Assembly: GCA_016700095.1 (NCBI GenBank)
Contig: CP065002.1
Coordinates: 867,141-931,140 of the forward strand
Length of the DNA: 64,000 nucleotides
Reading direction: 5' to 3'
From: Candidatus Woesebacteria bacterium
Lineage (GTDB): Bacteria; Patescibacteriota; Microgenomatia; UBA8517
Shown: in pieces, positions 1-64,000 of the stretch
Position numbering within the stretch: the stretch's first letter is position 1
How the letters are laid out: every line of letters begins with the position of its first letter
Notes under the pieces: generated by a model
Told to the model about the DNA's origin: nothing
The model's input: the letters and a program-made list of their open reading frames with translations, nothing else
Database searches by the model: none
Position numbers and translations under genes: made by a program

Positions 1-1392
1 TTCGGATTTCTTTTCATAACCCAATTCTTCCACTTTGATTCTCGCGGTATCACCGGGATCAAATATATCCTGAACGTAACGCATCAACCACACTGTATTA
101 TAGGAAGCATCTAGATTTTCGAGATTAACCGTCTGCACTATTTTGTAATTACAGAGACTAAAAAATCCCTCGTTACACTGTTTATTGATATCAGTTTTTT
201 TACTTAAATAAAAGTTATAAGCTTCTTTCTGCGAGTCTTTCACAAATACAGTAGCTACTTTCCCCGAAGAGTTAAGTGATATGTAATCAACCGCACCTCG
301 CCAGTTCTCTCTTTGAAAACGAGTATTGGTTAGGTAGATAAGACTTGATGAGATATTAATAAATAATACTAAACAAATAGCGGCATATCCGAGCTTGGCT
401 TCTAGTTTACTAACACCCAGGCTAATAAGTAAATACAAAGCGGGTAGCACAAAAAGAAGCCTGAAGTACGAAAATACCGGGATCACCAGACCAATAATTG
501 AAGCAGTCAAAATAGGTATAAGTAGCCAGAACAGTAACGTTTTGCTCATTAAATCAATTTTCCGTATCTTAGGTAATGCATAAATTACAAGAGATGAATA
601 AACAATCCCGCAAAAAGCAGTAAGCGTGGCATACAAGTATTTGTTCTCAAAACTTATTCTTCCAAAAATAAATTTAGCAGGGAATATCGCAACTTCATGA
701 AAACTTGTTTTACCCAATATATTCCACCAACCTGGCGCGTTTTCTCGTACACTTAATCCCGATAGTAATTGCTTAATAAATAATGGAGCAAATACCGTGC
801 TTGCCAATCCAATTAAAATTAAAGTTACCGCAAATCGTTTAATATCCTTTCTGTCCCGTTTGATAAATACATAAATTACAAAAACCGGCAACATAAGAAA
901 ACTTAAGTAATGGGTAAATAATGCGAAAAAATATGCTATACCAAAACCGCGCCAATTTTTTGTAATAAGAAAATACACTGAAATTGATATTAAAAATGTT
1001 GCCAGAGAATACATTCTCGCTTCCTGTGAGTAGTAGATAAGTAATCCCGACGTCGCACTAAAACTACTTGCAATGATACCGACTTTTTTATTGGCTACTT
1101 TTTCACCAATTAAGTATGTTACAAAAACTATTCCCAGTGATGATATTAAAGAAATCATACGCAGTGACAACTCACTAACTCCAAACACCCCTACCCAAAA
1201 ATGCAAAACTAAATAATAAAATGGGGGGTGAAAATCGGAAGGTAAGAATTTGGTGAACAAGTCCGGCAAAGTATAAAATGTCGTAAGCACACTAGTTGCC
1301 TCATCAAGCCAAAGAGATTGGTTTATAGAAATTAGCCTTAATAATAAAGACAAAACGAGTATGAAAATTAATCCTATTCTATTTTTAAGCAT
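1..1392 (-). CDS. GT-C fold membrane glycosyltransferase, ArnT/PMT (GT39/PMT_2)-like. Partial: the C-terminus runs off the window start.
   Basis: Hand translation of the minus strand from ATG at 1392 gives MLKNRIGLIFILVLSLLLRLISINQSLWLDEATSV..., a short N-terminus, a TM helix, then a D-E pair, followed by many TM segments. No complete ORF is listed for 1..1429, so the reading frame is open to position 1. Confidence 0.6.
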   Translation of the reverse strand, partial: MLKNRIGLIFILVLSLLLRLISINQSLWLDEATSVLTTFYTLPDLFTKFLPSDFHPPFYYLVLHFWVGVFGVSELSLRMISLISSLGIVFVTYLIGEKVANKKVGIIASSFSATSGLLIYYSQEARMYSLATFLISISVYFLITKNWRGFGIAYFFALFTHYLSFLMLPVFVIYVFIKRDRKDIKRFAVTLILIGLASTVFAPLFIKQLLSGLSVRENAPGWWNILGKTSFHEVAIFPAKFIFGRISFENKYLYATLTAFCGIVYSSLVIYALPKIRKIDLMSKTLLFWLLIPILTASIIGLVIPVFSYFRLLFVLPALYLLISLGVSKLEAKLGYAAICLVLFINISSSLIYLTNTRFQRENWRGAVDYISLNSSGKVATVFVKDSQKEAYNFYLSKKTDINKQCNEGFFSLCNYKIVQTVNLENLDASYNTVWLMRYVQDIFDPGDTARIKVEELGYEKKSE

Positions 1393-1429
1393 TTACTTCA
1401 TGAACGTGTTGTGACTAGATCAGTCAACG

Positions 1430-2269
1430 TTATTTACCCATCTTTTTGAACAATACATACTCACAGATTCCCCAAAATACTCCAAGATCATAAACAATTT
1501 TAAATATCACGAAATTGATCGTCCTACTTTTAATAGACTTAACACAACCAACAACAAGGGAAACCGGCAACAAAGAGCGACTAAGTGCATATATTACTCC
1601 CAAAACGCCAAACTTATATTTTCTTTTACCAACCCATTTAGCTTGCGTAAATATTTCTGCCAGATTATCGGGATTTTCGTGGTAATATTTCGCTCCACTG
1701 ACAACCGACGCTTCGTAACCCAATTTGTCGCTAAGATAATCATCAGTATAATGCCCTCCGGGCAGAAATCCACCAACTCGGTCAAATTCCGACTTCAGGA
1801 GTGCTCTAAACACCTTTTGCTTGTCTGGATAATTTGTGGGGTGTCGTAGTTTTTGCGGCCAACCTTCATTAATATTCCAACACCGAGCCCATACATGTGA
1901 CCAATTGCTCACATATTCATTCTTACTAAAAGTTCCCTTTACTTTGTTTTGAACTATCGGTGTAACAAGATCGGTCAAGAATTTTTTATCAAACGTCATA
2001 TCCGCATCTAGAAAGACTAATATTTTCCCATTTGCTTTTTTTGCCCCCCAATTTCTTGCCATCCCCGGACCCTCATGGCGCTTTCTATAAATGTGTAGTT
2101 TGTAATTGTTAACCGTTACTTTATTGGCAATATCTACTGTTTTATCCTTCGATCCATCATCAACTACAATCACCTCAAAACGGTCAAAGTCTTGGTCGTC
2201 AAGCGAACGCAGGCATTTACTAATAACTTTTGCCTCATTAAAAGTCGGAATAACAATCGATACTTTCAT
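1430..2269 (-). CDS. GT2 (GT-A fold) glycosyltransferase
   Basis: N-terminal VSIVIPTFNEAKVI...VIVVDDGSKDKT...FLDADM (DXD) are hallmark GT2 motifs. 4-bp overlap with the upstream gene. Confidence 0.8.
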   Translation of the reverse strand: MKVSIVIPTFNEAKVISKCLRSLDDQDFDRFEVIVVDDGSKDKTVDIANKVTVNNYKLHIYRKRHEGPGMARNWGAKKANGKILVFLDADMTFDKKFLTDLVTPIVQNKVKGTFSKNEYVSNWSHVWARCWNINEGWPQKLRHPTNYPDKQKVFRALLKSEFDRVGGFLPGGHYTDDYLSDKLGYEASVVSGAKYYHENPDNLAEIFTQAKWVGKRKYKFGVLGVIYALSRSLLPVSLVVGCVKSIKSRTINFVIFKIVYDLGVFWGICEYVLFKKMGK

Positions 2270-3351
2270 ATGATTTTTATAAATAGTTTTTCGTATTCAC
2301 TAACTACAATGTCCCATGAATACCTCATCGCTTGGTTTCGAGACTTCTCTCCCCAATTTGTCTCCAGCGCTTTCGTTATTTCATGCGTAAAATCTTCTTT
2401 GTTTTCGGAATTAATAAATACTCCGGCATCACCTACAATTTCTCTGCGAATCGGATCATCAATAGTAACAATCGGGAGCCCACTTGCCATCGCTTCGACA
2501 AGTACAATACCAAACGCTTCCGACTCAAGGGGTACAAAAACAAATACATCTGCAGAACGATAAACCGACGGCATTGCCGAATGTTCAACCGAAACAAACT
2601 CAATTCGATCGCCAAGTTTTGCCCGACCCAACTTCGTCAGCTCATTTTTTAAATAGCCATTCCCCACTACAAGTAGTTGGTAATGATTGAGTCTGCTTAC
2701 ATTATCTATAACCAAATCAACGCGTTTGCATGGTACTAACGCATTTACAGTAAGTACAACAGGGTGCATCAAGGAGTGTTTATATTTTCTTCCTTGTGGT
2801 GAAAAACGCGCAAGATCAACACCGTTTGGAATATAAGTTGTTTTTACCAGAGGCATTGCCTTTTTTGCCCATACTTGGGCAAGTTTGGATATGGCAACAA
2901 AATAATCGGGAAAACTCCATAAGTTATTCCTATCGTCCCATCCAATTCCGGATTGCCCGGAGATAACCATTTTTGCACCGCTTAACCATGTCGCCAATCG
3001 CACCAGCGCGCATTGCCAGCCACCATTGAGCGGAAGAACAATATCATACTTATTCTTCATCAGTTTGGGGAATATTTTTAGAGTATGTATGGCAATTTTT
3101 CTACTCCAATAATCCATAAACCACCTACGTGCCAAAGTACCCGCCATATCTTTTTTATCCCAGTCTAATATTATTTCCGATTTGATAGTTTTGTAATTCA
3201 CTTTATTCTCTTTTGGTCCTGCTTGATACACAGTAACGTCATGCTTTTCACTCAATCTCTTTGCCAATTCATGTATAAACACTTCACCACCACGATTGAT
3301 TCCCCCAGAGAAAAAGCTTACAAATGCTATTTTTAATTTTTTCTTTTCCAT
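2266..3351 (-). CDS. GT4 (GT-B fold) glycosyltransferase
   Basis: C-terminal EAFGIVLVEAMASGLPIV motif (the E-x7-E region of GT4 retaining transferases). 361 aa. Confidence 0.8.
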   Translation of the reverse strand: MEKKKLKIAFVSFFSGGINRGGEVFIHELAKRLSEKHDVTVYQAGPKENKVNYKTIKSEIILDWDKKDMAGTLARRWFMDYWSRKIAIHTLKIFPKLMKNKYDIVLPLNGGWQCALVRLATWLSGAKMVISGQSGIGWDDRNNLWSFPDYFVAISKLAQVWAKKAMPLVKTTYIPNGVDLARFSPQGRKYKHSLMHPVVLTVNALVPCKRVDLVIDNVSRLNHYQLLVVGNGYLKNELTKLGRAKLGDRIEFVSVEHSAMPSVYRSADVFVFVPLESEAFGIVLVEAMASGLPIVTIDDPIRREIVGDAGVFINSENKEDFTHEITKALETNWGEKSRNQAMRYSWDIVVSEYEKLFIKII

Positions 3352-4724
3352 ATGCTTATATCTTCATCCATCATCCCACTTTCATTATAGTTTACCGTTA
3401 TCCATTTTGTTATTTCTTTTGGCTGATAAGTGCCCAAATCATACCAATTTCCACTTTTTGGTTGTGACCAAATGATAATTTCCGGAGGATTTAACTCCCA
3501 TGCGGCAATAGTGTTTTGTTGAACGTTGGGAATTTCCAAATACCAACCATAATTGTCTACCCACGGTTTTGGAGGTAAAGTTTTCGAGTACACATAAAGC
3601 GACGATGGTAATCCCATTAAGTAGACACTCTCTCCGTACGTAGACACATCACTAATACGATGCGCCAAATTAACGTCTTCGGTACCATAAAATCTAGTCT
3701 CTTTACCCCAATCGTTTGTTATTACTCGCGGGACAATTCCGATAACTAATAAGATACCGGAAATAAGCGCAATTCGTCTAACTTGCCTACTTCTATTTGA
3801 AAAATATGCGGTAAGAAGTATCAAAAAACACAAAGCCGCCTGGAAATGAAAAAACGAAAATCTTGGATAGACCGAAACGAAAGATCCACCGAGGAAAAAA
3901 AGTACAAGCATAATTGTTCGATCTTTGATAATTATATTTCTTGCCTTCACTACTCCAAATACCACAGGGAAAGACAGCAAGGTTAAAATTAGAATATCCT
4001 GGTTTCGCAGTTGCATTTGAACATAGCCGGGAAATTTACTCCAAAACGTGAACGGGTACCATACTACCCAATTTACAAAATATGCCAAGGATCCTTCGAT
4101 GGAAAGTTTAGTCAACAAAATGAAACCAAAGTAGAAAGGTGGAAAAAAAGACGACAGGATAGCTTTCTTGTTTCGCGAATAAACTACGATAAACAATAAG
4201 AATACAATTAAAAATAAACCGGCTGTTTGTTTAATTAAACACGCAATTGAGATAAAACTACTCGCAAGTGCGAAATCGGTCCACCGGGCACTTCCGGTAA
4301 GCGATCGTATTCCGAAATATGTTCCGGCAAGCAAAAATGGCACAAATGCCAAATCGAACCATAGCATATTACCGTCAAGGAAAGGTTGTAGTAAAACGTA
4401 ATAAAGAAGTGCCAACAACGAAATATGTTTATTACCGGTAAGCTTCGAGGCTATTAAATAGACATATAAATCGATAAATATAATAAATATCCAGGTTAAC
4501 AACTTTAAGGCAAAAACATTGTAACCCCATAATGAATACCACAAAGATAACATTCCCGTCAGCATTGGCGGGTATGGATGAATCATGTCCCCAAAAAGTG
4601 CAAATCCGTTATCAAATAAATATGGATATGCTAGCATTTCTGGCCATGCAGTAAATTTCAGACTACCAAGAAAAAACACATGAAGCGAAATTAGTAGTAG
4701 TAGGCCGACAATTGTTTTCTTCAC
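3333..4724 (-). CDS. Polytopic membrane protein, putative GT-C glycosyltransferase (PMT_2/DUF2029-like), with an extracytoplasmic C-terminal domain
   Basis: About 10 predicted TM helices followed by a roughly 130-aa hydrophilic W/Y-rich C-terminus. Sits in an operon with GT2/GT4 genes. No clear DE motif, so the family is uncertain. Confidence 0.45.
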   Translation of the reverse strand: MKKTIVGLLLLISLHVFFLGSLKFTAWPEMLAYPYLFDNGFALFGDMIHPYPPMLTGMLSLWYSLWGYNVFALKLLTWIFIIFIDLYVYLIASKLTGNKHISLLALLYYVLLQPFLDGNMLWFDLAFVPFLLAGTYFGIRSLTGSARWTDFALASSFISIACLIKQTAGLFLIVFLLFIVVYSRNKKAILSSFFPPFYFGFILLTKLSIEGSLAYFVNWVVWYPFTFWSKFPGYVQMQLRNQDILILTLLSFPVVFGVVKARNIIIKDRTIMLVLFFLGGSFVSVYPRFSFFHFQAALCFLILLTAYFSNRSRQVRRIALISGILLVIGIVPRVITNDWGKETRFYGTEDVNLAHRISDVSTYGESVYLMGLPSSLYVYSKTLPPKPWVDNYGWYLEIPNVQQNTIAAWELNPPEIIIWSQPKSGNWYDLGTYQPKEITKWITVNYNESGMMDEDISIWKRKN

Positions 4725-4733
4725 ACTTATATT

Positions 4734-5564
4734 CTACTTCTTAATACCGATAACAGCCAGGCTAGAACCACGTTTCGCGCAAGTTGTTATTAAATTGAAA
4801 GGCGCATAAACAATATTTTTGAAAAAGGCTTTTCTAAGGTTTACTAAATTAAATTTCATTAATGCACCTATACTTGCAACGTCAAAGATCCCCGACCATG
4901 AACCCCACCACACTATTTCAAATCCAGCTTTTCTGATAATCATTTTTAAGGTATTTGGTGTGAAGTGGTGAACGTGTTCATTGGGCATGAGATATCCCCA
5001 ATTATTACCCCGTATCTTTGCATCAAAACCACCGAAATTGGGAACATCGATATAAACCAAACCTTTTATTTTTAAAACCGCATAAATTTTTTTGACAACC
5101 GCGACAGGATCTTCAACATGCTCGAAGGTATGATTCATAATGACAACGTCGAAATAATTTAGGGGAAGTTTTGCTTTTTCGAAAGTCGAATTGGTTGTTT
5201 TAATTCCTTTTTTGTTCGCATATTTAAAAGACGCCGATGGTTCGACTCCCCACACCTGCCAACCATGATCTTTAAATATTGATAGCATTGTACCGGTTGA
5301 AGATCCGATATCTAAAATTTTTCCTTTCTTTTTGTATCTTGATATTGTTTGAAAGCGACGTATAAAAATATTTTTAAACAATTCTTCGTCACTTCGATAC
5401 TCTTTGTCATCGCGATGATAATTATCGTATTTTTCGAAATCGCGACAGTTAGTGCGCACTAAACCACATTCCAAACACTCTACAATGTCTTTTCCATTAA
5501 CTTCGAATAAATGTTTATACTTGTCCGATTTACAATATTTACATGTCATATTAATAACCAACAC
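4734..5564 (-). CDS. Class I SAM-dependent methyltransferase with an N-terminal CxxC...CxxC zinc ribbon
   Basis: CKYCKS...CLECG zinc ribbon, then motif I ILDIGSSTGTM and motif II VVIMNHTFEHV. Confidence 0.7.
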   Translation of the reverse strand: MLVINMTCKYCKSDKYKHLFEVNGKDIVECLECGLVRTNCRDFEKYDNYHRDDKEYRSDEELFKNIFIRRFQTISRYKKKGKILDIGSSTGTMLSIFKDHGWQVWGVEPSASFKYANKKGIKTTNSTFEKAKLPLNYFDVVIMNHTFEHVEDPVAVVKKIYAVLKIKGLVYIDVPNFGGFDAKIRGNNWGYLMPNEHVHHFTPNTLKMIIRKAGFEIVWWGSWSGIFDVASIGALMKFNLVNLRKAFFKNIVYAPFNLITTCAKRGSSLAVIGIKK

Positions 5565-6396
5565 CGGGAGTCAGGAGTTTTCTTTTAATTTTTTTAAGCG
5601 GTGTTTCAAATACAGCTCTTTTTTTGAATGAAGTTTTCATTATGCACCAAGGTGATCTAACAAAAGATGGTCGTTCTCTGAAAAAACTTTCCGGGTAATA
5701 GTAATTTTTTGCTACTTCAATTCCCATTTCATACTTTAGTTTTTTCTTACGTTTTGGTACCAACAAATCACCTTTGTCACCATGTGATCTTTGCAAAAAA
5801 GTCATATGCATATAGGGGGCGTGTATAAATTTGATTTTACGCGCAGATCTGTCCTGAATCATCTTCTTGTCCTTATCCGACCAACCCCATGTACCATGTG
5901 GATTTGTCGACGATAGACCGGGAATCATTCTGTTTATTCCCCTTAATCCCAAATGACCCTTTTTCCCCGCAATTTGATAATTGCCAGCGCTTTCATCCTG
6001 GTAATGAAAGATATCTCCTACCATATTTATACTGGGAACAAACACTGACTCGTACGTGAGTCCTCGTACTTGTCTTATGAAATCCGTAATGTCGCGTATT
6101 GATTTTTCCCACCATACTTCATCTGCATCCACAACCATAAACCAATCCGTATTTGTCGCACTTAACATGTCGGCTCGAACCTCTCTGAATTGTTCCGGAT
6201 TAACTTCGCCAACTAATTTTAGATCGATTTTATTAGGATAACGGTGTTTCAACTCTTTAGCAATTAACACACTATCATCCGTACTCCCCGTATCCCACAA
6301 CAACAACTTGTCAACGTAATCAATTACGCTTTGTACCGAATACCACAGAAAACGGTCTTCATTTTTAAATAAAGTATGTACTGATATGGTGTTCAC
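5551..6396 (-). CDS. GT-A-like glycosyltransferase (DXD-containing), family uncertain
   Basis: TLFKNEDRFL...LLWDTGSTDDS...FMVVDADEVWW matches the GT-A nucleotide-sugar binding layout. Confidence 0.5.
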   Translation of the reverse strand: MNTISVHTLFKNEDRFLWYSVQSVIDYVDKLLLWDTGSTDDSVLIAKELKHRYPNKIDLKLVGEVNPEQFREVRADMLSATNTDWFMVVDADEVWWEKSIRDITDFIRQVRGLTYESVFVPSINMVGDIFHYQDESAGNYQIAGKKGHLGLRGINRMIPGLSSTNPHGTWGWSDKDKKMIQDRSARKIKFIHAPYMHMTFLQRSHGDKGDLLVPKRKKKLKYEMGIEVAKNYYYPESFFRERPSFVRSPWCIMKTSFKKRAVFETPLKKIKRKLLTPGVGY

Positions 6397-7697
6397 TTTG
6401 ATTTATTAAACTCGTAAATTACACATACATAAGTTGCGATAAACAAAAATAAATTACTTAATCCTCCAACTATTACCGGAGCAAAAACACCTCGTGTCGG
6501 CGTTAGATATATGATGCCCAAAATTACAAACGGCAGCTGAATAAAGGTAAGCAAAGTAATGAGTTTAGGCTTCGAAAAAGCGTATATTAACAAATTAACA
6601 GACGGCACCGACAACATAAAAGGAATAGATCCGGCAATAAGCCATTTTAATAAACCACTTGCAACACTGTACTTGTCACCAAAAAACGCTATCACATACG
6701 GAGATACTACGATTCCCGCAAGCAGACCAAAACACATGAGTACAGTCAACCATACAGTCTTCATGAAATATTTTTTTAAGTCATTACTTTTCAAACTGGC
6801 ATATCTCGGAGCTAACACTCTCGCAAAACTTCCGGCAAGAAGCGGAATTCCAAACGACAATTGTCTTGCGGCAGAAAATATCCCTGTTTGGTAGGGCGTC
6901 AAAACTTGCAGTAATAAAATCGTATCAATTCGCCCATTTACGGCACCAGCGATACGTGACAACGCCATCCAAGAAGAAAAGTTAACAAACCCCTTCTCGA
7001 TATTTTTATAATTAATACGAAAAACTACCTGTGTTTTTTGCCAAAAGAAAGCAATAATAAAGGAAATAATATAGCTACCTGCATATACCATCATCGTATT
7101 TATTAACGTCAAGCCAAAGAATGACGACATCATTAAAGTTAGTGCAAGTCTGATTCCACCAATCAACATACTCAAAAGTGCTGATAATCCAAAATTTTTC
7201 TGCGATTGAAAAACTTGTATTTGAAAATCGACAATTAGAAAACCTGCAATCGCCAAGGCCGAAAACACGGTAAGCATCTTTTCTTCTGACTTTAAAACAA
7301 ATGATGAAATAACAGGCGACAACAAAGTAAGCACGACGATAAAAATACAAGCCGAAATAATACGTATTGCAAATACCGTATTTAGAGTTTCTTGTGCTTT
7401 GTCAAACTTTTTTTCTTTCAAATAGTTGGAGACATATCTAAACAAAGTTGATCCCAAACCCATATCACCTATCGCTATCATTATCGCAATGAAACTTAAT
7501 GCAGCGGAAATAATACCGAAAAGTTCAGGTCCCAGTTCTCGTCCGGCAAGTATCGTAAACATAATCGTAAATAATGATGCAATTATGCTCCCCATAAAAA
7601 GAACAGCTGTATCTTTAAAAGTATTTGAGAGAATGATGTTTCTAATTTTTGTTATCATGTTGAACTTTTTTTTCAGGACTAAACCAAAGCGCGACAA
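6393..7697 (-). CDS. Wzx-like oligosaccharide/polysaccharide flippase (MOP superfamily)
   Basis: 434 aa with about 12 TM helices. The N-terminal region with K/R-rich loops is typical of the polysaccharide biosynthesis protein (Wzx) family. Sits inside the glycosylation operon. Confidence 0.6.
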   Translation of the reverse strand: MSRFGLVLKKKFNMITKIRNIILSNTFKDTAVLFMGSIIASLFTIMFTILAGRELGPELFGIISAALSFIAIMIAIGDMGLGSTLFRYVSNYLKEKKFDKAQETLNTVFAIRIISACIFIVVLTLLSPVISSFVLKSEEKMLTVFSALAIAGFLIVDFQIQVFQSQKNFGLSALLSMLIGGIRLALTLMMSSFFGLTLINTMMVYAGSYIISFIIAFFWQKTQVVFRINYKNIEKGFVNFSSWMALSRIAGAVNGRIDTILLLQVLTPYQTGIFSAARQLSFGIPLLAGSFARVLAPRYASLKSNDLKKYFMKTVWLTVLMCFGLLAGIVVSPYVIAFFGDKYSVASGLLKWLIAGSIPFMLSVPSVNLLIYAFSKPKLITLLTFIQLPFVILGIIYLTPTRGVFAPVIVGGLSNLFLFIATYVCVIYEFNKSK

Positions 7698-10350
7698 TGG
7701 CTATAACAACAAGAGACAATGTCGTGTAATACAAACCCCATCTTACATACACTTGTGGTCCGAATTCCAGTTTATATGGAGAGTTTGATGGTTTTATATA
7801 AAAAGCATTTACCATGGAATACGCTGGGATGCTTAATGACGTACTTTGTAAATATGTAATTCTCCAACCGGGATGGAATGCGTCGGTAAATACAATCCAT
7901 CCGTTTTCTTTTTGTGGACTTAACTCATACACAGTCGGGTTTTTCTTTTCAAATTCTAGATTGCTAGATGCGGGTGGTTTATCATTTGTATCATCAGCAT
8001 ACACACGCACACCAAAGTGAGCCATGTAAGTCGAGGAATGGTTTTTTGCTTTATTCCATTCATCGGCGGTAATAAGTGCGACTGTATTAACAGAATTTAT
8101 TCCACCTAGATTTGTAATCGTAAGTTTATTGTCACCATCAAATAGTTTAATGCCTTGTGTGAACCATCTGAATTGCGTCTCACCACTATCTTTATTAAAA
8201 GCTTCACTTACAATCTCACCTTGTTCATTGCCTATTTCATATCTTAATTTCGAATCCATGCCCCCCAAACTTCGTATCGCAAGAATATAACTGGCATCCT
8301 GTACTTCGCCAAAATTAACGACAATTTTTTCACCAATTTTTTCTGAGAGAAATGATCCCAGACGATAATCAAAAGTTTTTGTTTTAATGCCTCGAATTAA
8401 TAACTGGTATTTAAAATCTAAATATTTATCATTATTAAAATACGCCCATTCACTCGCAAATTTTTTAGGGTCAACATAATCCTTTTGTAGAAAAGTCATT
8501 GTAAAATCATCCTCGTTGGTTCCATTAAAAATAATGGTTGCGCTTTCTGAAGCAATTTTATCCAGCAAAAGCGGATTCCACAGACCGTCTTCGAAATACG
8601 CGTTGATTTTGTTAGGCAAACCATCATCGCCAAACTCGGTTTCAATCTCAGGTCCGACTACAGCCAGTAGTTCATCCGCCTTAAATATTCTTGGTACACT
8701 ATTATCAATTTTATAAAAGGAAATATCGTTACTGTCGCGTTCTTTTTTCAACTCAGTATTATTGTTTAGTGCCATTTGCAATCTGTTCCAATCTTTTTGT
8801 TCTTCTCCATTTAACTTATATGGATTTCTGTGATCTTTGGATAATACAAGATACTTAATTCCCAACAATCGATACCAAGCTATATATTTATCGGTTTGAT
8901 AAATGTAATTATATTTATCTGAACTTCCAACAGTCAGATTAGCCAGAGGTCGAAGATTAGGCATATCACTTGCATTTAAAGCTGGGTTGTTCTCGGTTTC
9001 AAAGGTCGAAGGATGTTTGTCCGGGAACCAGAGTGAGCGATAATATTCATGATCCTCACTTAATATGGTGTTTATTTCACTTAGTTCATCGGGGTAATTT
9101 CTTATCGACAAAACAAAATTCATATTCCCGAGCATCGCCGGCGCTACCAGGAAGAGTAGATAAATATACGCAAATAAAGTAATACTTTTACCAAGAAGCG
9201 TATGTTTTGACAACTTGTCGCAAATTGTAGTTAGAAAACTACCCATTGAAATTCCCGCAAGTAACATTACCGGAACAAAAAATTTACTGTTATCTCGAAA
9301 CGACTCACCAAACGGTAAATTCGTTACTGCAAACGAGTATATATTTCCCATTGGCGGAGTTGCCCCCTTAAGTAAGAAAATCAAAAATAGCAAGATAAGA
9401 ATGATTTTAAGTTCACGCTTATCTTTACTGCTAAACAAATTTCCAAAAACCGTAACAGGAATTAGTAAAAAATACCATGCAGGGTACGTGATTTCGCCAA
9501 AGATATTTTTATACCAATGAGGCTGATAGAAAAATATGCCGTTCACAAACGAAATAAAATTCAAATTGGTGACAAAGGAAGCTGAATTTTCAGGATGAAT
9601 TTTTACTAAAGGAATTATCCAATACGAATTAATACATATCCAAGGCAACACAATTAACAATAGATTTTTTATTATCAAACGCCATTTACCGGGTGCTTCG
9701 ATAAAACCCACAAGTAATGCAACAAAAAGAGCAATCAATGCGATCCGTGGATCGGCAATCGTATTTAGAGTGAGAACAAAAAGAGCAAGGAAATATTTTT
9801 TCGGGGATAATTTGGAAATAACGTTGGTTAGTGTCAGTATCGTGAATGGAAATATTCCATAAGAAAGTGCAACACCAACCTGACCACCATCAATTAGTAG
9901 TATGAAATATGTATTTAGTGTGTAAAACAACGAAGCAAAAAACCATACCAACGGTGGATACTTTAATTTTTTTGCAAGATAAATAGGCCCAATAAGTGAA
10001 AGGATGATTGCTGGGAAGAAAAATAATAAGTTAATGATTATATTGTTGGGCAAACCGAGGTATTTACCCATAATTCCATAGAGCATTAGGATTGGTTTAA
10101 TAAAAAGCCTCGGATCGATTGTTCCTAAATTACCATCTCTGTTTATCCAGGAATACGGTTCACTGAAAAGATCGGTAAACTCACGATTCGTAAAGTTGGG
10201 TGCATCACCCCACGACAAATCGGTGTGAATAATGAGGGGATAGAAAACGATAATAACAGGAATAAGTAAACCAATAATAAAAAACGCTACATCGGCGACC
10301 TTATAAGTCCCTGGTATATTAATGCGAATCTTGTCAGTTTTCTTTTGCAT
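7642..10350 (-). CDS. Giant polytopic membrane protein (902 aa), putative GT-C glycosyltransferase (AftD/YfhO-like architecture) with a large extracytoplasmic C-terminal domain
   Basis: About 14 TM helices in the first 420 aa, then a roughly 480-aa soluble region. The N-terminal loop carries a WGDAPNF...D-rich motif. Confidence 0.45.
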   Translation of the reverse strand: MQKKTDKIRINIPGTYKVADVAFFIIGLLIPVIIVFYPLIIHTDLSWGDAPNFTNREFTDLFSEPYSWINRDGNLGTIDPRLFIKPILMLYGIMGKYLGLPNNIIINLLFFFPAIILSLIGPIYLAKKLKYPPLVWFFASLFYTLNTYFILLIDGGQVGVALSYGIFPFTILTLTNVISKLSPKKYFLALFVLTLNTIADPRIALIALFVALLVGFIEAPGKWRLIIKNLLLIVLPWICINSYWIIPLVKIHPENSASFVTNLNFISFVNGIFFYQPHWYKNIFGEITYPAWYFLLIPVTVFGNLFSSKDKRELKIILILLFLIFLLKGATPPMGNIYSFAVTNLPFGESFRDNSKFFVPVMLLAGISMGSFLTTICDKLSKHTLLGKSITLFAYIYLLFLVAPAMLGNMNFVLSIRNYPDELSEINTILSEDHEYYRSLWFPDKHPSTFETENNPALNASDMPNLRPLANLTVGSSDKYNYIYQTDKYIAWYRLLGIKYLVLSKDHRNPYKLNGEEQKDWNRLQMALNNNTELKKERDSNDISFYKIDNSVPRIFKADELLAVVGPEIETEFGDDGLPNKINAYFEDGLWNPLLLDKIASESATIIFNGTNEDDFTMTFLQKDYVDPKKFASEWAYFNNDKYLDFKYQLLIRGIKTKTFDYRLGSFLSEKIGEKIVVNFGEVQDASYILAIRSLGGMDSKLRYEIGNEQGEIVSEAFNKDSGETQFRWFTQGIKLFDGDNKLTITNLGGINSVNTVALITADEWNKAKNHSSTYMAHFGVRVYADDTNDKPPASSNLEFEKKNPTVYELSPQKENGWIVFTDAFHPGWRITYLQSTSLSIPAYSMVNAFYIKPSNSPYKLEFGPQVYVRWGLYYTTLSLVVIAIVALWFSPEKKVQHDNKN

Positions 10351-10496
10351 GTAATGTTAATTTATAAATTGTTAATCCAAGCAAACCAAGGTAGAGGTAT
10401 TTTGATAATTGAATTGCCCGACCGGGGTGATGTGTGGCAAGAAAAAAACAAACTATAAATAGAATTACCGATGTTATACTTACTAATACACGTTTC
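10351..10496. promoter_or_regulatory. Divergent intergenic region between the 902-aa GT-C gene (minus) and the YfhO/GT39 pair (plus). Presumed bidirectional promoter.
   Basis: This is the only strand switch to plus for multi-gene transcription in the first 30 kb. AT-rich with TATAAT-like hexamers. No experimental support. Confidence 0.3.
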
Positions 10497-12458
10497 ATGA
10501 TCAAATTACCAAAGGTATCAACACGCAGTTTAATGCCGTACTTTTTCATAATTCTATCGACTATAGTATTATACCTCCCGGTTTTAATAAATAGTGATCT
10601 TTTTTTGAATAGAGGTAACGACTTAACCGAATTCTTCTGGCCGATTTATTTATATGTCAAAAACCAGATTTTAGCGACACATAAATTGCCATATTGGAAT
10701 GGCATGTTCTTGTCAGGTGTGCCACTTTTACCTGACCCCCAATCGCCTATCTTTTATCTTCCCAATATCATTTTTATGGTCTTGCCCATCGGAGTTGCTT
10801 TTATCATTTCATCGATAATACATACTGCATTTGGGGGAATCGGAACATATTTGGTATGCTACAAGGGACTAAAATTTAAGCTACTACCTTCATTGTTTGG
10901 ATCCTTTGCATATCTACATCTGGCTCGGTATAGCGGCTTCATAGAAGCCGGTCATTTCGGCTTAATAGCGGCCACAACATACATTCCTTACGTTTTTTTA
11001 TCACTAATTATGATCTCAAGAAATCCCTCCCTCACATGGTCGGTAATTTTTGCTTCAAGTTTAGCGGGTATATTTTTCACTCACCCGACAACATTTGTAT
11101 ACGCAGCACTTTTTTCATTTCCGGTATTTTTCACTCTTACTAATTTAACTAGGCGAGCACATAAAACTTGGCTTTTTTATATTATCGGCGGACTTATTTC
11201 ATTTGGATTTACGGCAATAACACTGTTACCTCAATTAAACTGGGTTCCTCAAACTAATAGATTTTTATTATCGGTTGATAAAGATGTATACCCCAAGTGG
11301 AATTCTATTGGCGAATATGCTCAAAGCATTTTCGCTCCGTGGCTTAATGGCATATCAGGGATTAGATCGATCGACTCGGAAAAATGGCTTTTTATTGGTA
11401 TATTGCCAAGTATATTGGCGGTATATGGTTTTACGCAAATTAAAACCGCAAAGAAGAAAGTATGTATAATGCTACTTCTATTTACCTTTGCCCTATTTTC
11501 TCTAAATAACTTGTCACCATTTTACACTGCGCTTCTTAATCAAAATTGGTATGTTTTCGGCCGTGTCTCAACGCGAGTATGGTTTATGGTTTCTTTTCCG
11601 ATTATTTTGCTGGCAACATATGCAATTAATGTTTTAAGCACTAAACACACCAGATTAGCTTACATTCTTGCAATGCTAGCAGTTGTTGAGATTACAACAA
11701 TTTCACTAAGCCACATTACCAAACCGATACGTAACGATAGACTTATAGCAAGTAAAAACGTCTTGTCTTTTCTTGCAAACGACAAAGATAGATTTAGAGT
11801 ATTTTGTACCACCAGATGTTTCTCTCAAAAGGATGTAGCCGAATACGGCTTAGAAACAATCGAAGGATACTCGACCCTGCACCAAAAAAATTATTACCAG
11901 AGTGCATGGGGAATGACCGGAGCTTATTGGAATTATTACACACTCACGCTTCCGCCAATCGGGTCATACAAATATGGGAAATTAGATCCAAATTATGAGA
12001 GTCTGGGCAATTTCAATACAAAATATATCGTATCGCCTTATGAAATAGTCCATTCCGATATCGTGTTTCTTACTGCTATTGATGGTTTTAATATTTATTC
12101 TAATAATAAATACAAACCACGTGGTTATTTTGTTGAAAACGACAAAACGCAGACAGCCGATATTAAATACTACTCTCCCAACAAAATCGTTATTAACGTC
12201 AACACCACATCAAAACATCTAATTCTCGCCGAAGTGTTTAGCCCCGGATGGATTGCTTTGGCCGACACGAAAAAAGTGCAAGTGCAAGAAACCCCCAATG
12301 CACAAAGAGCAATAGATTTACCATTAGATACTAAAATGGTTGAATTATATTATCAACCCGTCGGATATAATTTGGGAAAAACTATTACTGTTGCGACTTT
12401 GATTGGTTTATCGTTCTATGTATTAAGTGTTAACTTGAAGAAAATCAAACTACCTTAA
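10497..12458 (+). CDS. YfhO-family membrane glycosyltransferase (GT-C-like)
   Basis: FFWPIYLYVKNQILATHKLPYWNGMFLSGVPLLPDPQSPIFYLPNI closely resembles the conserved YfhO N-terminal signature (hexose-P-C55-dependent glycosylation of teichoic acids). The ORF track start at 10434 is a GTG codon. ATG codons at 10497 and 10536 are more plausible starts. Confidence 0.6.
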   Translation: MIKLPKVSTRSLMPYFFIILSTIVLYLPVLINSDLFLNRGNDLTEFFWPIYLYVKNQILATHKLPYWNGMFLSGVPLLPDPQSPIFYLPNIIFMVLPIGVAFIISSIIHTAFGGIGTYLVCYKGLKFKLLPSLFGSFAYLHLARYSGFIEAGHFGLIAATTYIPYVFLSLIMISRNPSLTWSVIFASSLAGIFFTHPTTFVYAALFSFPVFFTLTNLTRRAHKTWLFYIIGGLISFGFTAITLLPQLNWVPQTNRFLLSVDKDVYPKWNSIGEYAQSIFAPWLNGISGIRSIDSEKWLFIGILPSILAVYGFTQIKTAKKKVCIMLLLFTFALFSLNNLSPFYTALLNQNWYVFGRVSTRVWFMVSFPIILLATYAINVLSTKHTRLAYILAMLAVVEITTISLSHITKPIRNDRLIASKNVLSFLANDKDRFRVFCTTRCFSQKDVAEYGLETIEGYSTLHQKNYYQSAWGMTGAYWNYYTLTLPPIGSYKYGKLDPNYESLGNFNTKYIVSPYEIVHSDIVFLTAIDGFNIYSNNKYKPRGYFVENDKTQTADIKYYSPNKIVINVNTTSKHLILAEVFSPGWIALADTKKVQVQETPNAQRAIDLPLDTKMVELYYQPVGYNLGKTITVATLIGLSFYVLSVNLKKIKLP

Positions 12459-12489
12459 TTATGATTGCAAATTATTGCATGTTTAGTCA

Positions 12490-13980
12490 ATGAAATTAGT
12501 AATTTACAAAAACTACAAGATTATTTTAATATTAGTACTTTCTAGTTTACTACGTTTTTCCAACTTGCCTGCAAAAATTACTTTTACCGCAGATGAAGCA
12601 TATCTGTCCTACGTCGCCCAAACACTGATTAAAAACTTCCACATCATATGGATTGGTTGGAGTGCATTAGGGTTTGACGTTTACTTAGGGCCCTTATGGA
12701 TATATGTCATTTATCCATTTCTATATTTATCGCACGGAAATCCCATTATTCTGGGTTATATTTCCGGTTTTCTTGGAGTACTAACAACTTTTGCAATTTA
12801 TAAAATCGGCTCTAAATTTTTTAATCACCAAGTAGCCATCTTGTCATCACTAAGTTACGCACTATTGCCCTTATTAATTTATTATGATCAAAAACCTTAT
12901 CCACCCGCCATACCACTTATTAGTCTTCTTGTGACATTTGCTTTACTGAAAGTAAGAAAAAGCGCCAAGTGGTGGGTCGTAATTTCATTTCTTTATGGAC
13001 TGGTTTTTAATATTCACCTTTCATTGGTTTTACTTGCTTTTCCTATCCTTTACGCATTATTTACTGGAAAAAAATATCTTAACAAAAAAATATTAGTCAG
13101 TTCATTTCTGGTATTTATTGTTACCGTTTCACCGCTTATTGTTTTTGATTATTATAAGAAAGGGTACAACATACAAGCTCCCCTAAGAGCGTTTAATGCT
13201 AGTCAAAACTCTACCGAAAAAACCTCCGGTCATTACGACGAATTGTTTTCTTCCTTTGGACGAATTTGGTATTTGAATTCATTTAGTGAAGTCGCCGACG
13301 AAATAATACCAACATGCAAAGAAAATGCGCTATCGACTTACTCACGACCTCCGCTTGGCATATCTATCGTTTCGTTGGCAATTTTTATATCCTTTGCTCT
13401 TAATAAAAAAACATGGAAGGATTATTCGCGTAAAATGTTACTTTTTGTCAGTTTAACATTTATCATTCCTTTTACGTTAGTTACCGTTATTAATCCTGTT
13501 GAATATTATCTGCTGGGGTTTTTCCCGATTTTACTCATTATTACATCAGTAGTTATTTACGACCAAAGAAAAATAGTCAAGATGTTTTTATTGCTACTTA
13601 TGTTTTCGTGTTTGATCTATGCACCATTCGTAACCCTAAGAGCAAATACAAATTACGGTCTTGAGGCAAAAAAAGAACTGGCTCAACAAGTTGCCCAATT
13701 AGTCGACGGCAAACCTTATTACCTGCAAGCCCGTGGCGGTTGTCAAAGCGTGGGTGGATGGCGATATCTTTTTTCCATCTATGGGCAACGACCCGCAAAA
13801 AGCTATGACGACGTAAGTTTTGGCTGGCTTTATCCTGATGAAATAACAAGTGAAAAAAGCGTTTACGAAGTATTAGTTGTTGAGAAACGGGCAAGTGATC
13901 ACACTAATTTATATACTAATTACGTTAACAAGGTAACATCCGGGGGTTATGAGGCTTTGATTTATAAAATTAGTGATTAG
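12490..13980 (+). CDS. GT-C glycosyltransferase, ArnT/PMT (GT39/PMT_2)-like
   Basis: N-terminal TM helix then FTADEAYLSYVAQ (DE motif), with more than 10 TM helices after it. 496 aa. Confidence 0.65.
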   Translation: MKLVIYKNYKIILILVLSSLLRFSNLPAKITFTADEAYLSYVAQTLIKNFHIIWIGWSALGFDVYLGPLWIYVIYPFLYLSHGNPIILGYISGFLGVLTTFAIYKIGSKFFNHQVAILSSLSYALLPLLIYYDQKPYPPAIPLISLLVTFALLKVRKSAKWWVVISFLYGLVFNIHLSLVLLAFPILYALFTGKKYLNKKILVSSFLVFIVTVSPLIVFDYYKKGYNIQAPLRAFNASQNSTEKTSGHYDELFSSFGRIWYLNSFSEVADEIIPTCKENALSTYSRPPLGISIVSLAIFISFALNKKTWKDYSRKMLLFVSLTFIIPFTLVTVINPVEYYLLGFFPILLIITSVVIYDQRKIVKMFLLLLMFSCLIYAPFVTLRANTNYGLEAKKELAQQVAQLVDGKPYYLQARGGCQSVGGWRYLFSIYGQRPAKSYDDVSFGWLYPDEITSEKSVYEVLVVEKRASDHTNLYTNYVNKVTSGGYEALIYKISD

Positions 13981-14705
13981 GTGTGTAACTTTTTTGATAT
14001 ATACCTAGTCCAAAATACCAGAATATATGTTTGAATAAATATCGCCCATTTAACGGTTTGCAAATAGTTGCCGACTATCGCCGATTCACCGACTCTTTGT
14101 AAATATGTTACAGGTACTTCAACGAATGAAAGTTTGTTGGAAACGGTAAGTAAGGTTAATTGAGTATTAAAAAGAGGCGACTTCTCAAATCCCCACTTCC
14201 TTTTAAGAATATTTAGAGCTTTTCTAGAAAACAATTTATAAGTACAGCCCACATCCGTTAAAGCGTTGGTATTAAAAAGCACTTCAATAGTTTTTGCTTC
14301 AATTACATTGGCAAATTTACGAAACACGCCCATACCGGCACCGGAGAGTGACGAAATTAAACTCGTACGTGAACCAAGTACTACTTCAAAATCATTTGAG
14401 TAAACCAGTAGTCGCTCCAGGTCTTTTGCCAAAAAGCTTCCATCCGGTTCACACGCCACTATAAGATCACCTCTTGCCGTGTTTAATCCCTTCTGAAAGG
14501 CATATCCATATCCCTGGCGATCTTCGTATACTATTTTTACACCGGTTTTATTTACTTCTTGGTCTGTACCTTTTTGGGCATTATTGTTTACTACTATGAT
14601 TTCATCAACAAATTGTGTTTTTTGAAAACTTTCGATTACTCTGCGAATCGTTTTTTTCTCGCGGTATGTGGCTAAAACTAAAGAGACTGTTTTTCCTTTA
14701 TACAT
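13977..14705 (-). CDS. GT2, DPM1/GtrB-like polyprenol-phosphate sugar synthase (soluble form)
   Basis: VSLVLATYREKKTI...EIIVVNNN...ACEPDGSF; 242 aa. The Gtr-like arrangement with the adjacent small membrane protein and GT-C is described in the findings. Confidence 0.65.
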   Translation of the reverse strand: MYKGKTVSLVLATYREKKTIRRVIESFQKTQFVDEIIVVNNNAQKGTDQEVNKTGVKIVYEDRQGYGYAFQKGLNTARGDLIVACEPDGSFLAKDLERLLVYSNDFEVVLGSRTSLISSLSGAGMGVFRKFANVIEAKTIEVLFNTNALTDVGCTYKLFSRKALNILKRKWGFEKSPLFNTQLTLLTVSNKLSFVEVPVTYLQRVGESAIVGNYLQTVKWAIFIQTYILVFWTRYISKKLHT

Positions 14706-14707
14706 AT

Positions 14708-15139
14708 TTATTTACATTTATAAAATTCATAAACCGATATTGTGAGCCCCAAGATAAAAGCCTGAAACATATAAATCATTGTTCGCTCGGCCCACACGCC
14801 AACCCCTAGAGCGAGCAATAATTCCGCAAAGGCTAAAAAAAACAACGATATCACAAAAATAACTTTGCTAGTTGCCCCAAGCATTATTACGGCAAGAATC
14901 AAACTAATCATGACAATAATATTTATCGTTAGTGGCAAAAAGGGGTGAAAATATCCGGCAGAATGAAGCAAGACAAGAAGTATTAGAATAATATTATAGG
15001 TAAATAGACCGGAAAGATGTTTATTTGCCCATGCTTTTGTTTTGACCTCTTTATGTCCCCAAAAGGTTCTTGACAGTCGTTTATTTATGTACTTTTTTAG
15101 ATCTTTTAACATAATTATAAAGAGGAAATATGAGCACAC
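14708..15139 (-). CDS. Small 3-4 TM membrane protein, possibly a GtrA/GtcA-like lipid-sugar flippase. Function unproven.
   Basis: 143 aa with hydrophobic helices. Sits between a GtrB-like GT2 and a giant GT-C. No recognisable GtrA signature, and the true start is uncertain. Overlaps the 3' end of the upstream gene. Confidence 0.3.
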   Translation of the reverse strand: MCSYFLFIIMLKDLKKYINKRLSRTFWGHKEVKTKAWANKHLSGLFTYNIILILLVLLHSAGYFHPFLPLTINIIVMISLILAVIMLGATSKVIFVISLFFLAFAELLLALGVGVWAERTMIYMFQAFILGLTISVYEFYKCK

Positions 15140-18038
15140 ATATCACAACCGTCGCCAAACTTACAAATAGTCCAAAGTAATAATATTTCTGTGTGGTATA
15201 GAATATTGTAAATTCCTGTGTAGTGCTATTCCCGGGCATATACCAAGCGTTTGCGTATCCATGGGCACTAAAGTGTAGTGGTTTTCCCAAATATGAGGCG
15301 CTAACGATATTCCAGTTCGGACTATATTTTTCCAAAAACACTAGCAAGTAATTATCATTGATATTTTCCACCTTCACCTTGTACTTCGTTGGGTTAACTT
15401 TTGTAAAAGATACCGTTGGAGTATGTATCGTGTCAGCATTTTGTTCTATTAAAAAAAGCTTATTATCATAGATACGCTTAAAGGAGATATTTTCAAAATA
15501 TGTTTTACTTCTCTTCTCCCGACTATCAACTGGGATTTCTATCACCACATTCATCGTTGAACTTGCTCTGACTGGTTCAACAAAAATTTCTTTTTTATTC
15601 CAATCGGTATCTTCATCGACTTTAGTGGGTAAAACCTTATACTTCGCAGCTCCGCTTTCTTGGACTATATTAACATTCGGTGTATTACCATAGATATATT
15701 TGTATTCATATGAGAACAGATAATTGGCGTATGGATTGAATTCATCTACCGGGACAATTAGACTCTTCTCATTAATACCATCATTAAACACGATCAACAC
15801 ATTGTCGTTATTCAATAATTCTTCTCCTTTGATATGGAGATTTTCATTTCCCTTTAATACCAGATCTTTGCTGATCAGGTTACTGTTCTCAGGATAAACA
15901 ATATCCACATTATGTTCACCCTGCGTGACCTTAATATTTTTGAGTATGTAAAATGTATCGGTTTCAACAATTTCTGTATCTTTATTTAACAGATCCGGGA
16001 AAATTACGCTTAGATCACTTCCGTTGTAACCTCTTTTTTCGATCGCTAATTCATAAATTCCCTCAGGAACATTTATTAAATACCTTTGACGATTTCCAAC
16101 CGGATTACTGCCATAGGTCGTATTGTCTAACTGGAATATGTTTTTCTTGATATCTTGCGAATTATCTATCTTATTTACTTCACTGTCACCAGCGAGAGTA
16201 ATTACGCGATTTGGATCAAGATATGGCAGTAACGTATCAAATACAGAATCATCAGAATTATTTGTATATAGTCCGTTTGCAGTAAGAATTTTACCAGGAT
16301 AGTCAGCATTTTGGTAAAAAGTCCATTCACCGAAAACCAGTTTATCTTTTTCCGGTATTTCTTTTGAATGATATATGGATACGGCGTCATTTTTCATGAA
16401 TAAAGTATCAGCATTCAAAAACGATAGAGACTTAAATACCGAGTCGTAATTCTCCTGTTTGATATTATTATAGATTCCTTGCAATATAGGCTTTAGTCCC
16501 TTACCCAGAAAAACAAAGGATGGTGCCACGGTTTCTTTGGACGAAAATAGATTAAGAACGGTTTCTGTACCCCTATATCCCCATTTAAACTGTTCCAGTT
16601 CATCCTCGGGATAAACAACGATACGAGCACTACTCTCACTATTATCAAGATATTTTTTTGTTTCCCATACATAGTCGGGGATTTTAACAAAAAAACTATC
16701 TGATTTTTGTGGACGAAATATTTTACCTGTTATAAGTGGATACTCATAAAGTAAGCCTCCAATTACAAAAATTACTACTCCCAAATATATCAAGCGCTTG
16801 CCAAGTATTATATTGAGAATTTTCTTGTCACCAAACCTTTTTAATATATTTTCAACAAGTAATCCGGAAAGCACGGCATATGCCAATATCACGTAAGGCG
16901 TAAATATATACCATGGACTTCTGAAAAACGAAAAGTACGGTATATATTTAGCCATCAAATTATATAAACTACCTGTTGGTTCATGTAATCCGGCTCCCAT
17001 AAAGATACCGATTACCAACATAATTCCTGTATATACATACAAATAGTTTTTCTTATTGTTTAGTAAGATGTAGGAAATAATTACAAGCGTTGGAACAACA
17101 AAACTAAACAGAATAAAGGGGAGTTTATAAAAATAGTTTAATGCGTATGGAATATACATCGGAAAACCCGATTGATCAACGGCATACCAATCCCAAGCTC
17201 CTTGTAATCTAATAACATTCAGAAGGCTGGTGTTTTCAGATAATGCCGCAACCCAGTTTGTATATCCAATATTCTCCAGAGTTAATACTGCTCGATCCGC
17301 TAGCATAAAGTGCGAAAACGGTACAACCCAATATAAATTTGACATAATGATAACTACACTCATTAACATTGCACCTAAGAAGATATGTCTGATTTCTCGT
17401 TTTCTAAAAGGTAATATTGTTAGAAAGTAAATTATCACTCCACCCATTAATGTAATAATATATGCAGGATTTATCCCGGCACCTGAAGTAATCATGGAAA
17501 ACAAAACACTATAAAAGAGTAACTTCCCATTCGATAGGGCATCAAATACATATCGATTGGCTAACCCAATAAATAGCGGTAAACCTACCATAACTGCGAG
17601 GTTAGCAACTTTAACGTTTTCCCATGTGTTGAACAAATAAATATTATATGTATAAATAAATACAAGTATTAGCTGAGCAAGTTTATTGTTTTTAAGAAAG
17701 GTTCGCGAAAGATAATAAGAACCAAAAACAATTGAAGAAAACCAAAATACAAGTGAGATTATTTGCACATGCCGTAAATTAAATCCCAAAACATGAGGTA
17801 TAACTTGAATCAAATGAAAAAACCAACCGGAAGTTGACGTTGTCGCATCCGCGCCGGTTCCAATTGTGTCATTCCAAACAAAAAAGCGTCTTTCAAACCA
17901 GACCAGAGGATCAAGTGGAAAGTTGGTATCTAGTCCATTAATGATGACATCGGGTCTACCAACAAACCACAGCAATGGAGTTAGTGACATGGCAAACATT
18001 ATAATTGTAAGCCAATGCTCTTTAATTATTTGTTTCAT
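15081..18038 (-). CDS. Giant GT-C-like membrane glycosyltransferase (985 aa), AftD/DUF3367-like
   Basis: The N-terminal loop GRPDVIINGLDTNFPLDPLVWFERRFFVWNDTIGTG resembles the DTKLDL...W.P..G.G signature of alpha-(1->3)-arabinofuranosyltransferase-like proteins. About 14 TM helices and a roughly 550-aa extracytoplasmic C-terminus. Confidence 0.5.
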   Translation of the reverse strand: MKQIIKEHWLTIIMFAMSLTPLLWFVGRPDVIINGLDTNFPLDPLVWFERRFFVWNDTIGTGADATTSTSGWFFHLIQVIPHVLGFNLRHVQIISLVFWFSSIVFGSYYLSRTFLKNNKLAQLILVFIYTYNIYLFNTWENVKVANLAVMVGLPLFIGLANRYVFDALSNGKLLFYSVLFSMITSGAGINPAYIITLMGGVIIYFLTILPFRKREIRHIFLGAMLMSVVIIMSNLYWVVPFSHFMLADRAVLTLENIGYTNWVAALSENTSLLNVIRLQGAWDWYAVDQSGFPMYIPYALNYFYKLPFILFSFVVPTLVIISYILLNNKKNYLYVYTGIMLVIGIFMGAGLHEPTGSLYNLMAKYIPYFSFFRSPWYIFTPYVILAYAVLSGLLVENILKRFGDKKILNIILGKRLIYLGVVIFVIGGLLYEYPLITGKIFRPQKSDSFFVKIPDYVWETKKYLDNSESSARIVVYPEDELEQFKWGYRGTETVLNLFSSKETVAPSFVFLGKGLKPILQGIYNNIKQENYDSVFKSLSFLNADTLFMKNDAVSIYHSKEIPEKDKLVFGEWTFYQNADYPGKILTANGLYTNNSDDSVFDTLLPYLDPNRVITLAGDSEVNKIDNSQDIKKNIFQLDNTTYGSNPVGNRQRYLINVPEGIYELAIEKRGYNGSDLSVIFPDLLNKDTEIVETDTFYILKNIKVTQGEHNVDIVYPENSNLISKDLVLKGNENLHIKGEELLNNDNVLIVFNDGINEKSLIVPVDEFNPYANYLFSYEYKYIYGNTPNVNIVQESGAAKYKVLPTKVDEDTDWNKKEIFVEPVRASSTMNVVIEIPVDSREKRSKTYFENISFKRIYDNKLFLIEQNADTIHTPTVSFTKVNPTKYKVKVENINDNYLLVFLEKYSPNWNIVSASYLGKPLHFSAHGYANAWYMPGNSTTQEFTIFYTTQKYYYFGLFVSLATVVICVLIFPLYNYVKRSKKVHK

Positions 18039-19680
18039 ATTCTTTCTTTATTTCATCAGTAATTTCAATTAATGATTCAATATCTCCTTGCCATTTATAG
18101 GCTATAATTGCATTACTTGGAATATTATATTCTTTTATTGCATTAAATAACTTATCTTTATCTCTAAAGTATCCAAAACCTCGACCGTCATACTCTTTGT
18201 AACCCTCCTCTTTGATCTCCCAAAGAAATTTGTTTTCATAAAATTGGACAGGAAGTTTTTCCTCGCTATACCAAACCAATAAAGTCTGGCCCAATCCTGA
18301 TTGAAAAGGTAATATTTTGTCGGTTTCTGGAAGTCCAAAATAAGAAGTATCGCTTTGGGTATAAAAAACTACCCTGTCAGGTAATTTGGTATGGCTGGCT
18401 TTAACTGCTAGTAATATATTTTTGCGTATTATTCCATAATCAACAAGTGTTTTAATTTGTCCAGTTAGGGCAACAATGTTTGTAATTATAACTATCGAAA
18501 GCGCGATATGTTGTGCTTTTTTATTTTTAAAAAGAGAATCCACTATCATAATAAGGAGTATAAACACTCCAACGCTTGTTAAGTATAGATTTCTCGAGTC
18601 GAGAACATTAATCTTTCCAAACCGCTCTGGGGACAAAGCATATATTAAGCTGTTTAAAATTACATAAACATAGAAGAACAATATTATATTTTTCTTTTCT
18701 TTGTCTTTGTGTCTTATGTACACAATATATATAAGGTATGAAAATATTACAAAAAAGGCTAAGGATAACCCCTCAAGAATTATTTTCTGTGCAAACAAAT
18801 CAAAGGTGGTTGTCCCAATAACAGGTCGTAACGATTCGGGTATTTTCGCCGCAATGAAATAACTAATTTTTATGAAGTACTGCAGGGGAATCACTGTTTG
18901 CGTAACAGTCTTCATGGGAAACGTAAGTAAGTTGTAAGTAATATCGGTCAAGCTTTGAGTTTCTGTTATCATGGGAGTAGCTCCGACGTTGTGTATAAAT
19001 AACATACCCGCTCGAAGTACAAAAAAGGATACTCCTGTTGCCAATGTTGCTATAAGTTGTTTATGTTTATTTTTGTTATTACTTAGATACAAGATTAGGG
19101 CATACAAAGCAAACATACCAATAGCGATTTCTTTGAACAATAAAGCGGCGATAAGCAACACAATCGAGTATGACCATCTGCGAAAATTTCCAGTTTTTCC
19201 ATATTTTATAAAATAATAGATAGAGATCAACGTGAATGAGGTTGCTCCATGTGTATTAATATTTGCCCCAACCCACGTGGTTGCTTGATAAATTGAAGCG
19301 GAAACACCAAATAGTAATGCAACTATCGATGCATAATATTTCCGCTTTAAATTCAATAAGACTAACTTGTAAACAAGAACAACATTTACTAAGTGCCACA
19401 CTAAACTTGCTCCAAACCACATTTGGTAATTTAAGTTAAATAACTTAAATATTGTTAGAAATACTATTCTTTGAAGTGGATTGTAATGATTTATTTCTAA
19501 TCGAAAGTAGCTAATTACCGTCACAAGAGGATTCTTTCCGACATCTCCCAAAACATCCGCAAACGCCAACCATTCATCTTGAGCAAAAAACGATTGGAAA
19601 CATCTTATGTAAGAAAGACATACTACCGCCAAACATGCAAACAAACCATATTTATCTAGATATTTACTTTTATTTTCCAT
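18022..19680 (-). CDS. GT-C-like membrane glycosyltransferase of the 'FxQD(D/E)' subfamily
   Basis: FFAQDEWLAF follows the first TM helix. About 11 TM helices and a roughly 150-aa soluble C-terminus. Paralogous N-terminal motif to the genes at 23351..25321 and 25318..27987. Confidence 0.45.
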   Translation of the reverse strand: MENKSKYLDKYGLFACLAVVCLSYIRCFQSFFAQDEWLAFADVLGDVGKNPLVTVISYFRLEINHYNPLQRIVFLTIFKLFNLNYQMWFGASLVWHLVNVVLVYKLVLLNLKRKYYASIVALLFGVSASIYQATTWVGANINTHGATSFTLISIYYFIKYGKTGNFRRWSYSIVLLIAALLFKEIAIGMFALYALILYLSNNKNKHKQLIATLATGVSFFVLRAGMLFIHNVGATPMITETQSLTDITYNLLTFPMKTVTQTVIPLQYFIKISYFIAAKIPESLRPVIGTTTFDLFAQKIILEGLSLAFFVIFSYLIYIVYIRHKDKEKKNIILFFYVYVILNSLIYALSPERFGKINVLDSRNLYLTSVGVFILLIMIVDSLFKNKKAQHIALSIVIITNIVALTGQIKTLVDYGIIRKNILLAVKASHTKLPDRVVFYTQSDTSYFGLPETDKILPFQSGLGQTLLVWYSEEKLPVQFYENKFLWEIKEEGYKEYDGRGFGYFRDKDKLFNAIKEYNIPSNAIIAYKWQGDIESLIEITDEIKKEYETNN

Positions 19681-20707
19681 ATGTTTTCAGTTCAGTTTTT
19701 ATATTAAATACGTATTTAATGTAATAATACACTATAGTTATCAAAGTAAAATAAACTAATAAAGGATGAATCATGTATACATAATTTCTTTTGGAAATGG
19801 TAATTCGAACACCGTCAACAAGTGGAAATATTAGTGACATACCATACAGAATAAATAAATATTTTCGAAGCCTTACATCACTGTTGGTTAGTACTTCTCG
19901 GCCGACATACCCACCCTTTCCCATGTCCGACCTAAAAATGTTGTTTTTAACGCGCGACACAATCTTTTTCACATATGTAGCCAAACTAGTGGTTGAATAA
20001 TGAAGAGTTGGATCGTTTTTTGTGATTGCGACAAGTTGCTTATCTTTTATCAGTAGGTAGAAAAGTAATGCTATATATTCAGGATGTTTCGATAAATGCG
20101 GATAGTGTTTCTTCGTGTATGTTGCATCAATCATGCACCCTCCCGCCCAGAGCTCAAATACACTACTGTTAGAGGAATTTGCAAAATCAAATATAACACA
20201 ATCTTTTGTTTCGTTAATTACACGATATTTATTTCTCAGCGATGTGATTAATGATTTATCGTCTTTGGATTCCTTGTAAACAAATTGCGTAAAGGGGTCA
20301 CCGAAGCTATTTATGTAGTAGTTAATTTTTGAATAGTTCAAAGGTGTTTTGTACCCAGTGGTGATAACTGCACGCGTATTTTTTTGTGTCTTAATGGCTT
20401 TTAGTTTTAATTCAACACTATTTACATTTTCCAAAACTTCATCGCTGTCTATAAAAATAATGTAATCCCCGGTCGCCTTGTTGTAACCCACCTGTTTCCC
20501 ATATATTAAATCAACTTTATTATTACGATATATTTTACATTTGTATTTTTTACATATAGCTAGTGTCGTATCTGTCGAACCTCCGTCAGCAATTAAAATT
20601 TCTATGACGGCACGTGTTTTTTGTTTTCTTATCGAACTAAGAGTTTTTTCGATAGTCCTAGAAGAATTCAAAGTTGGTATTACAAAGCTTACTTTATCTT
20701 TTTTCAT
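19670..20707 (-). CDS. GT2 glycosyltransferase with a C-terminal TM helix
   Basis: VSFVIPTLNSSRTI...ILIADGGSTDTT...IFIDSDE (DXD), with a hydrophobic C-terminal segment. Confidence 0.75.
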   Translation of the reverse strand: MKKDKVSFVIPTLNSSRTIEKTLSSIRKQKTRAVIEILIADGGSTDTTLAICKKYKCKIYRNNKVDLIYGKQVGYNKATGDYIIFIDSDEVLENVNSVELKLKAIKTQKNTRAVITTGYKTPLNYSKINYYINSFGDPFTQFVYKESKDDKSLITSLRNKYRVINETKDCVIFDFANSSNSSVFELWAGGCMIDATYTKKHYPHLSKHPEYIALLFYLLIKDKQLVAITKNDPTLHYSTTSLATYVKKIVSRVKNNIFRSDMGKGGYVGREVLTNSDVRLRKYLFILYGMSLIFPLVDGVRITISKRNYVYMIHPLLVYFTLITIVYYYIKYVFNIKTELKTYGK

Positions 20708-20735
20708 TATTGGTTGTAAAAACTTTTAACCATTG

Positions 20736-21050
20736 TTATCGCGTTTTTTCGTGTTCGAGATATTGGTTGCATGGTAAATTTACTTTCGTATTCGCAATTT
20801 CCTCGGTAATTGGAAAACCACCTCTTTTATACCCTATTTCTTGATATGCGAGTGACAAATGTGGAAATGGTAGTTGATCGCAAGTTATTACCGCATGTCC
20901 ACCTCTTGGAACGTCCTTGAAGATTTTATGCATATAAAATTCCCGTTTGAATTTAAATCTAGAATTTTTTCCACTTTCGATTATTGTTAAATTGCCACGT
21001 TCATCTAATATGGTTTGGAGTTTAGTGAATTTGCACTTTTTTATGTCCAT
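20736..21050 (-). CDS. FdtA/WxcM-like cupin (sugar 3,4-ketoisomerase family), apparently truncated or degenerate after about 75 aa. Possible pseudogene remnant.
   Basis: [11 protein letters not shown]...[10 protein letters not shown]...PRGGHA matches the FdtA/QdtA N-terminal half. The conserved HxxKxxxQ...GLYIGP..W C-terminal half is absent; only 104 aa are present versus about 135 expected. Confidence 0.4.
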
Positions 21051-21106
21051 GGATTCTCAATACAGTTTTCAGCAAAGTATACAATATAGTTGCTATAATT
21101 ATATAT

Positions 21107-21574
21107 ATGAATAGTGATGTTTTTATCCATCCACTTTCGGATGTGAGGACAACCAACATTGGTTCAAAAACTAAAGTGTGGCAATTTTCAGTTATTCTTG
21201 AAGGGGCAGTTATCGGAAAAAACTGTAATATCAATTGTCAAACCTTCATCGAAAACGACGTCGTTATCGGCGACAATGTCACGGTAAAATGCGGTGTTTA
21301 TATCTGGGATGGAATACGGTTGAAAGACAATGTCTTTATTGGCCCAAATGTCACTTTTACTAACGATAATTTTCCGAGATCGAAACAATACCCGGAAAAA
21401 TATTTACCGATAATCATAGAAAAAGGTGCTTCGGTCGGTGCAAACTCCACTATTCTCGGCAATATTACAATAGGGGCAAACGCAATGATTGGAGCAGGTA
21501 GTGTGGTTACAAAAAACGTACCACAAAATCAACTTTGGATGGGAAGTCCGGCAAGATGTGTTAAAGAAATATGA
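21107..21574 (+). CDS. Left-handed beta-helix (hexapeptide-repeat) sugar N-acetyltransferase, FdtC/WxcM/PglD-like
   Basis: Repeating [LIV]GxN[VC]x[IV] hexapeptides ([50 protein letters not shown]). 155 aa. Confidence 0.7.
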
Positions 21575-22050
21575 ATATAAATATTGTTTACAACCACCTG
21601 ATTACCCTAAGAGCGAGAATAAGATCGCAGTTCTGGAAATTGTTTCTCAAAAGAATGGGAAAACATGTTGATATTATGGGGAATGTAAAAATCATGAGTC
21701 CGCAAAAAATATCAATAGGAAATAACGTGCTAGTAAATTCGGAAAGTAAATTAGGTGGGCAATGCGGTATCGAGATTGGAAATGATGTGTTGATTGGCTA
21801 CAACGTAAATATCGTTTCGCAAAATCATGCGTATGACGACAGGAACATACCAATTAAAAATCAAGGATTTTACGGACGGAAAATTGTAATTAAAGACGAC
21901 GTATGGATTGGTGCAAACGCCGTAATTCTTCCCGGTGTTACTCTTGGAAAAGGATCCATTGTGGGTGCCAACGCGGTTGTGACAAAAGATGTTGAACCTT
22001 TCACAATAGTGGGCGGAGTACCGGCAAAATTAATAAAACAAAGAATCTAG
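21571..22050 (+). CDS. Hexapeptide-repeat O-acetyltransferase (LacA/NodL/CysE-like)
   Basis: [33 protein letters not shown]...GGVPAKLI is the classic maltose/galactoside acetyltransferase C-terminal signature. ATGA overlap with the preceding acetyltransferase. Confidence 0.8.
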
Positions 22051-23156
22051 TTTTTTAATAAATAGTTCACGATAATTTCCGACGGTTTAATATTAGTTTT
22101 TACAGGTTTTCTTCTTCTTTTTTTATAGTCGGTAAGAAAATCATTTATGATTCCGGTGTCTCCTTTTGACAGTACTACATTTTCGTTTAACCCCTCAATT
22201 TGCTCAGTGTGTTCTCTTAACAACAAACACGGTTTCCCCATTAAGTAAGCTTCAAACTGATTTGTCGCCCCATCGGTTGCGATATATTCAGCTTTTTCCA
22301 TTAATTTAATAAAGGTTGAATAATTAATCAAAGGCATTATTTTTATATTCTTATTTTCCATATCCAGCGATTTAATTATTTTTACTGTGATAGGGTGATT
22401 AAACAGCACACACACAAGTTTCTTTTCTGAATTATCTATCACAGTTTTAATTATCTTTTTCGACCAATTTTTGCGAAATATTACATGTTCTTGTCTGTGT
22501 AATATTAAAATGTAATATTTCTGTTTTGGTATAACATTTTTTTGAATAGTTTGTTTCTTATACCAATTAAACCCTTCAAGTAAAGTATTGAAATGGGTGT
22601 TTATTTTGGGTTTATGGATATTTTTGAGATTATTTGTTGCCCATGTACTCGGAGGAAACAACACATCGGCAAGTCGAATATTGATATTCCTACAAATTTC
22701 TTCGGGAAACGGTTCTTTCAAATTCTTAGACAAATCTCCACTTTCTATGTGAATAATTTTTATGTGTAATATCTTGGCGATAATTGCACCAATTGTAGTT
22801 GTAACTGGATCGCCATATATAATTAAATTGATATTTTTTCTTGCCTGCATTTTTTCTTTATGCAAGATATCAAGACCGAGAATAAAAGCTTTGACCGCCC
22901 ATATTCCAAAACGGAATACTGAAGGCTTAGTGCTTTTGTTTATAAGTAAAGTCGTTTCTAATTGTCCAGTATACTTTTCAACCTCTTTTACGCGAACATT
23001 GTTTTGACCGGACAAAATAATTTTATATTTTTGATTTCTTTTCTTTAGTTCTATCAATATCGGAGCAACACGAATTAATTCAGCGGTAGTGCCAACCATA
23101 AAAACAAAAAGTGTTTTTCTTTTTGTTTGATTATTAACTTGCTTTGTCATTTTCAA
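22047..23156 (-). CDS. UDP-N-acetylglucosamine 2-epimerase family protein (WecB/NeuC-like, Epimerase_2)
   Basis: [50 protein letters not shown] and [24 protein letters not shown] align with WecB VLTVFGTRPEAIKMAPLV, VHGDTTTTLA...VGHVEAGLRT and SPWPEEANR...HFSPTE. Confidence 0.7.
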
Positions 23157-23350
23157 GTAAGTGCAATTTTATATCTTATATATTACTGTTACAATCATTT
23201 CCTAAAAACATAATATGCGATAAATATCTATTTTCATGTCAAGTATAACTAGACTTATAAGTCTTTATAATGAGAGGAGAATTATACGAGTACGCGAAAT
23301 TTTATTAAGAAACCGCATAAATCCCATATTTTTTATCTTTCACTTTAATT

Positions 23351-25321
23351 TTACATTACCAATTCTTGGATTATTGGACTGATGATTACATAGCTTGGAG
23401 TGAAATTATTCTGGCTTTGTAAGTATATATTTCTAAGCAAAGTTCCACCAGGCGGTATTATAAACTGAATATGACTCCCATTTTCTGAATTGTTTTCAAC
23501 TATCGCCTGAGCTTCTTTGGAGTCAAATATTGAACCAAACGTATCATACTCCCAAGATACATGTATTACGTTTTTCAGTATCGTGTTATCAAGTTTAACA
23601 ACTACACTCAAAGGTGCCATAGAATTTATATCATAACTTGAAAAATCGGCTTTTGTACGATTATCTACTTTGTCCCAATTGGGATCTATATTTAAACTCG
23701 TATCCCAGAGCAAACTCTCCCGCAAACGCCAGCTCGTGTTTACAACGGAGTCTGGAGTTACCATGAAAGAATAAATATTCTCAATAGGCAAATTTCTTTC
23801 CGTATAAATTGACTGTATACTCGACAAGTTCTCGGGGTAAATAATTTTATCTATCGAGACATCTAAATTGTAGGCAAACGCTGCCTCCGTAGATAGTTGT
23901 CCTACACGGGAAGCATCTCCAACGCTATATTGTAAATCTTTAAGCGATGCATCGGTAAAAATAATAATCGGTGTGTCTTCAGCTTCCACCTCTTGCCGGA
24001 CAGAATTGAACATACGTCTTGCAGTTACACTGTACTTGTCAACAAATTTATATTGAGTGCTAACTGCGTAATACAAGTGTAAAAATATCAAAATAAAAGC
24101 AATAATAGTTGTTAACGTTGTAACGTGTGATTTATTTTTTGTATCGGATAAGTACAATATGGTTATAAAAAGCGGTGCAACAAACGAAAGTGCCATCATA
24201 TAACGATAGTCACTTGATATGTAAAACTCCGGCTTAACCAGTATTAGACTTAAGGCAGCTCCTGCAAACATAGACAATATAATCAAGATTTGTTTCTTAT
24301 TTATTGAAAAAATAAAATTAAGAACTAAAAATATAAATAGGGCTAATCCAATCAGCGTAGATTCCAACACTACAACGTCTGATATTTTATCGAAAAACAA
24401 TTTCGCAGGCAAAAGATACAATATTATCGCTAATACACTGTACCTTTTAATCCTATTTGACATAAGTGAAAGTAAAATAATGTAAATAATTAGAGGTAGA
24501 AAATATGTCGACAACGACTCTAAATTATATTTTAAAATTGGGTTCGCCAAAAACTTCTGCTGGAGATCCGTCGGTACTATACTATTTGCCAAACTTGATA
24601 ATACCGACGAGACAATCGTGTATTTATCGGCTTTAAATATCGCATTCCCCGTGACTTCATACGTACCGTAATCAATCACATATGAAATCGGGTGAATGAA
24701 AAGCTGCATTAAAAACATGAATAAATAAACAGACGCATTGCGTACACTCTCCTTAACTTTCACCTTGTTAGAATACAATACGATAATTGTTAGTATTGGT
24801 ATTATAATTCCAGTAAACCGATGTGATGCTGACTCCAAGGTGGCAATGAAAAAAAGACAAGATAGTAAAATATCTTTTTTCTCTCGTAGTTTGTAATACC
24901 GAATTAAACTAGCAATTGATAGCAAATAAAAACTAAGTCCCAGCAGTACTCCCGCACCATCTCCGGCAAACATAAATAGCGATTGCTGTCCAGTATATCC
25001 GCTTGCAAATATAATGGTTAATAAATATATTTTATATTTCCCCAACTTTGCTATTTGGTGCAAGAGACAGAAAAGTGCATATACACAAAATGCAAAAAAT
25101 AACAGAGCAATAAGATGGTAATAAAATGAATTTTTCCCAAATAGAGAATTGATTATGTACACAATGTACGTATTTATATGATATGGAAAATCTGGGACAA
25201 TTTTTTCTTGTGCGAAATACAAATGAGTATAATCATCATTCCAAAAATACATCATGAGGGTCTGTCCATAAGAAATAATAATCGTACATATAATAAGAAT
25301 GTTGGGAATAAATTTTTTCAT
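23351..25321 (-). CDS. GT-C-like membrane glycosyltransferase, 'YFWxDD' subfamily (656 aa)
   Basis: YGQTLMMYFWNDDYTHLYF follows TM1. About 12 TM helices and a roughly 200-aa soluble C-terminus. Tandem paralog of 25318..27987. Confidence 0.45.
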   Translation of the reverse strand: MKKFIPNILIICTIIISYGQTLMMYFWNDDYTHLYFAQEKIVPDFPYHINTYIVYIINSLFGKNSFYYHLIALLFFAFCVYALFCLLHQIAKLGKYKIYLLTIIFASGYTGQQSLFMFAGDGAGVLLGLSFYLLSIASLIRYYKLREKKDILLSCLFFIATLESASHRFTGIIIPILTIIVLYSNKVKVKESVRNASVYLFMFLMQLFIHPISYVIDYGTYEVTGNAIFKADKYTIVSSVLSSLANSIVPTDLQQKFLANPILKYNLESLSTYFLPLIIYIILLSLMSNRIKRYSVLAIILYLLPAKLFFDKISDVVVLESTLIGLALFIFLVLNFIFSINKKQILIILSMFAGAALSLILVKPEFYISSDYRYMMALSFVAPLFITILYLSDTKNKSHVTTLTTIIAFILIFLHLYYAVSTQYKFVDKYSVTARRMFNSVRQEVEAEDTPIIIFTDASLKDLQYSVGDASRVGQLSTEAAFAYNLDVSIDKIIYPENLSSIQSIYTERNLPIENIYSFMVTPDSVVNTSWRLRESLLWDTSLNIDPNWDKVDNRTKADFSSYDINSMAPLSVVVKLDNTILKNVIHVSWEYDTFGSIFDSKEAQAIVENNSENGSHIQFIIPPGGTLLRNIYLQSQNNFTPSYVIISPIIQELVM

Positions 25322-27987
25322 TGTGAATCACTACTAAGTTCATCAATCATGTCGTTACTAATCAATTCATTGAGTGATAAACTTCTCACGCTTATATTTG
25401 AAATCTCGAAACTAATTGGGATAGAGAATTTGATGTTAAATCTATCAACAGAAGTACCTCCTGCAGGAATAACAATCTTGTACGTATGATATTTGCCATC
25501 TATAACAATCGGAAAACTACTGCTTTGTTTGTCTATATCTCCTTTATCCGTCTTCCAACTGATAGTCGCAAATGAAATTGGTTCAGCTTGTTCGTATAAA
25601 ATATCCCATTCATTTTTATTACTAGCAAGTGAAAGGGGATCGTCGTAATACGTATGCGCTTGAGCAAACGAAATTGAATTAAATCGATCTTCCACCACTT
25701 CAAACTCCAATAGAGATGGTGAATCGTCTGTTTGAGTTTTGCTGATGACCATTCGTACATATCGAGCATCAGTTGCGGCAAACTTTTCCACAATCTGTTC
25801 TACATTTTTTCTCTCAGGTCCATTTACAACTGATTTTCGAACTGACCAGTTTTTCCGGTCAACTGAAGTTTCTATGCTGTAAGTCACCGGTGCAAGCGAC
25901 GTTTTCCAATTCGTCCATATTACACTTCCAATTTTTTTAACTTTACCCAAATCAACAATCAATTCTTCGTGTCCTTTTTCATTCCAATAAATTCTGTGTC
26001 CTTGCCATGTAGTTGTAATATTTTTATCTACAGCATACCCAACTTCCCTAAATCTCCAATCAGACAGACTATTGCTTACTACTTCCGCATAATAATCGTT
26101 TCTAGCCTTGAGATACTCAAGTATCAAAAGCTTCTCTTTTAGGGAATATTTAATTGGTTTATAATTCGTTGGAGGTATTCCTTTGGCAGCAGAAATAGTA
26201 AGTTTTAACTCAACAGGTACCAACGGGATTGCCACCACATCACTTAATGATGTAAATACGGTGTTTTCCGACCCGTTATTGAGAAGTTCTCGCATTTTGT
26301 AAGTATTGTCTACTAGTCCATTTTTCCCGTAATAGTATGAATACAAATAGTCAATTTCCATGTCCCCATTTGCAATATATAAAACCGTTTCATTGAAGTC
26401 TGTTAAATGTCGCACGTCATATCTGTCAACATCATAATACATGGCAAGGGCAGTCGATTCCGGCATAGAACCTACCGAAAAAAAATCATAGAAGCGTTGA
26501 GGGTAAGGCGGTTCTAGAGACACGTCAAAATAAAATCCAGATCCTTTTTCAATATCAGGCACATATGTTAATAATTTAGTATAAAATTCTCTTGTAGTTT
26601 TACTGCGTGTTTCAACTAAATTAGCTTGATAAGTAAATCCGAAATAAAGGTGCATGGAAAGTATTCCTATTAAAAGACCCTTGCCTAAAAACGACTGTTT
26701 ACTTTTTTTGTTTTCCCCAAGCTTAATAATAGAAACAAATATTATTGCAAACCCAATCACTACATAACTAAAGTAGCGATGTGTTGTTCCCCATATAGCA
26801 CTTGGATACTGAACATAGTAACCAAATACTTGTGTCACAATTACAATAAAGGCAAAGAAAGCTACCTTGGACAGCTTTTTATTCTTGTGTATATTTTGAA
26901 TACAAATTGTAAAACTAAAGACAATAAACTCAATCCCTAGAGCTCCAGAAAATATATCTGCAATTTGCCGATACCAAAGGTAGTCTAATGAATAAAGAAA
27001 TAAGTTTAATATCATTCCCAAAAAAAGAATTCCAATCCCAATAATTTTCTTCTTTGTTGCCTCATGACACATCGCCAGTAGATAAAAAACGGAAAACAAA
27101 CCAAACGCAAAACCAGAAACTACAAAGGCTTGGTCTGAAACTATACGGGGTAAAACGAAGGTTAACAGTTTTTCTTGGAGTGGATATGCAAAAACAGAAT
27201 TACCAATATTTGCAAATAATGGCGCCAAAATTTCTACATTTCCTGCAACTAATTCATTGACTAAACTTACTAAACCCGGCCCACCGAATCCTTCATTGGT
27301 TAGATAACGAAAGTAGAATATAAACAAAAATGGAATCTGTCGAATACCATATTTTAAAAGTGATGTGACCTTTGAAATATTTACTAGAAACAGTGCATCT
27401 AAAACCACAATCGGGACAATAAGCGAGTGAGAACGAATAAATACAAACTCTGTTGCTGCCCAATAAAAAAAGACAGCGAGAAAATAATGAACTTTCTTTT
27501 TCTTTTTTGTAAACTTAACAATCTGTTCAAAAGTTAAGAACGCCAAAATAAGTCCAAAGTTAGTTTGCCATGAATTAATAACTCGAAACATAATGTCACT
27601 ACCTATATAACCTGCTGCAAATATAAGTGTCGAATAGTACGCATATTTTATTTCACCATACAATTCTCGGACAAATCGATGAAAGAAATAGGTTGCGATA
27701 ATATATGTGATAAAACCTATAAAAAAATATCCGAACGGGTCTTTGCCGAAAAGTGGAAAAAACGGAACAAACGGTGTAACTAAATATTTATATGCACCAT
27801 GGCCAATAATACCTTCTCCGAAACTCCCCGCGGCTCCTTCCGGGTTTTGAAGTTTAAAAATAAGAGCTGAATCGTCTTGCCAAAAGTACATTTGTAAAGT
27901 CTGTCCGTATGCAATCAGTACGACAATAATTACAAGAAAGATAAACGATAATTTACCCAAGCGAATGTTTTTAATTCTTTTTTTCAT
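25318..27987 (-). CDS. GT-C-like membrane glycosyltransferase, 'YFWxDD' subfamily (889 aa), with a C-terminal discoidin (F5/8 type C)-like carbohydrate-binding domain
   Basis: YGQTLQMYFWQDDSALIF follows TM1, with about 13 TM helices. In the C-terminal region (about nt 25700..26100) the segment WQGHRIYWNEKGHEELIVDLGKVKKIGSVIW...YSIETSVDRKNWS...ARYVRMVI...LLEFEV matches the discoidin-domain pattern. Confidence 0.5.
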   Translation of the reverse strand: MKKRIKNIRLGKLSFIFLVIIVVLIAYGQTLQMYFWQDDSALIFKLQNPEGAAGSFGEGIIGHGAYKYLVTPFVPFFPLFGKDPFGYFFIGFITYIIATYFFHRFVRELYGEIKYAYYSTLIFAAGYIGSDIMFRVINSWQTNFGLILAFLTFEQIVKFTKKKKKVHYFLAVFFYWAATEFVFIRSHSLIVPIVVLDALFLVNISKVTSLLKYGIRQIPFLFIFYFRYLTNEGFGGPGLVSLVNELVAGNVEILAPLFANIGNSVFAYPLQEKLLTFVLPRIVSDQAFVVSGFAFGLFSVFYLLAMCHEATKKKIIGIGILFLGMILNLFLYSLDYLWYRQIADIFSGALGIEFIVFSFTICIQNIHKNKKLSKVAFFAFIVIVTQVFGYYVQYPSAIWGTTHRYFSYVVIGFAIIFVSIIKLGENKKSKQSFLGKGLLIGILSMHLYFGFTYQANLVETRSKTTREFYTKLLTYVPDIEKGSGFYFDVSLEPPYPQRFYDFFSVGSMPESTALAMYYDVDRYDVRHLTDFNETVLYIANGDMEIDYLYSYYYGKNGLVDNTYKMRELLNNGSENTVFTSLSDVVAIPLVPVELKLTISAAKGIPPTNYKPIKYSLKEKLLILEYLKARNDYYAEVVSNSLSDWRFREVGYAVDKNITTTWQGHRIYWNEKGHEELIVDLGKVKKIGSVIWTNWKTSLAPVTYSIETSVDRKNWSVRKSVVNGPERKNVEQIVEKFAATDARYVRMVISKTQTDDSPSLLEFEVVEDRFNSISFAQAHTYYDDPLSLASNKNEWDILYEQAEPISFATISWKTDKGDIDKQSSSFPIVIDGKYHTYKIVIPAGGTSVDRFNIKFSIPISFEISNISVRSLSLNELISNDMIDELSSDSQ

Positions 27988-28043
27988 AAATTATTCGACG
28001 TTTTATTCGTGGACTTATATTCTCATTTTTCACTATTTATACA

Positions 28044-28808
28044 TTATTTAAAAATATTACTTTTATATATGTTTAGGTTATTTAATATGTAAAGCAGTAA
28101 AACCGCAAGTGAATTAATTCCAAATTTCAAACCGGGTAGCAATTTAATAGAAGAAGACTCTTCGTAAAATCTAACAGGAATTGGTATTTCTCCAATTCTT
28201 ATTCCCTTGGCTATAGCAGAAACCGTGAATTGCTGATCAAAAATAAAATCATTTGAAAATCGCTGAAACGGTACAGTTTCGAGAGTGGTTGCGGAGTAAG
28301 CCCGCATACCCGACATGTGTTCACTAAAATTTACACCCAGTACTGGATTGGCAAATAATGTATACATCCGATTAAACAAGTATTTATGAAGGGGCATTCC
28401 GCCATCTAGCGCTTCTTTGCGAGTTCGTATTCTACTCCCAAATGTGTAACCGTATCGCCCTTGTAAAATTGGCCGAATAAGTTCTTCTATCAAAGTTGCG
28501 TCATACTGATAATCGGGATGAATCATTACAACCACTTGAGGTTTGTACTGAAGCGCTTCCCAGTAACACGTTTTCTGATTACCACCGTAACCAAGATTTT
28601 TCGGATGTTTATAAACTTCAATCCCCAATTTTTGAGCGGTTTTGACAGTTTTATCCTTACTGCCATCATCAACCAATATTATCTTTTTGACAATTTTTTT
28701 GTTTATGTCAGCGAAAGTTTTTTTGAGCGTTTTTTCAGCATTAAATGCTGGCATAACGACTATAACTTTTGGCTTTCCCAACTTTCTTGCGCGTCTTTCT
28801 CTATTCAT
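28044..28808 (-). CDS. GT2, DPM1/GtrB-like polyprenol-phosphate sugar synthase (soluble form)
   Basis: VIVVMPAFNAEKTL...IILVDDGSKDKT...HPDYQYD; 254 aa with no TM. Confidence 0.7.
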   Translation of the reverse strand: MNRERRARKLGKPKVIVVMPAFNAEKTLKKTFADINKKIVKKIILVDDGSKDKTVKTAQKLGIEVYKHPKNLGYGGNQKTCYWEALQYKPQVVVMIHPDYQYDATLIEELIRPILQGRYGYTFGSRIRTRKEALDGGMPLHKYLFNRMYTLFANPVLGVNFSEHMSGMRAYSATTLETVPFQRFSNDFIFDQQFTVSAIAKGIRIGEIPIPVRFYEESSSIKLLPGLKFGINSLAVLLLYILNNLNIYKSNIFK

Positions 28809-28918
28809 ATTCTTAATACATCGATGTATATGGATTGCCTAACGTGGTAACACTGGGTACTGCTTTATATTTATTATAACTAACTCCATTCATTAACATA
28901 GAAGTTAAATGCCCACTT

Positions 28919-30994
28919 TTACAAATTCCCGTGACTATTTGGAAATACGATATCAGTATCTAATTTAATTGGATTTGGGGTCCATCCTCCAAAATCTTCG
29001 GATACATCCGCCTCAAACACTTCCAGTTTATCAAAATATACATCCGACTGTGATTCTTGGTATACACCAATACTCACAACAGCATAACTCGAATTTTTAG
29101 GTATAGCGTGTGCAAATTGTTGTTTGGTAAACTCACTACTTGTTATCCGCGGTGATATTCGAACCGCGGTTCTATTTTTACGTTCGGTCGCATCACTTGC
29201 ATTTTTAAAGTATTCAACAAAGACGAAACCATCTCTGGAGTTCAATCCTTCAAGTTTCGACACATGGGTTATCATTAATCCCTTTATATTATCTACACTA
29301 AAATAATTTGAGCTCCAGCTTCGAAAGTTAACTTTTTCATTTTTGTTAAAGGTAAACTCCAATAACAGATTTTTTACTCTCACATCCCTATCGGGAATTT
29401 TTACTACTACAAAATCAGACTCGGGTGCTAATGCAGGATTTGTAATCGAAAAAATCGAATAATCGGAATATTCTCGAATTACAAGTGCTGGATACGCCTC
29501 TTCAAGTAATTCTACCGGTTTGTTCCAGTATTTAAGAGAATTCATTGTCCCTTGGGACATCCACCAATAAAATTCATTTGTCATCCATTCTAGGTTTATC
29601 GCTACGAAGTCTGCATCATTAAATTCCTCCATACTATAATTATGTTTTTGATCAAACGGTAAACGTTCATAATTAACGCTATCAAAATTAACCGAGGAAT
29701 GTGCTGCTATCTTTGAACCCGGAGGTATATTTTCCTCGATCCATTTTTTAGTAATCAAATAGTTCCATTCCTGTCTATACTCATTTCCCACTACAACAGA
29801 TTTTGATATATTTTCAAACAGAGCTAGTCCAATTAGAGGAATAATAATTAATAAACCCACCTTTTTTGGAACTGATTTTGATATTTGTACTACAAATGCT
29901 GATGCAAAGATCATTAATAATGGAGTTACCGTAATAAAGTTTCTCGTGTAAAACCCTCCTCCAGTAAGAAATGTTATGACAATCAAAAAAGGTACAATCA
30001 CAGATAGCAGCATAAGCTTCTCTTTAAATCTGGTAAAAATACTTATTATTCCCAAAATTACGAGCACGCTTGTAACCCTACCCAAACCATAGTGGTACAA
30101 ATATGAATAAGGGAAAAAATCGAATTCATTTTTACCTGTTTTATATTTCAAAGATACATCTACTATCTGTTCTCTAAATTGCTCAAAGTGAATAAAGTGA
30201 TAAGGATTTATTATTAAAGTAATAACCATTATCGACAATCCTGCAATAAATATTTTTTTGTCAAACAAACAACCTATTAAAGCGCTTTTGTTTTTAAAAT
30301 GAAAATAAAAATGAGCTAAAAGTAAAGGTGGTATGGCGTAAACATGAAACTTTGTGGAAAAAGAAAGTCCAGCTCCAATTCCCGCTAAAAGATAACTCTT
30401 AATACTTGGTTTATCAATAATTCGATAGGTTAGTAATAGTGAAAGTAATAAAAAAAATGCATTATAAATATCTGGTAAAGCGAGGTGGCTGTTTAGAACT
30501 TGTCTGTAATTTACAGCTACAAACACAGATGATAACAATGCAACTTCTTTTGCAAACATTTTTTTTGCAAGTAAATAAGTTAACAAGACATTTCCAACAC
30601 CAACTGATGCCGCAATAATTCTACCCCAAGTAAGAACATGTATTTCTCTAATCCCTAATATACTGAGTTGTAAGATTTTATTAGATTCTTCGGTTGTTAG
30701 TGGAAAGTTATACAATCCGTCGACGAACATGCCAATGTTTGATATGTAAAACTTCCCCCAAGAAAATGGTATAAATATTAATTTAAAAAATAGAGCGTTT
30801 AGTATCGGTATTAAACCCGGATATGCATAGTGAAGGGAATAGCCGTTTGCATCTAGCGTACCATCAATCAATATATAAATCCCTTGAGAATAACTCATTC
30901 CTTCGTCAGCATGATATGGTGGATAACCGGGATAAATACCAGTAAATCGCAAATAAGCTGCAGCAAAAAGAATTGCTAGTAATATTTTTTTCAT
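28919..30994 (-). CDS. GT-C glycosyltransferase, ArnT/PMT (GT39/PMT_2)-like (691 aa), with a roughly 300-aa extracytoplasmic C-terminal domain
   Basis: LRFTGIYPGYPPYHADEGMSYSQ (DE motif after TM1), with about 11 TM helices. Confidence 0.65.
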   Translation of the reverse strand: MKKILLAILFAAAYLRFTGIYPGYPPYHADEGMSYSQGIYILIDGTLDANGYSLHYAYPGLIPILNALFFKLIFIPFSWGKFYISNIGMFVDGLYNFPLTTEESNKILQLSILGIREIHVLTWGRIIAASVGVGNVLLTYLLAKKMFAKEVALLSSVFVAVNYRQVLNSHLALPDIYNAFFLLLSLLLTYRIIDKPSIKSYLLAGIGAGLSFSTKFHVYAIPPLLLAHFYFHFKNKSALIGCLFDKKIFIAGLSIMVITLIINPYHFIHFEQFREQIVDVSLKYKTGKNEFDFFPYSYLYHYGLGRVTSVLVILGIISIFTRFKEKLMLLSVIVPFLIVITFLTGGGFYTRNFITVTPLLMIFASAFVVQISKSVPKKVGLLIIIPLIGLALFENISKSVVVGNEYRQEWNYLITKKWIEENIPPGSKIAAHSSVNFDSVNYERLPFDQKHNYSMEEFNDADFVAINLEWMTNEFYWWMSQGTMNSLKYWNKPVELLEEAYPALVIREYSDYSIFSITNPALAPESDFVVVKIPDRDVRVKNLLLEFTFNKNEKVNFRSWSSNYFSVDNIKGLMITHVSKLEGLNSRDGFVFVEYFKNASDATERKNRTAVRISPRITSSEFTKQQFAHAIPKNSSYAVVSIGVYQESQSDVYFDKLEVFEADVSEDFGGWTPNPIKLDTDIVFPNSHGNL

Positions 30995-31941
30995 TTGATA
31001 GCTTCAGCTTTCCAGAAGTAGCAAAATCGGTCGAATGGCTGGTTTTTTACTAATTTATTACCGTATATACTTGTAAACTCCAACATTTTATCGTAAAACG
31101 GTATTTTGTATAACGCAGGAATTAATATCGTTGAAAAAAATAAAAGTCTTTCTATTCTATGCGGGATTATTTTCCATTTTACAAACTTTGAGTTAAGAAA
31201 CAATTTATAATAATCTCCTTTTGTAAATTGCCTTTCATCCTCACCGAGTGCAAATTGTGGAAACGTTGGAAAAACTTTTCTTAGTTTTAATAATTTGAAC
31301 AAACCACGACCGGTAAAACCAATTGGATTATGTAAGTTGGGGTCAACTGTATATAATATTCCTCCCTTTTTTAAAACCCTATAACTCTCATCTAAAATAC
31401 ATTCCGGATCGGCCACATGATGAAGAATATTAATTGCAACAACTACATCAAAGGTATCAGATCTAAAAGGGAGTTTTCTCGCATCACCAACAACAAAATC
31501 ATTATTGGGAAATTTTTCTTTGGCTCTAATCATTTGTTTTTTAGATAATTCCAACCCAACAACCCGTCTTCCTCTGATATGTGATGTTGATACCCCATTA
31601 CCACAACCAATGTCGAGAACTGCATCGGTTAACTTGGTCGGTATATAATTTGCAGCTTCTCCCGATTCTTCCCAGAATTTTAATTTTTTAAATATTTGCA
31701 TATTCTTTTTGTATACGCTTAATGCACTTTTTGTAACTCCCTTTTGCCACTCATCTTCCCAGGCTTCAGCCTCTATTTCTAAATATGGGTCAAGTTTGGT
31801 AAAAACAGGAACGCCGTTTTCTATCTCATACTTTACCGAATTTGCTGATATTAAAGTATTGTTCTTTCTAATCAATTTCCGCTTTGATATAGGATCAACA
31901 AGAATATCCAGAAGTTTTTTATTTATTTTTTGATTTGGCAT
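30991..31941 (-). CDS. Class I SAM-dependent methyltransferase with an N-terminal Trm112-like domain that has lost its zinc-binding cysteines
   Basis: LLDILVDPISKRKL...YEIENGVPVF parallels Trm112 LLxILVCPxCKGxL...YPIxDGIPVLL with C->D/S substitutions. Motif I VLDIGCGNGVST. Confidence 0.65.
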   Translation of the reverse strand: MPNQKINKKLLDILVDPISKRKLIRKNNTLISANSVKYEIENGVPVFTKLDPYLEIEAEAWEDEWQKGVTKSALSVYKKNMQIFKKLKFWEESGEAANYIPTKLTDAVLDIGCGNGVSTSHIRGRRVVGLELSKKQMIRAKEKFPNNDFVVGDARKLPFRSDTFDVVVAINILHHVADPECILDESYRVLKKGGILYTVDPNLHNPIGFTGRGLFKLLKLRKVFPTFPQFALGEDERQFTKGDYYKLFLNSKFVKWKIIPHRIERLLFFSTILIPALYKIPFYDKMLEFTSIYGNKLVKNQPFDRFCYFWKAEAIK

Positions 31942-32651
31942 AAATATATTATATGACTAAAGGGTTTCTTGCTGTGAGGATAGGTTTTCGAGATAGAATA
32001 TCCATTTCCGCAAAGTAATTCATCCCACTCTTTTTCTCTGCGATAATGAAAATTAAAATCATATAGCTTTTTCTCAAATAAAATAGGTACTATGAAGGCA
32101 TCCGTAAGCCAAGTGAATATTGATTTTAATACAGGTCTTTCAATAATTTCAACGATTATTAACTTTCCATTAGTGTTAAGTTTAGCGAATGTTTCCTTGA
32201 CTACTTTCTCCTGAGATTTTCTATTCGGCAAGTGGTGAAGAACATGAGACAATATAATACAATCGGCTTTCGGATATTTACCCGACACAATATCTCCTTT
32301 TTCAAATTTTGTGTTTTCGACTCCTTTGTTGGCGTCTTTTAGTCTATTTTTGTTTATCTCAATTCCGACCAGCTTCCTATTTTTTGAAGAAAGTGCAAGA
32401 TAATTTGTTAGTATACCGTCACCACAACCAAGATCAATTATTCTTCCTGATTTTGGAACTAGCTTGTTTATTTCCTCGAATGGAGCGTCCCACATTCTAA
32501 TTAACGAAAATATTTCAATAAAACCTGCTCCGTTATATAGCTCAAGAGTTTGTTTGAACAAATTACCATATTTAGGTTTTCCAAAGATAAAAAAATATAT
32601 TTTAAAAAACGCTTTAACGAAAATAATTAATAATGATTTTACTATCGCCAT
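31923..32651 (-). CDS. Class I SAM-dependent methyltransferase
   Basis: Motif I IIDLGCGDGILTNYL and motif II ADCIILSHVLHHL. Confidence 0.65.
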   Translation of the reverse strand: MAIVKSLLIIFVKAFFKIYFFIFGKPKYGNLFKQTLELYNGAGFIEIFSLIRMWDAPFEEINKLVPKSGRIIDLGCGDGILTNYLALSSKNRKLVGIEINKNRLKDANKGVENTKFEKGDIVSGKYPKADCIILSHVLHHLPNRKSQEKVVKETFAKLNTNGKLIIVEIIERPVLKSIFTWLTDAFIVPILFEKKLYDFNFHYRREKEWDELLCGNGYSISKTYPHSKKPFSHIIYLCQIKK

Positions 32652-32693
32652 GGGTTATTGATAATTTATAAGTCTAGAAATATAATTACTTAA

Positions 32694-33614
32694 ATGGAAC
32701 TATCAATCATTCTACCAATTCACAATGAAGAATCAAATATCAATCCTCTGTATGACAGACTTTCTCTTGTTCTTAAGAAATTAAAGGTTAACTATGATTT
32801 AGTTTTTATTAACGACGGAAGCACGGATGATTCATTAAATAAATTACTAGCACTAAGAAATAAAGACAAAAGAGTTAAAATAATAAACTTCTCGCGCAAC
32901 TTTGGTCACATGTCTGCAGTTACGGCTGGTTTAAGAAACGCACAAGGAGATAAGGTTGTCATAATGGATTGCGATTTACAAGACCCTCCGGAAGTTATTC
33001 CTCAGTTGTACAAAAAATCAAAAGACCACGACGTCGTTTATGCGATTAAAGAAAAAAGGAAAGAAGGGCTAGTAAAGCGTGCAATGTTTTCGTTGTTTTA
33101 TATCATCCAAACACACATAGCAGATCTGCCTATACCCGCAAACGCCGGAACTTTTTCAATTCTTGATAAAAAAGTTGTAAAAATAATTGATACTCTACCC
33201 GAAAAGAATAAATTTTTTTCAGGTCTTCGGGTTTGGGTGGGATTTAAACAAGGCAGTATCACTTATGAACGTGCGGCAAGATTGTCAGGTGAGAAAAATT
33301 CTTTAAAAAAGCTTGTTAAACTGGCATTCGACGGATTATTCTCTTTTTCTTATGTCCCCCTTAGAATAGCAAGTATATTAGGAATACTGTTTGCTCTAAT
33401 TGCTTTTGTTTTGGTAATAATTGTTGGTGTTCTTAGGATATTCTTCGACTGGGGAATTGTTGGTTGGGCTTCTACATTAACCACAATTTTATTTATTGGC
33501 GGAGTTCAGTTAATAACGTTAGGTATAATAGGCGAATATTTAGCAAGAATTTATGACGAAGTTAAAAACCGCCCAGAGTATATAATTCAAGATAAACATG
33601 GGTTTGATAAATAA
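32694..33614 (+). CDS. Membrane-anchored GT2 polyprenol-phosphate sugar synthase (GtrB/ArnC/CsbB/DPM1-like)
   Basis: LSIILPIHNEESNI...VFINDGSTDDS...FSRNFGHMSAVTAGL...VIMDCDLQDPPEVIP, plus two C-terminal TM helices. This is the canonical architecture of C55-P-sugar synthases. Confidence 0.8.
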   Translation: MELSIILPIHNEESNINPLYDRLSLVLKKLKVNYDLVFINDGSTDDSLNKLLALRNKDKRVKIINFSRNFGHMSAVTAGLRNAQGDKVVIMDCDLQDPPEVIPQLYKKSKDHDVVYAIKEKRKEGLVKRAMFSLFYIIQTHIADLPIPANAGTFSILDKKVVKIIDTLPEKNKFFSGLRVWVGFKQGSITYERAARLSGEKNSLKKLVKLAFDGLFSFSYVPLRIASILGILFALIAFVLVIIVGVLRIFFDWGIVGWASTLTTILFIGGVQLITLGIIGEYLARIYDEVKNRPEYIIQDKHGFDK

Positions 33615-34712
33615 CTACTCCATATCCTTCTCAACTCTTCGGAAATCATTTATAAATTTATTAAAATCCACTTTTCTTGAAAGATTGTTAAATATAAACT
33701 GATCGTTTACTTTTCTTTGTTGTTGAATTATTTTTCGTTTCTCTAGTGTCACTTTAATATTTCTTATATTATAACCAATGGCATCGATTATCATAACAGC
33801 GCTATTCTTTTGTCCTCTTAGGAAGAACACGAATGCGATTCCCAGTGAAATAAATAAATGTATTGGTAATATGTAAATCAAGTTTATTAATTCAAGATTT
33901 TTAATAAGTGACATAATTCTGTTTTTGTAATAATCGTAATTTATCTTCACAACATCCAATCTTTTTATGGTAAAGCCGACTTTATGTTCAATTGTTGCGT
34001 TAGGGAAATAGACTACTTTCCAACCAGCAAGCCATACACGCCAGCAAAAATCACTTTCTTCGAAGTAAGATACAAAATCATTATCAAAAAGCCCAATTTC
34101 ATCAATTACACTTTTGCGAACAAGCATACATGCCCCCTTGCACGAAAATACTTTAGTTTCCTTATTAAATTCTTTACTGTCTTTTTGCCCAAATCCCCAA
34201 TGTTCGAGAAAACCTATACGTGTAAAGAAACTTCCTGCATTATCCAAGTAACTGATTCTACCCTGCCCTTCCGTAACTATTGGCGAAGGAGGTGCTTGCC
34301 CGTCCGTAGGTTTTGGCGAAGGAGGGTCCATCATAAATATCTTGGGTTGAATTACTCCCAATTTTTTGTCCTTTTCCATGCGAGATACCAACTGGTCCAA
34401 CAAGTCAGGTGAAACAACCGTGTCGTTATTTAGCAGTAACACATAATCTCCTTTGGCAAACTTAATCGCCTGATTGTTAGCAGGAGCAAAACCGAGGTTC
34501 ACTTTATTCACCAATAGGCGGTAGTTGGTAGTTGGTAGAATTATTTTTTTGGCTAATTTTTCACTTCCATCGCTACTTCCATTATCAACAACTATCAATT
34601 CCCAATTTTTATATTTAAGTTTAGAAAGCGAAGTTAAGCAATTTTTAAACACTTCCCCACCATTCCAGTTGACGATAATTATTGAAACTTCAGGAACTAT
34701 TCTAATTCTCAT
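33615..34712 (-). CDS. GT2 glycosyltransferase (WbbL/rhamnosyltransferase-like) with an internal Pro-rich insertion and a C-terminal TM
   Basis: VSIIIVNWNGGE...LIVVDNGSSDGS...LLLNNDTVV (DXD-like). Insertion PPSPKPTDGQAPPSPIVTEGQG, encoded by a short tandem DNA repeat at about 34260..34330. Confidence 0.75.
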   Translation of the reverse strand: MRIRIVPEVSIIIVNWNGGEVFKNCLTSLSKLKYKNWELIVVDNGSSDGSEKLAKKIILPTTNYRLLVNKVNLGFAPANNQAIKFAKGDYVLLLNNDTVVSPDLLDQLVSRMEKDKKLGVIQPKIFMMDPPSPKPTDGQAPPSPIVTEGQGRISYLDNAGSFFTRIGFLEHWGFGQKDSKEFNKETKVFSCKGACMLVRKSVIDEIGLFDNDFVSYFEESDFCWRVWLAGWKVVYFPNATIEHKVGFTIKRLDVVKINYDYYKNRIMSLIKNLELINLIYILPIHLFISLGIAFVFFLRGQKNSAVMIIDAIGYNIRNIKVTLEKRKIIQQQRKVNDQFIFNNLSRKVDFNKFINDFRRVEKDME

Positions 34713-34714
34713 GT

Positions 34715-35605
34715 TTAGTACTTTTTACGAATTGTTGTAATTAATGTTTTTAAAAATTTATTAATACCTACCGCGCTTATGTATCCCAGAATTGCAGAGG
34801 TTGCCTCTAATATCCTAATCGCAATAAAAGTAAGTCCAAGTATTGGATGAAATATAAACTTTTTCCAATTCTTGAAATATGCCTTTCTAAAAAGCATATT
34901 ACCTTGAGAAGAAATTAATTCCGGATGTTTTTTGGCGTATGATGCACTTTTTGCGGCATAATAATATTTCTTTCTAAGTTGTTTGGGCAGTGTTAAAGTT
35001 TCTTCGTGGTGTAGTAACCATTCGGTTGACCAGCCAATCTTGTGTCTTTTACTGATTCGATAGGGTAAATCATAATCTTCAGCCCCGGTTAACTTGACAT
35101 CATAACCATCAAATTCATTAAATATCTTTTTATCAAAAAACCTGGCTACTTCTATTGTCGCATCCCCCATGTACATCTCTCTTTCAAATCTTCTAACCCT
35201 ACTCATAAAACTTCCCCCAGTAGTTTTTTCGGGTATGATAAGTGCCTTATATTTAGAATTGGATATAATTTCTATGCAATTCAAAACGACGTTGGGTGTC
35301 AATTCCATGTCAGCATCCAAAAACACTAAATAATCTCCCTTTGCTCTATTTGCCCCAAAATTTCTCTGGATACTTCTTTCTGCATGCTTTCTGGCATAAA
35401 CACGAGTCGCATATTTATTTGCAATACTTACCGTTTTATCCGTACTTCCATCGTCTACTACAATCGATTCAATGTTTTTATAACTTTGCTTGCCGATGCT
35501 AACCAGCAAACGCTTGATATTCTTCTCTTCGTTAAAGGTGGGAATTATTATTGAAACCTTTGGGTATTTCATATTGCTTTTATAATTCTTCATGTATAAT
35601 AACAA
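34715..35605 (-). CDS. GT2 glycosyltransferase
   Basis: VSIIIPTFNEEKNI...IVVDDGSTDKT...VFLDADMEL. Confidence 0.75.
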   Translation of the reverse strand: MLLYMKNYKSNMKYPKVSIIIPTFNEEKNIKRLLVSIGKQSYKNIESIVVDDGSTDKTVSIANKYATRVYARKHAERSIQRNFGANRAKGDYLVFLDADMELTPNVVLNCIEIISNSKYKALIIPEKTTGGSFMSRVRRFEREMYMGDATIEVARFFDKKIFNEFDGYDVKLTGAEDYDLPYRISKRHKIGWSTEWLLHHEETLTLPKQLRKKYYYAAKSASYAKKHPELISSQGNMLFRKAYFKNWKKFIFHPILGLTFIAIRILEATSAILGYISAVGINKFLKTLITTIRKKY

Positions 35606-35749
35606 ATTAGTTACACAAGTTATAGTTAACTCAGTGTAAAATCATCGGTATATGTTGTCTTTTGACTTTGAGTGTTAAGGATTTCATACATGTCAAATTA
35701 GTGTTGAAAGAGGAAATTATTAACCATGTAACTATTTTAATCCGGTTTT

Positions 35750-36688
35750 ATGACAAAAGCACGTAAATTATCTTTTGTAATTCCTGCAAAAAATGAAGAG
35801 GGATCTATTGAGATACTCTATCAAGAAATTATTAGCGTTGTTAAAAACAAAAAGTATAACTATGAAATAGTATTTATTGACGATGGATCAACGGATAAAA
35901 CTTTTGAAAATTTCACAAAACTTAAAAAAGGCGATCCTTGTGTAAAAGTAATTAAACTAAGAGGAAACTGGGGCAAGGCGGTAGCTATGCAAGCAGGTTT
36001 TACTCATGCAACCGGTGACTTAATATTTACTTTGGATGCTGATCTTCAAGACAACCCCAAAGAGATACCAAAGTTTATTGAAAAAATTGACGAAGGATAT
36101 GACCTCGTCGTTGGTTGGAAAAAAGAACGACATGATCCTTTGAGCAAATTAATATCAACAAGATTATTCAACGGAACGGTTAAATTACTCACAGGACTCA
36201 AAATTCATGATGTAAATTGTGGGTTCAAAGCATACAAAAAGGAAGTTATAAATGATCTACCTTTGTATGGTGATCTATTTCGTTTAATTCCAGTAATCGC
36301 TCAAAAACAAAACTACAAAGTTGGAGAAGTAATTGTCGAACATCGAAAAAGAAAACACGGTAAATCTAAATTTGGCTTAGAGCGTAGTTATAAAGGTATG
36401 CTTGATCTTCTGACGGTAGTATTTTTAACAGGTTATCTCAAACGCCCTGGGCACTTTTTTGGTGGGTTAGGCTTTTTATCTTTTTTTGGAGGATTTCTCG
36501 TCGGAATGTATATCACTTTTCTTCGTTTTACAACCGGGTCAATTCAATATAGACAGCCACTTCTTTTCCTGGGAATCTTGCTTATGGTAATTGGAGTACA
36601 ATTAGTAACCACCGGTTTGTTGGCAGAGCTTACATTACATTTAAATCAGAAATCTTCTGTAGCAAATAAAACCGAAACAATTCTCTAG
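35750..36688 (+). CDS. Membrane-anchored GT2 polyprenol-phosphate sugar synthase (GtrB/ArnC/CsbB/DPM1-like)
   Basis: LSFVIPAKNEEGSI...VFIDDGSTDKT...LRGNWGKAVAMQAGF...FTLDADLQDNPKEIP, plus two C-terminal TM helices. Confidence 0.8.
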   Translation: MTKARKLSFVIPAKNEEGSIEILYQEIISVVKNKKYNYEIVFIDDGSTDKTFENFTKLKKGDPCVKVIKLRGNWGKAVAMQAGFTHATGDLIFTLDADLQDNPKEIPKFIEKIDEGYDLVVGWKKERHDPLSKLISTRLFNGTVKLLTGLKIHDVNCGFKAYKKEVINDLPLYGDLFRLIPVIAQKQNYKVGEVIVEHRKRKHGKSKFGLERSYKGMLDLLTVVFLTGYLKRPGHFFGGLGFLSFFGGFLVGMYITFLRFTTGSIQYRQPLLFLGILLMVIGVQLVTTGLLAELTLHLNQKSSVANKTETIL

Positions 36689-38773
36689 TTACTTATATAT
36701 TTTTACTTCCACCTTATCTATTGTACTCAAGCATTGGTCAATTGGACTCATGACAATACGAGCAAATCTAGTCTCATTGCCTATAAATGGAATGACGATA
36801 TTTTTGTCAGTAGGATAGAATCCCATAAGCGGTACACTCCAATCTTCTTTGGGCATAGTCCCAGGTAAACGTTGCCAATTTGTATTGTCTGTAGAAATTT
36901 GAACATAACCATGCTCTATATCCAGACATCGTGCGTCATCGTACGAAATACTAATTTTAGCTAAATCAACTATCTTTCCGAGATCAACAACAAACCCTTG
37001 ATCTGAATATTCGTATGTAAAACCATAATAGTCTGAAATTGACGAGTATTTCTCGGTTCGATATTTTGCTGTGTTTTCCCACACTTTTAATATCGATGCT
37101 CCATCAACATCTATTGAGTAAATTGGGTGTAATCCCAAATTAAGATATCTGTCGTGAAACGAAGTTAATTCAGTTCCTTGGTACGTCAATGCAATTATAT
37201 ATTCTCCCTCTTGAAGGATCCCGCTTCTGTAAGAATTTGAAAGTCTTATATCAGGTCGTATCCAAATGAGAGGTATGTTGGGGATAAGTTCACGAGCGTA
37301 AGCGAGCTTAGTCCCATGAGGTGTACTTTTATTTATCCATGATATACCTTCCCTATACGCTACGCCAAAACTATTTCCAGCAGCCGGAAAATTTATAGAT
37401 CTGGCACCAATATGTCCTCCTATTAGTGAATTGAAATAAACATTTTCGTTCGGGTGAAGAGAAATTAATCTAAATATATGGAAAGTATAACCAGATATTA
37501 ATACTATCCAAAATAGTGATCGGAGTATTTTTTGCTTACTTACCAGGTTGTAAATCGTCAAAGCACCAATACCGCACAATATTGATAAAGGCGCAACATA
37601 CTCCATTATCTGACGGACTCCACCATAAATATTTGTTCCCGGGGCAGTAACTCTTGCAATTGGAACTATCAACCAAAGAACAACCAGAAAATAAAATCCA
37701 TTATTTCGATTTCGTAAATCACATATAGCCTTTGTTAATCCCAGTGCCGATAGAATAAGAACGATTATCGGGGTTGAGAACACTATCCACAACATGGGGT
37801 ATAGATTAATTCCACCAAAGGCAATGAATCGTTTGTCGAAAGAGTCCGTAAGTCCAATTTCATGATAGAAATTCAATACGGTTTTGATATTAGACAAAGG
37901 ATCTAGCCATAAAAATGGCCATAGTGCAATAAAGATAAATAATGCCAGAATGGGAATACAAAACAGAGTCATTATAAGCGTTTTGTTTTGTAAAAGTATT
38001 TTTTTAATTTCACTACGCCTGGGATACAATAGTAGAATCATCCAGGGCAATACGATGAATGGTAAAAAAAATGCATTAAACTTTGTTCCCAAAGCTAGTC
38101 CGGACGTTATTCCTGCAATCAACAACAATCGCTTTTTCTTTCTGAGAACTCCATACCACACAAGCATAAGTGTTAATAAAATATATACCGCTTCTGGAAT
38201 ATCTTTCTCATTATTAAAATGAGCTTCGGACCAATACAGTGGATACGACAACAAAGTTAAGGCAGATATAAATCCTGCAAGATATGAATTTGTTGTATCA
38301 GAAATCCAATAAAATAAAAAAGCGACCGACATTGAAAAAAGTAATATTGAATATACACGATATGAATCAATATCATTAATTATTCCCCATTTCTGAAATA
38401 GAAAGTAGTTAAATAGCGACGAAATAATATCGCTTGCAGGAGGATGTCCACCATCGTTTTCCATAAAATAATTAAAATCAACTCCAGCATTTTGATATAA
38501 ACTAACACGAGCTACATCTTCTCGCGATTTGTCGATTGGGCTAAAAGCTAGTTTGTCCGGATCTTGCCAGTATTTCGTAAATGTCGGCAAATTCGAGAAA
38601 TCACGAGAACCAGTTAAGAAATAATTCAGATATGCTTGTCCGCGCGGCAAGTGATTGATAGTATCCCAGTTAATTCCATAGTGTGGGAGCGTAACCAATC
38701 CAAGAATAAACACTAGAACAAAAATAAATAAAGTGTACAACCTAATATTGCGAAGTTTTTGGCTTTTAATCAT
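36689..38773 (-). CDS. GT-C-like membrane glycosyltransferase (PMT_2-like, 694 aa) with a C-terminal discoidin-like domain
   Basis: About 12 TM helices. The N-terminal loop HYGINWDTINHLPRGQAY carries a degenerate acidic motif. The C-terminal roughly 115 aa (about nt 36689..37040), DLGKIVDLAKISISY...NWQRLP...TRFARIVM, resembles the discoidin pattern seen in 25318..27987. Confidence 0.5.
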   Translation of the reverse strand: MIKSQKLRNIRLYTLFIFVLVFILGLVTLPHYGINWDTINHLPRGQAYLNYFLTGSRDFSNLPTFTKYWQDPDKLAFSPIDKSREDVARVSLYQNAGVDFNYFMENDGGHPPASDIISSLFNYFLFQKWGIINDIDSYRVYSILLFSMSVAFLFYWISDTTNSYLAGFISALTLLSYPLYWSEAHFNNEKDIPEAVYILLTLMLVWYGVLRKKKRLLLIAGITSGLALGTKFNAFFLPFIVLPWMILLLYPRRSEIKKILLQNKTLIMTLFCIPILALFIFIALWPFLWLDPLSNIKTVLNFYHEIGLTDSFDKRFIAFGGINLYPMLWIVFSTPIIVLILSALGLTKAICDLRNRNNGFYFLVVLWLIVPIARVTAPGTNIYGGVRQIMEYVAPLSILCGIGALTIYNLVSKQKILRSLFWIVLISGYTFHIFRLISLHPNENVYFNSLIGGHIGARSINFPAAGNSFGVAYREGISWINKSTPHGTKLAYARELIPNIPLIWIRPDIRLSNSYRSGILQEGEYIIALTYQGTELTSFHDRYLNLGLHPIYSIDVDGASILKVWENTAKYRTEKYSSISDYYGFTYEYSDQGFVVDLGKIVDLAKISISYDDARCLDIEHGYVQISTDNTNWQRLPGTMPKEDWSVPLMGFYPTDKNIVIPFIGNETRFARIVMSPIDQCLSTIDKVEVKIYK

Positions 38774-38775
38774 TT

Positions 38776-39549
38776 TTAATTCTTTTCAAGGAGAAAGATA
38801 TAATTAGGCATAAACGGTAAGATTAAAGACTGTGGAAGTAACTTGCTAATCGGTTTATATTTCACTAATCCATCAAAACCAAATTTCTCAGGATTCCGTA
38901 AAACAGCTATCGTGTAATCGTGAATAATAAACTTATGACACAATTTTTTAATTCCTTGATGACTAAGGTATTTATTACCCATAAATGAATTACCCTTACC
39001 CATTATTCTAACGTAATAATCAGCCAAGCGACTCGGCAAAAAGGTGAGCAAAGGAAGCTTATATTGAGATTCTATTATCACAAATCTGTTCCGGGCTCCA
39101 AGAAAACATATCCCTCCCGGTTTAAGTATACGATAGATTTCATCAAACATGAGTTTTTGATTCTCAACACAGTTATAAACCTGATTAGCAATTACAATAT
39201 CAAACGAATCATCTTTGTAAGGAATTCTCTCGTCGGTGGTTACTTTAAAATTTAGATTTTTTTTCTTAAATGTAGTTTTTGCTTTTTTTATTGCATTCAC
39301 ATCAACGTCAACTCCCACTACATGTTTATAATACTTTGACATGTAATCTGCGATCGTTCCAATGGATGCCCCATAATCCAATAGTATCAGTTTTTTTGTG
39401 TTTTTTTTGAGATGCGCTGATATTAAATGATGTATTTGACGAGCTTTTTTTTGACGACTCTTCTCACCCATCGCGAAGGGTAAAGCCTCTGAATAATCCT
39501 TATTATTTGCTTTATTTTTTTTCATGCTTAACAAATTACTCGTTACCAT
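38776..39549 (-). CDS. Class I SAM-dependent methyltransferase
   Basis: Motif I LLDYGASIGTIADY and motif II FDIVIANQVYNCV. Confidence 0.65.
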   Translation of the reverse strand: MVTSNLLSMKKNKANNKDYSEALPFAMGEKSRQKKARQIHHLISAHLKKNTKKLILLDYGASIGTIADYMSKYYKHVVGVDVDVNAIKKAKTTFKKKNLNFKVTTDERIPYKDDSFDIVIANQVYNCVENQKLMFDEIYRILKPGGICFLGARNRFVIIESQYKLPLLTFLPSRLADYYVRIMGKGNSFMGNKYLSHQGIKKLCHKFIIHDYTIAVLRNPEKFGFDGLVKYKPISKLLPQSLILPFMPNYIFLLEKN

Positions 39550-39649
39550 CGCACATCTTAATTTAATAAATATTATCTACTTACACGATGCTTAATATAG
39601 GATAGCTCATGATTTATTCTTTATTAAAATAATAATATTAATAGATTCT

Positions 39650-40897
39650 TCACGATAATAGTTTTTTAAATAAATCGTTATATTGTTGTCCTATCGCATT
39701 CCACGAAAATTTAACCTGAACCAGTTGACGGCTATGTTTACCCATTTTATCACGAAGGGGTTTGCTCGCAACAAGTTTACCGAGCACACTTGCGATTTCA
39801 TTTAACGACTTCTCACTTATCAAGTACCCATTCTTTCCATCTTCGATAACAATCTTGTAACCTGGAAAATTTGTAGTTACAATTGGCTTTCCACAAGACA
39901 TTGCCTCCACTACCGAAACAGATTGATCATCTAGATTACCTTTTTCGTCACGTATAGACGGGAGAATAAATACATCTGCTAAATTATAATAATTGACGAG
40001 TTTGTCGTATTTTACCCATCCTGGAAAAATAATATGACTTTCTACGTTTAATTTCTTTACTAATTTTGTCAGGTCATTTCTTTGGTCGCCTTCACCCACA
40101 ATAAGAAAAGTGACTTTGTTGTATTTTTTAAGGACGGTTGGTATTGCTTCAATTAAATAGGAAAACCCTTTCTTGGGAACCAGTCTTCCCACAGACACAA
40201 TCACAACATGATCTTTGGGTATATTGTGTTTTTTTCTAAGTGAAGCAATAGCTGATCGATTTGGCTTAAATATCGATGGATAAGTACCATAGATTATTGG
40301 AGAAAATTTCTTCATAAGTAAATTTCTAGCCTTTATATCGACTGGGTGATTAATTTTTGCAAGATCCTCTAATAACTGCGGGCTGTTGCTTGTAATCCAC
40401 TTAGAACGTCTTGTAGCGAAACGCGCCATCCATCTAAACTGTGGTTTTTGGGCAATGTAAACATCGGAGCCCGGAAGCGTTGATACGACAGGTACTCCTG
40501 TCAAGTACGATGCGATTGATGCAATAAAACCATTCGGTACGATCCAATGTGCATTAATAATATTGATCTTTTCTTTTTTTATTAATTTTATTAGTGCAAC
40601 CAATCCAAAAAAGTACATCAATGGGGACAGAGCATACATTATTTTAGGAACTCCCATGTCGTTTTTCAAAGTATTAGAATAACCCAACATATGGAGACTT
40701 TCCGGCCAAACATATTTATATGTAACAATGGTATATTTTTGATCGCTTACTTTTCGTTTAAATCCTCGTGTATACGGAGTTAAGACAAATACATCATTTC
40801 CAGCTTCAGTTTGCCCATACGCAACACCATCCATAAAGGGAGCCGCATAATCATTCTTGTAACGAGGAAATGTGTGAGTGAGAATGCAGATTTTCAT
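39650..40897 (-). CDS. GT4 (GT-B fold) glycosyltransferase
   Basis: C-terminal VVEAMSCGKPIVTTNFPGYKIVIEDGKNGYLI is typical of GT4. 415 aa. Confidence 0.8.
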   Translation of the reverse strand: MKICILTHTFPRYKNDYAAPFMDGVAYGQTEAGNDVFVLTPYTRGFKRKVSDQKYTIVTYKYVWPESLHMLGYSNTLKNDMGVPKIMYALSPLMYFFGLVALIKLIKKEKINIINAHWIVPNGFIASIASYLTGVPVVSTLPGSDVYIAQKPQFRWMARFATRRSKWITSNSPQLLEDLAKINHPVDIKARNLLMKKFSPIIYGTYPSIFKPNRSAIASLRKKHNIPKDHVVIVSVGRLVPKKGFSYLIEAIPTVLKKYNKVTFLIVGEGDQRNDLTKLVKKLNVESHIIFPGWVKYDKLVNYYNLADVFILPSIRDEKGNLDDQSVSVVEAMSCGKPIVTTNFPGYKIVIEDGKNGYLISEKSLNEIASVLGKLVASKPLRDKMGKHSRQLVQVKFSWNAIGQQYNDLFKKLLS

Positions 40898-41994
40898 TGA
40901 TAATACTCTTTTAGCGTTTTAATTACATATAGAACTTCTCTTTTTCTCATCTGTGGATATATTGGCAACGAAAGAACTTCCTTGCATGATGCTTCAGAAA
41001 CTGGAAAACTATTTGTTTTATTTCCCAAATGTTTATATGATGGTGTTAAATGTATGGGTTTAGGGTAATGTACTGCGCTTGCTATACCCTTATCGCTTAA
41101 ATATTTTATTATTTTTTCTCTATGCTTCACTCGTATAACCAACAAATGATAGACGCCGTACGTCCTTTTGGCTTCTGGCAGTAATACAATTGGGAGATCT
41201 TTCAAACCATTCTGGTATATTTTTGCCAACTCACGTCTTCTTTTATTCCATTTCTCAAGATATTTAATTTTTACATTAAGAATTGCTGCTTGGGTTTCAT
41301 CGAGTCTGCTGTTATAGCCAACAAGAACGCTGTTGTATCTACTTTTTTCACCGTACATTCTCCACAATTTTGCCTTGTCAGATATTTTCTTGTTATTCGT
41401 AAGAATTGCACCTCCGTCGCCATGTGCTCCCAAATTTTTTGTAGGATAAAAACTAAAACATGCAACATCACCAAATGTACCAACTTTTCTATCATTATAT
41501 CTAGCACCGATTGATTGCGCGCAATCTTCAATTAGGAAAAGTTTGTGTTTATTGGCAAATTTCTTTATTGCAATAATTTGAGCAGGATTTCCATACAGAT
41601 GTACAACCACAATTGCTTTAGTCTTATTTGTAATACTGGCCTGTAATTGATTCACGGAAATTAGCAATGATTCCGGATCAACATCAACTAACTTTATTTG
41701 CACACCAGAGTGTGATACTCCAAAAGCAGTCGGATATACATTTGCTGGCACTAACACCTCATCATTCTTTCCAAGTCCCAGTGATTGTATTGCAATTGTT
41801 AACGCATCTGTTCCCGAATGAACTCCTACCGCGTATTTTACACCAATATATGTAGCGAGATAATTTTCAAAACGTGTCACTTCCTCACCAAAAAGATACC
41901 GGCCACTCGATTGTACTTGTTTAACAACTTTATCAAGTTCAGGCTTTAGTTCACGGTATTGTCTTTTCAAATCAACAAATTGAACCGTTTGCAT
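40894..41994 (-). CDS. DegT/DnrJ/EryC1/StrS-family PLP-dependent sugar aminotransferase
   Basis: VQFVDLKRQYRELKPELDKV...GEEVTRFENYLATYIGVKYAVGVHSGTDAL matches the family N-terminus. Probable start at MQTVQF (41994) rather than the ORF-track start at 42030. Confidence 0.8.
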   Translation of the reverse strand: MQTVQFVDLKRQYRELKPELDKVVKQVQSSGRYLFGEEVTRFENYLATYIGVKYAVGVHSGTDALTIAIQSLGLGKNDEVLVPANVYPTAFGVSHSGVQIKLVDVDPESLLISVNQLQASITNKTKAIVVVHLYGNPAQIIAIKKFANKHKLFLIEDCAQSIGARYNDRKVGTFGDVACFSFYPTKNLGAHGDGGAILTNNKKISDKAKLWRMYGEKSRYNSVLVGYNSRLDETQAAILNVKIKYLEKWNKRRRELAKIYQNGLKDLPIVLLPEAKRTYGVYHLLVIRVKHREKIIKYLSDKGIASAVHYPKPIHLTPSYKHLGNKTNSFPVSEASCKEVLSLPIYPQMRKREVLYVIKTLKEYYQ

Positions 41995-42255
41995 AAACAG
42001 GATTCTACCAAATAGGCAATTATCAAGCAATGCTATCCGGAAGAATTTGACATAAACGAGTTACCCCATCAATAGTAAAACACACCCCACGCAATACAGG
42101 GTTTACACATCTCTTTTGTCAATTATTAGACAATTTCCAAAATTACTAAGTAATTTTGTTATTACATTTTATCGACACGCTACTAGATATTTAAAAGGCA
42201 TCAACAAAAAAAAGACTCTCGGAAGCGACACATAGCGTTTACCAGCAAATCAATA

Positions 42256-43293
42256 TTAATTCTTATCTTTTTTCCAATAATGATCCTTGTGTTGCATGTA
42301 ATAATTTAAAGATTTTCTAATTCCCTCTTCTAGTTCGATCTTGGGCGTCCAACCAACTGTTTGTTTAATTTTGGAATAGTTTGCTATATAATCTCCAATT
42401 TCGATCGATTTTCTGTCCGATGGGAAAGGAACTGTTTCGCACTTTCCCCTCCCATGTACTTTTATCACGGATTCTGCAAAACCCTTCAAGCCAACGGGTA
42501 TGCCTCCCAAATTATACACTTCACCCCAGACGGCTTCTGAAGCTCCACAAAGTAAAAATGCGCGTACAACATCATCCACAAAATTTGTATCACGTATCTG
42601 TTCGCCCGTTCCGAACAGTTTGACTTTTTCTCCATCTAGCACTTGTCTAATAAACCAATTTAACACCCCTTGACGCGGATGCTTCATCTGATGCCGAGGT
42701 CCATAGGTATTTGTCATACGAAGGGAACAAGACTTAATTCCATATACTTTGTAATACAGAATATGATAGTACTCACCCGCGTTGATATTTATTCCATTAA
42801 CATCAGTAGGTTCAAGTGGGTGTCGTTCATCTACCGGTAAGTATTGCGCTCTTCCATATTGATTTCTGGTGCCAGCGAAGAGAATTTTTATTTGCGGATT
42901 ATTGTGTCGTACTGCCTCTAAGGTCGATAGCTGACTTACACAATTAATGTCTAGATCGGTATATGGATCCGTCATACTGTCAACATGACTAAGAGTACCA
43001 GCAAGATTGAACATGATATCTTTATTCTGAACTAAATAATTCATACTGTGTTTGTCTCGAACATCTGAAATATTTACGTTGACTTTATTTTTTATAGGGT
43101 CAATATTAAATAAATTTCCACCATAATCCGGAACAAGCGAGTCAATAATTGTCACTTCTGCTCCAAGCTCAACTAGTTTTATCGAAAGTGAACTTCCTAT
43201 AAAACCAAGTCCACCAGTTACCAGCACTCGTTTGCCTTTATAGTATGTTTTTAGTTCGCTTGCTGTTTTTGCTTTAGTCACAACTTTTACCAT
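42256..43293 (-). CDS. Extended-SDR NAD-dependent nucleotide-sugar epimerase/dehydratase
   Basis: Rossmann motif KRVLVTGGLGFIGSSL, and YxxxK embedded in YHILYYKVYGIK. 345 aa. Confidence 0.75.
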   Translation of the reverse strand: MVKVVTKAKTASELKTYYKGKRVLVTGGLGFIGSSLSIKLVELGAEVTIIDSLVPDYGGNLFNIDPIKNKVNVNISDVRDKHSMNYLVQNKDIMFNLAGTLSHVDSMTDPYTDLDINCVSQLSTLEAVRHNNPQIKILFAGTRNQYGRAQYLPVDERHPLEPTDVNGININAGEYYHILYYKVYGIKSCSLRMTNTYGPRHQMKHPRQGVLNWFIRQVLDGEKVKLFGTGEQIRDTNFVDDVVRAFLLCGASEAVWGEVYNLGGIPVGLKGFAESVIKVHGRGKCETVPFPSDRKSIEIGDYIANYSKIKQTVGWTPKIELEEGIRKSLNYYMQHKDHYWKKDKN

Positions 43294-43393
43294 ATGCGAT
43301 AAAATGAATACCTATAATTATACATTTTTATATTATTAACAATAAGCACAAGAAATACTTACACTATTAACAATATACTGGGATGATTAATAA

Positions 43394-43417
43394 ATTGTAT
43401 ACTTAATAATATACAAT
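43394..43417. promoter_or_regulatory. Perfect 8-bp inverted repeat ATTGTATA-N8-TATACAAT in the long intergenic region upstream of the epimerase-aminotransferase operon. Candidate operator.
   Basis: Read directly from the sequence. Lies about 100 bp upstream of the minus-strand start at 43293. Confidence 0.3.
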
Positions 43418-43466
43418 GTCGTCTGACATAATTATCAACTTGTTTTAACCCAGATTGACAAAAGAC

Positions 43467-43482
43467 TGACAATGTACTGTCA
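43467..43482. promoter_or_regulatory. Inverted repeat TGACA-N6-TGTCA, preceded by a TTGACA hexamer. Candidate regulator-binding site or promoter element.
   Basis: Read directly from the sequence (gattgacaaaagactgacaatgtactgtcatt). Confidence 0.25.
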
Positions 43483-43700
43483 TTAAATTAACTTCCTTAT
43501 TTATAGTACAAAATTATTTATACCAATCTCATAAAATGAAATGCTATGTATACAAAAATATTTAACTTCACCAAAAATATATGCTAGTAAAGTCGCATAT
43601 TCAAGAAGCGCTTGTCAACCAATCCATTATATCGCAACTACTAAGCTGAAAATATTTCGCAATTTGTTAATAAAGACGATTGTAGCAACGGTAGATCGTG

Positions 43701-44312
43701 TTATATTTTTTCGGATAAATCTGAAGCTTTGTTTGCCAAGTCAACAAGAAGTTTTTCGTCGTTTGTCATAGATAAGAAAATCGCTAGCTTTGATATATTT
43801 TCAAGTCTGGTGTTTATGCCATGCACTTTCTGACCATAGTTTCCACCTTTTTTGCTTATGTCGTTAACCTTTTCTTCCGCTTTGTCCAACTCTTCAATTG
43901 CATCTTTGAGCGTATCTGAGGCAGCATCTTTTTTACCTTCGTTTAGTAATTTTTCAGTTTCCAGAGTCCGTTTGACTGCAATAAATACATGATAATCTAC
44001 TTTCTGCGAACTTCCAAAGATAAGTGCACCTCTTGTTTTTTCTTTAATCCTTTTTAAGAAATACATTTTTTCCGTACGTGTCTTTCCCGCAACAAGTGGC
44101 CAAAACAATTCGTACGAATTTATCTCACTATCTTCTTTTTCTCCCATTTCCCAAAGCATATTTCCCTCTGCTTCATCGGTTGCGGTTTTGTCCTCTGACA
44201 GTTTCATTTTTGCACTCGGAGACACTTCGTTAGTCTTTTCCGCCAATATCATACTTGACGAGCCAGAAATAATAAGTGCTGCTAAAAACATACTAAGTAG
44301 GATTTTCTTCAT
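43701..44312 (-). CDS. Secreted or lipoprotein-like protein with a signal peptide and a K/E-rich coiled-coil C-terminus. Hypothetical.
   Basis: MKKILLSMFLAALIISGSSSMILA looks like a signal peptide. The remainder is hydrophilic and charged. Flanked by unusually long AT-rich intergenic regions. Confidence 0.45.
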   Translation of the reverse strand: MKKILLSMFLAALIISGSSSMILAEKTNEVSPSAKMKLSEDKTATDEAEGNMLWEMGEKEDSEINSYELFWPLVAGKTRTEKMYFLKRIKEKTRGALIFGSSQKVDYHVFIAVKRTLETEKLLNEGKKDAASDTLKDAIEELDKAEEKVNDISKKGGNYGQKVHGINTRLENISKLAIFLSMTNDEKLLVDLANKASDLSEKI

Positions 44313-44386
44313 ATTAATAATTATATAGTAAATTTATTACAGCGCAATACTCCTCCAAATATTTAATTTACCAATGAATGCGTTTT

Positions 44387-45532
44387 CTAGTTTACTGTTC
44401 GGGCTACGTTTTCAAGAAGCGATAAGCTTAACTTCCTCGACTTTTTCCACGTAAATTTCTCCGCCCAATCTCTTGATCCCTTAACTAACACGTCGTATTT
44501 TTTCTTGTCATTAACAAGCATATAAATAACATCTGCAAAATTAACCGGTGAATTGGGTTTTATCAAATATCCGCTATATTTATCTTTCACACTATCAACA
44601 AGTCCCGGTGCGGTATAGGCTACAACCGGCGTACCTACAGCATTGGCTTCAATATTTACAAGTCCGAACCCTTCAAGGATTGATGGATTTATCAAAATAT
44701 GACTTCTTGCAAGAAGTTCGAATTTTTTCGCCTCTGATACAAAACCCCAGAATTTTGTTTTCTCATAAATCCCCAGGTTCTTTGCTAGTTTGGTTAAATA
44801 AGCCACATAGTCCGACCCGCCCTTACCTATTATCCAATACTTATAATTCTTGGTATCAGATTCCTCTTTAGCTCTTTGATTGATTAAAGCGAATGTTTTT
44901 ATCGCATCTTCAATCCCCTTGTCCTTTGCGAGTGCTCCTAAAAATGTAATGGTAATATCTTTTTCTTTTTTAGGGAAAGGTTTAGGTAAAGTAATCAATG
45001 TTCCATGCGGAACTACTGTTATACTTTTTCGTGGAAGCCTCATTTTACTTAATTCATCTTTTGCCGATTGAGAACCTACCATAAATTTTACTTTCCTATA
45101 AATTACAAACTGAAACGGCTCTGCAAGATAGCCAATTATGCCGACAATCAAATTTAACGGTTTAGGTAAATCATTTTTCAACCACACACCACGGGCAACT
45201 TCTTGTAGTACGGCGAGTTTAGGCTTTCTCACATAAAACGGAGTAAAAAAGGGGATACCGTGAAATTGATCCACAACAACATCATATTTTTGCTTGCCAA
45301 ATATATACCAGAAAAAGGCTGCAATATGCACTCCCAATATTTGATTGGCACGTCTAAATATTCTCACACCATCTAACTCTTGATCGCGCAAGGCATTTTG
45401 AAAATTTGAAGTAAATAGCGTTACATTATGACCTGCTTTAACCCACCCCTTCATGTGTTCATGCATCACCTGCTCGGCACCCCCCGCCAGGGGATGTTTT
45501 GGTCCGCGCCAGGAAAATACTAATATATTCAT
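44387..45532 (-). CDS. GT4 (GT-B fold) glycosyltransferase
   Basis: GT-B layout. N-terminal MNILVFSWRGPKHPLAGGAEQ. C-terminal ...INPSILEGFGLVNIEANAVGTPVVAY. Confidence 0.75.
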   Translation of the reverse strand: MNILVFSWRGPKHPLAGGAEQVMHEHMKGWVKAGHNVTLFTSNFQNALRDQELDGVRIFRRANQILGVHIAAFFWYIFGKQKYDVVVDQFHGIPFFTPFYVRKPKLAVLQEVARGVWLKNDLPKPLNLIVGIIGYLAEPFQFVIYRKVKFMVGSQSAKDELSKMRLPRKSITVVPHGTLITLPKPFPKKEKDITITFLGALAKDKGIEDAIKTFALINQRAKEESDTKNYKYWIIGKGGSDYVAYLTKLAKNLGIYEKTKFWGFVSEAKKFELLARSHILINPSILEGFGLVNIEANAVGTPVVAYTAPGLVDSVKDKYSGYLIKPNSPVNFADVIYMLVNDKKKYDVLVKGSRDWAEKFTWKKSRKLSLSLLENVARTVN

Positions 45533-45533
45533 A

Positions 45534-46400
45534 CTAAGTTATTATCAGTATAACACCACCAAACATTATGACTGCACCGACAAGTTTATTTGCAATGTAC
45601 GTTTCATGAAAGAAATACCAACCAAATAAAGTATTGAATATTATCGCTAGTTTGAAAATTGCCGTTACCAAACCAAGGTTTTGCATACTAAACGCTAAAT
45701 AGGCACATGTTTGACCAACAGCCCCCAGTATCCCAATAAGTAAATATGTTTTTTTGTCCTTCGCTATACTAACCAAAGGACGTACCTTGTTTTTTATCAG
45801 TAACAAAGAAAGAATGAGTGTAGAAATAATTAATCCTACAAAAGAAGCAAAAGGGGGAACAGCAGGATAGGTGTTCTGAATGGCAATTTTTTCAAATATC
45901 GGAGTAACGCTCCATATTAGGTATGCAAGTAGCGCAAGTCGGACACCTTTTTCATTAAAAGTTTCCATAAAAGATGAAATAACATTTTTGTAGTTTTTTT
46001 GCCGCAGAAGATATGTCCCCACGACAATAAATATAATTCCTAAAATGTCTCGTCCGCCTAGCTTTTCTTTTAGCAAAAGATAAGAGACTATGGCAGTAAA
46101 TGCCGGATTATAAGCAGACATTGAACTTACAAGTGACAGATCAGTTGTTTTTAGAGCTTTATAAACCAATATCGCCGCGAGTGTTCCAAGGGTAGAACTA
46201 ATTAGGATACTTACAATAAAGATGTGATTAATAAAGGGGATTTGATATTTAATAATAATTATCAAAAAAAGAAATAGTATTACAAGTAACTGTGATACGA
46301 ACAAATAAACTCTCTCGTCGGTTGCACGTAAAATCTTTTTGGCGAATACGTTAGTAACCGATGAAGTTAGTGCAAAGGATATTGAGTATAAAAACCACAT
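45534..46400 (-). CDS. EamA/DMT-superfamily 10-TM transporter
   Basis: 288 aa with two repeated 5-TM halves. Composition is typical of EamA domains. Confidence 0.6.
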   Translation of the reverse strand: MWFLYSISFALTSSVTNVFAKKILRATDERVYLFVSQLLVILFLFLIIIIKYQIPFINHIFIVSILISSTLGTLAAILVYKALKTTDLSLVSSMSAYNPAFTAIVSYLLLKEKLGGRDILGIIFIVVGTYLLRQKNYKNVISSFMETFNEKGVRLALLAYLIWSVTPIFEKIAIQNTYPAVPPFASFVGLIISTLILSLLLIKNKVRPLVSIAKDKKTYLLIGILGAVGQTCAYLAFSMQNLGLVTAIFKLAIIFNTLFGWYFFHETYIANKLVGAVIMFGGVILIIT

Positions 46401-46430
46401 TTACGTTGTTAACTAGCCTATCGGAGATAT

Positions 46431-47213
46431 TTATTTTTTATCATAATAATGTAGTATTTTTAGTTTGTTATAAACAGCCAAGGTGTCCCACGCCATTTTG
46501 AATGGCGAGTTGGGATTAAATATGGGAAAAAATTGGATTCTACTTTTACCTACATTAAAGTTTAGCTCGATCGGTGCTTCGTAAATTCTTGTATATCCCA
46601 TGTGGTTTGCAAGAGCCAGCATTTCAATGTCCATGGCAAATCTATCAATTGATAGTTTGGGGAGAATTTTTTTAATGACTTCTTTTTTAAATATTTTTAT
46701 CCCGCTTTGGGTGTCTGTCAGAGATAAACCAAAAAGTAATTTAATACCGAAAGAATATCCGACACTTAGTATCCTCCTTAATAACGGGTAATCAAGTTTG
46801 GACGCAGGGTGTCGTTTACTGCCGACAATTACATCTGCATCGTACCATTCCATATGAGCGAGTAACATCATAATTCCCTTTTCTTTGATGTCGCGACCTG
46901 CATCCATGAAAGATATCAAATCTCCATTCGCTTCTTTCATACCGGTACGGACAGCATACCCCTTGCCCCTATTTTCTTTATAACTAATAAACTTGAGGTT
47001 CGAATAATGAAGTTTTTTTACCTCCGCAGAGGTGTTATCAAACTGGCCATCTTCAACGCAGATTATTTCAAAGTCGTATTTCTCCGGTAACCCTTGTTTT
47101 AATGTTTTAATCAATATTTCTAGATCCGTTTTGATAGTTTTCCCCTCCTTGTAGGAAGGAACCACAATTGAAACTAGTGTCTTTGTACTTTTCTTCATAC
47201 TACGTTTTAACAT
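46431..47213 (-). CDS. GT2, DPM1/GtrB-like glycosyltransferase (soluble)
   Basis: VSIVVPSYKEGKTI...ICVEDGQFDNT...ENRGKGYAVRTG...FMDAGRD. Confidence 0.7.
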   Translation of the reverse strand: MLKRSMKKSTKTLVSIVVPSYKEGKTIKTDLEILIKTLKQGLPEKYDFEIICVEDGQFDNTSAEVKKLHYSNLKFISYKENRGKGYAVRTGMKEANGDLISFMDAGRDIKEKGIMMLLAHMEWYDADVIVGSKRHPASKLDYPLLRRILSVGYSFGIKLLFGLSLTDTQSGIKIFKKEVIKKILPKLSIDRFAMDIEMLALANHMGYTRIYEAPIELNFNVGKSRIQFFPIFNPNSPFKMAWDTLAVYNKLKILHYYDKK

Positions 47214-48465
47214 AGTTTAAACGCTTTAATTCATTGTAACCCAGGTATACAAATAATACTAAAAGTGTAAAGCCCATAAGTATTGTATTCACATATAAAA
47301 CTTCTCTTATCGTAGAATGAACATTCCAGAGTACAAATATTTGAACGATTGAAGTGACCAATGGAAACATCACTACTTGCGTCCGGTGGATCGACAGTAA
47401 GAAATTTACAATTAAGCTTGCAAGGGTATAAAAAGTAATAAATAAACCCATCCAAACAAGTTCCGGCGCAACAATAAGATAATCCTTTCCATACAAAAGT
47501 CCAATTGCCAGGTCGGGCAGTAAATAGTAGAACACCAAAACCAAAGACGATAATAAAAAGACCGCAGAGACACTTAGATAAAAGGTTGTTCTATAATTCT
47601 CTCCCTTTGAGCGTTTACCTGCGACAATCGGAAACATAACTGAAGCGACTGGTTGCGTTGCAAAAAATATAATTTTCCCCAACATGGAAAGAGCAGCATA
47701 ATACCCTGCAATCGGATTTTCCGGACCGAAGAAATGTTTTATTATAATTAAATCAACGGTAAATATTGATGTAAATGCCATAGCTTGCAGGAGAACAGGG
47801 AAAGCAAATTTAATAATAGGATAGATATTGTAGTCTAATGAGGATTTTTCCGATATTTCCTTTTTGATGACAATTTCAGAATAATAGTATGCCATCACGG
47901 AAGACATAACTATTGCAAAAGTAGCTCCGGGAACTTTGAGTCCAAAGAAAACCAGGACGATACCTAAAAATAACTTCGCCGTACTTGAAATCGAATCGGA
48001 AACAACCACACCTGTAAATTTTAATATTCCCTGAAGGAGCGCTTTGTTTACAATTGTTAACAACATAAAATAAACAATCGGTGCTATAAAAATAAGACTA
48101 TAAAATTCGCCCAAGTGTAAAAAATTCTTCAACGGATAGGCAGATAGAAGCATAACAACACTGGCAATTATCGAAAATCTTTTAAGTAATTTTTTTAAAG
48201 TAAAATATATGTGATCTCTTTCTGATTTGCTTTTGGCTGATGATATAAATTTAACAATCGCAAAACTAGTGGAGGTTGGAATAATTCCGACAATATAAAG
48301 GATAGAGAAAATTATCGCCAAGTTTCCGTAATCAACCGGTCCAAGCACTCTTCCCATCAGAAGATGATAAATATAATTAATTCCGTTATTACCCAAACTT
48401 CCCCCAACCATCAAAAGACTACCAAGAAGCAAAGGGTTTCTAATTAAGTCTTTTGCCTTTTTCAT
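47200..48465 (-). CDS. Wzx/MurJ-like flippase (MOP superfamily)
   Basis: About 12 TM helices. Likely start MKKAKDLIRN at 48465; the ORF-track start at 48513 abuts the gmd stop. Confidence 0.6.
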   Translation of the reverse strand: MKKAKDLIRNPLLLGSLLMVGGSLGNNGINYIYHLLMGRVLGPVDYGNLAIIFSILYIVGIIPTSTSFAIVKFISSAKSKSERDHIYFTLKKLLKRFSIIASVVMLLSAYPLKNFLHLGEFYSLIFIAPIVYFMLLTIVNKALLQGILKFTGVVVSDSISSTAKLFLGIVLVFFGLKVPGATFAIVMSSVMAYYYSEIVIKKEISEKSSLDYNIYPIIKFAFPVLLQAMAFTSIFTVDLIIIKHFFGPENPIAGYYAALSMLGKIIFFATQPVASVMFPIVAGKRSKGENYRTTFYLSVSAVFLLSSLVLVFYYLLPDLAIGLLYGKDYLIVAPELVWMGLFITFYTLASLIVNFLLSIHRTQVVMFPLVTSIVQIFVLWNVHSTIREVLYVNTILMGFTLLVLFVYLGYNELKRLNYVKT

Positions 48466-48513
48466 ACAATCTTGTACGATTATACTGCAGAAAAATGAAG
48501 CGATACAGCGCAA

Positions 48514-49539
48514 CTATTTCAAGCGGGCAATATTGGCATCGACAAGCATTGCAACAAGATCACTAAATTCAGTTCTCGGTTTCCAACCAAGCACTTTCAC
48601 AGCTTTTTTGGGATCGGCAACAAGTGGCCCCGTTTCTGTCGGCCGTACAAACCTCGGGTCAATAGTCACATATTCATTCCAGTCTTTTCCAACATAACCA
48701 AATGCCTCCTCACAAAGCTCACGAATCGTATGCGTTTCACCCGTACCGATTACATAATCGTCTGGCTTACTTTGTTGTAACATTAACCACATACTTTCGA
48801 CATAATCACCGGCAAAACCCCAATCCCTTTTGGCTTCTAAATTTCCCAATGCGACTTTTTTATTTTTAAAAATCGGCTCTCCTTCTTCGTTTAAATGTTC
48901 ACTGGTTTTGATACCCAACTTTGCACACGCTGCCGCATATGTTACTTTCTGAGTAACAAATCCCAAACCACGCCTTGGTGATTCATGATTAAAAAGAATT
49001 CCACAAGAAATAAACATTCCATAGCTTTTCCGATAAATTTTAGCGATGTTATGCGCATACAATTTTGCGGCTGCATATGGGTTCGCGGGATTAAACGGTG
49101 TGTCCTCATTCTGGGGAATTTCTTTCACCCAACCAAACATTTCAGAACTTGACGCTTGATAAAAACGGGCTTTAGGACAGCGTTCGCGTATACATTCCAT
49201 TACACGTTGTGCCCCAACACCTGTTATTTCCGCTGTATGGACGGGCTGTTTAAAAGATTCGGCAGGCGAAGACTGCGAGGCGAGATTATAAACTTCGTCT
49301 ACATCACCTATAACCGAAAGGGCATTGGTAAGTGATACCGGATCCAACAAATCAGCTTGTACGATATTTAATTGATGTTGAAAATGAGCAATATTTGCAT
49401 ACAAAAAGTGACTGGTTTTTCTTACAATCCCCGATACCTCGTAACCTTTTTTCAATAAAAACTCTGCCAAATACGATCCGTCTTGTCCCGTGACACCCGT
49501 AATTAATGCTTTTTTGTTTTTAAGTTTTTTCATTGACAA
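48514..49539 (-). CDS. gmd: GDP-mannose 4,6-dehydratase
   Basis: KKALITGVTGQDGSYLAEFLLKKGYEVSGIVRKTS is the canonical Gmd N-terminus. Downstream ...NIAKIYRKSYGMFISCGILFNHESPRRG matches the Gmd NHESPRRG motif. 341 aa. Confidence 0.85.
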   Translation of the reverse strand: MSMKKLKNKKALITGVTGQDGSYLAEFLLKKGYEVSGIVRKTSHFLYANIAHFQHQLNIVQADLLDPVSLTNALSVIGDVDEVYNLASQSSPAESFKQPVHTAEITGVGAQRVMECIRERCPKARFYQASSSEMFGWVKEIPQNEDTPFNPANPYAAAKLYAHNIAKIYRKSYGMFISCGILFNHESPRRGLGFVTQKVTYAAACAKLGIKTSEHLNEEGEPIFKNKKVALGNLEAKRDWGFAGDYVESMWLMLQQSKPDDYVIGTGETHTIRELCEEAFGYVGKDWNEYVTIDPRFVRPTETGPLVADPKKAVKVLGWKPRTEFSDLVAMLVDANIARLK

Positions 49540-49697
49540 CTTTATTTATATATTAATAATTAGAAAAGTAACTACACTCAACCTGACTCTTTAATAATAT
49601 TTTCAACCCCGAACTTTAACTTTTGATTAATTCAATCATTCGCGAATTAAAACGCGAAGACTTCTTGAATTAGAATAAATTCTAACATACTCGTCAA

Positions 49698-50813
49698 TTA
49701 ATTGATTCCGTAAGCTTTGATTGTCTCTTTGGCCGTAATTGTCCAGTTATATTTCTTAACGTGTAATAACCCCTTGGAAATACATGTCTTTCGTTTTTTC
49801 TCGTTTTTATACAACAAACTAAAAGATTGCGCAAATCCGTCCACACTATCAGGATCAACAAAAATAGCTGCCTTTTCAGCAATTTCCACCAATGCTTGAG
49901 TTTTGCTTGCGACAACCGGAACACCGCAAGCCATGGCTTCAAGAACAGGAAAACCAAAACCTTCCGAAAACGACGGTTGGCAATATACTGTTGCCAAATT
50001 GTATATTTTTACCAAATCCTCGTCACTGACAAAACCCAATCTTTTTACTCTTGGATTATCCTTTAGTAAATCCAGTATTTGCTTGTAATGCTTAACTTCA
50101 GGATGTGGTTTTCCGAAAAGGAATCTCGCCCAATCTCTTGGTCCGTGTAGTTGGGAAATTTCCGAAGTATAATTCTCAATATAAAGCGCTTGTTTCCCCA
50201 CAATAATTAAATCGGTTTTAATTTTGTTGCATGCTTGTATTAAAGTTCCAATATTTTTGTTGTAATTGACGTCACCGACATATAAGACAAATCTTTTGGG
50301 AAGCAAATATTTCTTAACGATATTTTCTTGCCAAGTATCATTCTTTAATTGATTAAAGTGGCTAGCAGGCGCTAAATGCGTGACAAATATCTTTTCGCTT
50401 GGAATACCCAAAAACCTGACAATATCCTTTTTGGATGCCTCAGTATCGGTCACAACTGCGTAAACACGTCGCAGTTGCCTTTTTTGATCTTGTAGTTTTA
50501 CTTTACCTCGCACACCCGAAGGATACTGATTGGGGTGTAAAAGTGGTATCACGTCGTGAATTGTAACTACTATTTTAGCATCAACTTGAGGTAATTTACT
50601 TTCGTAAAGTTTGAAAAACGGAAAATGAATAATATCAAACTTATGAGCATTTTTTATAAGCGTTTGGGTGTCAAGTCCAGTTATATCTAGCGAAAACTCA
50701 CCGGCAATTTTCTCCAAACTTTCAAGTAAATATTTCGTATAAAAACCTACCCCCCTCACTTTGTCTTGTGATTTTAGGGGTCCTATGTCAATTGCTACTT
50801 TCATATCATTCAA
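49698..50813 (-). CDS. GT4 (GT-B fold) glycosyltransferase
   Basis: MKVAIDIGPLKSQDKVRGVGFYTKYLL resembles the GT4/GT1 mannosyltransferase N-terminus. C-terminal SFSEGFGFPVLEAMACGVPVVAS. Confidence 0.75.
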   Translation of the reverse strand: MNDMKVAIDIGPLKSQDKVRGVGFYTKYLLESLEKIAGEFSLDITGLDTQTLIKNAHKFDIIHFPFFKLYESKLPQVDAKIVVTIHDVIPLLHPNQYPSGVRGKVKLQDQKRQLRRVYAVVTDTEASKKDIVRFLGIPSEKIFVTHLAPASHFNQLKNDTWQENIVKKYLLPKRFVLYVGDVNYNKNIGTLIQACNKIKTDLIIVGKQALYIENYTSEISQLHGPRDWARFLFGKPHPEVKHYKQILDLLKDNPRVKRLGFVSDEDLVKIYNLATVYCQPSFSEGFGFPVLEAMACGVPVVASKTQALVEIAEKAAIFVDPDSVDGFAQSFSLLYKNEKKRKTCISKGLLHVKKYNWTITAKETIKAYGIN

Positions 50814-51177
50814 CTAATACATGTTTCTCGGGTGACATTCCCGGAATAGAAGTTACTTTTATCCAAGTACTGTTTCCTTGAGCAAAATGAATTTGACCTG
50901 GCATAATTGTAAAACTCCGTCCAGGTGTGATTGTATGCTCGCGCCCTTCAACGTTAATTATTAGATTGCCTTTTATAACCTCAATTACTTCTTGTGATTG
51001 CCTATGATAATGGGTTATTTTTTTATCAATAACCGCAATATAAACACTTCTTTGTGGATTTAATTCTCTTGATTCAAGTTCACAAATTACTTCACCGGTA
51101 TGAAGTAGATCGTCAACGTATATTTTTTTCCCGGGATAAAGAATTTTCAACTCACTTATTATCTTTTTTGCCTCCAT
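50806..51177 (-). CDS. Small cupin-domain protein (possible sugar isomerase or epimerase)
   Basis: HYHRQSQEVIEVIKGNLIINVEGREHTITPGRSFTIMPGQIHFAQ fits the cupin_2 two-His motif pattern. 123 aa. Confidence 0.5.
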   Translation of the reverse strand: MEAKKIISELKILYPGKKIYVDDLLHTGEVICELESRELNPQRSVYIAVIDKKITHYHRQSQEVIEVIKGNLIINVEGREHTITPGRSFTIMPGQIHFAQGNSTWIKVTSIPGMSPEKHVLVE

Positions 51178-51210
51178 ATTATTTATTGCGTTATTACTTT
51201 GCTCTTTACG

Positions 51211-51954
51211 TTACTTATAATCAGACGGGTAAAGCGTGATTTCAGCCTCATATTCATCTTTCTCAATTATAGCAATAAATTTGTCAGCTACCCACGAAGG
51301 AGTAAAATATGATTTGCCTCGTAAATTTTCCTCAATTTTATCTTCCAGAGACAGTGGGCCGAAATCAGTTAATGTACTACCTAAGTCTATATGAACAAAA
51401 TGAATATTCGACCCATGATATTCAGCGGCAAGTGACAAAGTCATTCCCCTCAAGGCATATTTCGTGGCACAATATACACTCCTGCAAGGAGTAGGGATTT
51501 TACCCATACCCGAACCCACATTTATAACGACAGAGTCCTCGGATTTTTTAAGGTGAGGCAGAAGTTCTTTTGTTAAGTAAAAGGGTGTCGTTACGTTTAT
51601 CGCAACACTATCTTCCCATTCATTAATACCTGCATCTTCTAAACTTTTGTATACACCAACACCAGCTGCATTTACCAAAATATCAATTTTTTCAGTTAAA
51701 CCCAGTATCTTTTCCGCCGTCTCTTTAACTTTTTGTGTTTTTGTTGCATCCATTTGAATGTACTCATGACCATCTCCATCGAGTCTGTCAATCAAATCCT
51801 TGAGTTTACTTTCAGTCCTAGACAGTAAAATAAGTTTCACTCCCTTTTGGGCTAACTTAACTGAAAGTACTGAGCCAATTCCACCAGTTGCACCTGTAAT
51901 AACCGCCGTTTTATTTTTCAAATTCATACTTGATATTACCATATTCGTATTCAC
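51211..51954 (-). CDS. Classical short-chain dehydrogenase/reductase (SDR)
   Basis: KTAVITGATGGIGSVLSVKLAQKG (TGxxxGxG), NAAGVG, and the catalytic YCATKYAL (YxxxK). The start may be ATG at 51927. Confidence 0.8.
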   Translation of the reverse strand: MNTNMVISSMNLKNKTAVITGATGGIGSVLSVKLAQKGVKLILLSRTESKLKDLIDRLDGDGHEYIQMDATKTQKVKETAEKILGLTEKIDILVNAAGVGVYKSLEDAGINEWEDSVAINVTTPFYLTKELLPHLKKSEDSVVINVGSGMGKIPTPCRSVYCATKYALRGMTLSLAAEYHGSNIHFVHIDLGSTLTDFGPLSLEDKIEENLRGKSYFTPSWVADKFIAIIEKDEYEAEITLYPSDYK

Positions 51955-51991
51955 TCTTGCCCTGTGAGTTTAAAATAATTAAAATACTTGT

Positions 51992-52924
51992 ATGCCTACA
52001 AAAATATTCGGCCACAAAGCACCAGATACCGATACCATATGCTCTGCTGTTTCCTATGCATGGTTTCTAAATCAAAAAGACATTGATGCAAAGGCTTATA
52101 GATTGGGAGACTTAAACAAAGAAACACAGTTCGTGTTGGAAAATTTTAATGTCCCTTCACCTGATTTGCTTGGTCACCTTGAGGAAAAAGATAAAGTAGT
52201 AATTGTCGATACCAACAATCCAGAAGAATTACCTGACGACCTTCAAAAGGCCGAAATAATTCAAGTGATTGATCACCACAAATTAACAGGTGGAATTAAA
52301 ACTAACTATCCCATACCGGTAATAATTAAGCCACTTGCTTCAACGGCTACGATTATTTGGAAGCACATAAAACATTCCGGAATTGAAATCGACCTGGCAA
52401 ATGCAGGACTTCTACTCGCAGGGATAATATCCGATACCTTGAATTTAACCAGCCCTACGACAACCGAGAAAGACAGAAGCGCTGTTAAAGAGCTAAACGA
52501 AATTGTCAAACTAGATATCAATGAATTTGCCGGTAAAATGTTTGAAGCGAAGGGTGATTTAACGGGCATGTCGCCTAGGCAAATTGTTTTAGTGGATAGT
52601 AAGATTTTTGAGTTTGGAACGAAGAAAGTTCGGATATCCGTGTTAGAAACAACCAAACCCGATAATGCGCTAAATATGCAATCTGATTTAGAAAAGGATT
52701 TACAAGAATTGAAACTTAAGGAAAATCTCGATTTCGCATTTTTCTTTGCAGTCGATATTCTTAACTCAAGAGCAGTACTCATATCTGGTACTAACGAAGA
52801 AAATAATCTTGCCGAAGAAGCTTTTAACGCTAAGTTTGAGAACGGTAGAATTATGCTCCCCGGTGTAGTGTCACGCAAAAAACAAATAGTACCCGTACTC
52901 CAGACTGTAATCGAAAAACTCTAG
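51992..52924 (+). CDS. ppaC: Family II (Mn-dependent, DHH-family) inorganic pyrophosphatase
   Basis: IFGHKAPDTDTICSAVSYAWFL (H-x-x-PD-x-D motif) and VIDHHKL (DHH motif). The 310-aa length is typical of PpaC. Confidence 0.85.
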   Translation: MPTKIFGHKAPDTDTICSAVSYAWFLNQKDIDAKAYRLGDLNKETQFVLENFNVPSPDLLGHLEEKDKVVIVDTNNPEELPDDLQKAEIIQVIDHHKLTGGIKTNYPIPVIIKPLASTATIIWKHIKHSGIEIDLANAGLLLAGIISDTLNLTSPTTTEKDRSAVKELNEIVKLDINEFAGKMFEAKGDLTGMSPRQIVLVDSKIFEFGTKKVRISVLETTKPDNALNMQSDLEKDLQELKLKENLDFAFFFAVDILNSRAVLISGTNEENNLAEEAFNAKFENGRIMLPGVVSRKKQIVPVLQTVIEKL

Positions 52925-52979
52925 ATAAAGCATAGTATAAAAAGACAACATAATTTAAATTTTTGCGAAAGTAGTATAA

Positions 52980-54182
52980 TTGTTGCAAATGAAAAAATAC
53001 TACGGCGAAGAAACGCGAAAGGCGCTTGATAATTTCCACATGACCAACACCCCGGTTGATCTTCGTTTGATTAAAGCGGTCGCAATTGTAAAACTTGCAG
53101 CCATTAAAGCAAACGTAAAAACCGGCAAAATAAAAAGAGAGCTCGGTCGACCGATAATCAAGGCGGCTAAAGAAGTAATTGACGGAAAACTTGACACTCA
53201 ATTCCCGACCGACCAAATCCAAGGTGGTGCCGGTACGTCAATAAATATGAATGTAAATGAAGTGATTACATCTCGAGCAAATGAAATACTAGGCAGTAGT
53301 TCTATTCATTATTTAGATCATGTCAATTCATCGCAATCAACAAACGATGTAATTCCAACCGCTATAAGAATCGTAATTCTTGAAGAGCTCGGCAAATATT
53401 TGATTTCGTTAAATAAATTGTCAATTACATTTGCCAAAAAAGAAAAAGAGTTTTGCAATATTGTTAAAGTAGGAAGAACCCATTTGCAAGACGCTGTACC
53501 GATTACCTTGGGTCGAGAATTCGGCGCATACAAGAATTTAATCAAAAGAGATATTAAAAGACTTGAGGAAATAAAAAAATATCTTCTTATCACCAATCTG
53601 GGTGGTACAGCAATCGGAACAAGTGAAAATGCTTCCAAAGACTATATCACAGCTATTCATGAATACTTAGAAATGGAAACGGGCTATAAATTCACACCAT
53701 CACATGACTTAGTCGATGCTACTCAAAACATCGACCCCTTGATCCACGCTTCGTATCTCATACAGCTTTCCAGTGTGGGAATATCCAAAATTTGTAGTGA
53801 CTTAAGACTACTTGCCTCAGGACCGCGTGCAGGGTTAGCTGAAATACTTTTACCATCATACCAAAAAGGTTCAAGCATAATGCCGGGAAAAACTAACCCC
53901 GTTATACTGGAAGCTTTTAACCAAGTCACATATCAGGTAATTGGCAATACCCAAGTAGCTACACAAGTAATTCTTGCCGGTGAACTAGAGTTGAACACCA
54001 TGCTTCCCGTTTTTTCAAAGACGATAATAGAGTCATTAACTTTTTTAACCAACGGCATCAATTCGGTAAATGATACCGTTTCAACAATAAAGGCAAATTC
54101 CGAAAAAATTCAATCTAACCTTGATACTAGTCTTGTACTGTCGACTCAATTGTCAAAATTCATTGGATACGACAGAGCATAG
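52980..54182 (+). CDS. Class II fumarase/aspartase-family lyase, terminated by an in-frame TAG about 40 codons before the expected end
   Basis: Signature GSSIMPGKTNP (the GSSxMPxKxN motif), and YGEETRKALDNF at the N-terminus. The protein ends ...IGYDRA* while homologs continue. Confidence 0.75.
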   Translation: MLQMKKYYGEETRKALDNFHMTNTPVDLRLIKAVAIVKLAAIKANVKTGKIKRELGRPIIKAAKEVIDGKLDTQFPTDQIQGGAGTSINMNVNEVITSRANEILGSSSIHYLDHVNSSQSTNDVIPTAIRIVILEELGKYLISLNKLSITFAKKEKEFCNIVKVGRTHLQDAVPITLGREFGAYKNLIKRDIKRLEEIKKYLLITNLGGTAIGTSENASKDYITAIHEYLEMETGYKFTPSHDLVDATQNIDPLIHASYLIQLSSVGISKICSDLRLLASGPRAGLAEILLPSYQKGSSIMPGKTNPVILEAFNQVTYQVIGNTQVATQVILAGELELNTMLPVFSKTIIESLTFLTNGINSVNDTVSTIKANSEKIQSNLDTSLVLSTQLSKFIGYDRA

Positions 54183-54308
54183 TTTCTGGTGACTAAAGCT
54201 ATTGAACACACATCTCAACTAAAAGACGAAGCTATAAACGACAACATCGATGCTCATATAATTGACGCGGTGTTTGGTAAAACAAAGACCGTGAAGAAGT
54301 TTTATTAA
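54183..54308 (+). other. In-frame continuation of the fumarase-family ORF after the TAG (41 codons), retaining homology to the fumarase C-terminus
   Basis: FLVTKAIEHTSQLKDEAINDNIDAHIIDAVFGKTKT is read in the same frame immediately after TAG. This parallels FumC ...[25 protein letters not shown].... Confidence 0.45.
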
Positions 54309-55177
54309 GACTTAATACTCCCTACCCAATACTTCCAATAAGCAAGGGGGAAGTGCATCGCCGAGTAAGCTGACCACAGAAAACCGCGAATTCCATCTTT
54401 GTAACCTTTGTGGCGGATAAATAACATAACAAAAAGATAAGTGGGTTTAATAAATGAAAAATACATAAATTTCCTTTTATTTTTTTTGATTCCAACTTTT
54501 TCCATTTGTCCAGCCGTTATACTTGTATATCTATCGGCGCGATAAAGATAACGATCCAAAGTAGGAGATTCATGGTGTTCAAGATCATTAAACAACCAAG
54601 CAATTTCCCCATCAACTTCCATCAGTTCATGAACGCTTTTGGCAGGTAAACGAGCTTTCCCCTGTTTAATTAAACGAATTACGGCATCCGGATAAACTCC
54701 TGCATGCTTAAGCGGTTTACCGACAAAGTAATTTATACGAGGAATAAAAAATGCACATATTTCACCGGTTTCTTTTCCCAAAGAACCATCTCTTTGCCTA
54801 ATAATTTTTTCGTGTCTTTGGAATAGCTTCCATTTTTTAAGATCTATAATCTTCCTTGACCTTATTTTGTCGTCGTTATTATTTAATATGTTTTGTATTT
54901 CAATTGCTAATTCCTTGGAAACTCTTTCGTCAGCATCAAGTTGTAATATCCAATCTCCTTTTGCTTTTTCGATGGCAAATTGCTTTGTCTGATGGAAGTT
55001 TGTTGTGTGTTTGAATTCATATACTTTAGCACCACATTCTCTGGCAATTGCTATAGTTTTATCAATTGAACCATCGTCAACCACGATTATCTCATCAGCA
55101 ATTGATTTTACGGACAGTAAACAACTTTTTATATTATTTTGTTCGTTTTGAACCGCAAGAACAACTGATAATTTCAT
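54305..55177 (-). CDS. GT2 glycosyltransferase
   Basis: LSVVLAVQNEQNNI...IIVVDDGSIDKT...LQLDADERV (DXD). Confidence 0.75.
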   Translation of the reverse strand: MKLSVVLAVQNEQNNIKSCLLSVKSIADEIIVVDDGSIDKTIAIARECGAKVYEFKHTTNFHQTKQFAIEKAKGDWILQLDADERVSKELAIEIQNILNNNDDKIRSRKIIDLKKWKLFQRHEKIIRQRDGSLGKETGEICAFFIPRINYFVGKPLKHAGVYPDAVIRLIKQGKARLPAKSVHELMEVDGEIAWLFNDLEHHESPTLDRYLYRADRYTSITAGQMEKVGIKKNKRKFMYFSFIKPTYLFVMLFIRHKGYKDGIRGFLWSAYSAMHFPLAYWKYWVGSIKS

Positions 55178-55183
55178 AGTGAA

Positions 55184-56608
55184 TTAATACCAAAACTGAT
55201 CTTGAAAATTAATAATAGTTTTGATATTTAGGTGGAGAGCAATTATTGTAAATATAACTAAAATTACTTGCACGATTCTCTTAATAATATTATTATTCGT
55301 TAATTCATACAACATTGGTGGTGTAAGTAATCCTACAAAAGTGTATTGAAATTTTCTAATTTCACTGAGACCAAATTTCTTTTCACCAGTACCATAAATA
55401 TAACTTGAAGCAAACGGAACTGTTAAGACAAAAAAGGTAGAAAGTAATTTTGGTTTTTTTATAACATTTATTATGACATCCGCCATTGCCCATGCTAAGA
55501 ACGGGTAAAAGGGAATTCTATACCAACCTTTGCTGTGCCCTGACATAATGAAAAAAAACACCAAATACGACCCGAGAAAAACTGGAATTATAATATCTTT
55601 TAAGTTTATCTTCCTCCTTTCTCTACTTTGAATACCAATAGCAAATGCTGATATCCAACCAAAAATAATCCAACCATCAACATCCATAACTTTCTCGCCT
55701 ATCCTATATGTAACAAACAAACTAAATATATTCCCTGGTAGATATAACTCCCTACCGCTTGACACATTAATAATTTTGAGAAATATATCTATGTTATAAA
55801 AATATCCATAAACAAACCACGCGAAGACAAAAAGAAATATTGTCCCGGCTAAAACAAGTGATTGTTTGTAGTATTTTAACGCAAATAGGCATCCAAACAC
55901 TGCAATGGGAACGAATATACCAGGAGTTTTATACATTAAACTCGAAGCGCTAACAAAAGAAAGAAGCAAGAGTACAATTATGTTTTTTCTTTTTGTATAT
56001 ATCAACAAAAGCAAAATTGACAACATTGAAGAAAAAGCTATCATGTTCTCGGATAACACCAAACGACTACTTAAAACGAAAGTGGGCACAGTAGCATAGA
56101 TCATAGATGCCAAAAGTGCCTCTATATATCCATGCGTTAACCAAACAACAATAAAAAGTATAAATATACTAAGGGTTGCCAGTTTTATCATCGGATATCT
56201 AACAAGCCCGACATCAACATTTTCGAGATCATATATTCCTTTTGTATACAAATAGCCACCGGTTAACAAACCAAATCCGGGTGGTTCATCAAACCACGGC
56301 TTCACCATTCTAAATTTAGTTCCTCTTATTGTTACCATTGGGAAATCTCCATAATCATCCCAAAAAGACCATGAACTAGGTACTTTATCCTTAATCAGGC
56401 TTAGTCCATTAAAAGGAGCTTTGTATTCATCAGCGGTGTCATTGATTGGGGGGAAAAACGTAAATTTTTCCATACGCAAGTTAAAGCCAAGTCTCGCAAC
56501 TATATATGCAGTAATTAGAACGACAATTAGTTTAGCTGTTTTGTGCGTATTAAAATAGTTTATAACTTTATGTATTCTTTCTCTCAATATTTTATATGTT
56601 ATCGACAT
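55184..56608 (-). CDS. GT-C glycosyltransferase, PMT_2/GT39-like (474 aa)
   Basis: VKPWFDEPPGFGLLTGGYLYTKG is a DE-containing first-loop motif. About 11 TM helices. Confidence 0.6.
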   Translation of the reverse strand: MSITYKILRERIHKVINYFNTHKTAKLIVVLITAYIVARLGFNLRMEKFTFFPPINDTADEYKAPFNGLSLIKDKVPSSWSFWDDYGDFPMVTIRGTKFRMVKPWFDEPPGFGLLTGGYLYTKGIYDLENVDVGLVRYPMIKLATLSIFILFIVVWLTHGYIEALLASMIYATVPTFVLSSRLVLSENMIAFSSMLSILLLLIYTKRKNIIVLLLLSFVSASSLMYKTPGIFVPIAVFGCLFALKYYKQSLVLAGTIFLFVFAWFVYGYFYNIDIFLKIINVSSGRELYLPGNIFSLFVTYRIGEKVMDVDGWIIFGWISAFAIGIQSRERRKINLKDIIIPVFLGSYLVFFFIMSGHSKGWYRIPFYPFLAWAMADVIINVIKKPKLLSTFFVLTVPFASSYIYGTGEKKFGLSEIRKFQYTFVGLLTPPMLYELTNNNIIKRIVQVILVIFTIIALHLNIKTIINFQDQFWY

Positions 56609-56626
56609 CTATAGCTGGTTTTCATT

Positions 56627-57904
56627 TTATAATTTATTTATTATATTTGCCACCTTTTCACCCAATTCAACTGCGTAATTTGTTCCTCTATCCCAAGGAT
56701 AAACTTGTTGAATGTTAGCTAAGTACAGACCTTCAATTGGAGTTTCAAAAGGTGGTATTTGCTTAGAATAATTAAGGGGAATTATTGGTTGTGCAAACGA
56801 AGCCTTGAATACATAGCTATCATTTATCCAAGACTTATTAAAAGATCGATTAATTCTTTTTAACGACGTGGTAAATTCATTAACGAGTGCTTCTTGTGTA
56901 TATGAGAAATACTTATGATTAACGGGTAAATAATTTCCAATATAAACTAAGTTTTCATCGTTGTAGTGTTTTTTATCTATAAGATGTGTATGTTCGACAA
57001 CAGCGAGAAATGGAAACGATGTATCGTTCACATTTAACCAATAAGTATTGTCTTTTAGAAATTCGTGTTTTAATGACAACAGAAGTGTTATGGCGCCCAA
57101 TCCCTTAAGCGGTTTTAAACTATTTATATAACCTTGGGGTAACCCGCTTGTTAATTTTATAAACATACTCGTTGGAAGAGTGCAAATCACAAAATCATAT
57201 TCGTTAGGTGTTCGCCCCTTGTTTGTGATTAATATTCCCTTTTTAGTTTTTTCAATTCCAATTGTTTCTTCATTGTAAATAATTTTTCCTCCTTCTTTCT
57301 GAAATTCATCTGCGATGCTTTGCGCAAACGCTTGAAAACCCTCCTCGGGATATCCCAAAGCCGAACTTCTTTTTTTTATTCTTGCCCAAAACCATGATGC
57401 CGGAATCTCTTTGGAGAAGTCACCAAACTTACCTTCCATCAAAGGTTGCCAAATTAATTGCCAAGATTTTCTACCCATATATCTTTCCAGATAATTATGA
57501 GCAGTCTGCGATTCCATTTTTTTCCAAAAAGGCGTAGTTTTTAAATAAGCAAGTACCATGCCGGTTCGAATCCTGTCAGTTACGGATAATTGGGAAAATT
57601 GCAGTAAACTTAAGGGGCTGTCAAGTTGAAATAATTCATCTTTAATAATAACTGATGTTTTTGGTCTAGAAAAAATTATCGGGTGATGTATTTCTTTGGC
57701 AAGTTTTTTGATATACGTATCTGAAGTAAACCAATGATGATAGTGTTCTTCAATAGCCCACTCCCATTTGCCGGCTCGAAAGCCACTCGCCAAACCGCCG
57801 GGTTTTGATGAGGATTCATAAATAGTTACACCGTGTCCCTTTTTTGCCAAAGTTAAACCAGCCGTTAGGCCCACATAACCAGCACCGATTATTCCAATTT
57901 TCAT
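56627..57904 (-). CDS. Rossmann-fold FAD/NAD(P)-dependent oxidoreductase (amine-oxidase / protoporphyrinogen-oxidase / UDP-galactopyranose-mutase-like superfamily)
   Basis: MKIGIIGAGYVGLTAGLTLAKKGHGVTIYESSSKPGGLASGF is a GxGxxG dinucleotide-binding motif followed by an acidic residue and GG. 425 aa. Confidence 0.6.
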   Translation of the reverse strand: MKIGIIGAGYVGLTAGLTLAKKGHGVTIYESSSKPGGLASGFRAGKWEWAIEEHYHHWFTSDTYIKKLAKEIHHPIIFSRPKTSVIIKDELFQLDSPLSLLQFSQLSVTDRIRTGMVLAYLKTTPFWKKMESQTAHNYLERYMGRKSWQLIWQPLMEGKFGDFSKEIPASWFWARIKKRSSALGYPEEGFQAFAQSIADEFQKEGGKIIYNEETIGIEKTKKGILITNKGRTPNEYDFVICTLPTSMFIKLTSGLPQGYINSLKPLKGLGAITLLLSLKHEFLKDNTYWLNVNDTSFPFLAVVEHTHLIDKKHYNDENLVYIGNYLPVNHKYFSYTQEALVNEFTTSLKRINRSFNKSWINDSYVFKASFAQPIIPLNYSKQIPPFETPIEGLYLANIQQVYPWDRGTNYAVELGEKVANIINKL

Positions 57905-57906
57905 AA

Positions 57907-59553
57907 TTAATTTGCTACAATTTTATAAGCGGTACTACCATTTGGAAACTTAATAGTCTTAACAATATTAGCCGCATCAGGAATTTCCTCATCAGTCCCA
58001 ACTATGAGTGAATTAGGATAAGTGTTGGGGGTGTTGGGCCATTCAATTGAATTAAATCTAAACTTTTCAAATTCTCTGACAGTTGAAAAACCATACCCAT
58101 CACGAGGGGACAAAACATGTGCTCCCTGAAATTCGGCGGTGGGAACTTTGAGATAAAACAAAGTTAAAATGTATGGTTGATCATACCGATCAGTAATAAT
58201 TATATAATCAAACTCATCTTTCACACTTTCAACATAAGAGATCATTTCTTGAAATCCGTATTGCGAAGAATAAGGATATGCACGAGGCATGTGAAAATTA
58301 TATAAATATTCATATCTCGCAAACGACCAGACTAACATGATGAACATAATTGGAAATAATGTGTATTTTAATAAAGTATTTTGTTTAAATATATTAAGCA
58401 TGTTTGTCAAACCATATGCCGATATAAGGCAAAGGGGTATTATCATGTTATGAGAACGAAGTGCATGTGGCGATTGAAAAGTTAATGCGGCAGCAAAAGG
58501 AGCAATCAAAAGCCACCAAAGCATAAAACTCCATTTACTATTTACTCCTCTTGAAATGAAATAAAGGCCAGCGATCAAAAGCAGTGAATCAATCAAATAC
58601 ATCTGGCCGTGGTCGGGGACTTTATTGCGTTGAATATCATCGCCTGATATAAACAAAAAGTCTCCCGAGAAGTGCTCTCCCCAATTTTCTGCAATCGCAA
58701 TAGCATAATTTACGAGTTTGTTGTGGATTAATTCAGCCACTAGACCATCAACGTTTTCATGTTCGCCGCGCTGTTCATTAATTTTATTTAATGGTCCAAT
58801 ATCAGCAAATATTCCTACTCCGGCGGCACGCGACATACCTGCCTCTCCGGTTAAATCTTTTGCAAGCGGCAGCAGAAGGACCAATCCGAAGATCCCAGCA
58901 ATTAGTATGGGTTTAAAATTTTTCAGTAAATATTTAAAATTACTAAGTACATATCCAAGTAATAAAAGTGGGATCACAATTCTTGCGGCATGATAAGTAT
59001 ATAGGCCAAGGACAAAAAACAAAGATGAGTATTTGAAATACCTAGTATTCTTAGCGGATTTCACCAGGAACAAGACACCTATTGTTATAAAAAACGTAGC
59101 AATATTTACTTCCCATCCACCTCTTGAAAAATGTATATGCCACGGAGAAATAGCCAAAAATAATGCTGCAATAGTAGGAAAATCGAGTGTCAAATTTAAT
59201 ATTTTTATTTTTACGTCTTTTCCGCGTAGTTCTTTGGCTAATAGGTAGATAAGAATAATAGTTGCAGTTCCCATTAGCGCGCCGGGGGCTCTTACCACCC
59301 ATATGTTAAGACCCAATAGTTTAACAAACGGCAATACAATATAGAAATATAAACCTGGTTTATAATCATTAAACGATTGGAAGTGAAGCGGCCATGCGTT
59401 GCCGTGTTCATCCATTCCTGTATTTACCAAACTCCAAGCATTGTAACCAATTGCAGCCTCGTCGGCGTTTAATGCAGGCAATGTGTTTAATCTATTAAAT
59501 CGCAAATACAACCCTAAAATTAGTATTAATATTATCAATATGTTTTTTCTCAT
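57907..59553 (-). CDS. GT-C glycosyltransferase, ArnT/PMT (GT39/PMT_2)-like. Tandem paralog 1 of 4.
   Basis: LRFNRLNTLPALNADEAAIGYNAWSL (DE motif), WHIHFSRGGWE motif, about 12 TM helices. Confidence 0.7.
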   Translation of the reverse strand: MRKNILIILILILGLYLRFNRLNTLPALNADEAAIGYNAWSLVNTGMDEHGNAWPLHFQSFNDYKPGLYFYIVLPFVKLLGLNIWVVRAPGALMGTATIILIYLLAKELRGKDVKIKILNLTLDFPTIAALFLAISPWHIHFSRGGWEVNIATFFITIGVLFLVKSAKNTRYFKYSSLFFVLGLYTYHAARIVIPLLLLGYVLSNFKYLLKNFKPILIAGIFGLVLLLPLAKDLTGEAGMSRAAGVGIFADIGPLNKINEQRGEHENVDGLVAELIHNKLVNYAIAIAENWGEHFSGDFLFISGDDIQRNKVPDHGQMYLIDSLLLIAGLYFISRGVNSKWSFMLWWLLIAPFAAALTFQSPHALRSHNMIIPLCLISAYGLTNMLNIFKQNTLLKYTLFPIMFIMLVWSFARYEYLYNFHMPRAYPYSSQYGFQEMISYVESVKDEFDYIIITDRYDQPYILTLFYLKVPTAEFQGAHVLSPRDGYGFSTVREFEKFRFNSIEWPNTPNTYPNSLIVGTDEEIPDAANIVKTIKFPNGSTAYKIVAN

Positions 59554-59555
59554 AA

Positions 59556-61268
59556 CTAGAATACCTTATATCGATTTACATTTGACTCATCAAGAACCTC
59601 AACAAGTCTAAAAATCATCTCACCGGTTGGTAAGGTAATTTCTCCGATTTGTTTAAATTCTCCCGGATCAACTGAATCCTGGATTGGAATTGTCTCGGAA
59701 TCCGCAGCAAACAATGTACCAAAGTCTCCACGCGCTGTCGTCCAATTTAAGTATTCAAAACTTATATTATCAAGATTTGTCACCCTACCAACATCACCAT
59801 ACCTGCTTTCTTCTAGGTATGCATTTTTTTGATAAGTCGCAGGATCGTATTTCTGATAAAAAAGAAAATAAATATACGGTTGAGCATACGTAAAATGTAT
59901 TTTTACTTTTTTATAATCATGTTGGATTGGTGTAATTATTTCGACTAGTTGTTTATATCCATAATCCCAATATCTCGCGTTATGAATTGGTTGGTGAACG
60001 AAATATGCATCGAGAAAATAAAATACACTCGCCAAATACAATAAAAATACTCCTAAAATGCCAACATATTTCACCTTACCCCATTCCGACACTTTCTGTG
60101 AAAAGAAAGACAGACCAAAAGCAGTCACTACTACCAAAGGAATAACCATGTTATAAGACCTCACTGCATGAATTTGGTCGCGCGATAAGGCGGATGGCAA
60201 AGGAGCAAGCAAAAGCCAAAGTAAAATGAAACGAGCACCTGTGTTGTTAGCATTTATCAAAATATATAGACCGCAAAGTAAAAAAAGTGAATCAACAAAT
60301 AGCATTTCTCCCGAGCTGGGAGCTGAATGTCTGGGATTTTGCCAATCACCCTCAAAAAATAGAAATCTCGGAGAAAAGTGATTGAACCACCTTCCCATAA
60401 TTCCCTTGGTTATATTTAGATTTTCAGAATAATAAAGATAGTATTCCGGCGATCCAAATTTAACATCCGCAGTCGCCAAAAGATCCGTTAGATATTCTTG
60501 CGGCCTTGTATATGAAAACACGCTAAACACCTTCAGCCGTCCAGTTTCCCCTTTTGAAAATGATGCAATTATTGGAAATGCCACAATCAGTCCAACAAAA
60601 AAAGACAACACTAAAACTTTTAAGTTAATCTTACTAATTTTCTTTCTGTAAATAATTGCAAGAAGAAATAGAACTATTAGACTGGAAAGTTTCGCGCCTT
60701 GATAGGCAGTCAATGTCGCTCCGAAAGATAGTGCAGCAGGTATCAGATATTTATTATTTGTAAACGATTTTAGAACACAATATATCCCCAAAAGTGTCAA
60801 TGTTAACGCTATGTTAATTTCCCAAGCACCTCGTGAAAAATGAATGTGCCAGGGTGAAATAGCAAGGATAAGTGATGATAATAACGCCGGAGAAAATACT
60901 CCTTTATTTTTTTTATTTTCTACTTCTAATAATAAATTGACAATATGATAAATTATAAAAACTGCAAATATTCCTGAAAGTGAACTGGCCAAACGAACAG
61001 ACACTTCATTAAGGTCAAAAAGAAATACAAACGGAACTGTGGCGTATACATACAAACCGGGTTTGTAATCTCCAAAGGATTTAAATACAATCGGGAGCAG
61101 TTTTCCATATTCATCACGTCCTGTTTTTAGAATCGAGTATGCGTTATAACCAAGCGCCGCCTCATCGGGAGTTAAATGTGGTGGATTTACTCCCAGATTC
61201 CATATTCGCAAAAAGGCAGCAATTACCAATATAGCTAGAAGTGAATAACGTTTCATGTATTGTCTCAT
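59556..61268 (-). CDS. GT-C glycosyltransferase, ArnT/PMT (GT39/PMT_2)-like. Tandem paralog 2 of 4.
   Basis: LRIWNLGVNPPHLTPDEAALGYNAYSI, WHIHFSRGAWE. About 50% amino-acid identity to paralog 1 in the N-terminal region. Confidence 0.7.
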   Translation of the reverse strand: MRQYMKRYSLLAILVIAAFLRIWNLGVNPPHLTPDEAALGYNAYSILKTGRDEYGKLLPIVFKSFGDYKPGLYVYATVPFVFLFDLNEVSVRLASSLSGIFAVFIIYHIVNLLLEVENKKNKGVFSPALLSSLILAISPWHIHFSRGAWEINIALTLTLLGIYCVLKSFTNNKYLIPAALSFGATLTAYQGAKLSSLIVLFLLAIIYRKKISKINLKVLVLSFFVGLIVAFPIIASFSKGETGRLKVFSVFSYTRPQEYLTDLLATADVKFGSPEYYLYYSENLNITKGIMGRWFNHFSPRFLFFEGDWQNPRHSAPSSGEMLFVDSLFLLCGLYILINANNTGARFILLWLLLAPLPSALSRDQIHAVRSYNMVIPLVVVTAFGLSFFSQKVSEWGKVKYVGILGVFLLYLASVFYFLDAYFVHQPIHNARYWDYGYKQLVEIITPIQHDYKKVKIHFTYAQPYIYFLFYQKYDPATYQKNAYLEESRYGDVGRVTNLDNISFEYLNWTTARGDFGTLFAADSETIPIQDSVDPGEFKQIGEITLPTGEMIFRLVEVLDESNVNRYKVF

Positions 61269-61321
61269 GTTACTGACAAAATCTAATTTGCTCTTTGCGA
61301 TATATAATTCTAATTGACAAG

Positions 61322-63148
61322 CTATTGATTAGCATATATTTCAAAGGCGGGTTCATTATTCAAAAAGTATACAGTTTCGTATTTTTTCCATCCACTAGGC
61401 ATATTTCCGGGTGAGGTGATTAACAAACATTTTATTTCATTGCAATTAATATCCCCACCACTTTCAAGCACAAAGTGGTTTTCTTCTCTATCGCCACTTT
61501 TTATTTGCCAATCATTGACAAAATAAAACTTATCAAATGCATCTACCCAAAACCATTCCGTTTGCTCAAAACGAATGAGATTCGGATCATTCCGATACGA
61601 CTCGGGTTTCCATCGCCATGGCGCCCCACCCCCAACCCCTCCGTAGAAAAGAAAAAATTCGTGAGGTTCACCGTATTTTTTAGTCACTATTATTTTGTCG
61701 TAATCGTAATAGTACTGTTTAGTGTATTGAACTACTTGTTGATACCCGTATTGCCAACTCCATGAATAGTTACTTCTATATGAAGTAAAGTATCCATGCA
61801 AATAGTTCTCGGCGGATAAGATTATCAAGAAAATATAAATTGGTGTTATTATCCATGCCATATTTTTTAAAGTTATACGTTTTCCCTTGTTAACGAAATT
61901 CATAAACGTTAAATAACCAAATGCAGTTATAATCATTGGTGAAGGAAGCATTGTCGAGGAACGTAAAACATGTGGTGCTTCCCGAGTAATACTCGACGCA
62001 ATAGGTCCGACAAAAAACCAAAAAAGAATAATATTTCCTACTCTGTTTTTTAGTCTCAACAAAGCAAAGACTCCGATTACAAGAAATATTGCGTTAATAA
62101 TATAGAGTAACCCGTGTTTGGGAACGCTAAACTGATATTGACTACCGCCGTCGGTAAACAAATAATCACCCTTAAAATGAGATGTCCAATTGCTTGCTGC
62201 CTTTTTAATAAAAAATGTTCCCTTATTATGTAAAGCCCGTGCTATAAACGGACTATAAGGTGATGAATTTCGTAATTCATCAATTTGTGCAATTGCACCC
62301 TCGTCAACTATTTCCACTTTACTGTATCTAGCTTGTCCAGCAGGATTAACCAATTGAGCAAACATGGAAGCTGTAAAGAAAAAGAGAATGATAAACGAGA
62401 ATTTTACCAAATGTACATTTCTAAGATAAATCCCTGCAATTTCCAACCTATAACCTAAAACTAAAATTACGACAAACAAGGGAACAAATATCCTTGCTGA
62501 ATTGTAGGTCCAAACGGCTAATCCAAAAAATACTGCCGACCAAACTAAATTCATATATTTTTTCTCTGCCGATATTAGCAAGTAGGTCGCAAACGTAATG
62601 AAAAAGAGCGCAAGATTAGCCTCAAAAGCTGCACGGGAAAGAAATAGTGTCCAGGGTTCAATAGCAACAAGAAACGCTGTAAGTAAAGAGAGATTTTTTA
62701 ATCTTTCTTTTGACGCTATTTCGTTTTGGAAAAGCGTATGTGTCAAGAAATAAGAAACAATTACCAACCCGACACCGGCAAGCATTGAGGGTAATCTCAC
62801 TGCTAGTGTATTTACACCAAATAGTTTTTCCGATAATGCTGTAACATAAATATACACCGGCAATTTATAATCTCCATAAGCACGAAATATTGTTGGCATC
62901 TTCTTACCCCATTCGTCATATCCCGAAGAAAGAAGTGAATATGCATTATAACCATGGCTCACCTCATCCCAATTTAGCGATGGGGGTGTATTGTCAATAG
63001 CTACAAACCGTACAAGAATGGAAAAAACCACAATAGAAAGAAGTGTCATGTTTTTTGTGTTTCTTACTTTGTGAATTACAGGACACGATAAAACACCCCG
63101 ACCACAATTTCGCAGTAAATATTTTATAGTTTTTCTCATAGATTTCAT
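61322..63148 (-). CDS. GT-C glycosyltransferase, ArnT/PMT (GT39/PMT_2)-like. Tandem paralog 3 of 4.
   Basis: DNTPPSLNWDEVSHGYNAYSLL (DE motif). Multiple TM helices and a soluble C-terminal domain. Confidence 0.65.
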   Translation of the reverse strand: MKSMRKTIKYLLRNCGRGVLSCPVIHKVRNTKNMTLLSIVVFSILVRFVAIDNTPPSLNWDEVSHGYNAYSLLSSGYDEWGKKMPTIFRAYGDYKLPVYIYVTALSEKLFGVNTLAVRLPSMLAGVGLVIVSYFLTHTLFQNEIASKERLKNLSLLTAFLVAIEPWTLFLSRAAFEANLALFFITFATYLLISAEKKYMNLVWSAVFFGLAVWTYNSARIFVPLFVVILVLGYRLEIAGIYLRNVHLVKFSFIILFFFTASMFAQLVNPAGQARYSKVEIVDEGAIAQIDELRNSSPYSPFIARALHNKGTFFIKKAASNWTSHFKGDYLFTDGGSQYQFSVPKHGLLYIINAIFLVIGVFALLRLKNRVGNIILFWFFVGPIASSITREAPHVLRSSTMLPSPMIITAFGYLTFMNFVNKGKRITLKNMAWIITPIYIFLIILSAENYLHGYFTSYRSNYSWSWQYGYQQVVQYTKQYYYDYDKIIVTKKYGEPHEFFLFYGGVGGGAPWRWKPESYRNDPNLIRFEQTEWFWVDAFDKFYFVNDWQIKSGDREENHFVLESGGDINCNEIKCLLITSPGNMPSGWKKYETVYFLNNEPAFEIYANQ

Positions 63149-64000
63149 TTTAAAGCAAATTCCGTCGAACTGGGATTAACAAAATAAATCGCCGTCTCGC
63201 CACTGGGATAAGCAACTTCATACTCAGGTACGGTATTTAATGGAAATTCTTCTTTCTTTCCCACCAGTAATGTCTTACCTAAATATTTTCGTTTTTCGAA
63301 ATCAATATTTTCAAACTTGATATTTCCCAATGAATAACTTCCAAGTTGGTCGAGAAATTTTAAATTTAGATCGCGATATCTACCCCAATTTTTTGCTTCA
63401 CCTTGAACCATCTTAGGGTCATATTCGTTGTAAAAGGCAAAATAAATATGGGGTTCGGAAAGTGTACGACTCACAATTATAAACTGATATCCTTTTATAT
63501 TATTTAAATACTTAACCATGTCCTTTCTTCCATAAAGCATAGATGGCGCGGTGACGTAAGCCGACTTGCCAAAATACTGATAAGAAAACTCAATTAAGTT
63601 AAAACCAATAAGTGCTGCCAATGTAATTACGAGAAGTCGTCTTTGGGGCACCGACACATTATCAATTCTAATAAGTGTGAGTATCCAATAAGCACCAATT
63701 GCCATGGCAATTTGTAAGGCAGGAAGCATTATCACCGATCTGTTACCAGCAAAACCGACACCTGTAGACAGCGCTGCAGGAATCGGAGCACACACTAACC
63801 AAAAAACAATTAACCACATCTCCTTCAGGTGTCTATACTTAACCACGCCGACAAGAAATGCAAAAAGTAGTATCAATTCAAATGGATAGATTACTCCACG
63901 GCCCGGTATCATTCCATACGTCGCTTCGGCAGGTCCGTGGTCTACGAGAAATTTGAGTGAATAGTATTGTTTATAGTTTTCAAAGAATCTATTAGTAGTA
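63145..64000 (-). CDS. GT-C glycosyltransferase, ArnT/PMT-like. Tandem paralog 4 of 4. Partial: the N-terminus lies beyond the window end.
   Basis: Hand translation shows the frame stays open upstream of the internal Met at 63912 to the window end (...NRFFENYKQYYSLKFLVDHGPAEATYGMIPG...). WLVCAPIPAALS aligns with WWLLIAPFAAALT and WLLLAPLPSALS of paralogs 1 and 2. Confidence 0.6.
   Translation of the reverse strand, partial: TTNRFFENYKQYYSLKFLVDHGPAEATYGMIPGRGVIYPFELILLFAFLVGVVKYRHLKEMWLIVFWLVCAPIPAALSTGVGFAGNRSVIMLPALQIAMAIGAYWILTLIRIDNVSVPQRRLLVITLAALIGFNLIEFSYQYFGKSAYVTAPSMLYGRKDMVKYLNNIKGYQFIIVSRTLSEPHIYFAFYNEYDPKMVQGEAKNWGRYRDLNLKFLDQLGSYSLGNIKFENIDFEKRKYLGKTLLVGKKEEFPLNTVPEYEVAYPSGETAIYFVNPSSTEFALK

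Follow-up and report, generated by a model that had tools for sequence, protein, structure and literature searches.

We propose that a large glycosylation locus of Candidatus Woesebacteria (CPR/Patescibacteria; complete genome of 1.27 Mb) encodes a Wzx/Wzy_C-type undecaprenyl-PP pathway together with many GT-C modules acting outside the membrane to decorate or extend glycans, and that its apparent lack of an initiating phosphoglycosyltransferase (PGT) and of a Wzy protein is mostly an effect of where the analyzed stretch of 64,000 nt (hereafter the window) ends. We attribute to this explanation as a whole a probability of about 0.7. The window is the larger arm, probably also the more variable one, of a gene cluster for cell-envelope glycans. 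It contains 16 GT-Cs, 11 GT2s, four GT4s, two Wzx flippases and four methyltransferases, as well as sugar-nucleotide enzymes, which agrees with a first-pass annotation that had described a locus dominated by GT-Cs with two Wzx-like flippases (g07 and g39; Pfam). The features are listed below with their strand in brackets (a dot where none is given).

1..1392 (-): g01, PMT_2 GT-C of the conserved core string (Pfam PMT_2, 33.7 bits); first 464 codons of a 479-aa protein (full length from contig L001) whose 3' end lies outside
1430..2269 (-): g02, ordinary GT2, conserved core gene, QQS38595.1 (Pfam)
2266..3351 (-): g03, GT4 (GT-B), conserved core gene (Pfam Glycos_transf_1 and Glyco_transf_4, PF13439)
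3333..4724 (-): g04, PMT_2 GT-C (Pfam, 34 bits)
4734..6396 (-): g05, SAM methyltransferase, and g06, GT2 (Pfam)
6393..7697 (-): g07, Wzx-type (MOP) flippase, about 12 TM helices (Pfam Polysacc_synt, E 2.9e-20, and Polysacc_synt_3)
7642..10350 (-): g08, 902-aa AftD/YfhO-like GT-C (BLASTP to g13)
10434..13980 (+): g09, weakly assigned YfhO-like GT-C (Pfam YfhO C-terminal match, 24.1 bits, below cut-off; about 10 TM helices), and g10, PMT_2 GT-C (Pfam, 37.3 bits)
13977..15139 (-): g11, short DPM1/AglJ/PpgS-like GT2 (NCBIfam), and g12, 143-aa membrane protein
15081..18038 (-): g13, 985-aa AftD-like GT-C (Pfam GT-C_AftD, 31 bits, cut-off 26)
18022..20707 (-): g14, weakly assigned PMT_2-like GT-C (Pfam PMT_2, 18 bits, below cut-off; about 9 TM helices), and g15, GT2 with C-terminal TM helices (Pfam)
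20736..23156 (.): g16-g19, sugar-nucleotide tailoring genes: FdtA-like (g16, short), NeuD/PglB/VioB-type N-acetyltransferase (g17), WcaF/WbbJ-type O-acetyltransferase (g18), WecB-like 2-epimerase (g19) (Pfam, NCBIfam)
23351..25321 (-): g20, rare GT-C family with the motif MYFWxDD after TM1 (hhalign, AF2 model)
25318..27987 (-): g21, g20 paralog with a C-terminal F5/8-type-C domain (phmmer, Pfam)
28044..28808 (-): g22, short AglJ/PpgS-like GT2 (NCBIfam)
28919..30994 (-): g23, PMT/PMT_2 GT-C (Pfam, 41 and 40 bits)
30991..32651 (-): g24 and g25, SAM methyltransferases (Pfam)
32694..33614 (+): g26, GtrB/ArnC/PgfS-type polyprenol-phosphate glycosyltransferase with two C-terminal TM helices (NCBIfam)
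33615..35605 (-): g27 and g28, GT2s of ordinary or PgaC-like type (Pfam, NCBIfam)
35750..36688 (+): g29, ArnC/GtrB-type undecaprenyl-phosphate glycosyltransferase (full-length PDB matches)
36689..38773 (-): g30, PMT_2 GT-C (Pfam, 32.3 bits)
38776..40897 (-): g31, methyltransferase, and g32, GT4 (Pfam)
40894..43293 (-): g33, DegT/PseC/WecE-type sugar aminotransferase, and g34, NDP-hexose 4,6-dehydratase-like SDR (Pfam, NCBIfam)
44387..46400 (-): g36, GT4, and g37, EamA (DMT) transporter, candidate flippase for a lipid-linked sugar (Pfam)
46431..47213 (-): g38, short PpgS/PgfS-like GT2 without TM helices (NCBIfam)
47200..48513 (-): g39, second Wzx-type flippase (Pfam Polysacc_synt, E 3.4e-15)
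48514..51954 (-): g40, GDP-mannose 4,6-dehydratase (NCBIfam gmd, 356 bits, below the cut-off of 415), g41, GT4, g42, cupin, and g43, SDR (Pfam)
54305..56608 (-): g46, GT2, and g47, PMT-type GT-C (Pfam)
56627..57904 (-): g48, FAD-dependent oxidoreductase of the PRK07233 family, between GT-Cs (NCBIfam, 399.7 bits, cut-off 252)
57907..64000 (-): g49, g50, g51 and g52, four tandem PMT_2 GT-C paralogs (Pfam)

The first-pass annotation had reported no PGT, Wzy or Wzz between positions 1 and 64000, and our searches confirm this. A Pfam scan of all 52 non-overlapping ORFs of at least 100 aa in the window gave no match to Bac_transf (PF02397), Glycos_transf_4 (PF00953; MraY/WecA), the Wzy_C/O-antigen polymerase families, Wzz (PF02706) or the ABC transporter domains of an ABC exporter. 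The scan was re-run at E-values up to 5 for four proteins without a family and three weakly assigned ones. Clade HMMs made from the PGT and Wzy_C orthologues of Woesebacteria were also run, with filters off, on the 918 six-frame stop-to-stop segments of the window, where the top score (10.9 bits) was a chance match to a 28-residue transmembrane helix. The matches to PF13439 ("Glyco_transf_4") were rejected as PGTs: only the name is alike, and the domain is the N-terminal half of GT-B (GT4) enzymes. The unassigned ORFs in the window are all too small to encode an overlooked WecA or Wzz, and Wzz/PCP was found neither in the window or contig L001 nor among the Pfam-annotated genes of five related loci (L003-L007).

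The large unassigned membrane proteins were rejected as Wzy since each resolves as a GT-C glycosyltransferase. g08, which matches no Pfam family, combines about 14 TM helices with a large domain on the outside and an anchor at the C-terminus, and is collinear with g13 over two BLASTP segments (E 7e-6 and 2e-6). It also weakly matches NCBIfam MmpA, a protein reported to resemble the AftD membrane domain (PMC8698533). g20 and g21 (phmmer E 1e-19) belong to a rare family with 96 representative clusters in 1.84e9 proteins. Profile-profile comparison with hhalign related this family to the PMT_2 paralogs of the window (95.9%, E 5e-9), and its assignment to Wzy_C was rejected (0.3%). D29 is invariant in the g20 family, and the AF2 model of g20 (pLDDT 90.5) matches only GT-C structures: PglB, EmbC, ArnT, STT3 and AftD. 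g21 carries a discoidin, sugar-binding domain (Pfam F5_F8_type_C, 43.6 bits); this carbohydrate-binding domain is present in half of the family, which suggests a glycan acceptor. At the right end, g49, g50 and g51 are clear paralogs (E 1e-61 to 1e-78), and the window-truncated g52 matches g50 and g51 with E 1e-8 to 1e-12. g52 (at least 554 aa) crosses the window end, and its extension was read from contig L002 to about 64.8 kb.

The cluster also continues to the left. Contig L001 is 100% identical to window positions 1-6587, and its same-strand gene string runs on past position 1 in the order GT4, GT4, acetyltransferase, 188-aa protein, GT2, Wzy_C, PMT_2 and GT4. The Wzy_C protein is encoded 5.0-6.4 kb beyond position 1; its record (QQS38588.1) belongs to a 1,274,238-bp contig and is seven accession numbers away from that of g02, and the flippase gene g07 belongs to the same co-directional string. 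The protein scores 46.4 bits against a cut-off of 31.7, and the best fold match of its model (pLDDT 80.7) is WaaL (7tpg; E 1.2e-5). With 42-66% identity across the clade, it is better conserved than serotype-specific Wzy polymerases usually are, and may thus act as a ligase or polymerize a single conserved polymer. The cluster therefore spans at least about 73 kb (the 64-kb window and the 8.6 kb read leftwards) and is predicted to reach ~80 kb once the predicted PGT region is counted. The absence claimed by the first-pass annotation thus stands inside the window but does not extend to the entire locus.

The left ~4.7 kb of the window (g04 to g01) is part of a conserved co-directional core string that perhaps reaches as far as g06. 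We found orthologue-grade matches to g02 in 43 related loci, strong matches to g03 in 29 and matches to g04 in 49, and orthologues of these genes lie upstream of Wzy_C in relatives. Of 60 representative Woesebacteria/Microgenomates loci, 57 carry a Bac_transf gene on the same strand as Wzy_C and 5.3-9.6 kb downstream of it; the other three have no PGT within 10 kb (compare L004 and L005). The PGT gene adjoins DUF4012 in 54 of 55 loci. The three loci examined gene by gene (L003, L006 and L007) present an order identical to the focal core string as far as this was read (Wzy_C, PMT_2, GT4) and then run on with GT2, GT4, ManC, a PglC-like Bac_transf of ~217 aa (212 bits in L006) and DUF4012. Because the PGT is found at this position in 57 of the 60 loci, the focal PGT probably lies just outside the window, downstream of Wzy_C, where the string should continue with GT2, GT4, ManC, a small PglC-like phosphoglycosyltransferase and DUF4012. 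We predict its location roughly among QQS38580-QQS38584. The clade has over 5,400 close Bac_transf homologues, and the 120 best homologues of the L003 PGT did not include the focal one. The first-pass annotation had foreseen that such genes might lie just outside the window; this was observed directly for Wzy_C and is probable for the PGT from its relatives. Of its two readings, an initiator encoded elsewhere is thus supported, and GT-C glycosylation in place of a PGT is not.

Its description of the locus as dominated by polyprenol-P-sugar synthases was overstated. Only g26 and g29 are firmly assigned, both being full-length ArnC/GtrB/PgfS-type enzymes. g26 matches NCBIfam PgfS (246 bits) and ArnC (162 bits) over the full length, below the equivalog cut-offs, and is a paralog of g29 (E 1e-30), which presents full-length PDB matches to ArnC (9hwj, E 6e-44), GtrB (5eke, E 2e-30) and DPMS (5mlz, E 1e-22). 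Three others are probable synthases, with almost full-length NCBIfam matches: g11 (AglJ, E 2e-21, and a dolichyl-P hexose transferase model) and g22 (AglJ, E 1e-19; PpgS, E 2e-15), both below cut-offs, and g38 (PpgS, E 1.6e-14), which is related to g29 (E 3e-18). The small g12 (3-4 TM helices), for which no family was found, is a candidate partner or flippase. In the remaining GT2s (g02, g06, g15, g27, g28 and g46) the resemblance to known families is confined to the generic GT-A half at the N-terminus, so nothing marks them as polyprenol-P-sugar synthases. The nearest solved structures of g02 (chondroitin synthase, TarS and GalT1; N-domain only) are ordinary glycan-elongating GT2s. Together with the four GT4s and two Wzx, these GT2s imply a cytoplasmic lipid-linked oligosaccharide.

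In the pathway that we favor, the PGT outside the window would prime undecaprenyl phosphate, and cytoplasmic GT4s and GT2s, judging from their families, would build an undecaprenyl-PP-oligosaccharide. A Wzx would translocate it (the flippases g07 and g39 are both present), and the Wzy_C protein would polymerize or ligate it. Separately, the ArnC/GtrB-type and DPM1-like GT2s may load single sugars onto undecaprenyl phosphate; the 16 GT-Cs may then draw on these donors outside the membrane and branch, extend or decorate the polymer, possibly surface proteins as well. The analogy here is with Gtr, ArnC/ArnT, CsbB/YfhO and the mycobacterial Emb/Aft enzymes.

It is also conceivable, if unlikely, that no PGT is involved and that GT-Cs transfer single sugars from polyprenol phosphate to acceptors already in place (for example S-layer proteins, pilins, peptidoglycan or wall polymers), without an undecaprenyl-PP-oligosaccharide. 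The window lacks a PGT, g26 and g29 are genuine ArnC/GtrB-type enzymes, and the 16 GT-Cs repeatedly lie beside GT2s (g11-g13, g15-g14, g22-g21, g29-g30 and g46-g47). However, two Wzx, four GT4s and six GT2s that are not recognizable as polyprenol-P-sugar synthases require a lipid-linked acceptor in the cytoplasm, the same gene string includes Wzy_C 5 kb beyond the window, and 95% of relatives present a syntenic PGT; this scheme probably covers part of the system rather than replacing the PGT-primed pathway. A lipoglycan of the mycobacterial LM/LAM type is rather improbable. Its GT4s would first act, on the cytoplasmic side, on a glycolipid of the membrane, and after a flippase step AftD-like and PMT_2-like GT-Cs would polymerize it outside from polyprenol-P-sugars, a product for which a PGT is unneeded. 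The window GT4s, the AftD-like g13 and g08, the many PMT_2 GT-Cs with polyprenol-P-sugar synthases and the discoidin domain all fit, but we identified no PimA/PimB-specific or lipid-anchor enzyme, CPR bacteria have a minimal lipid metabolism, and Wzx, Wzy_C and the syntenic PGT point to the undecaprenyl-PP route, at least for the core.

Slightly less probable still is an archaeal-style monophosphate route, in which an AglJ/DPM1-like GT2 (g11, g22 or g38) would set the first sugar on polyprenol phosphate, followed by GT2/GT4 extension, Wzx flipping (as proposed for AglR) and en bloc transfer by a GT-C. AglJ is the best NCBIfam model for g11 and g22, and a PpgS/PgfS-type model for g38, all near full length, but every one of these matches is far below the family cut-offs. 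The second Wzx (g39) adjoins g38 in a block without a PGT; in the clade's core cluster, however, a PGT is the rule. The g20 model is as close to oligosaccharyltransferases (PglB, STT3 and AglB) as to ArnT or Emb, at TM-scores of 0.3-0.4 that do not separate OST-like from other GT-Cs. Finally, CPR bacteria are reduced episymbionts and the focal PGT was not directly observed, such that the genome might lack a glycan-priming PGT and the cell depend on host-derived lipid-linked precursors. This is very improbable given the abundance of close Bac_transf homologues in the clade, the Bac_transf gene beside the same core in nearly all relatives and a focal core gene order otherwise identical to theirs.

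The cluster resembles Wzx/Wzy-dependent O-antigen, capsule and enterobacterial-common-antigen loci in its Wzx, its many GT2s and GT4s, its sugar-nucleotide tailoring genes, its membrane protein of the Wzy_C family (WaaL-like fold in the predicted model) and the small Bac_transf PGT at the syntenic position in relatives; its core, like that of the enterobacterial common antigen, is conserved clade-wide. In contrast, Wzy_C and probably the PGT lie outside the window, a DUF4012 protein follows the PGT in place of Wzz/PCP, and an outer membrane or lipid A acceptor is not expected in CPR. GtrB/ArnC-type synthases paired with GT-Cs recall Gtr-type side-chain glycosylation, although that system has one GtrC and this one 16 GT-Cs. 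g26, through PgfS, and g29, through ArnC, likewise recall ArnC/ArnT and the Gram-positive three-component systems (CsbB/GtcA/YfhO for teichoic acids; PgfS/PgfM1/PgfE/PgfM2 for adhesins in S. mutans). YfhO-like and PMT_2 GT-Cs adjoin g26/g29 and the EamA transporter is a possible flippase, but a GtrA/GtcA-family (PF04138) flippase was not found here, scores are below equivalog cut-offs and the modules are far more numerous. Mycobacterial arabinogalactan and LAM (EmbA/B/C, AftA-D, Mpt and PimE with Ppm1/DPA donors) are similarly built or decorated outside the membrane by many GT-Cs from polyprenol-P-sugars; g13 and g08 are AftD-like, and g11-g12-g13 (synthase, small membrane protein, GT-C) recalls the PpgS-Rv3632-GT-C module. 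However, this is another phylum, mycolate and arabinan genes are absent here, and the likeness is at family level only (31 bits to GT-C_AftD).

These results suggest that GT-C glycosylation outside the membrane very likely occurs in this organism, in addition to a PGT-primed pathway and not in place of the PGT. The glycan system is ordinary in kind and unusual in its density of GT-Cs, and it occupies 5% of a 1.27-Mb genome.

All 52 non-overlapping ORFs of at least 100 aa in the window (g01 to g52, numbered from left to right) were scanned with Pfam, and none matched the two families of initiating phosphoglycosyltransferases (PGTs), Bac_transf (PF02397) and Glycos_transf_4 (PF00953, the MraY/WecA family). 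Likewise, no window ORF matched Wzy_C or the other O-antigen polymerase families. We found no Wzz/PCP match (PF02706) in the window, in the contig that extends it to the left (L001) or among the Pfam-listed genes of five related contigs (L003 to L007), and no ABC_tran or ABC2_membrane match (Wzm/Wzt exporter) among the ORFs of the window or of L001. The frequent 'Glyco_transf_4' matches correspond to PF13439, the N-terminal half of GT-B enzymes, which is distinct from PF00953. For a check that is independent of gene calls, we used HMMs of Woesebacteria orthologues of Wzy_C (alignment A1) and of the PGT (alignment A2). The six-frame search covered 918 stop-to-stop segments of at least 30 aa with filters off, and its best score in the window (10.9 bits) corresponded to a single hydrophobic helix. 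One 40-aa segment (42187-42306; E = 0.01 with the PGT HMM) was considered as a PGT remnant and rejected as a hydrophobic-helix match only. These results bear out the first-pass annotation, which had reported no PGT, Wzy, Wzz or ABC exporter at positions 1-64000, together with two Wzx-like flippases; the latter are g07 and g39, which both match Polysacc_synt and Polysacc_synt_3.

The same annotation had extended the absence to the glycosylation locus as a whole, and this part of the claim did not survive the analysis of the left flank. A Logan contig of 31.5 kb (run SRR11674018), of which 15.2 kb were read as L001, is 100% identical to positions 1-6587 of the window and runs on leftward on the same strand. 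It completes g01, a PMT_2 protein of 479 aa, and then encodes, in order, two GT4s, a hexapeptide acyltransferase, a 188-aa membrane protein, a GT2, a Wzy_C protein, a 480-aa PMT_2 GT-C and a GT4. The genes from g08 to g01 and those outside the window form one co-directional string, which includes the following gene.

L001 11608-12972, same strand: Wzy_C protein of 454 aa, 5.0-6.4 kb left of position 1

The Pfam match of this protein is above the cut-off (46.4 bits against 31.7; E = 4.7e-12). Its sequence is identical to QQS38588.1, an 'O-antigen ligase family protein' of Candidatus Woesebacteria bacterium on a contig of 1,274,238 bp; the accession of g02, QQS38595.1, is seven numbers away, in agreement with the gene order. 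The predicted structure (pLDDT 80.7; pTM 0.84) has a single significant fold match, the WaaL O-antigen ligase (7tpg; E = 1.2e-5), followed in the ranking by RodA. Identity across the clade is unusually high for this protein (42-66%), which agrees less well with a serotype-specific Wzy than with a ligase or with the polymerase of a single conserved polymer; the activity is a prediction either way. No PGT of PF02397 or PF00953 was found in the 8.6 kb read to the left of the window, and an exact 36-mer of L001 was absent from the JGI metagenomes. On the right, the window boundary truncates g52, leaving the C-terminal part of a PMT_2 protein with a length of at least 554 aa, and the contig covering this flank (L002) ends about 0.8 kb further.

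We then examined three related contigs, L003 (the closest, with about 60% amino-acid identity), L006 and L007, all of which share the gene order of L001. The order read in these contigs is Wzy_C, PMT_2, GT4 (401 aa), GT2, GT4, a ManC-type nucleotidyltransferase, a PglC-like Bac_transf PGT of 216-222 aa and a DUF4012 protein of 654-692 aa. L007 has one further GT4 in this core, and L003 has four small unrelated genes inserted ahead of a further GT4. The PGT of L006 scores 212 bits against PF02397. DUF4012 is followed by RecO and GlyRS in L006 and L007, and also by MraZ in L006, while L003 ends within DUF4012. No Wzz was found in these three contigs among the neighboring genes inspected.

The association between Wzy_C and the PGT was also found across many genomes. 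Scanning the GTDB species representatives with the Wzy_C alignment yielded 451 relatives; the best 80 loci were kept and PGT linkage was counted in the 60 loci with at least 9.5 kb downstream of Wzy_C. A same-strand Bac_transf lies beyond the end of Wzy_C in 57 of these 60 loci, at a distance of 5.3-9.6 kb (median 6.9 kb), and three relatives present no PGT within reach (compare contigs L004 and L005). A DUF4012-like ORF directly follows the PGT in 54 of 55 cases. Many of the records for these 80 loci are titled 'uncultured Gammaproteobacteria bacterium', and one 'Woesearchaeota archaeon'; these titles are unreliable for taxonomy. Orthologues of g02 and g03, and less strictly of g04 and g01, are found upstream of Wzy_C in the relatives, which places the left end of the window in this conserved core. 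By synteny, the PGT of the focal genome is predicted to lie about 12-16 kb left of position 1, within the rest of the Logan contig. It was not among the best 120 of more than 5,400 homologues of the PGT of L003. Taken together, this evidence points to the missing genes being mainly an effect of the window boundary, which would cut off a conventional priming and Wzx/Wzy_C core. For this reason, we do not carry forward the headline claim of a locus without PGT.

An accessory role in this pathway is possible for the DUF4012 protein. It showed no Wzz signal at E-values up to 1. According to Méheust et al. 2019 (PMC6744442), this family is enriched in CPR and in Gram-positive bacteria and is associated with capsule/EPS loci. 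Shared by Woesebacteria and Microgenomates and devoid of Wzz, the core looks like a clade-wide 'common antigen'.

The window itself is gene-dense, with very short gaps and most genes on the minus strand, and its GC-content is even and low (0.32-0.39); composition gives no sign of a foreign island. No tRNA and no Rfam match were found in it. It makes up 5% of a 1.27-Mb genome and contains 31 glycosyltransferases and the two flippases. The remaining genes include four SAM methyltransferases, an EamA transporter (g37) and enzymes of sugar-nucleotide metabolism: a GDP-mannose 4,6-dehydratase, an NDP-hexose dehydratase-like SDR, a DegT-type aminotransferase, N- and O-acetyltransferases, a WecB-like epimerase and an FdtA-like fragment.

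Glycosyltransferases and selected features of the window.
GT-C membrane glycosyltransferases (16): g01, g04, g08, g09, g10, g13, g14, g20, g21, g23, g30, g47, g49-g52
GT2 (11): g02, g06, g11, g15, g22, g26, g27, g28, g29, g38, g46
GT4 (GT-B; 4): g03, g32, g36, g41
13977-18038: g11-g12-g13, short PpgS/AglJ-like GT2, family-less protein of 143 aa with 3-4 TM helices, AftD-like GT-C
20736-21050: g16, FdtA-like, only 104 aa, covering positions 2-57 of a 131-position profile
23351-27987: g20 and g21, GT-C paralogs
43294-43700: largest non-coding gap (407 bp), no RNA feature found
43701-44312: g35, secreted DUF5667 protein adjoining this gap
51211-51954: g43, SDR in the block of the second Wzx
51992-54182, plus strand: g44 and g45, DHH/DHHA2 phosphoesterase and Lyase_1 protein (adenylosuccinate/fumarate lyase-type), housekeeping
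56627-57904: g48, FAD-dependent oxidoreductase (PRK07233 family; 399.7 bits, above cut-off), wedged amid GT-C genes
57907-64000: g49-g52, four PMT_2 GT-C paralogs in tandem

The housekeeping genes g44 and g45 interrupt the glycosylation island, which indicates that the 'locus' is a patchwork of blocks rather than one operon. The short g16 may be truncated or decayed. The DprE1/DprE2 oxidase/reductase pair epimerises a lipid-linked sugar, and by analogy g48 and g43 may recall the logic of this pair.

The GT2 enzymes differ in how closely they resemble polyprenol-dependent donor synthases. Over its full length, g29 aligns to structures of ArnC (E = 6e-44), GtrB and DPMS, and g26 matches the PgfS and ArnC models; both proteins have two C-terminal TM helices. 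Three others (g11, g22 and g38) resemble the short AglJ/PpgS/DPM1-type enzymes over nearly their full length, with scores far below the family cut-offs. The other six match known families through the generic N-terminal GT-A half only; the nearest solved relatives of g02 are ordinary glycan-elongating enzymes. A processive GT2 with a multi-TM channel, as in synthase-dependent export, was not found in the window: g27 matches PgaC/Glyco_trans_2_3 weakly (88 bits against a cut-off of 422) and has about one predicted TM helix. Neighboring GT2 and GT-C genes recur along the window (g11-g12-g13, g15-g14, g22-g21/g20, g29-g30 and g46-g47), and the layout of g11-g12-g13 is similar to that of the mycobacterial PpgS-Rv3632-GT-C module. 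No window ORF matched the GtrA/GtcA-type flippase family (PF04138); g12 and the EamA protein g37 would be candidates for this role.

The assignment of the 16 GT-Cs was based on matches to PMT_2, PMT or GT-C_AftD in Pfam, some of them below cut-off, on a weak YfhO match for g09 and on pairwise or profile links for g08, g20 and g21. Two collinear stretches of g08 (902 aa) align (E = 7e-6 and 2e-6) with g13, in which Pfam recognizes the GT-C_AftD domain. In addition, g08 weakly matches MmpA, a protein reported to be similar to the membrane domain of AftD (PMC8698533). An amylomaltase match of g08 in the PDB sequence search (E = 8e-4) was unsupported and set aside. No informative match came from the PDB sequence searches with g08, g20, g23, g51, g13 and g22 or with the profiles of Wzy_C and g20.

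The paralogs g20 and g21 define a rare and confidently modelled GT-C family, with 96 representative clusters among 1.84 billion proteins. Its members share the motif MYFWxDD after TM1, in which D29 is invariant, and about half of them carry a C-terminal F5/8-type-C (discoidin) domain, a hint that their acceptors are glycans. In profile-profile comparisons, this family was linked to the PMT_2 paralogs of the window (95.9%; E = 5e-9) and presented no link to Wzy_C (0.3%). The AlphaFold model of g20 (pLDDT 90.5) has significant fold matches to GT-Cs only (PglB, EmbC, ArnT, EmbB and STT3); AglB and AftD fall slightly short of significance. We considered g08, g20 and g21 as divergent Wzy proteins and rejected them, since the g08-g13 alignment, the profile links of g20/g21 and the g20 model all indicate GT-C enzymes. 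Acidic residues in the first outer loop were examined, and seen, in three cases: the g20 family, the PMT_2 paralog alignment (where column D61 is nearly invariant) and g08, g09 and g13, whose acidic residues after TM1 were read by eye.

At the right end of the window, g49, g50 and g51 match each other strongly (pairwise E = 1e-61 to 1e-78) and the matches of the window-truncated g52 to g50 and g51 are weaker (E = 1e-8 to 1e-12). This tandem looks like a local expansion of a gene family. Scanning the GTDB genomes with g51 gave no confirmed relative; the focal genome is thus absent from these genomes. The window ORFs presented no match to PMT_4TMC or MIR and only PMT_2 or partial PMT matches of 22-41 bits. 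A protein acceptor is thus unsupported by membership in the GT39 (Pmt) family.

The system most likely works in two superimposed layers. The core string, with the flippase g07, cytoplasmic GT2s and GT4s, the outside Wzy_C and a PGT placed by synteny, would constitute a Wzx/Wzy-type undecaprenyl-PP pathway. The modules of donor synthase and GT-C are superimposed on it. In analogy to the established activities of the Gtr, ArnC/ArnT, CsbB/YfhO and mycobacterial Emb/Aft families, their GT-Cs would branch or extend glycans on the outer side of the membrane. The system resembles Wzx/Wzy-dependent surface polysaccharide clusters, with exceptionally many decoration modules of the Gtr/Arn/YfhO kind, and its conserved core is like the enterobacterial common antigen in being clade-wide. 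The resemblance to the Wzx/Wzy pathway extends to Wzx, present in the window, and to Wzy_C, present outside it; a PGT is predicted by synteny, and no Wzz was found in the window, in L001 or among the Pfam-listed genes of the related contigs. The Gtr, ArnC/ArnT and CsbB/YfhO systems share the donor GT2 and the GT-C and differ by their GtrA/GtcA flippase, and ABC-transporter-dependent export differs by its Wzm/Wzt. The locus appears to work like a Wzx/Wzy cluster, with its PGT predicted by synteny, and we do not class it as a PGT-less system.

The first idea of the first-pass annotation was a purely PGT-independent system in which GT-Cs glycosylate acceptors directly. This reading is hard to reconcile with the two Wzx flippases, the four GT4s and the six GT2s that are not assignable as donor synthases, and it is undercut by Wzy_C and the syntenic PGT. 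PGT-independent glycosylation probably describes one layer of the system and not the whole. Outside the core, some blocks may, with low probability, follow a lipoglycan route of the LM/LAM type. It is also conceivable, albeit unlikely, that part of the island follows an archaeal-style and PGT-independent route starting on polyprenol monophosphate, for example in the block around the second Wzx (g36-g43) or in the modules g11-g13 and g20-g22. In such a route, an AglJ/DPM1-like GT2 would start the oligosaccharide on polyprenol monophosphate, Wzx or EamA would flip it, and a GT-C of the g20/g21 family, often fused to discoidin, would transfer the complete oligosaccharide in one step to a wall polymer or a surface protein. 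If true, this would be a bacterial equivalent of the Agl glycosylation of haloarchaea, operating in an ultra-small CPR cell.

A locus truly devoid of PGT would have implied a large system of glycan assembly that needs no lipid-pyrophosphate primer; the results fit instead a conventional core truncated by the window edge. One glycan super-cluster takes up at least 5% of the DNA of this 1.27-Mb CPR genome. Its GT-Cs number at least 16, which is on a par with all the GT-Cs of a mycobacterium. The literature on glycosylation or GT-Cs in CPR, Woesebacteria or Microgenomates yielded nothing specific, the only relevant papers being PMC6744442 and PMC8698533. The features worth recording are this density of GT-Cs, the conserved core of Woesebacteria, which includes DUF4012 but lacks Wzz, and the rare GT-C family of g20 and g21. 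In CPR episymbionts, attachment to the host may plausibly be mediated by surface glycans, which makes this locus a reasonable target, although it does not constitute a new kind of system.

Follow-up and report, generated by a model that had tools for sequence, protein, structure and literature searches.

A 902-residue membrane protein with an AftD-like GT-C fold heads a conserved gene cassette in Microgenomates

The minus strand of the window (the whole 64-kb stretch of DNA that was analysed) carries an open reading frame of 902 codons with an ATG start (Table 1), as the earlier note on this DNA had claimed. It is a real gene, since the encoded protein is identical to a deposited one (GenBank QQS38601.1) and has more than 120 full-length homologues at 33-47% identity. 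The deposited name, 'oligosaccharide repeat unit polymerase', could not be reproduced, because none of 41 family members matched a Pfam or NCBIfam polymerase model. Promoter-like sites between 7400 and 10700 numbered 14, against 14.2 in shuffled sequences, and were not in excess; the scan of the same interval found no terminator, including none between the 902-aa gene and the adjoining Wzx gene. Neither a tRNA nor an Rfam match was found in the window.

Table 1. Features of the locus, with positions in the window; aa numbers refer to the 902-aa protein.
Feature	Position	Strand	Evidence
Gene for the 902-aa AftD-like GT-C-fold membrane protein, putative glycosyltransferase	7642..10350	-	ORF list; identical deposited protein; AF2; fold search
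N-terminal GT-C membrane domain, aa 18-406, 11 TM, N-terminus cytoplasmic	9133..10299	-	AF2 helices, hydropathy, loop charges, hhalign
First extracytoplasmic loop, aa 42-101, with WGDAP motif	10048..10227	-	Conservation; outside after TM1
Conserved basic/acidic cluster R352-D353-N-S-K356, outer end of TM10	9283..9297	-	R352 40/41, D353 41/41, K356 41/41
Extracytoplasmic alpha/beta domain, aa 407-655	8386..9132	-	
CBM6/CBM35/CBM36-like beta-sandwich, aa 656-762 (approximate boundaries)	8065..8385	-	
Second beta-sandwich, aa 791-865	7756..7980	-	AF2 strands 795-863, pLDDT above 90; conserved W818, W829, N848
C-terminal TM anchor (TM12), aa 866-889, then short basic cytoplasmic tail	7684..7755	-	AF2 helix 866-889; hydropathy peak 872-890
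YfhO-family GT-C-type membrane protein (P0241), divergent partner	10434..12458	+	PF09586, BLASTP; longest ORF 674 aa
Wzx/MOP-type flippase	6393..7697	-	Pfam Polysacc_synt 73 bits; NCBIfam MOP flippase
GT2	5551-6396	-	Pfam
SAM methyltransferase	4734-5564	-	Pfam
PMT_2-like GT-C	3333-4724	-	Pfam
GT4	2266-3351	-	Pfam
GT2 with two C-terminal TM helices	1430-2269	-	Pfam; TM prediction

The divergent pairing with a YfhO-family gene described in the earlier note was confirmed. Counted by its longest ORF, the YfhO-like gene lies 83 nt from the 902-aa gene; the start given in GenBank is a TTG at 10605 (617 aa), which would remove TM1. Its family assignment comes from a precomputed PF09586 hit, present for the exact protein and for about 20 of 120 homologues, and from a BLASTP match (E 2e-12) to a 787-aa PF09586 protein, whereas in our own Pfam scan the C-terminal YfhO match scored 24.1 bits, below the cut-off of 28.5. 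A YfhO-like partner was divergent from, and at most 1.5 kb away from, the 902-aa homologue in 20 of 37 loci.

Downstream, the 902-aa gene is followed by genes for a Wzx-type flippase, a GT2, a methyltransferase, a PMT_2-like GT-C, a GT4 and a second GT2. The Wzx gene overlaps the 3' end of the 902-aa gene, with in-frame starts at TTG 7697 or ATG 7658, and was directly downstream of the 902-aa homologue in 29 of 38 related loci. All six cassette genes were collinear in 27 of 32 related genome loci, and in each of five loci inspected the orthologues were 37-59% identical and kept their order. The GT-C, Wzx, GT2 and methyltransferase genes are retained in a more distant subfamily too. The nearest relatives of the 281-aa cassette GT2, by PDB and NCBIfam comparison, were the protein-modifying GT2s GmaR and SunS, and the 279-aa GT2 with two C-terminal TM helices gave generic matches; these comparisons were unspecific, and neither GT2 is clearly a polyprenyl-phosphate sugar synthase. 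We saw no initiating phosphoglycosyltransferase in the window, and noticed no gene recognisable as belonging to the decaprenyl-phospho-arabinose pathway in its Pfam results. At least 12 GT-C-type genes lie in the window alone, and the word rare in the earlier note is wrong for this lineage.

The AF2 model of the 902-aa protein has a pLDDT of 87.2 and a pTM of 0.87. Its secondary structure, read together with loop charges, gives 11 N-terminal helices and one C-terminal anchor, 12 in total. The protein is thus the many-helix membrane protein that had been described from the sequence, but with fewer than the roughly 14 helices proposed, and with a C-terminal anchor that had gone unmentioned. Loops of the membrane domain are rich in K/R inside and poor in K/R outside, in agreement with the positive-inside rule, and the chain stops 13 residues past TM12. 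The large outside domain also stands, although at about 460 aa (407-865) it is smaller than the 480 aa claimed. It is made up of an alpha/beta domain followed by two beta-sandwiches, the first of them CBM6/35-like. By analogy with AftD and the GT136 enzyme ORF12, whose CBM modules bind acceptor glycan, the CBM-like sandwich is presumed to be a glycan-binding module.

The earlier note had also proposed that the protein is a GT-C-type glycosyltransferase and should be compared with GT-C structures. A fold search with the AF2 model returned AftD as its top match, and the multi-helix membrane domain is structurally superposable on solved GT-C enzymes. Profile comparison points the same way: hhalign aligned the 902-aa family (aa 98-382) with a PF11847 (GT-C_AftD) paralogue encoded at 15081-18038, with a probability of 98.2% and E 4e-14, and direct BLASTP between the two proteins gave E 6e-5. 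The paralogue itself scores 31 bits against PF11847 (cut-off 26). Together with invariant residues at the outer membrane face, discussed below, these results support the GT-C reading, and the family is of a familiar GT-C kind.

Direct links to AftD are fainter. The 902-aa protein has no Pfam match even at E<=10, PF11847 included, and no significant sequence match to AftD. AftD was absent from the matches of a PDB search with the family profile, and a PDB search with the 985-aa paralogue gave no AftD match; a PF11847 protein from another locus matched 6W98 only at E 0.001. When the family was compared by hhalign with a recovered fragment of AftD, E was 0.013 across 50 residues, which is not significant. 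These links are too weak to carry a residue-by-residue mapping onto AftD.

Two further families show partial similarity. PF10131 (PTPS_related), a Pfam membrane family of no known function, is a member of the GT-C clan CL0111 (PMC7801869). It matched 12 of 41 family members at E<=0.01, and four of five homologues inspected passed its 26.4-bit cut-off with 28.9-34.9 bits; the match region runs from TM2 to TM11 and covers profile positions of about 15-330 of 621, which leaves the second half of the model unmatched. The window protein itself gave no match. In NCBIfam, the family matches MmpA alone (NCgl2761/Rv0226c; NF053599), weakly but consistently, in 37 of 41 members (best E 5e-14). The similarity spans TM8-TM11 and reaches into the beginning of the outside domain (aa 294-458 of the 902-aa protein), and the 902-aa protein scores 31 bits where the cut-off is 210. 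MmpA proteins are about 470-540 aa long, have no CBM and are confined to Corynebacterineae. Like the 902-aa protein, MmpA is AftD-N-terminal-like, being reportedly homologous to the N-terminal part of AftD (PMC8698533); it is needed for trehalose-lipid transport in corynebacteria, and the role described for it is in transport or as a scaffold, not as an enzyme.

Other candidate relationships were rejected. Neither the 902-aa protein nor any of 41 homologues matched PF09586 (YfhO), and hhalign probabilities of 2% for the YfhO-like neighbour and 0.5% for an 889-aa F5/8-domain membrane protein indicate that these are not paralogues of the 902-aa protein. A phmmer search against PDB sequences found 4-alpha-glucanotransferases at aa 545-638 (E 8e-4 to 5e-3). 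We regard this as a chance local match and not as kinship with amylomaltase (GH77): the GH77 catalytic positions fall on non-conserved residues, and the family profile misses GH77 proteins.

We counted residue conservation over 41 aligned homologues. The motif W47-G48-D49-A50-P51-N52-F53, which the earlier note had placed after TM1, does lie in the first outside loop. D49 (codon 10204-10206) is conserved in 41/41 sequences, A50 and P51 each in 40/41 and G48 in 39/41. The loop had also been called D-rich; it does contain five Asp, but D49 alone is conserved. With the GT-C superfamily the 902-aa protein shares a long first outside loop (aa 42-101) with a conserved acidic residue. The placement of D49, outside and after TM1, matches GT-C enzymes and recalls D41 of AftD, and D49 is therefore a candidate catalytic or donor-binding Asp. 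The R352-D353-N-S-K356 cluster is likewise a candidate phosphate-binding site: the matching topological position in AftD is occupied by R-N-V-H-K361, whose K361 is essential, a correspondence that we treat as a lead. D49, D154, R202, D353 and K356 are invariant and all at the outer membrane face; by the positive-inside rule, every invariant charged residue of the membrane domain lies in a loop assigned outside. Among the essential AftD residues K39, D41, E251, K361 and D474, D41 and K361 have plausible counterparts in D49 and K356, judged by position and the R-x3-K motif and with no significant alignment. The position matching E251 is not conserved in the 902-aa family, and the apparent column of D474 is D in 30/41 members and N459 in the 902-aa protein.

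The 902-aa protein shares with AftD (PDB 6W98/6WBX; PF11847 GT-C_AftD / DUF3367) a layout of 11 TM helices, an outside domain with CBM, and TM12, at about 10-13% identity. AftD is longer (about 1400 aa) and has three CBMs and a sandwich, whereas the 902-aa protein has one CBM-like module and one further sandwich. TM13-16, a separate membrane domain of AftD, are absent from the 902-aa protein, and the AftD structure has an acyl carrier protein bound. Gene context differs as well: AftD belongs to the decaprenyl-phospho-arabinose pathway, and the 902-aa gene to a Wzx cassette in a CPR bacterium. The product of the 902-aa gene is almost certainly a membrane-embedded sugar-transferring enzyme with a GT-C fold, a trimmed-down relative of AftD for which we infer catalysis.

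The neighbourhood suggests a donor. An overlapping Wzx-type gene and co-conserved cytoplasmic glycosyltransferases would fit a polyprenyl-phosphate carrier, and the combination of GT2, Wzx/MATE-type flippase and GT-C has precedents in GacIJKL, WpsA/B/G/J and pentofuranose systems (PMC10821137; PMC11127046). The same neighbourhood logic of GT2, flippase and GT-C is found in GtrABC, CsbB/GtcA/YfhO and the Citrobacter GT136 ORF12 with its MATE flippase; Wzx/MATE-type flippases of such systems are GacK, WpsG and ORF14. The lactococcal systems have cytoplasmic elongating glycosyltransferases, as does the cassette described here, and GT136 ORF12 resembles the 902-aa protein in its 11 TM helices and C-terminal acceptor-binding CBM. 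Unlike those multi-component systems, the 902-aa protein has no detectable YfhO sequence kinship, and its cassette contains two further GT-C genes and a methyltransferase, with a polyprenyl-phosphate sugar synthase not confidently assigned.

Taken as a whole, the explanation that we favour, and judge somewhat better than an even bet, is an extracytoplasmically acting GT-C glycosyltransferase, a shortened AftD that uses a polyprenyl-phosphate donor from the cassette and a surface-glycan acceptor. [quoted passage not shown] The co-conserved GT2/GT4 enzymes would charge the carrier in the cytoplasm, the adjacent methyltransferase would probably methylate it, and the Wzx-type flippase would flip it. 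The 902-aa protein would take a sugar or short oligosaccharide from the carrier and pass it to a cell-surface glycan held in place by the CBM-like module. Donor type, acceptor and the role of this module are likewise inferred.

A different reading would have the 902-aa protein stand in for Wzy as the polymerase, linking up the lipid-linked repeat units that Wzx has flipped, which would account for the GenBank name. The 902-aa gene opens the operon, and with the Wzx gene it shares both an overlap and co-conservation. The window ORFs that we scanned included no Wzy_C, O-antigen polymerase or EpsG protein; polymerisation of Wzx-flipped units by a protein with a GT-C fold has been proposed in lactococci (PMC10821137); and a CBM would suit the holding of a growing chain. 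However, the 902-aa protein itself shows neither the Wzy_C, O-antigen polymerase or EpsG families nor a Wzy/WaaL fold, and the polymerase models fail across the family, as noted above. No chain-length regulator was seen, and the closest solved polymer-elongating relatives, AftD and AftA, add single sugars. Wzx/MATE-type flippases serve monosaccharide donors too (PMC10821137; PMC11127046), so the link with Wzx needs no oligosaccharide units. We consider polymerisation rather unlikely.

Less probable still is that the flipped glycan is transferred whole to an S-layer protein, a pilin or some other protein, in the manner of STT3, PglB and AglB. Those enzymes have a WWDYG motif and a different outside domain; the 902-aa protein has no WWD(Y/W)G motif, nor any WW[DE] across all 902 residues. 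Its soluble part best matches AftD, the CBM-type sandwich indicates a glycan and not a peptide partner, and no acceptor protein gene was conserved beside it in the loci inspected. The least probable reading, a non-enzymatic scaffold or lipid-glycan export helper like MmpA, draws on the MmpA match and on the relation of MmpA, which lacks a recognised catalytic motif, to the AftD membrane domain, but that match is far under its cut-off and limited to about TM8-11. The strictly invariant residues, acidic and basic, are gathered at the outer membrane face, which is the site of the active centre in GT-C enzymes, and a CBM-like module is present as in catalytic AftD.

To our knowledge, almost nothing is known of the cell envelope of CPR/Patescibacteria, which is the surface by which these tiny, mostly host-attached cells contact their partners, and we found no literature on GT-C enzymes or envelope glycans in Patescibacteria/Microgenomates. 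The order of the cluster headed by the 902-aa gene is kept in Woesebacteria, Blackburnbacteria, Daviesbacteria and other Microgenomates, which suggests that it probably makes a core surface glycan of this group. A bolder and doubtful extension would make the 902-aa family the key outside enzyme, acting as polymerase or as final ligase, of a pathway that extends across Microgenomates and lacks both Wzy and a detectable phosphoglycosyltransferase. In it, a methylated oligosaccharide on polyprenyl monophosphate would be flipped by Wzx and handled only by GT-Cs (902-aa, YfhO-like and PMT_2-like). If true, the pathway would yield an envelope polymer that defines this lineage of ultra-small bacteria. 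For the glycosyltransferase field, the protein represents a minimal form of AftD architecture and leaves current views standing. The family comprises at least 1300 cluster representatives covered by no curated model, and its placement as a compact AftD relative gives a handle on it: residues proposed for catalysis, a module that may bind glycan, and a defined set of partner genes with which reconstitution could be attempted.

An ORF scan of the window recovered an ATG-initiated frame of 902 codons at the place where an earlier note had reported a 902-aa gene, and an identical protein has been deposited as QQS38601.1 from a 1.27-Mb contig of Candidatus Woesebacteria. We found more than 120 full-length homologues (33-47% identity), the named ones assigned to Woesebacteria, Blackburnbacteria, Microgenomates or the 'Patescibacteria group', and an exhaustive profile search matched 4861 cluster representatives with E<=1e-3, 1309 of them reaching E<=1e-30. 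Together with the deposited protein, this establishes that the gene is real and its family large. The window is AT-rich throughout (G+C 32-39%). Neither NCBIfam release 20.0 nor Pfam reproduced the deposited name, 'oligosaccharide repeat unit polymerase', whether for this protein or for 40 homologues; elsewhere homologues are recorded as a 'hypothetical protein' or as a '6-pyruvoyl-tetrahydropterin synthase-related protein'. Many MAG records with this Microgenomates-type cluster (binchicken, co-assembly) are titled 'uncultured Gammaproteobacteria bacterium' (related loci L008, L009, L011, L012, L014 and others), and one 'Candidatus Woesearchaeota archaeon'. Their gene content and similarity fit Woesebacteria/Microgenomates, so these titles look like placeholders or wrong labels.

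The protein had no Pfam match, even at E<=10, and its sole NCBIfam match, to MmpA, was weak (31 bits against a cut-off of 210). The AlphaFold2 model, built from an alignment of 41 family sequences, was confident (pLDDT 87.2, pTM 0.87). The best Foldseek hits in the PDB were the three AftD entries, with E-values from 7.6e-13 to 4.9e-11 and a query TM-score of 0.5. STT3, PglB and ArnT came next, and fold comparison values were 18.0 for STT3B, 17.2 for ALG12, 17.0 for Pmt4, 16.9 for AglB, 16.0 for AftA, 14.6 for Pmt2, 13.9 for PglB and 13.8 for ArnT. The leading fold matches included no transporter or protease, the two outcomes named beforehand as contradicting a glycosyltransferase. The family profile also matched an AftD-like 985-aa protein encoded in the window (98.2% probability, E 4e-14, aa 98-382), which itself scores 31 bits, above the Pfam cut-off for GT-C_AftD (PF11847), and matched the 902-aa protein directly by BLASTP (E 6e-5). 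Weak MmpA matches were found in 37 of the 41 family members; MmpA is reported to be homologous to the N-terminal 668 residues of AftD (PMC8698533). PF10131, a function-unknown family in the GT-C clan (PMC7801869), was matched by 12/41 members and its cut-off passed by four of five inspected. Direct profile or sequence comparison of AftD itself with the family gave no significant match. The protein very probably has a GT-C fold, and is a new, uncurated family-level variant within a known enzyme kind. The observation in the earlier note was largely right, and its GT-C interpretation is supported.

Coordinates of the features discussed (nt, window positions; aa, residues of the 902-aa protein)
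Feature	Position	Strand
902-aa protein gene	7642-10350	-
Transmembrane (TM) helices 1-11	aa 18-406
Outside domain	aa 407-865
Alpha/beta domain	aa 407-655
CBM-like module, beta-sandwich	aa 656-762 (approximate)
Second sandwich	aa 791-865
TM12	aa 866-889
Wzx/MOP flippase, cassette	6393-7697	-
Second Wzx flippase	47200-48513
Cassette SAM methyltransferase	4734-5564	-
YfhO-like partner, 674-aa ORF from GTG	10434-12458	+
YfhO-like partner, GenBank start, TTG (617 aa)	10605	+
AftD-like three-gene operon	13977-18038	-
AftD-like 985-aa protein	15081-18038	-
889-aa and 656-aa membrane proteins	23351-27987	-
DUF5667 protein, 203 aa	43701-44312	-
PMT_2/PMT-like GT-C genes	3333, 12490, 18022, 28919, 36689, 55184, 57907, 59556, 61322
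Window, most of it a glycan-biosynthesis island	1-64000

AlphaFold2 helices and the Lys/Arg distribution were mutually consistent in giving a cytoplasmic N-terminus and 11 N-terminal TM helices, with K/R-rich inside and K/R-poor outside loops, and one further helix near the C-terminus, rather than the roughly 14 estimated earlier. Of the three parts of the outside domain, the alpha/beta domain and the CBM-like module come first; a long helix then leads to the second sandwich, which is followed by TM12 and a short basic tail. The TM1-TM12 plan is shared with AftD, whose two extra CBMs and TM13-16 bundle are absent. GT-C enzymes bind donor phosphate and acceptor at outer-face loops. The invariant membrane-domain residues D49 (WGDAP), D154 (IDGGQVG), R202, D353 and K356 all fall in loops assigned to the outside, accompanied by the near-invariant D200 (39/41, beside R202) and R352 (40/41). 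R352-x3-K356, before TM10, may mirror R-N-V-H-K361 of AftD, in which K361 is essential; we treat this as a lead. Within the CBM-like module, E674, R693 and W729 are invariant and N747 and N755 are conserved in 40/41, which would suit a putative sugar-binding site.

The gene's stop falls within the start region of the gene for the Wzx/MOP flippase, which could begin in frame at 7697 or 7658; no terminator-like site separates the two genes. On that strand, Wzx is followed in turn by a GT2, a SAM methyltransferase, a PMT_2-like GT-C, a GT4 and a second GT2, which has two C-terminal TM helices. This order was found in all five loci first inspected. A pattern scan of species-representative genomes yielded 46 related loci: Wzx was directly downstream of the homologue in 29/38, all six cassette genes were collinear in 27/32, and a divergent YfhO-like partner lay within 1.5 kb in 20/37. 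A distant subfamily (about 440 bits) retains the GT-C, Wzx, GT2 and methyltransferase. An AftD-like gene of PF11847 lies immediately upstream, together with a small ORF. In the methyltransferase, the SAM-binding domain is preceded at the N-terminus by a zinc-ribbon-like segment (CxxC...CxxC), and the gene directly follows the Wzx-GT2 pair, in the distant subfamily as well; these features and this fixed place suggest that the transferred sugar is methylated. A weak DUF5667 protein is encoded immediately upstream of the homologue in the Blackburnbacteria locus L001 (9229-9789), and the island itself encodes a DUF5667 protein.

A GT2, a Wzx/MATE-type flippase and a GT-C act together in extracytoplasmic glycosylation by GacIJKL and WpsA/B/G/J (PMC10821137). 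Pentofuranose systems, to which GT136 ORF12 belongs, are a further example (PMC11127046). ORF12 has 11 TM helices, as here, and a C-terminal acceptor-binding CBM (PMC11127046). Since a GT2, a flippase and a CBM-bearing GT-C follow this known logic, we read the 902-aa protein as an outside-acting transferase. It would probably receive a sugar or short glycan, linked to polyprenyl phosphate, from the co-translated flippase and transfer this to a surface glycan that the CBM-like module keeps in place. A polymerase replacing Wzy is compatible with the gene context and the deposited name, but is supported by no polymerase model and no fold, and we consider it unlikely. A protein oligosaccharyltransferase is quite improbable, as the WWDYG motif is missing, and a non-enzymatic helper resembling MmpA is more improbable still. 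The protein is of interest chiefly as a starting point for studying the unknown envelope glycans of Microgenomates.

The divergent partner's exact protein has a precomputed YfhO (PF09586) match. Its GenBank start would remove the first TM helix, whereas the longest ORF includes a hydrophobic helix (aa 34-52) and then a loop with Asp, the pattern expected for GT-C TM1 and EL1. Alignments with homologues span 91-97% of the long ORF, and most homologues support a longer N-terminus, so the GenBank start is probably too far downstream. The plus-strand YfhO-like/PMT_2-like pair (end 13980) converges with the AftD-like operon (end 13977), with a 4-nt overlap of the stop regions that leaves no space for a terminator between them.

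Such GT-Cs had been described as rare, yet at least 12 genes of GT-C type lie in this window alone: the PMT_2/PMT-like genes, the AftD-like and 902-aa proteins and the YfhO-like partner. Two Wzx flippases are encoded there too, along with many GT2 and GT4 genes, several methyltransferases and enzymes that modify sugar nucleotides; Pfam detected in it neither a phosphoglycosyltransferase of the Bac_transf or MraY/WecA type nor a protein of the Wzy/WaaL type. In the AftD-like operon, the 985-aa protein is followed by a 143-aa ORF that matches no family and then by a 242-aa GT2, which in NCBIfam best matches AglJ and dolichyl-phosphate hexose transferase. The arrangement resembles a unit for extracytoplasmic glycosylation with three components, namely lipid-sugar synthase, small membrane protein and GT-C. 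In many other genomes, homologues of the 985-aa protein lie upstream of those of the 902-aa protein. The 889-aa and 656-aa polytopic membrane proteins are adjacent paralogues (BLASTP E 1e-15 to 9e-20) with no GT-C family match. In the former, aa 641-756 form an F5/8 type C (discoidin, galactose-binding-like) domain, and an 828-aa F5/8-domain protein is encoded near the homologue at the related locus L006.

Follow-up and report, generated by a model that had tools for sequence, protein, structure and literature searches.

A predicted compact YfhO-superfamily glycosyltransferase and an ArnT/PMT_2-type enzyme in a glycan gene cluster of a Candidatus Woesebacteria genome

The locus and its two plus-strand genes

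The DNA analysed here, referred to throughout as the window, is a 64,000-nucleotide stretch from the Candidatus Woesebacteria genome of an uncultured ultra-small bacterium, in which two plus-strand genes lie amid minus-strand operons (Table 1). They correspond to the two long plus-strand ORFs of the locus, ORF A (10434..12458, 674 aa in its maximal form) and ORF B. Between positions 1430 and 20707, all other ORFs of at least 120 aa with family or synteny support are on the minus strand, and two extra plus-strand ORFs both fall inside minus-strand genes. Since full-length homologues at 30-53% identity were found for both (131 for ORF A and 70 for ORF B), the two are real genes, and the original prediction of a plus-strand pair among minus-strand operons stands. 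The peptide it quoted, EFFWPIYLYVKNQILATHKLPYWNGMFLSGVPLLPDPQSPIFY, covers residues 66-108 of maximal ORF A. Its notion of a two-gene "island" does not hold as a unit, since among 21 species-representative loci ORF B adjoins ORF A in just one; nor is the interval 10351-10498, which it had counted into the island, empty, as the minus strand encodes a conserved 54-aa protein there.

Table 1. Features of the locus (positions are those of the window).
Feature	Position	Strand	Size and evidence
Core operon PMT_2 GT-C	3333-4724	-	Pfam; same-order orthologues in most loci
Core operon methyltransferase	4734-5564	-	Pfam; same-order orthologues in most loci
Core operon GT2	5551-6396	-	Pfam; same-order orthologues in most loci
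Wzx-type (MOP family) flippase	6393..7697	-	Pfam Polysacc_synt 73.3 bits; conserved core operon
Membrane protein, predicted distant GT-C paralogue of ORF A	7642..10350	-	902 aa; hhalign, hydropathy, synteny
Conserved mini-protein gene, unannotated	10334..10498	-	54 aa; two membrane helices, motif (T/A)NH(P/W)GxAI
ORF A, predicted compact YfhO-superfamily GT-C glycosyltransferase	10497..12458	+	653 aa from ATG 10497
ORF B, predicted ArnT/PMT_2-type GT-C glycosyltransferase	12490..13980	+	496 aa; invariant Asp35
GT2 (GT-A)	13977..14705	-	242 aa, no membrane helix; Pfam Glycos_transf_2 57.5 bits
Small membrane protein, 3-4 helices	14708..15139	-	Called as 134-143 aa; hydropathy
AftD-like GT-C	15081..18038	-	985 aa; Pfam GT-C_AftD 31 bits (cut-off 26); conserved downstream neighbour
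Multi-pass membrane protein, weakly PMT_2-like	18022..19680	-	552 aa; PMT_2 18.1 bits, below cut-off

Four candidate starts exist for ORF A: GTG 10434, ATG 10497, ATG 10533 and TTG 10605, the last being the one used by NCBI. We prefer ATG 10497, which appears to be the best start, since an independent gene call yields 653 aa, the N-termini of homologues agree with it, and the AF2 model is disordered before residue 30. GTG 10434 is unlikely to be used, and from there the ORF would additionally run antisense through the conserved mini-gene. The doubt originally cast on this GTG is thus borne out, as is one of the two ATG starts proposed in its stead, 10497; the other, 10536, is not, the second in-frame ATG lying at 10533. 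The GTG is also not the annotated start, as had been stated, for the deposited protein (IPM62_04445, 617 aa, "hypothetical") begins at TTG 10605, which cuts off the conserved first membrane helix. A candidate ribosome-binding site for GTG 10434, GGGGTGAT (-12.4 kcal/mol), was rejected because such sites are largely absent genome-wide (median -1.6) and because, read on the opposite strand, the motif is simply the mini-gene's conserved His-His-Pro-Gly codons.

ORF A as a divergent branch of the YfhO superfamily

By sequence comparison, ORF A is predicted to be a GT-C glycosyltransferase forming a compact, divergent branch of the YfhO superfamily. Its membership rests on transitive evidence, since its own score against Pfam YfhO (PF09586) is 24.1 bits in the 674-aa form and 25.0 bits in the 653-aa form, below the curated gathering cut-off of 28.5 bits, and only its C-terminal part matches, with aa 561-652 aligned to positions 742-835 of the profile; an NCBIfam scan of ORF A gave no match. 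The cut-off is passed by six of the nine orthologues scanned individually, all at 40-47% identity to ORF A (P0071, 57.7 bits; P0065, 50.7; P0083, 48.4; P0120, 35.9; P0024, 31.6; P0021, 31.0), and 11 of the 34 family members match Pfam YfhO at E<=0.01. The ORF A family profile, A1, with which 40,117 cluster representatives were found, matches ten proteins of 730-820 aa in two stretches, with E-values from 1e-64 to 1e-81. All ten pass Pfam YfhO, and three of them (P0305, P0322 and P0326) match its profile positions 4-597, so that ORF A is homologous to accepted YfhO members over both its membrane domain and its C-terminus. The original assignment to the YfhO family therefore survives at the level of the superfamily and not as a Pfam pass by ORF A itself, the PF09586 search that had been proposed as a check having given a sub-threshold, C-terminal match, a borderline outcome. 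The N-terminal motif on which the assignment had been based is, according to a joint alignment, common to proteins that do pass Pfam YfhO.

The predicted structure is in keeping with this placement. The AF2 model has a pLDDT of 89.3 and a pTM of 0.88, and ORF A has ~11-12 membrane helices. Its first outside loop carries an invariant Asp63 (maximal-ORF numbering) in the motif RGNDL, followed downstream by a conserved LPxWN...GxP...FYP segment, a beta-rich outside domain of ~215 aa and the last membrane helix. Asp63, Pro86, Trp88, Gly95, Pro97, Tyr108, Gly173 and His174 are invariant in the joint alignment of ORF A with its YfhO relatives, and the first-loop Asp with its flanking motif is invariant across the 34 family members and distant YfhO proteins, which makes Asp63 a candidate catalytic residue.

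In B. subtilis YfhO, which has 13 helices, the outside domain is likewise placed between the penultimate and the last helix, as a 389-aa loop (PMC5836110). ORF A and the YfhO family have in common the GT-C fold, a multi-pass N-terminal bundle, a late outside domain and the motifs of the first loop (an invariant Asp followed by PxW...GxP...Y), and the C-terminal beta domain and last helix of ORF A are what aligns with positions 742-835 of the YfhO profile. ORF A is, however, shorter (~650 aa vs ~730-860 aa), lacking a ~110-aa insert that appears hydrophobic by eye and ~45 aa of the outside domain (~215 aa, compared with the 389 aa of B. subtilis YfhO). Further differences are that it falls below the Pfam cut-off, has no adjacent CsbB-type GT-A gene, and is from Patescibacteria and not from Firmicutes. 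A PDB sequence-profile search with ORF A returned chance matches only, and no YfhO structure was found in either the sequence-profile or the fold searches of the PDB; the returns of the fold searches include the protein-modifying GT-Cs STT3, PglB, AglB and Pmt4.

A mini-gene and a 902-aa paralogue as divergent partners

The mini-gene, and beyond it the gene for the 902-aa protein, are the conserved divergent partners of ORF A. The ATG of the mini-gene and ATG 10497 of ORF A share the palindrome CATG, and at its other end the mini-gene overlaps the start of the 902-aa gene. Orthologous mini-proteins of 50-55 aa occupy the same position in nine loci, the protein being identical in two of them, L004 and L008; a Pfam scan of the 54-aa protein gave no match, and the gene is missing from the gene calls of an independent assembly. 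Of the 21 genome loci that are informative, 17 have the 902-aa gene diverging from ORF A. Its product repeats the layout of ORF A, with a membrane bundle, a ~460-aa outside domain and a C-terminal membrane anchor, and hhalign relates the membrane regions of the two families (A1 vs A3) with 97.6% probability and an E-value of 4.6e-12; PTPS_related was found in 2 of 16 of its orthologues.

The strand switch had been taken to imply separate regulation. This is doubtful, because the divergent start codons in relatives overlap or lie no more than ~45 nt apart, which suggests overlapping promoter regions rather than independence, and ORF A is probably co-regulated with the divergent operon. In a scan for promoters and terminators, promoter-like sites were no commoner than in shuffled sequence and none fell in the gap.

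ORF B and its GT2 neighbor

The second gene fits the PMT-like GT-C of the original prediction well. ORF B scores 37.3 bits against Pfam PMT_2 (PF13231) over aa 70-218, above the curated cut-off of 26.1 bits, and nearly all of its 70 homologues carry the same domain. Its AF2 model (pLDDT 90.5) has a GT-C fold nearest to that of ArnT, with ArnT (5f15) ranking first in a Foldseek search (E 2.6e-7, TM 0.63). The invariant Asp35, a candidate catalytic residue, sits as part of an Asp-Glu pair in the first outside loop, and the family profile matches this loop to its counterpart in AglB. ORF B does not qualify as a PMT of the eukaryotic or actinobacterial kind, as both the PMT profile (PF02366, GT39; no match at E<=0.1) and PMT-type outside domains are absent, and in the fold search Pmt4 and Pmt1/2 ranked under ArnT, STT3 and ALG12. 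The name under which NCBI lists it, "glycosyltransferase family 39 protein", is generic.

Seen from ORF B, the most regular neighbors are an ORF A-type gene, adjoining it in six of the seven loci examined, and a GT2 gene of 243-265 aa, adjoining it in six of eight; the loci with an adjacent GT2 include that of P0133. Clear orthologues of the GT2 at 13977..14705 occur in four of those six loci only (the window, L003, L019 and L032), the gene beside ORF B in L031 being like the core operon GT2 at 5551. In the window this GT2 and ORF B are convergent, their ends overlapping by 4 nt, and its orthologues in L003, L019 and L032 (58-62% identity) likewise converge on those of ORF B. ORF B is accessory and usually accompanied by this GT2 gene. 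Among NCBIfam families, the GT2 comes nearest to AglJ, with 76.5 bits against a cut-off of 325, and to dolichyl-phosphate hexose transferase, with 47.3 bits against 375, both scores falling far short; a PDB search with it was uninformative. A Rosetta-stone argument for a partnership of ORF A with ORF B is weakened in that the PMT_2 domain fused to an ORF A-type domain in P0059 and P0120 has no BLAST similarity to ORF B.

The surrounding glycan cluster

The conserved neighbors of ORF A are the mini-protein, the 902-aa GT-C, the Wzx flippase, the methyltransferase and a GT2 that has no membrane helices. The set of GT-C genes conserved together numbers about 5-6, and the 64 kb encode ~14 GT-C-like membrane proteins in all. 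The 552-aa protein, with eight hydrophobic segments, is syntenic in five other loci (L007, L012, L018, L019 and L020). The small membrane protein gave no family match in Pfam and NCBIfam scans and is conserved together with the AftD-like gene. A GacI/GacJ-like pairing of this protein with the GT2 at 13977..14705 was rejected, as its 143-aa form does not resemble a DUF2304 protein encoded at a related locus, and in synteny it goes with the AftD-like gene and not with the GT2.

The original prediction had placed ORF A among GtrB/CsbB-like synthases and a second GT-C. GT2 candidates and GT-Cs are indeed present, four GT2s having the GtrB/CsbB layout with two C-terminal membrane helices (1430-2269, 19670-20707, 32694-33614 and 35750-36688). 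A CsbB-type partner of ORF A is not, since a gene of this type (GT-A with C-terminal helices) is paired with ORF A in 0 of 21 loci, and we found no donor synthase specifically linked to it. Likewise, neither a GtrA-family match nor, among the scanned ORFs of the window, a priming phosphoglycosyl transferase, a ligase or a candidate acceptor gene was found. The Wzx flippase, conserved in the core operon, would be the flippase component of a predicted transmembrane glycosylation system.

Proposed function and competing explanations

Multi-component transmembrane glycosylation systems combine a GT-A synthase, a GtrA or Wzx flippase and a GT-C enzyme (PMC8035078), and the cluster encodes all three component types in its GT2, Wzx and GT-C genes. 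Such systems as described use one GT-C per decoration, whereas here ~5-6 are conserved together, and this number, with the abundance of GT-C-like proteins in the window, suggests that a glycan is assembled outside the membrane, and not that one side-chain decoration is added. ORF B resembles ArnT (GT83) and PMT_2 enzymes (GacL, GtlB-type, CsdD/F) in its profile match, fold, acidic first-loop motif and small C-terminal outside domain, and with its adjacent GT2 gene it recalls GT-A/GT-C pairs. Unlike in those pairs, this GT2 lacks a membrane anchor and is convergent with its partner instead of sharing an operon; a further difference is that no GtrA-type flippase was recognised. Eukaryote-type PMT features are absent.

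From the homology, fold, domain layout, conserved residues and synteny observed here we infer a donor and an acceptor for both enzymes, which most probably glycosylate, outside the cell, a polymer or protein of the surface. They would take a sugar from a polyprenyl-phosphate-sugar at the outer face of the membrane and pass it onto the outside acceptor. With a probability of about 0.6, the two are GT-Cs that work on a non-teichoic surface polysaccharide outside the membrane, ORF B with a donor made by the GT2. ORF A would perform one step of a conserved Microgenomates surface-glycan cluster, whose divergent operon comprises the 54-aa mini-protein, the 902-aa GT-C, Wzx, a GT2, the methyltransferase and a PMT_2 enzyme; the GT2 beside ORF B would probably make a lipid-linked sugar donor for it; and the acceptor may most plausibly be a secondary wall polysaccharide or a surface polysaccharide, with its extension or decoration taking place outside the membrane.

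It is possible, if rather unlikely, that ORF A, ORF B or both instead move a hexose to Ser/Thr residues of secreted or membrane proteins, for which S-layer proteins, pilins or disordered regions might be the targets. PMT enzymes O-glycosylate proteins in actinobacteria and eukaryotes, and ORF B is a PMT_2-family member with a PMT-like Asp-Glu pair in its first loop; the protein-modifying enzymes among the fold-search matches point the same way. Moreover, the YfhO-family proteins PgtC2 and PgfM1/PgfM2 of streptococci glycosylate Ser/Thr-rich protein regions (PMC12041528). However, a search across the window found no Ser/Thr-rich ORF, ORF B is without the additional domains found in true PMTs, its nearest match being ArnT, which modifies lipid, and Wzx, the AftD-like enzymes and the many cytoplasmic glycosyltransferases of the cluster fit polysaccharide assembly better. 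That YfhO enzymes also modify proteins means, in turn, that YfhO membership does not by itself point to teichoic acid. B. subtilis and S. aureus YfhO add GlcNAc to LTA, and Listeria Lmo1079 adds it to WTA, but the original suggestion that ORF A decorates such a polymer with C55-P-hexose from a CsbB/GtrB-like synthase finds no support here and seems quite improbable. The homology to YfhO and the four GT2s of GtrB/CsbB layout would fit it; TagB/F-type, LtaS-type and LCP families are absent among the scanned ORFs of the window, the CsbB-type pairing is missing from all loci, the searched literature holds no report tying Patescibacteria/CPR to YfhO or GT-C enzymes, and one genome study proposes rhamnose wall polysaccharides instead (PMC11809585). 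Hardly any weight attaches to the notion that ORF A is inactive as a transferase and acts as a scaffold or acceptor-binding partner for its 902-aa paralogue or ORF B. Two distant paralogues are retained side by side across the class, a second GT-C domain is fused to ORF A-type proteins in some genomes, and some GT-C systems have been speculated to need a separate acceptor-binding protein (PMC8035078), but the invariant first-loop Asp and its motif are the pattern expected of a preserved active site.

One could conjecture, quite tentatively and against the odds, that the whole cluster is an assembly line in which polyprenyl-phosphate sugars are joined into a wall or surface glycan, for the most part outside the membrane, with the mini-protein, the 902-aa GT-C, ORF A, the AftD-like GT-C, the PMT_2 enzymes, Wzx, the GT2s and the methyltransferase as its parts. 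The YfhO-superfamily paralogues and the mini-protein would perhaps form one complex, which might be expressed from an overlapping divergent promoter. Such a line would be a functional analogue, in ultra-small CPR bacteria, of mycobacterial arabinogalactan/LAM synthesis. Mycobacterial AftD (with the AftA/Emb arabinofuranosyltransferases) counts among the closest known systems, but the sequence identity is only 10-14%; AftD is twice as long, binds an acyl carrier protein and contains several carbohydrate-binding modules, and the window holds no evidence of arabinofuranose or decaprenyl-phosphate chemistry.

Significance

The result is an annotation-level advance, fairly ordinary as annotation and without a new mechanism. 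It assigns a protein entered as "hypothetical", its start cut short, to a functional class, adds one conserved mini-gene to the annotation, and extends the range of the YfhO superfamily, in a compact form, across Microgenomates. The searched literature held nothing relevant linking CPR/Patescibacteria to YfhO, GT-C enzymes or surface glycosylation. The CPR envelope, which is relevant to host attachment, is almost uncharted, and a cluster of glycosyltransferases predicted to act outside the membrane offers a concrete handle on it.

The plus-strand pair and its setting

The source is a metagenome-assembled genome of Candidatus Woesebacteria (CPR/Patescibacteria, class Microgenomates). Between positions 1430 and 20707, every ORF of at least 120 aa with family or synteny support lies on the minus strand except ORF A, a YfhO-superfamily GT-C gene, and ORF B, a PMT_2/ArnT-type GT-C gene; two further plus-strand ORFs in this stretch both fall inside minus-strand genes. 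Full-length homologues number 131 for ORF A and 70 for ORF B, nearly all from Patescibacteria or unnamed metagenome contigs, and the NCBI protein IPM62_04445, from a 1.27-Mb contig, is 100% identical to ORF A. Both are real genes. The original observation of a plus-strand pair amid minus-strand operons is confirmed with corrections, and the peptide it quoted corresponds to ORF A residues 66-108; its interpretation as a whole is partly supported.

Genes discussed here, with window positions
Feature	Position	Strand	Length	Description
902-aa gene	7642-10350	minus	902 aa	divergent neighbour of ORF A
Mini-gene	10334..10498	minus	54 aa	two membrane helices; motif (T/A)NH(P/W)GxAI; in supposed intergenic stretch
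ORF A	10434..12458	plus	674 aa maximal	YfhO-superfamily GT-C
ORF B	12490..13980	plus	496 aa	PMT_2/ArnT-type GT-C
GT2 beside ORF B	13977-14705	minus		GT2
Multi-pass paralogue pair	23351-27987	minus	656, 889 aa	adjacent; 23% identity over ~585 residues
DUF5667 paralogue	43701-44312			DUF5667 protein
PMT_2-type trio	57907-63912	minus	548, 570, 608 aa	tandem paralogues, 27-33% identical

ORF A as a compact YfhO-superfamily protein

Against the Pfam YfhO profile (PF09586), ORF A scores 24.1 bits in its 674-aa form and 25.0 in its 653-aa form, and an NCBIfam scan of the protein returned no match. The predicted profile match exists, but by this direct test ORF A is a borderline case: the match stays below the cut-off of 28.5 and is confined to the C-terminus (residues 561-652, profile positions 742-835) rather than the N-terminus that had been cited. 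Indirectly, the case is strong. The cut-off is reached by six of nine individually scanned orthologues (maximum 57.7 bits), and 11 of 34 family members match at E<=0.01. Searched against 1.84 billion representatives, a profile of the ORF A family retrieved 40,117 proteins at E<=1e-3, of which 2,488 reach E<=1e-30; relatives of 730-820 aa align to it in N-terminal and C-terminal stretches, with E values of 1e-64 to 1e-81. All ten of these longer relatives that were scanned pass Pfam YfhO, three of them covering profile positions 4-597, the membrane domain.

A joint alignment of ORF A with the longer YfhO proteins contains a set of invariant residues, namely Asp63 in RGNDL, Pro86, Trp88, Gly95, Pro97, Tyr108, Gly173-His174, Arg276 and Arg377 (numbered on the maximal ORF; minus 21 for a start at ATG 10497). 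The proposed N-terminal signature therefore holds insofar as these residues are common to YfhO proteins, whereas Asp101 of LPDPQ is restricted to the compact clade. The AlphaFold model of ORF A is confident (pLDDT 89.3, pTM 0.88), with a disordered start (1-29), a helical bundle (30-428), a beta-rich domain (~430-642) and a last helix (643-670); hydropathy gives ~11-12 membrane segments. Sequence-profile and fold searches of the PDB turned up no YfhO structure. As in Bacillus subtilis YfhO (13 helices, 389-aa loop; PMC5836110), the outside domain of ORF A lies between the last two membrane helices. Longer YfhO proteins differ in carrying an extra insert of ~110 aa, hydrophobic-looking by eye, and ~45 residues more in the outside domain, which places ORF A on a compact branch; within this known superfamily it is a new member.

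The outside domain of ORF A further contains a CxxxC pair (FRVFCTTRCFSQ; residues 458 and 462, ~11805-11819) that is invariant in the compact clade, is lacking in the longer relatives, and could be a disulfide or a metal site. Larger relatives of 1047-1141 aa also occur (P0059, P0120, P0191 and P0215), and in P0059 and P0120 the ORF A-type domain is fused to a PMT_2-type domain dissimilar to ORF B; P0118 (967 aa) instead has a weak GDSL-lipase-like match.

ORF B as an accessory enzyme

The description of ORF B as a PMT-like GT-C is correct only at the PMT_2/GT-C level, since the protein passes Pfam PMT_2 (37.3 bits, cut-off 26.1) and a scan for PMT proper (PF02366) found no match. Its AlphaFold model (pLDDT 90.5) has ArnT as the top solved fold match (E 2.6e-7, TM 0.63), with STT3, ALG12, PglB, AglB and Pmt4 behind. 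Phe32, Asp35, His51 and Trp54, among others, are invariant in the family, and the Asp35 loop lines up with AglB's first outside loop. As an enzyme of the PMT_2/ArnT type, ORF B is ordinary.

It is also accessory to the cluster, being present in only one of 21 ORF A loci (L019). In six of the seven ORF B-bearing loci that were examined, an ORF A-type gene adjoins ORF B, with no fixed order or orientation, and a GT2 of 243-265 aa does so in six of eight. Clear orthologues of the window's own GT2 are found in four of those loci only (the window, L003, L019 and L032), where the GT2s are 58-62% identical and convergent on ORF B; in L031 the adjoining GT2 resembles the one at 5551-6396 in the window. 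The GT2 beside ORF B has no membrane helix by hydropathy, and its best NCBIfam matches, AglJ and a dolichyl-phosphate hexose transferase, are both far sub-threshold. The two genes overlap convergently by 4 nt (13977-13980; TAG on plus, TAA on minus), and a scan of this junction placed no terminator, so their transcripts would be antisense at the 3' ends.

A conserved cluster in a glycan island

Among 21 informative species-representative loci, 17 have an orthologue of the 902-aa gene divergent from ORF A; ahead of that orthologue come genes for Wzx, a GT2, a methyltransferase and a PMT_2 enzyme, arranged in the window's order. A Pfam scan of the 902-aa protein gave no match; its family nevertheless aligns to that of ORF A across the membrane bundle (97.6% probability, E 4.6e-12), and the protein has an ORF A-like layout of bundle, outside domain and anchor. 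Commonly conserved downstream are a 3-4-helix protein, an AftD-like GT-C (Pfam 31 bits, cut-off 26) and a 552-aa membrane protein. The whole window is a glycan island, unusually rich in GT-C: its 64 kb encode ~14 multi-pass GT-C-like proteins, as well as eleven GT2 proteins (four of them with a two-helix tail like that of GtrB), several GT4 proteins, two Wzx flippases, several methyltransferases and sugar-nucleotide enzymes.

The PMT_2-type trio is followed by a 255-aa protein resembling the C-terminal parts of its members. The 656- and 889-aa paralogues returned no GT-C family match, and the larger has a sugar-binding domain of the F5/8 type C (discoidin) kind. In L004, L005 and L008, a DUF5667 protein with a signal or anchor helix and a coiled region lies between the 902-aa-type and ORF A-type genes (L004 7448-7981) and could be a cluster-linked surface protein. 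Several public genome records (L006, L007, L009, L015, L018, L019 and L021-L024) hold this Microgenomates-type cluster at 36-44% protein identity under the title 'uncultured Gammaproteobacteria bacterium', which looks like a generic mislabel.

Start codon, mini-gene and regulation

The doubt cast on the GTG start at 10434 is borne out. Homologue N-termini align to residues 28-34, an independent assembly's gene call gives the 653-aa protein that starts at ATG 10497, and a start at GTG 10434 would run 65 nt antisense through the mini-gene. A strong ribosome-binding-like GGGGTGAT precedes this GTG; we rejected it as a ribosome-binding site, as it is the reverse complement of the mini-gene's His-His-Pro-Gly codons and the genome otherwise largely lacks such sites. 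Of the two starts preferred originally, ATG 10497 agrees with the 653-aa call, but the second ATG begins at 10533 instead of 10536. The deposited IPM62_04445 (617 aa) begins inside the gene, at TTG 10605 (MNRGNDL...), which leaves out the conserved first membrane helix.

The mini-gene lies upstream of the 902-aa gene and overlaps it. Orthologues of 50-55 aa occupy the equivalent position in nine related loci (L001, L004/L008, L007, L009, L011, L016, L018 and L019; the L004 and L008 proteins are the same). A Pfam scan of the mini-protein found no match, and the independent assembly's gene calls omit it. A CATG palindrome is common to its ATG and to ATG 10497 of ORF A, an overlap repeated in L018.

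The strand switch had been taken to imply separate regulation, but the divergent start codons overlap in the window and L018, whereas other loci separate them by 19-45 nt, and promoters must therefore overlap coding sequence; coupled rather than independent control is more likely. In a consensus scan, promoter-like sites were no commoner than in shuffled sequence, and none fell in the gap. Window genes generally lack Shine-Dalgarno sites (their median pairing energy, -1.6 kcal/mol, resembles that of random positions), and a TATAAT-like box is seen by eye a few bases 5' of several starts (e.g., 21107, 31941, 32694 and 44312), which together suggests short-leader or leaderless mRNAs.

Proposed reaction and acceptor

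The scheme that we propose for ORF A and ORF B builds on the established GT-C mechanism. It draws as well on a multi-component glycosylation framework (PMC8035078). By analogy, a cytoplasmic GT-A would load polyprenyl phosphate with a sugar, a flippase would move the lipid-linked sugar outward, and ORF A and ORF B would pass the sugar on to an acceptor outside the membrane, with the first-loop Asp as putative catalytic base. ORF A would work inside the conserved core cluster, and ORF B with its GT2 would add an optional decoration.

As to the acceptor, the abundance of GT-Cs, together with AftD-like enzymes and the Wzx flippase, leads us to favour a wall or surface polysaccharide. Protein O-glycosylation is a rival to be taken seriously, since it is what the YfhO-family proteins PgtC2 and PgfM1/M2 carry out (PMC12041528). 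Decoration of teichoic acid is the least supported of the three: a search of the scanned window ORFs for teichoic-acid synthesis, LCP and priming-transferase families saw none, and one Patescibacteria genome study proposes rhamnose wall polysaccharides instead (PMC11809585). Among the by-products of the analysis, the unannotated mini-gene and the multi-GT-C cluster conserved in Microgenomates are of most interest.

Follow-up and report, generated by a model that had tools for sequence, protein, structure and literature searches.

Three consecutive minus-strand genes in a member of the Woesebacteria raise the question of whether a GT-C glycosyltransferase, a small membrane protein and a GT2 glycosyltransferase work together as a self-contained module of the gtrA-gtrB-gtr(type) or CsbB-GtcA-YfhO kind, as the first-pass annotation had proposed. 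The host is a groundwater bacterium with a tiny, complete genome of 1.27 Mb, of which we analyzed a 64-kb stretch, referred to here as the window. All three open reading frames were found, tightly packed on the minus strand at 15081-18038 (985 aa), 14708-15139 (143 aa when read from a GTG) and 13977-14705 (242 aa). The ATG of the small gene lies 32 nt inside the 3′ end of the 985-aa gene, and 2 nt separate its stop from the start of the 242-aa GT2, with which the minus-strand run ends. Upstream, a 552-aa gene (18022-19680, minus strand) and a 345-aa gene (19670-20707, minus strand) overlap their neighbors by 17 and 11 nt, respectively, and the latter is probably transcribed together with the former. 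The spacing of only 2 nt between the small gene and the GT2 makes local co-expression of all three genes likely in this genome. A promoter scan of positions 12000-23500 gave counts no different from those in shuffled sequences, and the same interval held 12 terminator-like sites versus 6.8 ± 2.7 in shuffles. Within the run, no such site coincided with a gene boundary, which left the scan uninformative on operon structure.

The largest product had been described as a GT-C of the DUF3367/AftD type, and an HMM search bore this out. The 985-aa protein matched PF11847 (GT-C_AftD/DUF3367) with 31.0 bits against a gathering cutoff of 26 (E 8.6e-8), a modest and partial match that pairs residues 172-531 with profile positions 153-488 of 661. 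About half of its homologues carry a precomputed match to the same family. The N-terminal loop singled out by the annotation (NGLDTNFPLDP...WNDTIGTG) was located at residues 34-62 and does bear the family's invariant residues: across 30 homologues (34-49% identity), G35, D37, N39, F40, P41, L42, P44, W47, R51, W55 and G62 do not vary, and neither do the charged residues E140, K143, D283 and R373. Judged from the alignment, D37 in the first outer loop is a candidate catalytic aspartate. In the structural model, about 11 N-terminal transmembrane (TM) helices, read off the model's helices, are followed by an extracytoplasmic alpha/beta domain and CBM-like beta-sandwiches (residues ~440-948), with CBM-like matches covering the soluble part. 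A single C-terminal TM helix follows at 949-984, and there the chain ends.

By Foldseek, the best solved fold match of the 985-aa protein was AftD, and its architecture, a GT-C core with outer CBM-type domains, is of the AftD type. AftD of Mycobacterium abscessus/tuberculosis (PDB 6W98, 6WBX) has 16 TM helices, arranged as TM1-11, TM12 and a TM13-16 bundle; its chain re-enters the membrane via TM12, passes through an 18-residue cytoplasmic loop and then forms a four-helix bundle on TM8-9, which binds the phosphopantetheine arm of the acyl carrier protein and is needed for function (bioRxiv 10.1101/2019.12.22.885152). The two proteins fall in the same Pfam family at the gathering cutoff and have in common a membrane core of the GT-C kind, made up of about 11 TM helices and bearing an acidic residue in its first outer loop, together with a large outer soluble region of CBM-like beta-sandwiches and a single-helix membrane re-entry. 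They differ in length (985 versus about 1400 aa), are 11-12% identical, and come from a Patescibacterium and from Actinobacteria, respectively. When AftD was sought by sequence, using phmmer and an hmmsearch with a profile of 30 family members against all PDB sequences, nothing was returned at E ≤ 10, and a residue-level mapping of the essential residues of AftD was therefore impossible. Those residues are K39, D41, E251, K361 and D474. D37 of the 985-aa protein has a comparable place in its own first outer loop, a likeness of placement and not of aligned residues.

Likeness of fold raises the further possibility that the protein is AftD in the full sense, that is, a decaprenyl/polyprenyl-phospho-arabinofuranose-dependent arabinofuranosyltransferase making arabinan outside Actinobacteria. 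PF11847 membership and the structural match would fit such an enzyme, as would the name “alpha-(1->3)-arabinofuranosyltransferase family protein” that NCBI gives to some homologues, but these names were transferred from the Pfam family and not from tested proteins, and the solved AftD is beyond the reach of even a family profile. Genes for an arabinose donor were not found nearby: the 64-kb window held no UbiA-type phosphoribosyltransferase, DprE1-like or GLF gene, and its sugar-nucleotide genes point instead to 3-amino-6-deoxyhexoses, a GDP-deoxyhexose and ManNAc. We consider a true AftD very improbable. Nothing in the analysis shows that the 985-aa enzyme uses arabinose, and the name “arabinofuranosyltransferase” should not be transferred from PF11847 to proteins of this type. 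A literature search found nothing on Microgenomates AftD-like proteins and one unrelated paper that mentions DUF3367.

The window also encodes a distant 902-aa paralogue of the 985-aa protein (7642-10350, minus strand; BLASTP E-values of 2e-6 for the C-terminal end and 1e-3 for the TM core), which has the same GT-C core, C-terminal beta-sandwich and TM anchor. Orthologues of this paralogue are present in most related loci, and its NCBI name is “oligosaccharide repeat unit polymerase.” That label would fit a rival reading in which the 985-aa protein has a different donor, namely a polyprenyl-diphosphate-linked oligosaccharide supplied by Wzx-like flippases of the island to an enzyme of the oligosaccharyltransferase or polymerase/ligase type. 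Two Wzx-type genes do lie in the window (6393-7697 and 47200-48513), and the next best fold matches after AftD were the oligosaccharyltransferases STT3B and PglB. The Foldseek match to AftD was nevertheless much stronger and covered more residues, neither the Pfam nor the NCBIfam scan listed an STT3 or PglB family, and the neighborhood is rich in GT2s resembling polyprenyl-phosphate-sugar synthases. On this evidence, a diphosphate-linked donor appears quite unlikely.

The second gene had been annotated as encoding a 143-aa protein with three to four TM helices. It is a real gene and four TM helices are predicted, but gene callers and NCBI start it at the ATG at 15112, giving 134 aa (14708-15112, minus strand). 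The open reading frame is not a chance one, because homologues with 37-50% identity and profile E-values down to 1e-49 occupy the same position in relatives. The predicted protein consists of a basic N-terminal helix and a four-TM bundle with both termini inside (AF2 pLDDT 92), and the conserved motifs LLxSAGYFxPF and VWAERTxIY both fall in predicted outer loops. Although its size and topology are those of GtrA proteins (about 120-140 aa, four TM helices), the annotation's suggestion that it is GtrA-like failed: none of 36 close family members matched PF04138 even at E ≤ 10, which rules out membership of the GtrA family. The family numbers 60 representatives among 1.84e9 proteins, none with a Pfam domain; the sole Pfam match of the protein in the window was noise (Fumarate_red_C, E 0.02), and a search of the PDB with the family profile likewise gave only a noise match.

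What the small gene does follow is the 985-aa gene. Of 24 testable genome loci, 23 have it directly downstream of that gene, as do two further loci (L028 and L033), and in 21 of 23 loci its ATG overlaps the 3′ end of the big gene by 4-35 nt. The window has at least 12 GT-C-like genes, of which the small gene accompanies this one type only. The 134-aa protein is thus a dedicated partner of the 985-aa GT-C, and the gene linkage, on which any association of the two proteins rests, suggests that it is probably a membrane subunit of the enzyme. In 23 of 25 testable loci the gene just upstream of the big one is an orthologue of the 552-aa gene, so that the recurring unit in relatives reads 552-aa GT-C-like protein, 985-aa protein, small protein. 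The 552-aa product, named “hypothetical protein” by NCBI, is a polytopic membrane protein and presumably a GT-C, weakly PMT_2-like (E 0.0033, below cutoff). The 345-aa product is a GT2 with C-terminal TM segments (PF00535, E 1.4e-20), and weaker matches to it recur upstream in many related loci.

The layout of the pair invites comparison with the C-terminal part of AftD. The 985-aa protein lacks the covalently attached TM13-16 bundle and ends right after a TM12-like helix, and the overlapping next gene encodes a basic cytoplasmic helix followed by a four-TM bundle with both termini inside. By our count of helices, the two proteins together have 11 + 1 + 4 = 16 TM helices, the number found in AftD. 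The 134-aa protein could tentatively be viewed as a detached equivalent of the TM13-16 bundle, a possibility that we hold to be doubtful. Searching 1.84e9 representative proteins with the small-family profile yielded 60 matches, none of them fused to a GT-C; all were short, stand-alone proteins except one of 334 aa with a weak LytR_C domain. With no fusion of the big and small proteins found, the idea of a split AftD gains no support from sequence.

The third gene encodes a 242-aa GT2 (13977-14705, minus strand; PF00535, E 2e-15), and the claim that it resembles DPM1 and GtrB agrees with our searches in that its nearest characterized relatives appear to be polyprenyl-phosphate sugar synthases. 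The best NCBIfam matches were AglJ (2e-21, residues 7-210) and a Dol-P-hexose transferase (1e-12), all far below the equivalog cutoffs, and a family profile matched Pyrococcus DPMS (5mlz, 1.8e-7) and ArnC (9hwj, 6e-6 over residues 4-204) in the PDB. No TM helix was predicted, which makes it a soluble protein, as PpgS and Ppm1 are and ArnC and GtrB are not. It is best described as a candidate polyprenyl-phosphate hexose synthase of the DPM1/AglJ/ArnC/PpgS type. Its 3′ end converges, with a 4-nt overlap, on that of a 496-aa GT-C of the GT39/PMT_2 type (12490-13980, plus strand; PMT_2 37 bits against a gathering cutoff of 26), which NCBI names “glycosyltransferase family 39 protein.” Neither the 552-aa nor the 496-aa protein had a useful match among PDB sequences. 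A metagenome scan with the GT2 gave 5 loci, a small sample that still sufficed to confirm the pairing. The GT2 stood tail to tail with the GT39/PMT_2 gene in 5 of 5 loci; related loci with this convergent pair are L008, L015, L028 and L029. The conserved partner of the 242-aa GT2 is therefore this GT39-type GT-C and not the big/small pair. With the GT2 as the putative synthase, the two form a conserved pair of exactly the ArnC-ArnT, PpgS(Rv3631)-Rv3779 or DPM1-PMT type.

These findings bear directly on the proposed three-gene module, in which the GT2 would make a polyprenyl-phosphate sugar, the small protein, standing in for GtrA in function though not similar to it in sequence, would flip it, and the 985-aa GT-C would transfer the sugar outside. 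In the host genome the three genes adjoin one another almost to the point of overlap, with the small four-TM protein encoded between the GT-C and a DPM1/ArnC-like GT2; this protein has the size and N-in/C-in topology of GtrA, and the rest of the 64-kb window yielded no recognizable GtrA. A donor-specific flippase, however, would be expected to follow its synthase, and here the small gene follows the GT-C. In the 23 other loci no GT2 orthologue adjoins the small gene, and just two of them have one within 8 kb. The steady partner of the GT2 is another GT-C, and the other GT2/GT-C pairs of the island lack such a small gene. Among 26 related loci, the GT-C/small/GT2 arrangement is unique to the host genome. 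The synthase-flippase-GT-C arrangement is thus not a conserved one, and we regard a self-contained module as unlikely, although a division of labor of this kind may exist among the three genes in the host. The broader logic of the gtr and CsbB systems, with cytoplasmic GT2s making polyprenyl-phosphate sugars that GT-Cs use outside, probably does hold for the island.

The reading that we favor, with a probability of roughly 55%, is that the locus belongs to an envelope-glycan island containing an AftD-fold GT-C with a dedicated four-TM partner, next to a GT2 that is paired with a GT39. The island, conserved in Microgenomates (Woesebacteria/Daviesbacteria), would assemble or decorate envelope glycans on the outside of the membrane. 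In it, the 985-aa protein, a putative glycosyltransferase that has the GT-C_A fold, is built overall like mycobacterial AftD and carries the invariant D37 in its first outer loop, would most likely move a sugar from a lipid-phosphate donor onto a surface glycopolymer, and its CBM-like beta-sandwiches may hold the glycan acceptor. The 134-aa protein would be made by translational coupling with this enzyme, probably as a membrane subunit and not as a GtrA-family flippase. On the cytoplasmic side, the polyprenyl-phosphate hexose synthase-like GT2 would serve the GT39-type GT-C and, because it closes the same gene run in the host genome, may provide for the 985-aa enzyme as well. The analysis shows the fold and family of the 985-aa protein, the conservation and linkage of the small gene, its lack of similarity to GtrA and the GT2/GT39 pairing, whereas enzyme activity, donor and acceptor, the assignment of GT2s to GT-Cs and the physical association of the 985-aa and 134-aa proteins are points that we infer.

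Genomes of Patescibacteria (CPR) are tiny, yet at least 64 kb of the 1.27 Mb here consists of glycan genes, including a dozen or more GT-C-type enzymes. Outer-face glycan assembly is thus clearly central to the biology of these bacteria, and it is essentially unstudied. AftD-fold enzymes with an obligate small partner offer a concrete, testable two-protein unit. If the partner were indeed a detached bundle, the AftD architecture would be ancient and modular, and the “regulatory” bundle would predate the actinobacterial link to acyl carrier protein. The lineage would then provide a natural split version in which to study the role of the bundle, and with it a way to approach the C-terminal bundle, so far poorly understood, of a validated tuberculosis target.

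In all, the window holds five GT2s resembling polyprenyl-phosphate-sugar synthases, the two Wzx-like flippases and sugar-nucleotide tailoring genes. It also encodes a 674-aa polytopic protein (10434-12458, plus strand) whose C-terminal domain matches the C-terminus of the GT-C family YfhO in Pfam (E 1.4e-5, below cutoff), while the 985-aa protein itself has no match to YfhO (PF09586) at E ≤ 1. Orthologues of the 674-aa protein (33-44% identity) occur in many related loci. A C-terminal beta-sandwich and TM anchor with an (S/H)P(N/G)W motif, a likeness to the YfhO family, is common to the 985-aa, 902-aa and 674-aa proteins.

The three consecutive minus-strand open reading frames described in the first-pass annotation were confirmed in the window, whose source lineage is Candidatus Woesebacteria (Microgenomates, Patescibacteria): 15081-18038 (985 aa), 14708-15139 (143 aa from a GTG) and 13977-14705 (242 aa). 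Gene callers and NCBI, where the small gene is listed as "hypothetical protein IPM62_04460", start it at the ATG at position 15112, which makes the product 134 aa long; the NCBI proteins of this part of the genome are QQS38601-QQS38615. This ATG overlaps the 3' end of the 985-aa gene by 32 nt, only 2 nt separate the small-gene stop from the start of the 242-aa GT2 gene, and the upstream genes for a 552-aa protein (18022-19680, minus strand) and a 345-aa GT2 (19670-20707, minus strand) overlap their neighbors by 17 and 11 nt. Because the genes are so tightly packed, a single transcription unit from ~20707 to 13977 is likely; a scan for promoters and terminators added no information on this unit.

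We examined synteny in 26 genome loci and 5 metagenome loci. The conserved core order was the 552-aa gene, the 985-aa gene and then the small gene; in 23 of the 25 loci that could be tested, a 552-aa orthologue immediately preceded the big gene. A profile built from 36 homologues of the small protein detected the small gene directly 3' of the big gene in every testable genome locus except L021 (23 of 24); L004 and L017 end too early and were left out of this count. The small gene also followed the big gene in L028, and a distant member of the small family followed a big-gene homologue in L033. The small gene is real, and in 21 of 23 loci its ATG overlaps the 3' end of the big gene by 4-35 nt, which in sequence terms is a pattern of translational coupling. 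This conserved unit of a GT-C and a small partner appears to be new; a literature search returned mentions of DUF3367 only in unrelated work and nothing on Microgenomates.

Orthologues of the 242-aa GT2 (46-67% identity) were adjacent to the small gene nowhere but in the window. Instead, in all loci with enough flank (the window, L008, L015, L028 and L029), the GT2 gene lay tail to tail with an orthologue of the 496-aa GT39/PMT_2 GT-C gene, with the 3' ends overlapping. The conserved partner of the GT2 is therefore the 496-aa GT-C and not the 985-aa protein, and the two units merely adjoin in the window genome, so that the three-gene gtr-like module proposed around the 985-aa protein is not a conserved one. 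The GT2 itself matched PF00535 (E 2e-15), and its top NCBIfam matches were AglJ (2e-21, residues 7-210), Dol-P-hexose transferase and PpgS, all far under equivalog cutoffs. The best solved structures for a profile of seven orthologues were Pyrococcus Dol-P-Man synthase (1.8e-7) and ArnC (6e-6, residues 4-204), and no transmembrane (TM) helix was predicted in the 242-aa protein. Our best guess is that it is a candidate polyprenyl-phosphate sugar synthase, and its pairing with the GT39 protein resembles ArnC-ArnT or PpgS-Rv3779.

Public databases already assign the 985-aa protein to its family; NCBI has an entry with 100% identity under the name "DUF3367 domain-containing protein". It scored 31 bits against Pfam PF11847 (GT-C_AftD, formerly DUF3367; gathering cutoff 26) over profile positions 153-488 of 661, while no NCBIfam model matched. 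At least 329 full-length homologues share 34-50% identity with it; nearly all of those with a source name are labelled as Microgenomates-type bacteria, and some are called "alpha-(1->3)-arabinofuranosyltransferase family protein". The loop singled out in the first-pass annotation (residues 34-62) contains the family-invariant G35, D37, N39, F40, P41, L42, P44, W47, R51, W55 and G62. An AlphaFold2 model made with 30 homologues as input was of good quality (pLDDT 83.4, pTM 0.80), and AftD ranked first in two fold searches with it; in Foldseek against the PDB the top match was AftD 6W98 (E 5.8e-20), followed by STT3B as the next family (5e-6) and then PglB and ArnT. The AftD-like label thus stands for fold and overall layout, with PF11847 above its cutoff and AftD as the top fold match. 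Membership in the characterized AftD group is weak: identity to AftD is 11-12%, and searches of the PDB sequences with the protein and with its family profile gave no AftD match at E <= 10. In the model, about 11 TM helices would precede the soluble region and one (949-984) would follow it.

The small family has no Pfam domain, and the suggestion that it is GtrA failed, PF04138 being matched by none of the 36 members even at E <= 10. It is a narrow family of 60 representatives among 1.84 billion proteins, nearly all of them stand-alone proteins of 52-206 aa. The AlphaFold2 model (pLDDT 92) has a basic N-terminal helix and then four TM helices. The positive-inside rule predicts cytoplasmic locations for both termini, which would place the conserved motifs LLxSAGYFxPF and VWAERTxIY in outer loops.

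What the small protein does can be read in more than one way. The earlier scheme made it a flippase, a role that we regard as unlikely; a donor-specific flippase would be expected to accompany its synthase, whereas the small gene accompanies one particular GT-C, and none of the other GT2/GT-C pairs of the island has such a small gene. We favor a membrane subunit of the 985-aa enzyme. Polyprenyl phosphate would be loaded with sugars by cytoplasmic GT2s, the lipid-linked sugars would then arrive at the outer face, and the 985-aa enzyme, with its small subunit, would add a sugar to a surface glycopolymer via D37 in the first outer loop and CBM-like domains.

The subunit may have a counterpart in AftD. 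As described in the structure paper on that enzyme (bioRxiv 10.1101/2019.12.22.885152), AftD re-enters the membrane through a single TM12 after its soluble domains, and an 18-residue cytoplasmic loop connects this helix with a four-helix bundle, TM13-16; the bundle, found in AftD alone, binds the ACP phosphopantetheine and is needed for function. The 985-aa protein stops directly after a TM12-like helix; whereas the AftD bundle is in the same chain, here a cytoplasmic helix and a four-TM bundle of the same topology are encoded by the next gene, which overlaps the big one. The small protein could be the detached counterpart of TM13-16, with 11 + 1 + 4 = 16 helices as in AftD, an identification that we regard as tentative and rather doubtful. 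Against it, we found neither a fused form nor sequence similarity with the small-family profile in 1.84 billion proteins and the PDB, and the small-protein motifs are predicted to face outward, whereas the AftD bundle binds ACP from the cytoplasm.

The entire 64-kb window is one glycan-biosynthesis island, about 5% of the 1.27-Mb genome. Encoded in it are at least 12 polytopic proteins of GT-C-like type (PMT, PMT_2, YfhO-like, DUF3367-like), two Wzx-like flippases (6393-7697 and 47200-48513), four to five SAM methyltransferases and many GT4 and GT2 enzymes; five of the GT2s (242, 254, 260, 306 and 312 aa) resemble Pol-P-sugar synthases. Sugar-nucleotide tailoring is represented by an FdtA fragment, hexapeptide acyltransferases, a DegT aminotransferase, 4,6-dehydratases and a UDP-GlcNAc 2-epimerase. 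No GtrA, UbiA-type, DprE1-type or GLF gene was found in the window, and the arabinose or furanose donor once offered as speculation is thus unsupported beyond the family name. The earlier interpretation was partly upheld, keeping the AftD-like fold and layout and losing GtrA (0 of 36 members) and the arabinose donor.

Pairs of a Pol-P-sugar-synthase-like GT2 and a PMT_2 GT-C recur in the island, convergently at 12490-13980(+)/13977-14705(-) and 35750-36688(+)/36689-38773(-) and co-directionally at 28044-28808(-)/28919-30994(-), which suggests several independent two-component glycosylation units. A 288-aa EamA/DMT-family transporter (45534-46400) directly adjoins the PpgS-like 260-aa GT2 (46431-47213). 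The ArnE/ArnF flippase subunits belong to the same EamA/DMT superfamily; because of this and its position beside the GT2, the transporter would be a better candidate for a lipid-linked-sugar flippase than the small four-TM protein.

The 902-aa (7642-10350), 674-aa (10434-12458) and 985-aa proteins have in common a C-terminal beta-sandwich and TM anchor in which an (S/H)P(N/G)W motif occurs; of the three, only the 674-aa protein matched the profile of the YfhO C-terminus. NCBI labels the 902-aa protein "oligosaccharide repeat unit polymerase", and in NCBIfam it gave a weak match to MmpA (trehalose lipid delivery, 31 bits); both labels look unreliable. The FdtA-like ORF at 20736-21050 has just 104 aa covering profile positions 2-57 of 131 and may be truncated or degenerate; opposite it are two divergent hexapeptide acyltransferase genes (21107-22050). 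Between PMT-type GT-C genes lies a 425-aa FAD-dependent oxidoreductase (56627-57904; NCBIfam PRK07233, 400 bits; "hypothetical protein"), which is amine-oxidase/HpnE-like and by Pfam is not a GLF-type UDP-galactopyranose mutase.

Several related loci departed from the window. In L021 (8001-12769), the sole testable locus without the small gene, a convergent 674-aa-type gene follows 80 nt after the big gene. The most divergent locus, L027 (4918-14280), carries tandem big-gene paralogues (4918-7887 and 7965-11108), showing local duplication within the family, and behind them a divergent small gene (E 4.5e-12) and a 902-aa-type paralogue. Records L003-L007, L010, L013-L017, L019, L021, L023-L025 and L027 bear the title "uncultured Gammaproteobacteria bacterium" (TPA MAGs) despite their Microgenomates-type cluster, and the titles are probably placeholders or wrong taxonomy. 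L034 (5001-6005; also L035 and L036) encodes P0212, a protein of 334 aa, two genes 3' of a 909-aa protein that is related to the 985-aa and 902-aa ones. The N-terminal part of P0212, with the motif ...RVLAEEMAVYAYYMF..., resembles the small family weakly (E 2.7e-4 library-wide) and is followed by a weak LytR_C domain, a possible link from the small family to cell-wall glycopolymer attachment.
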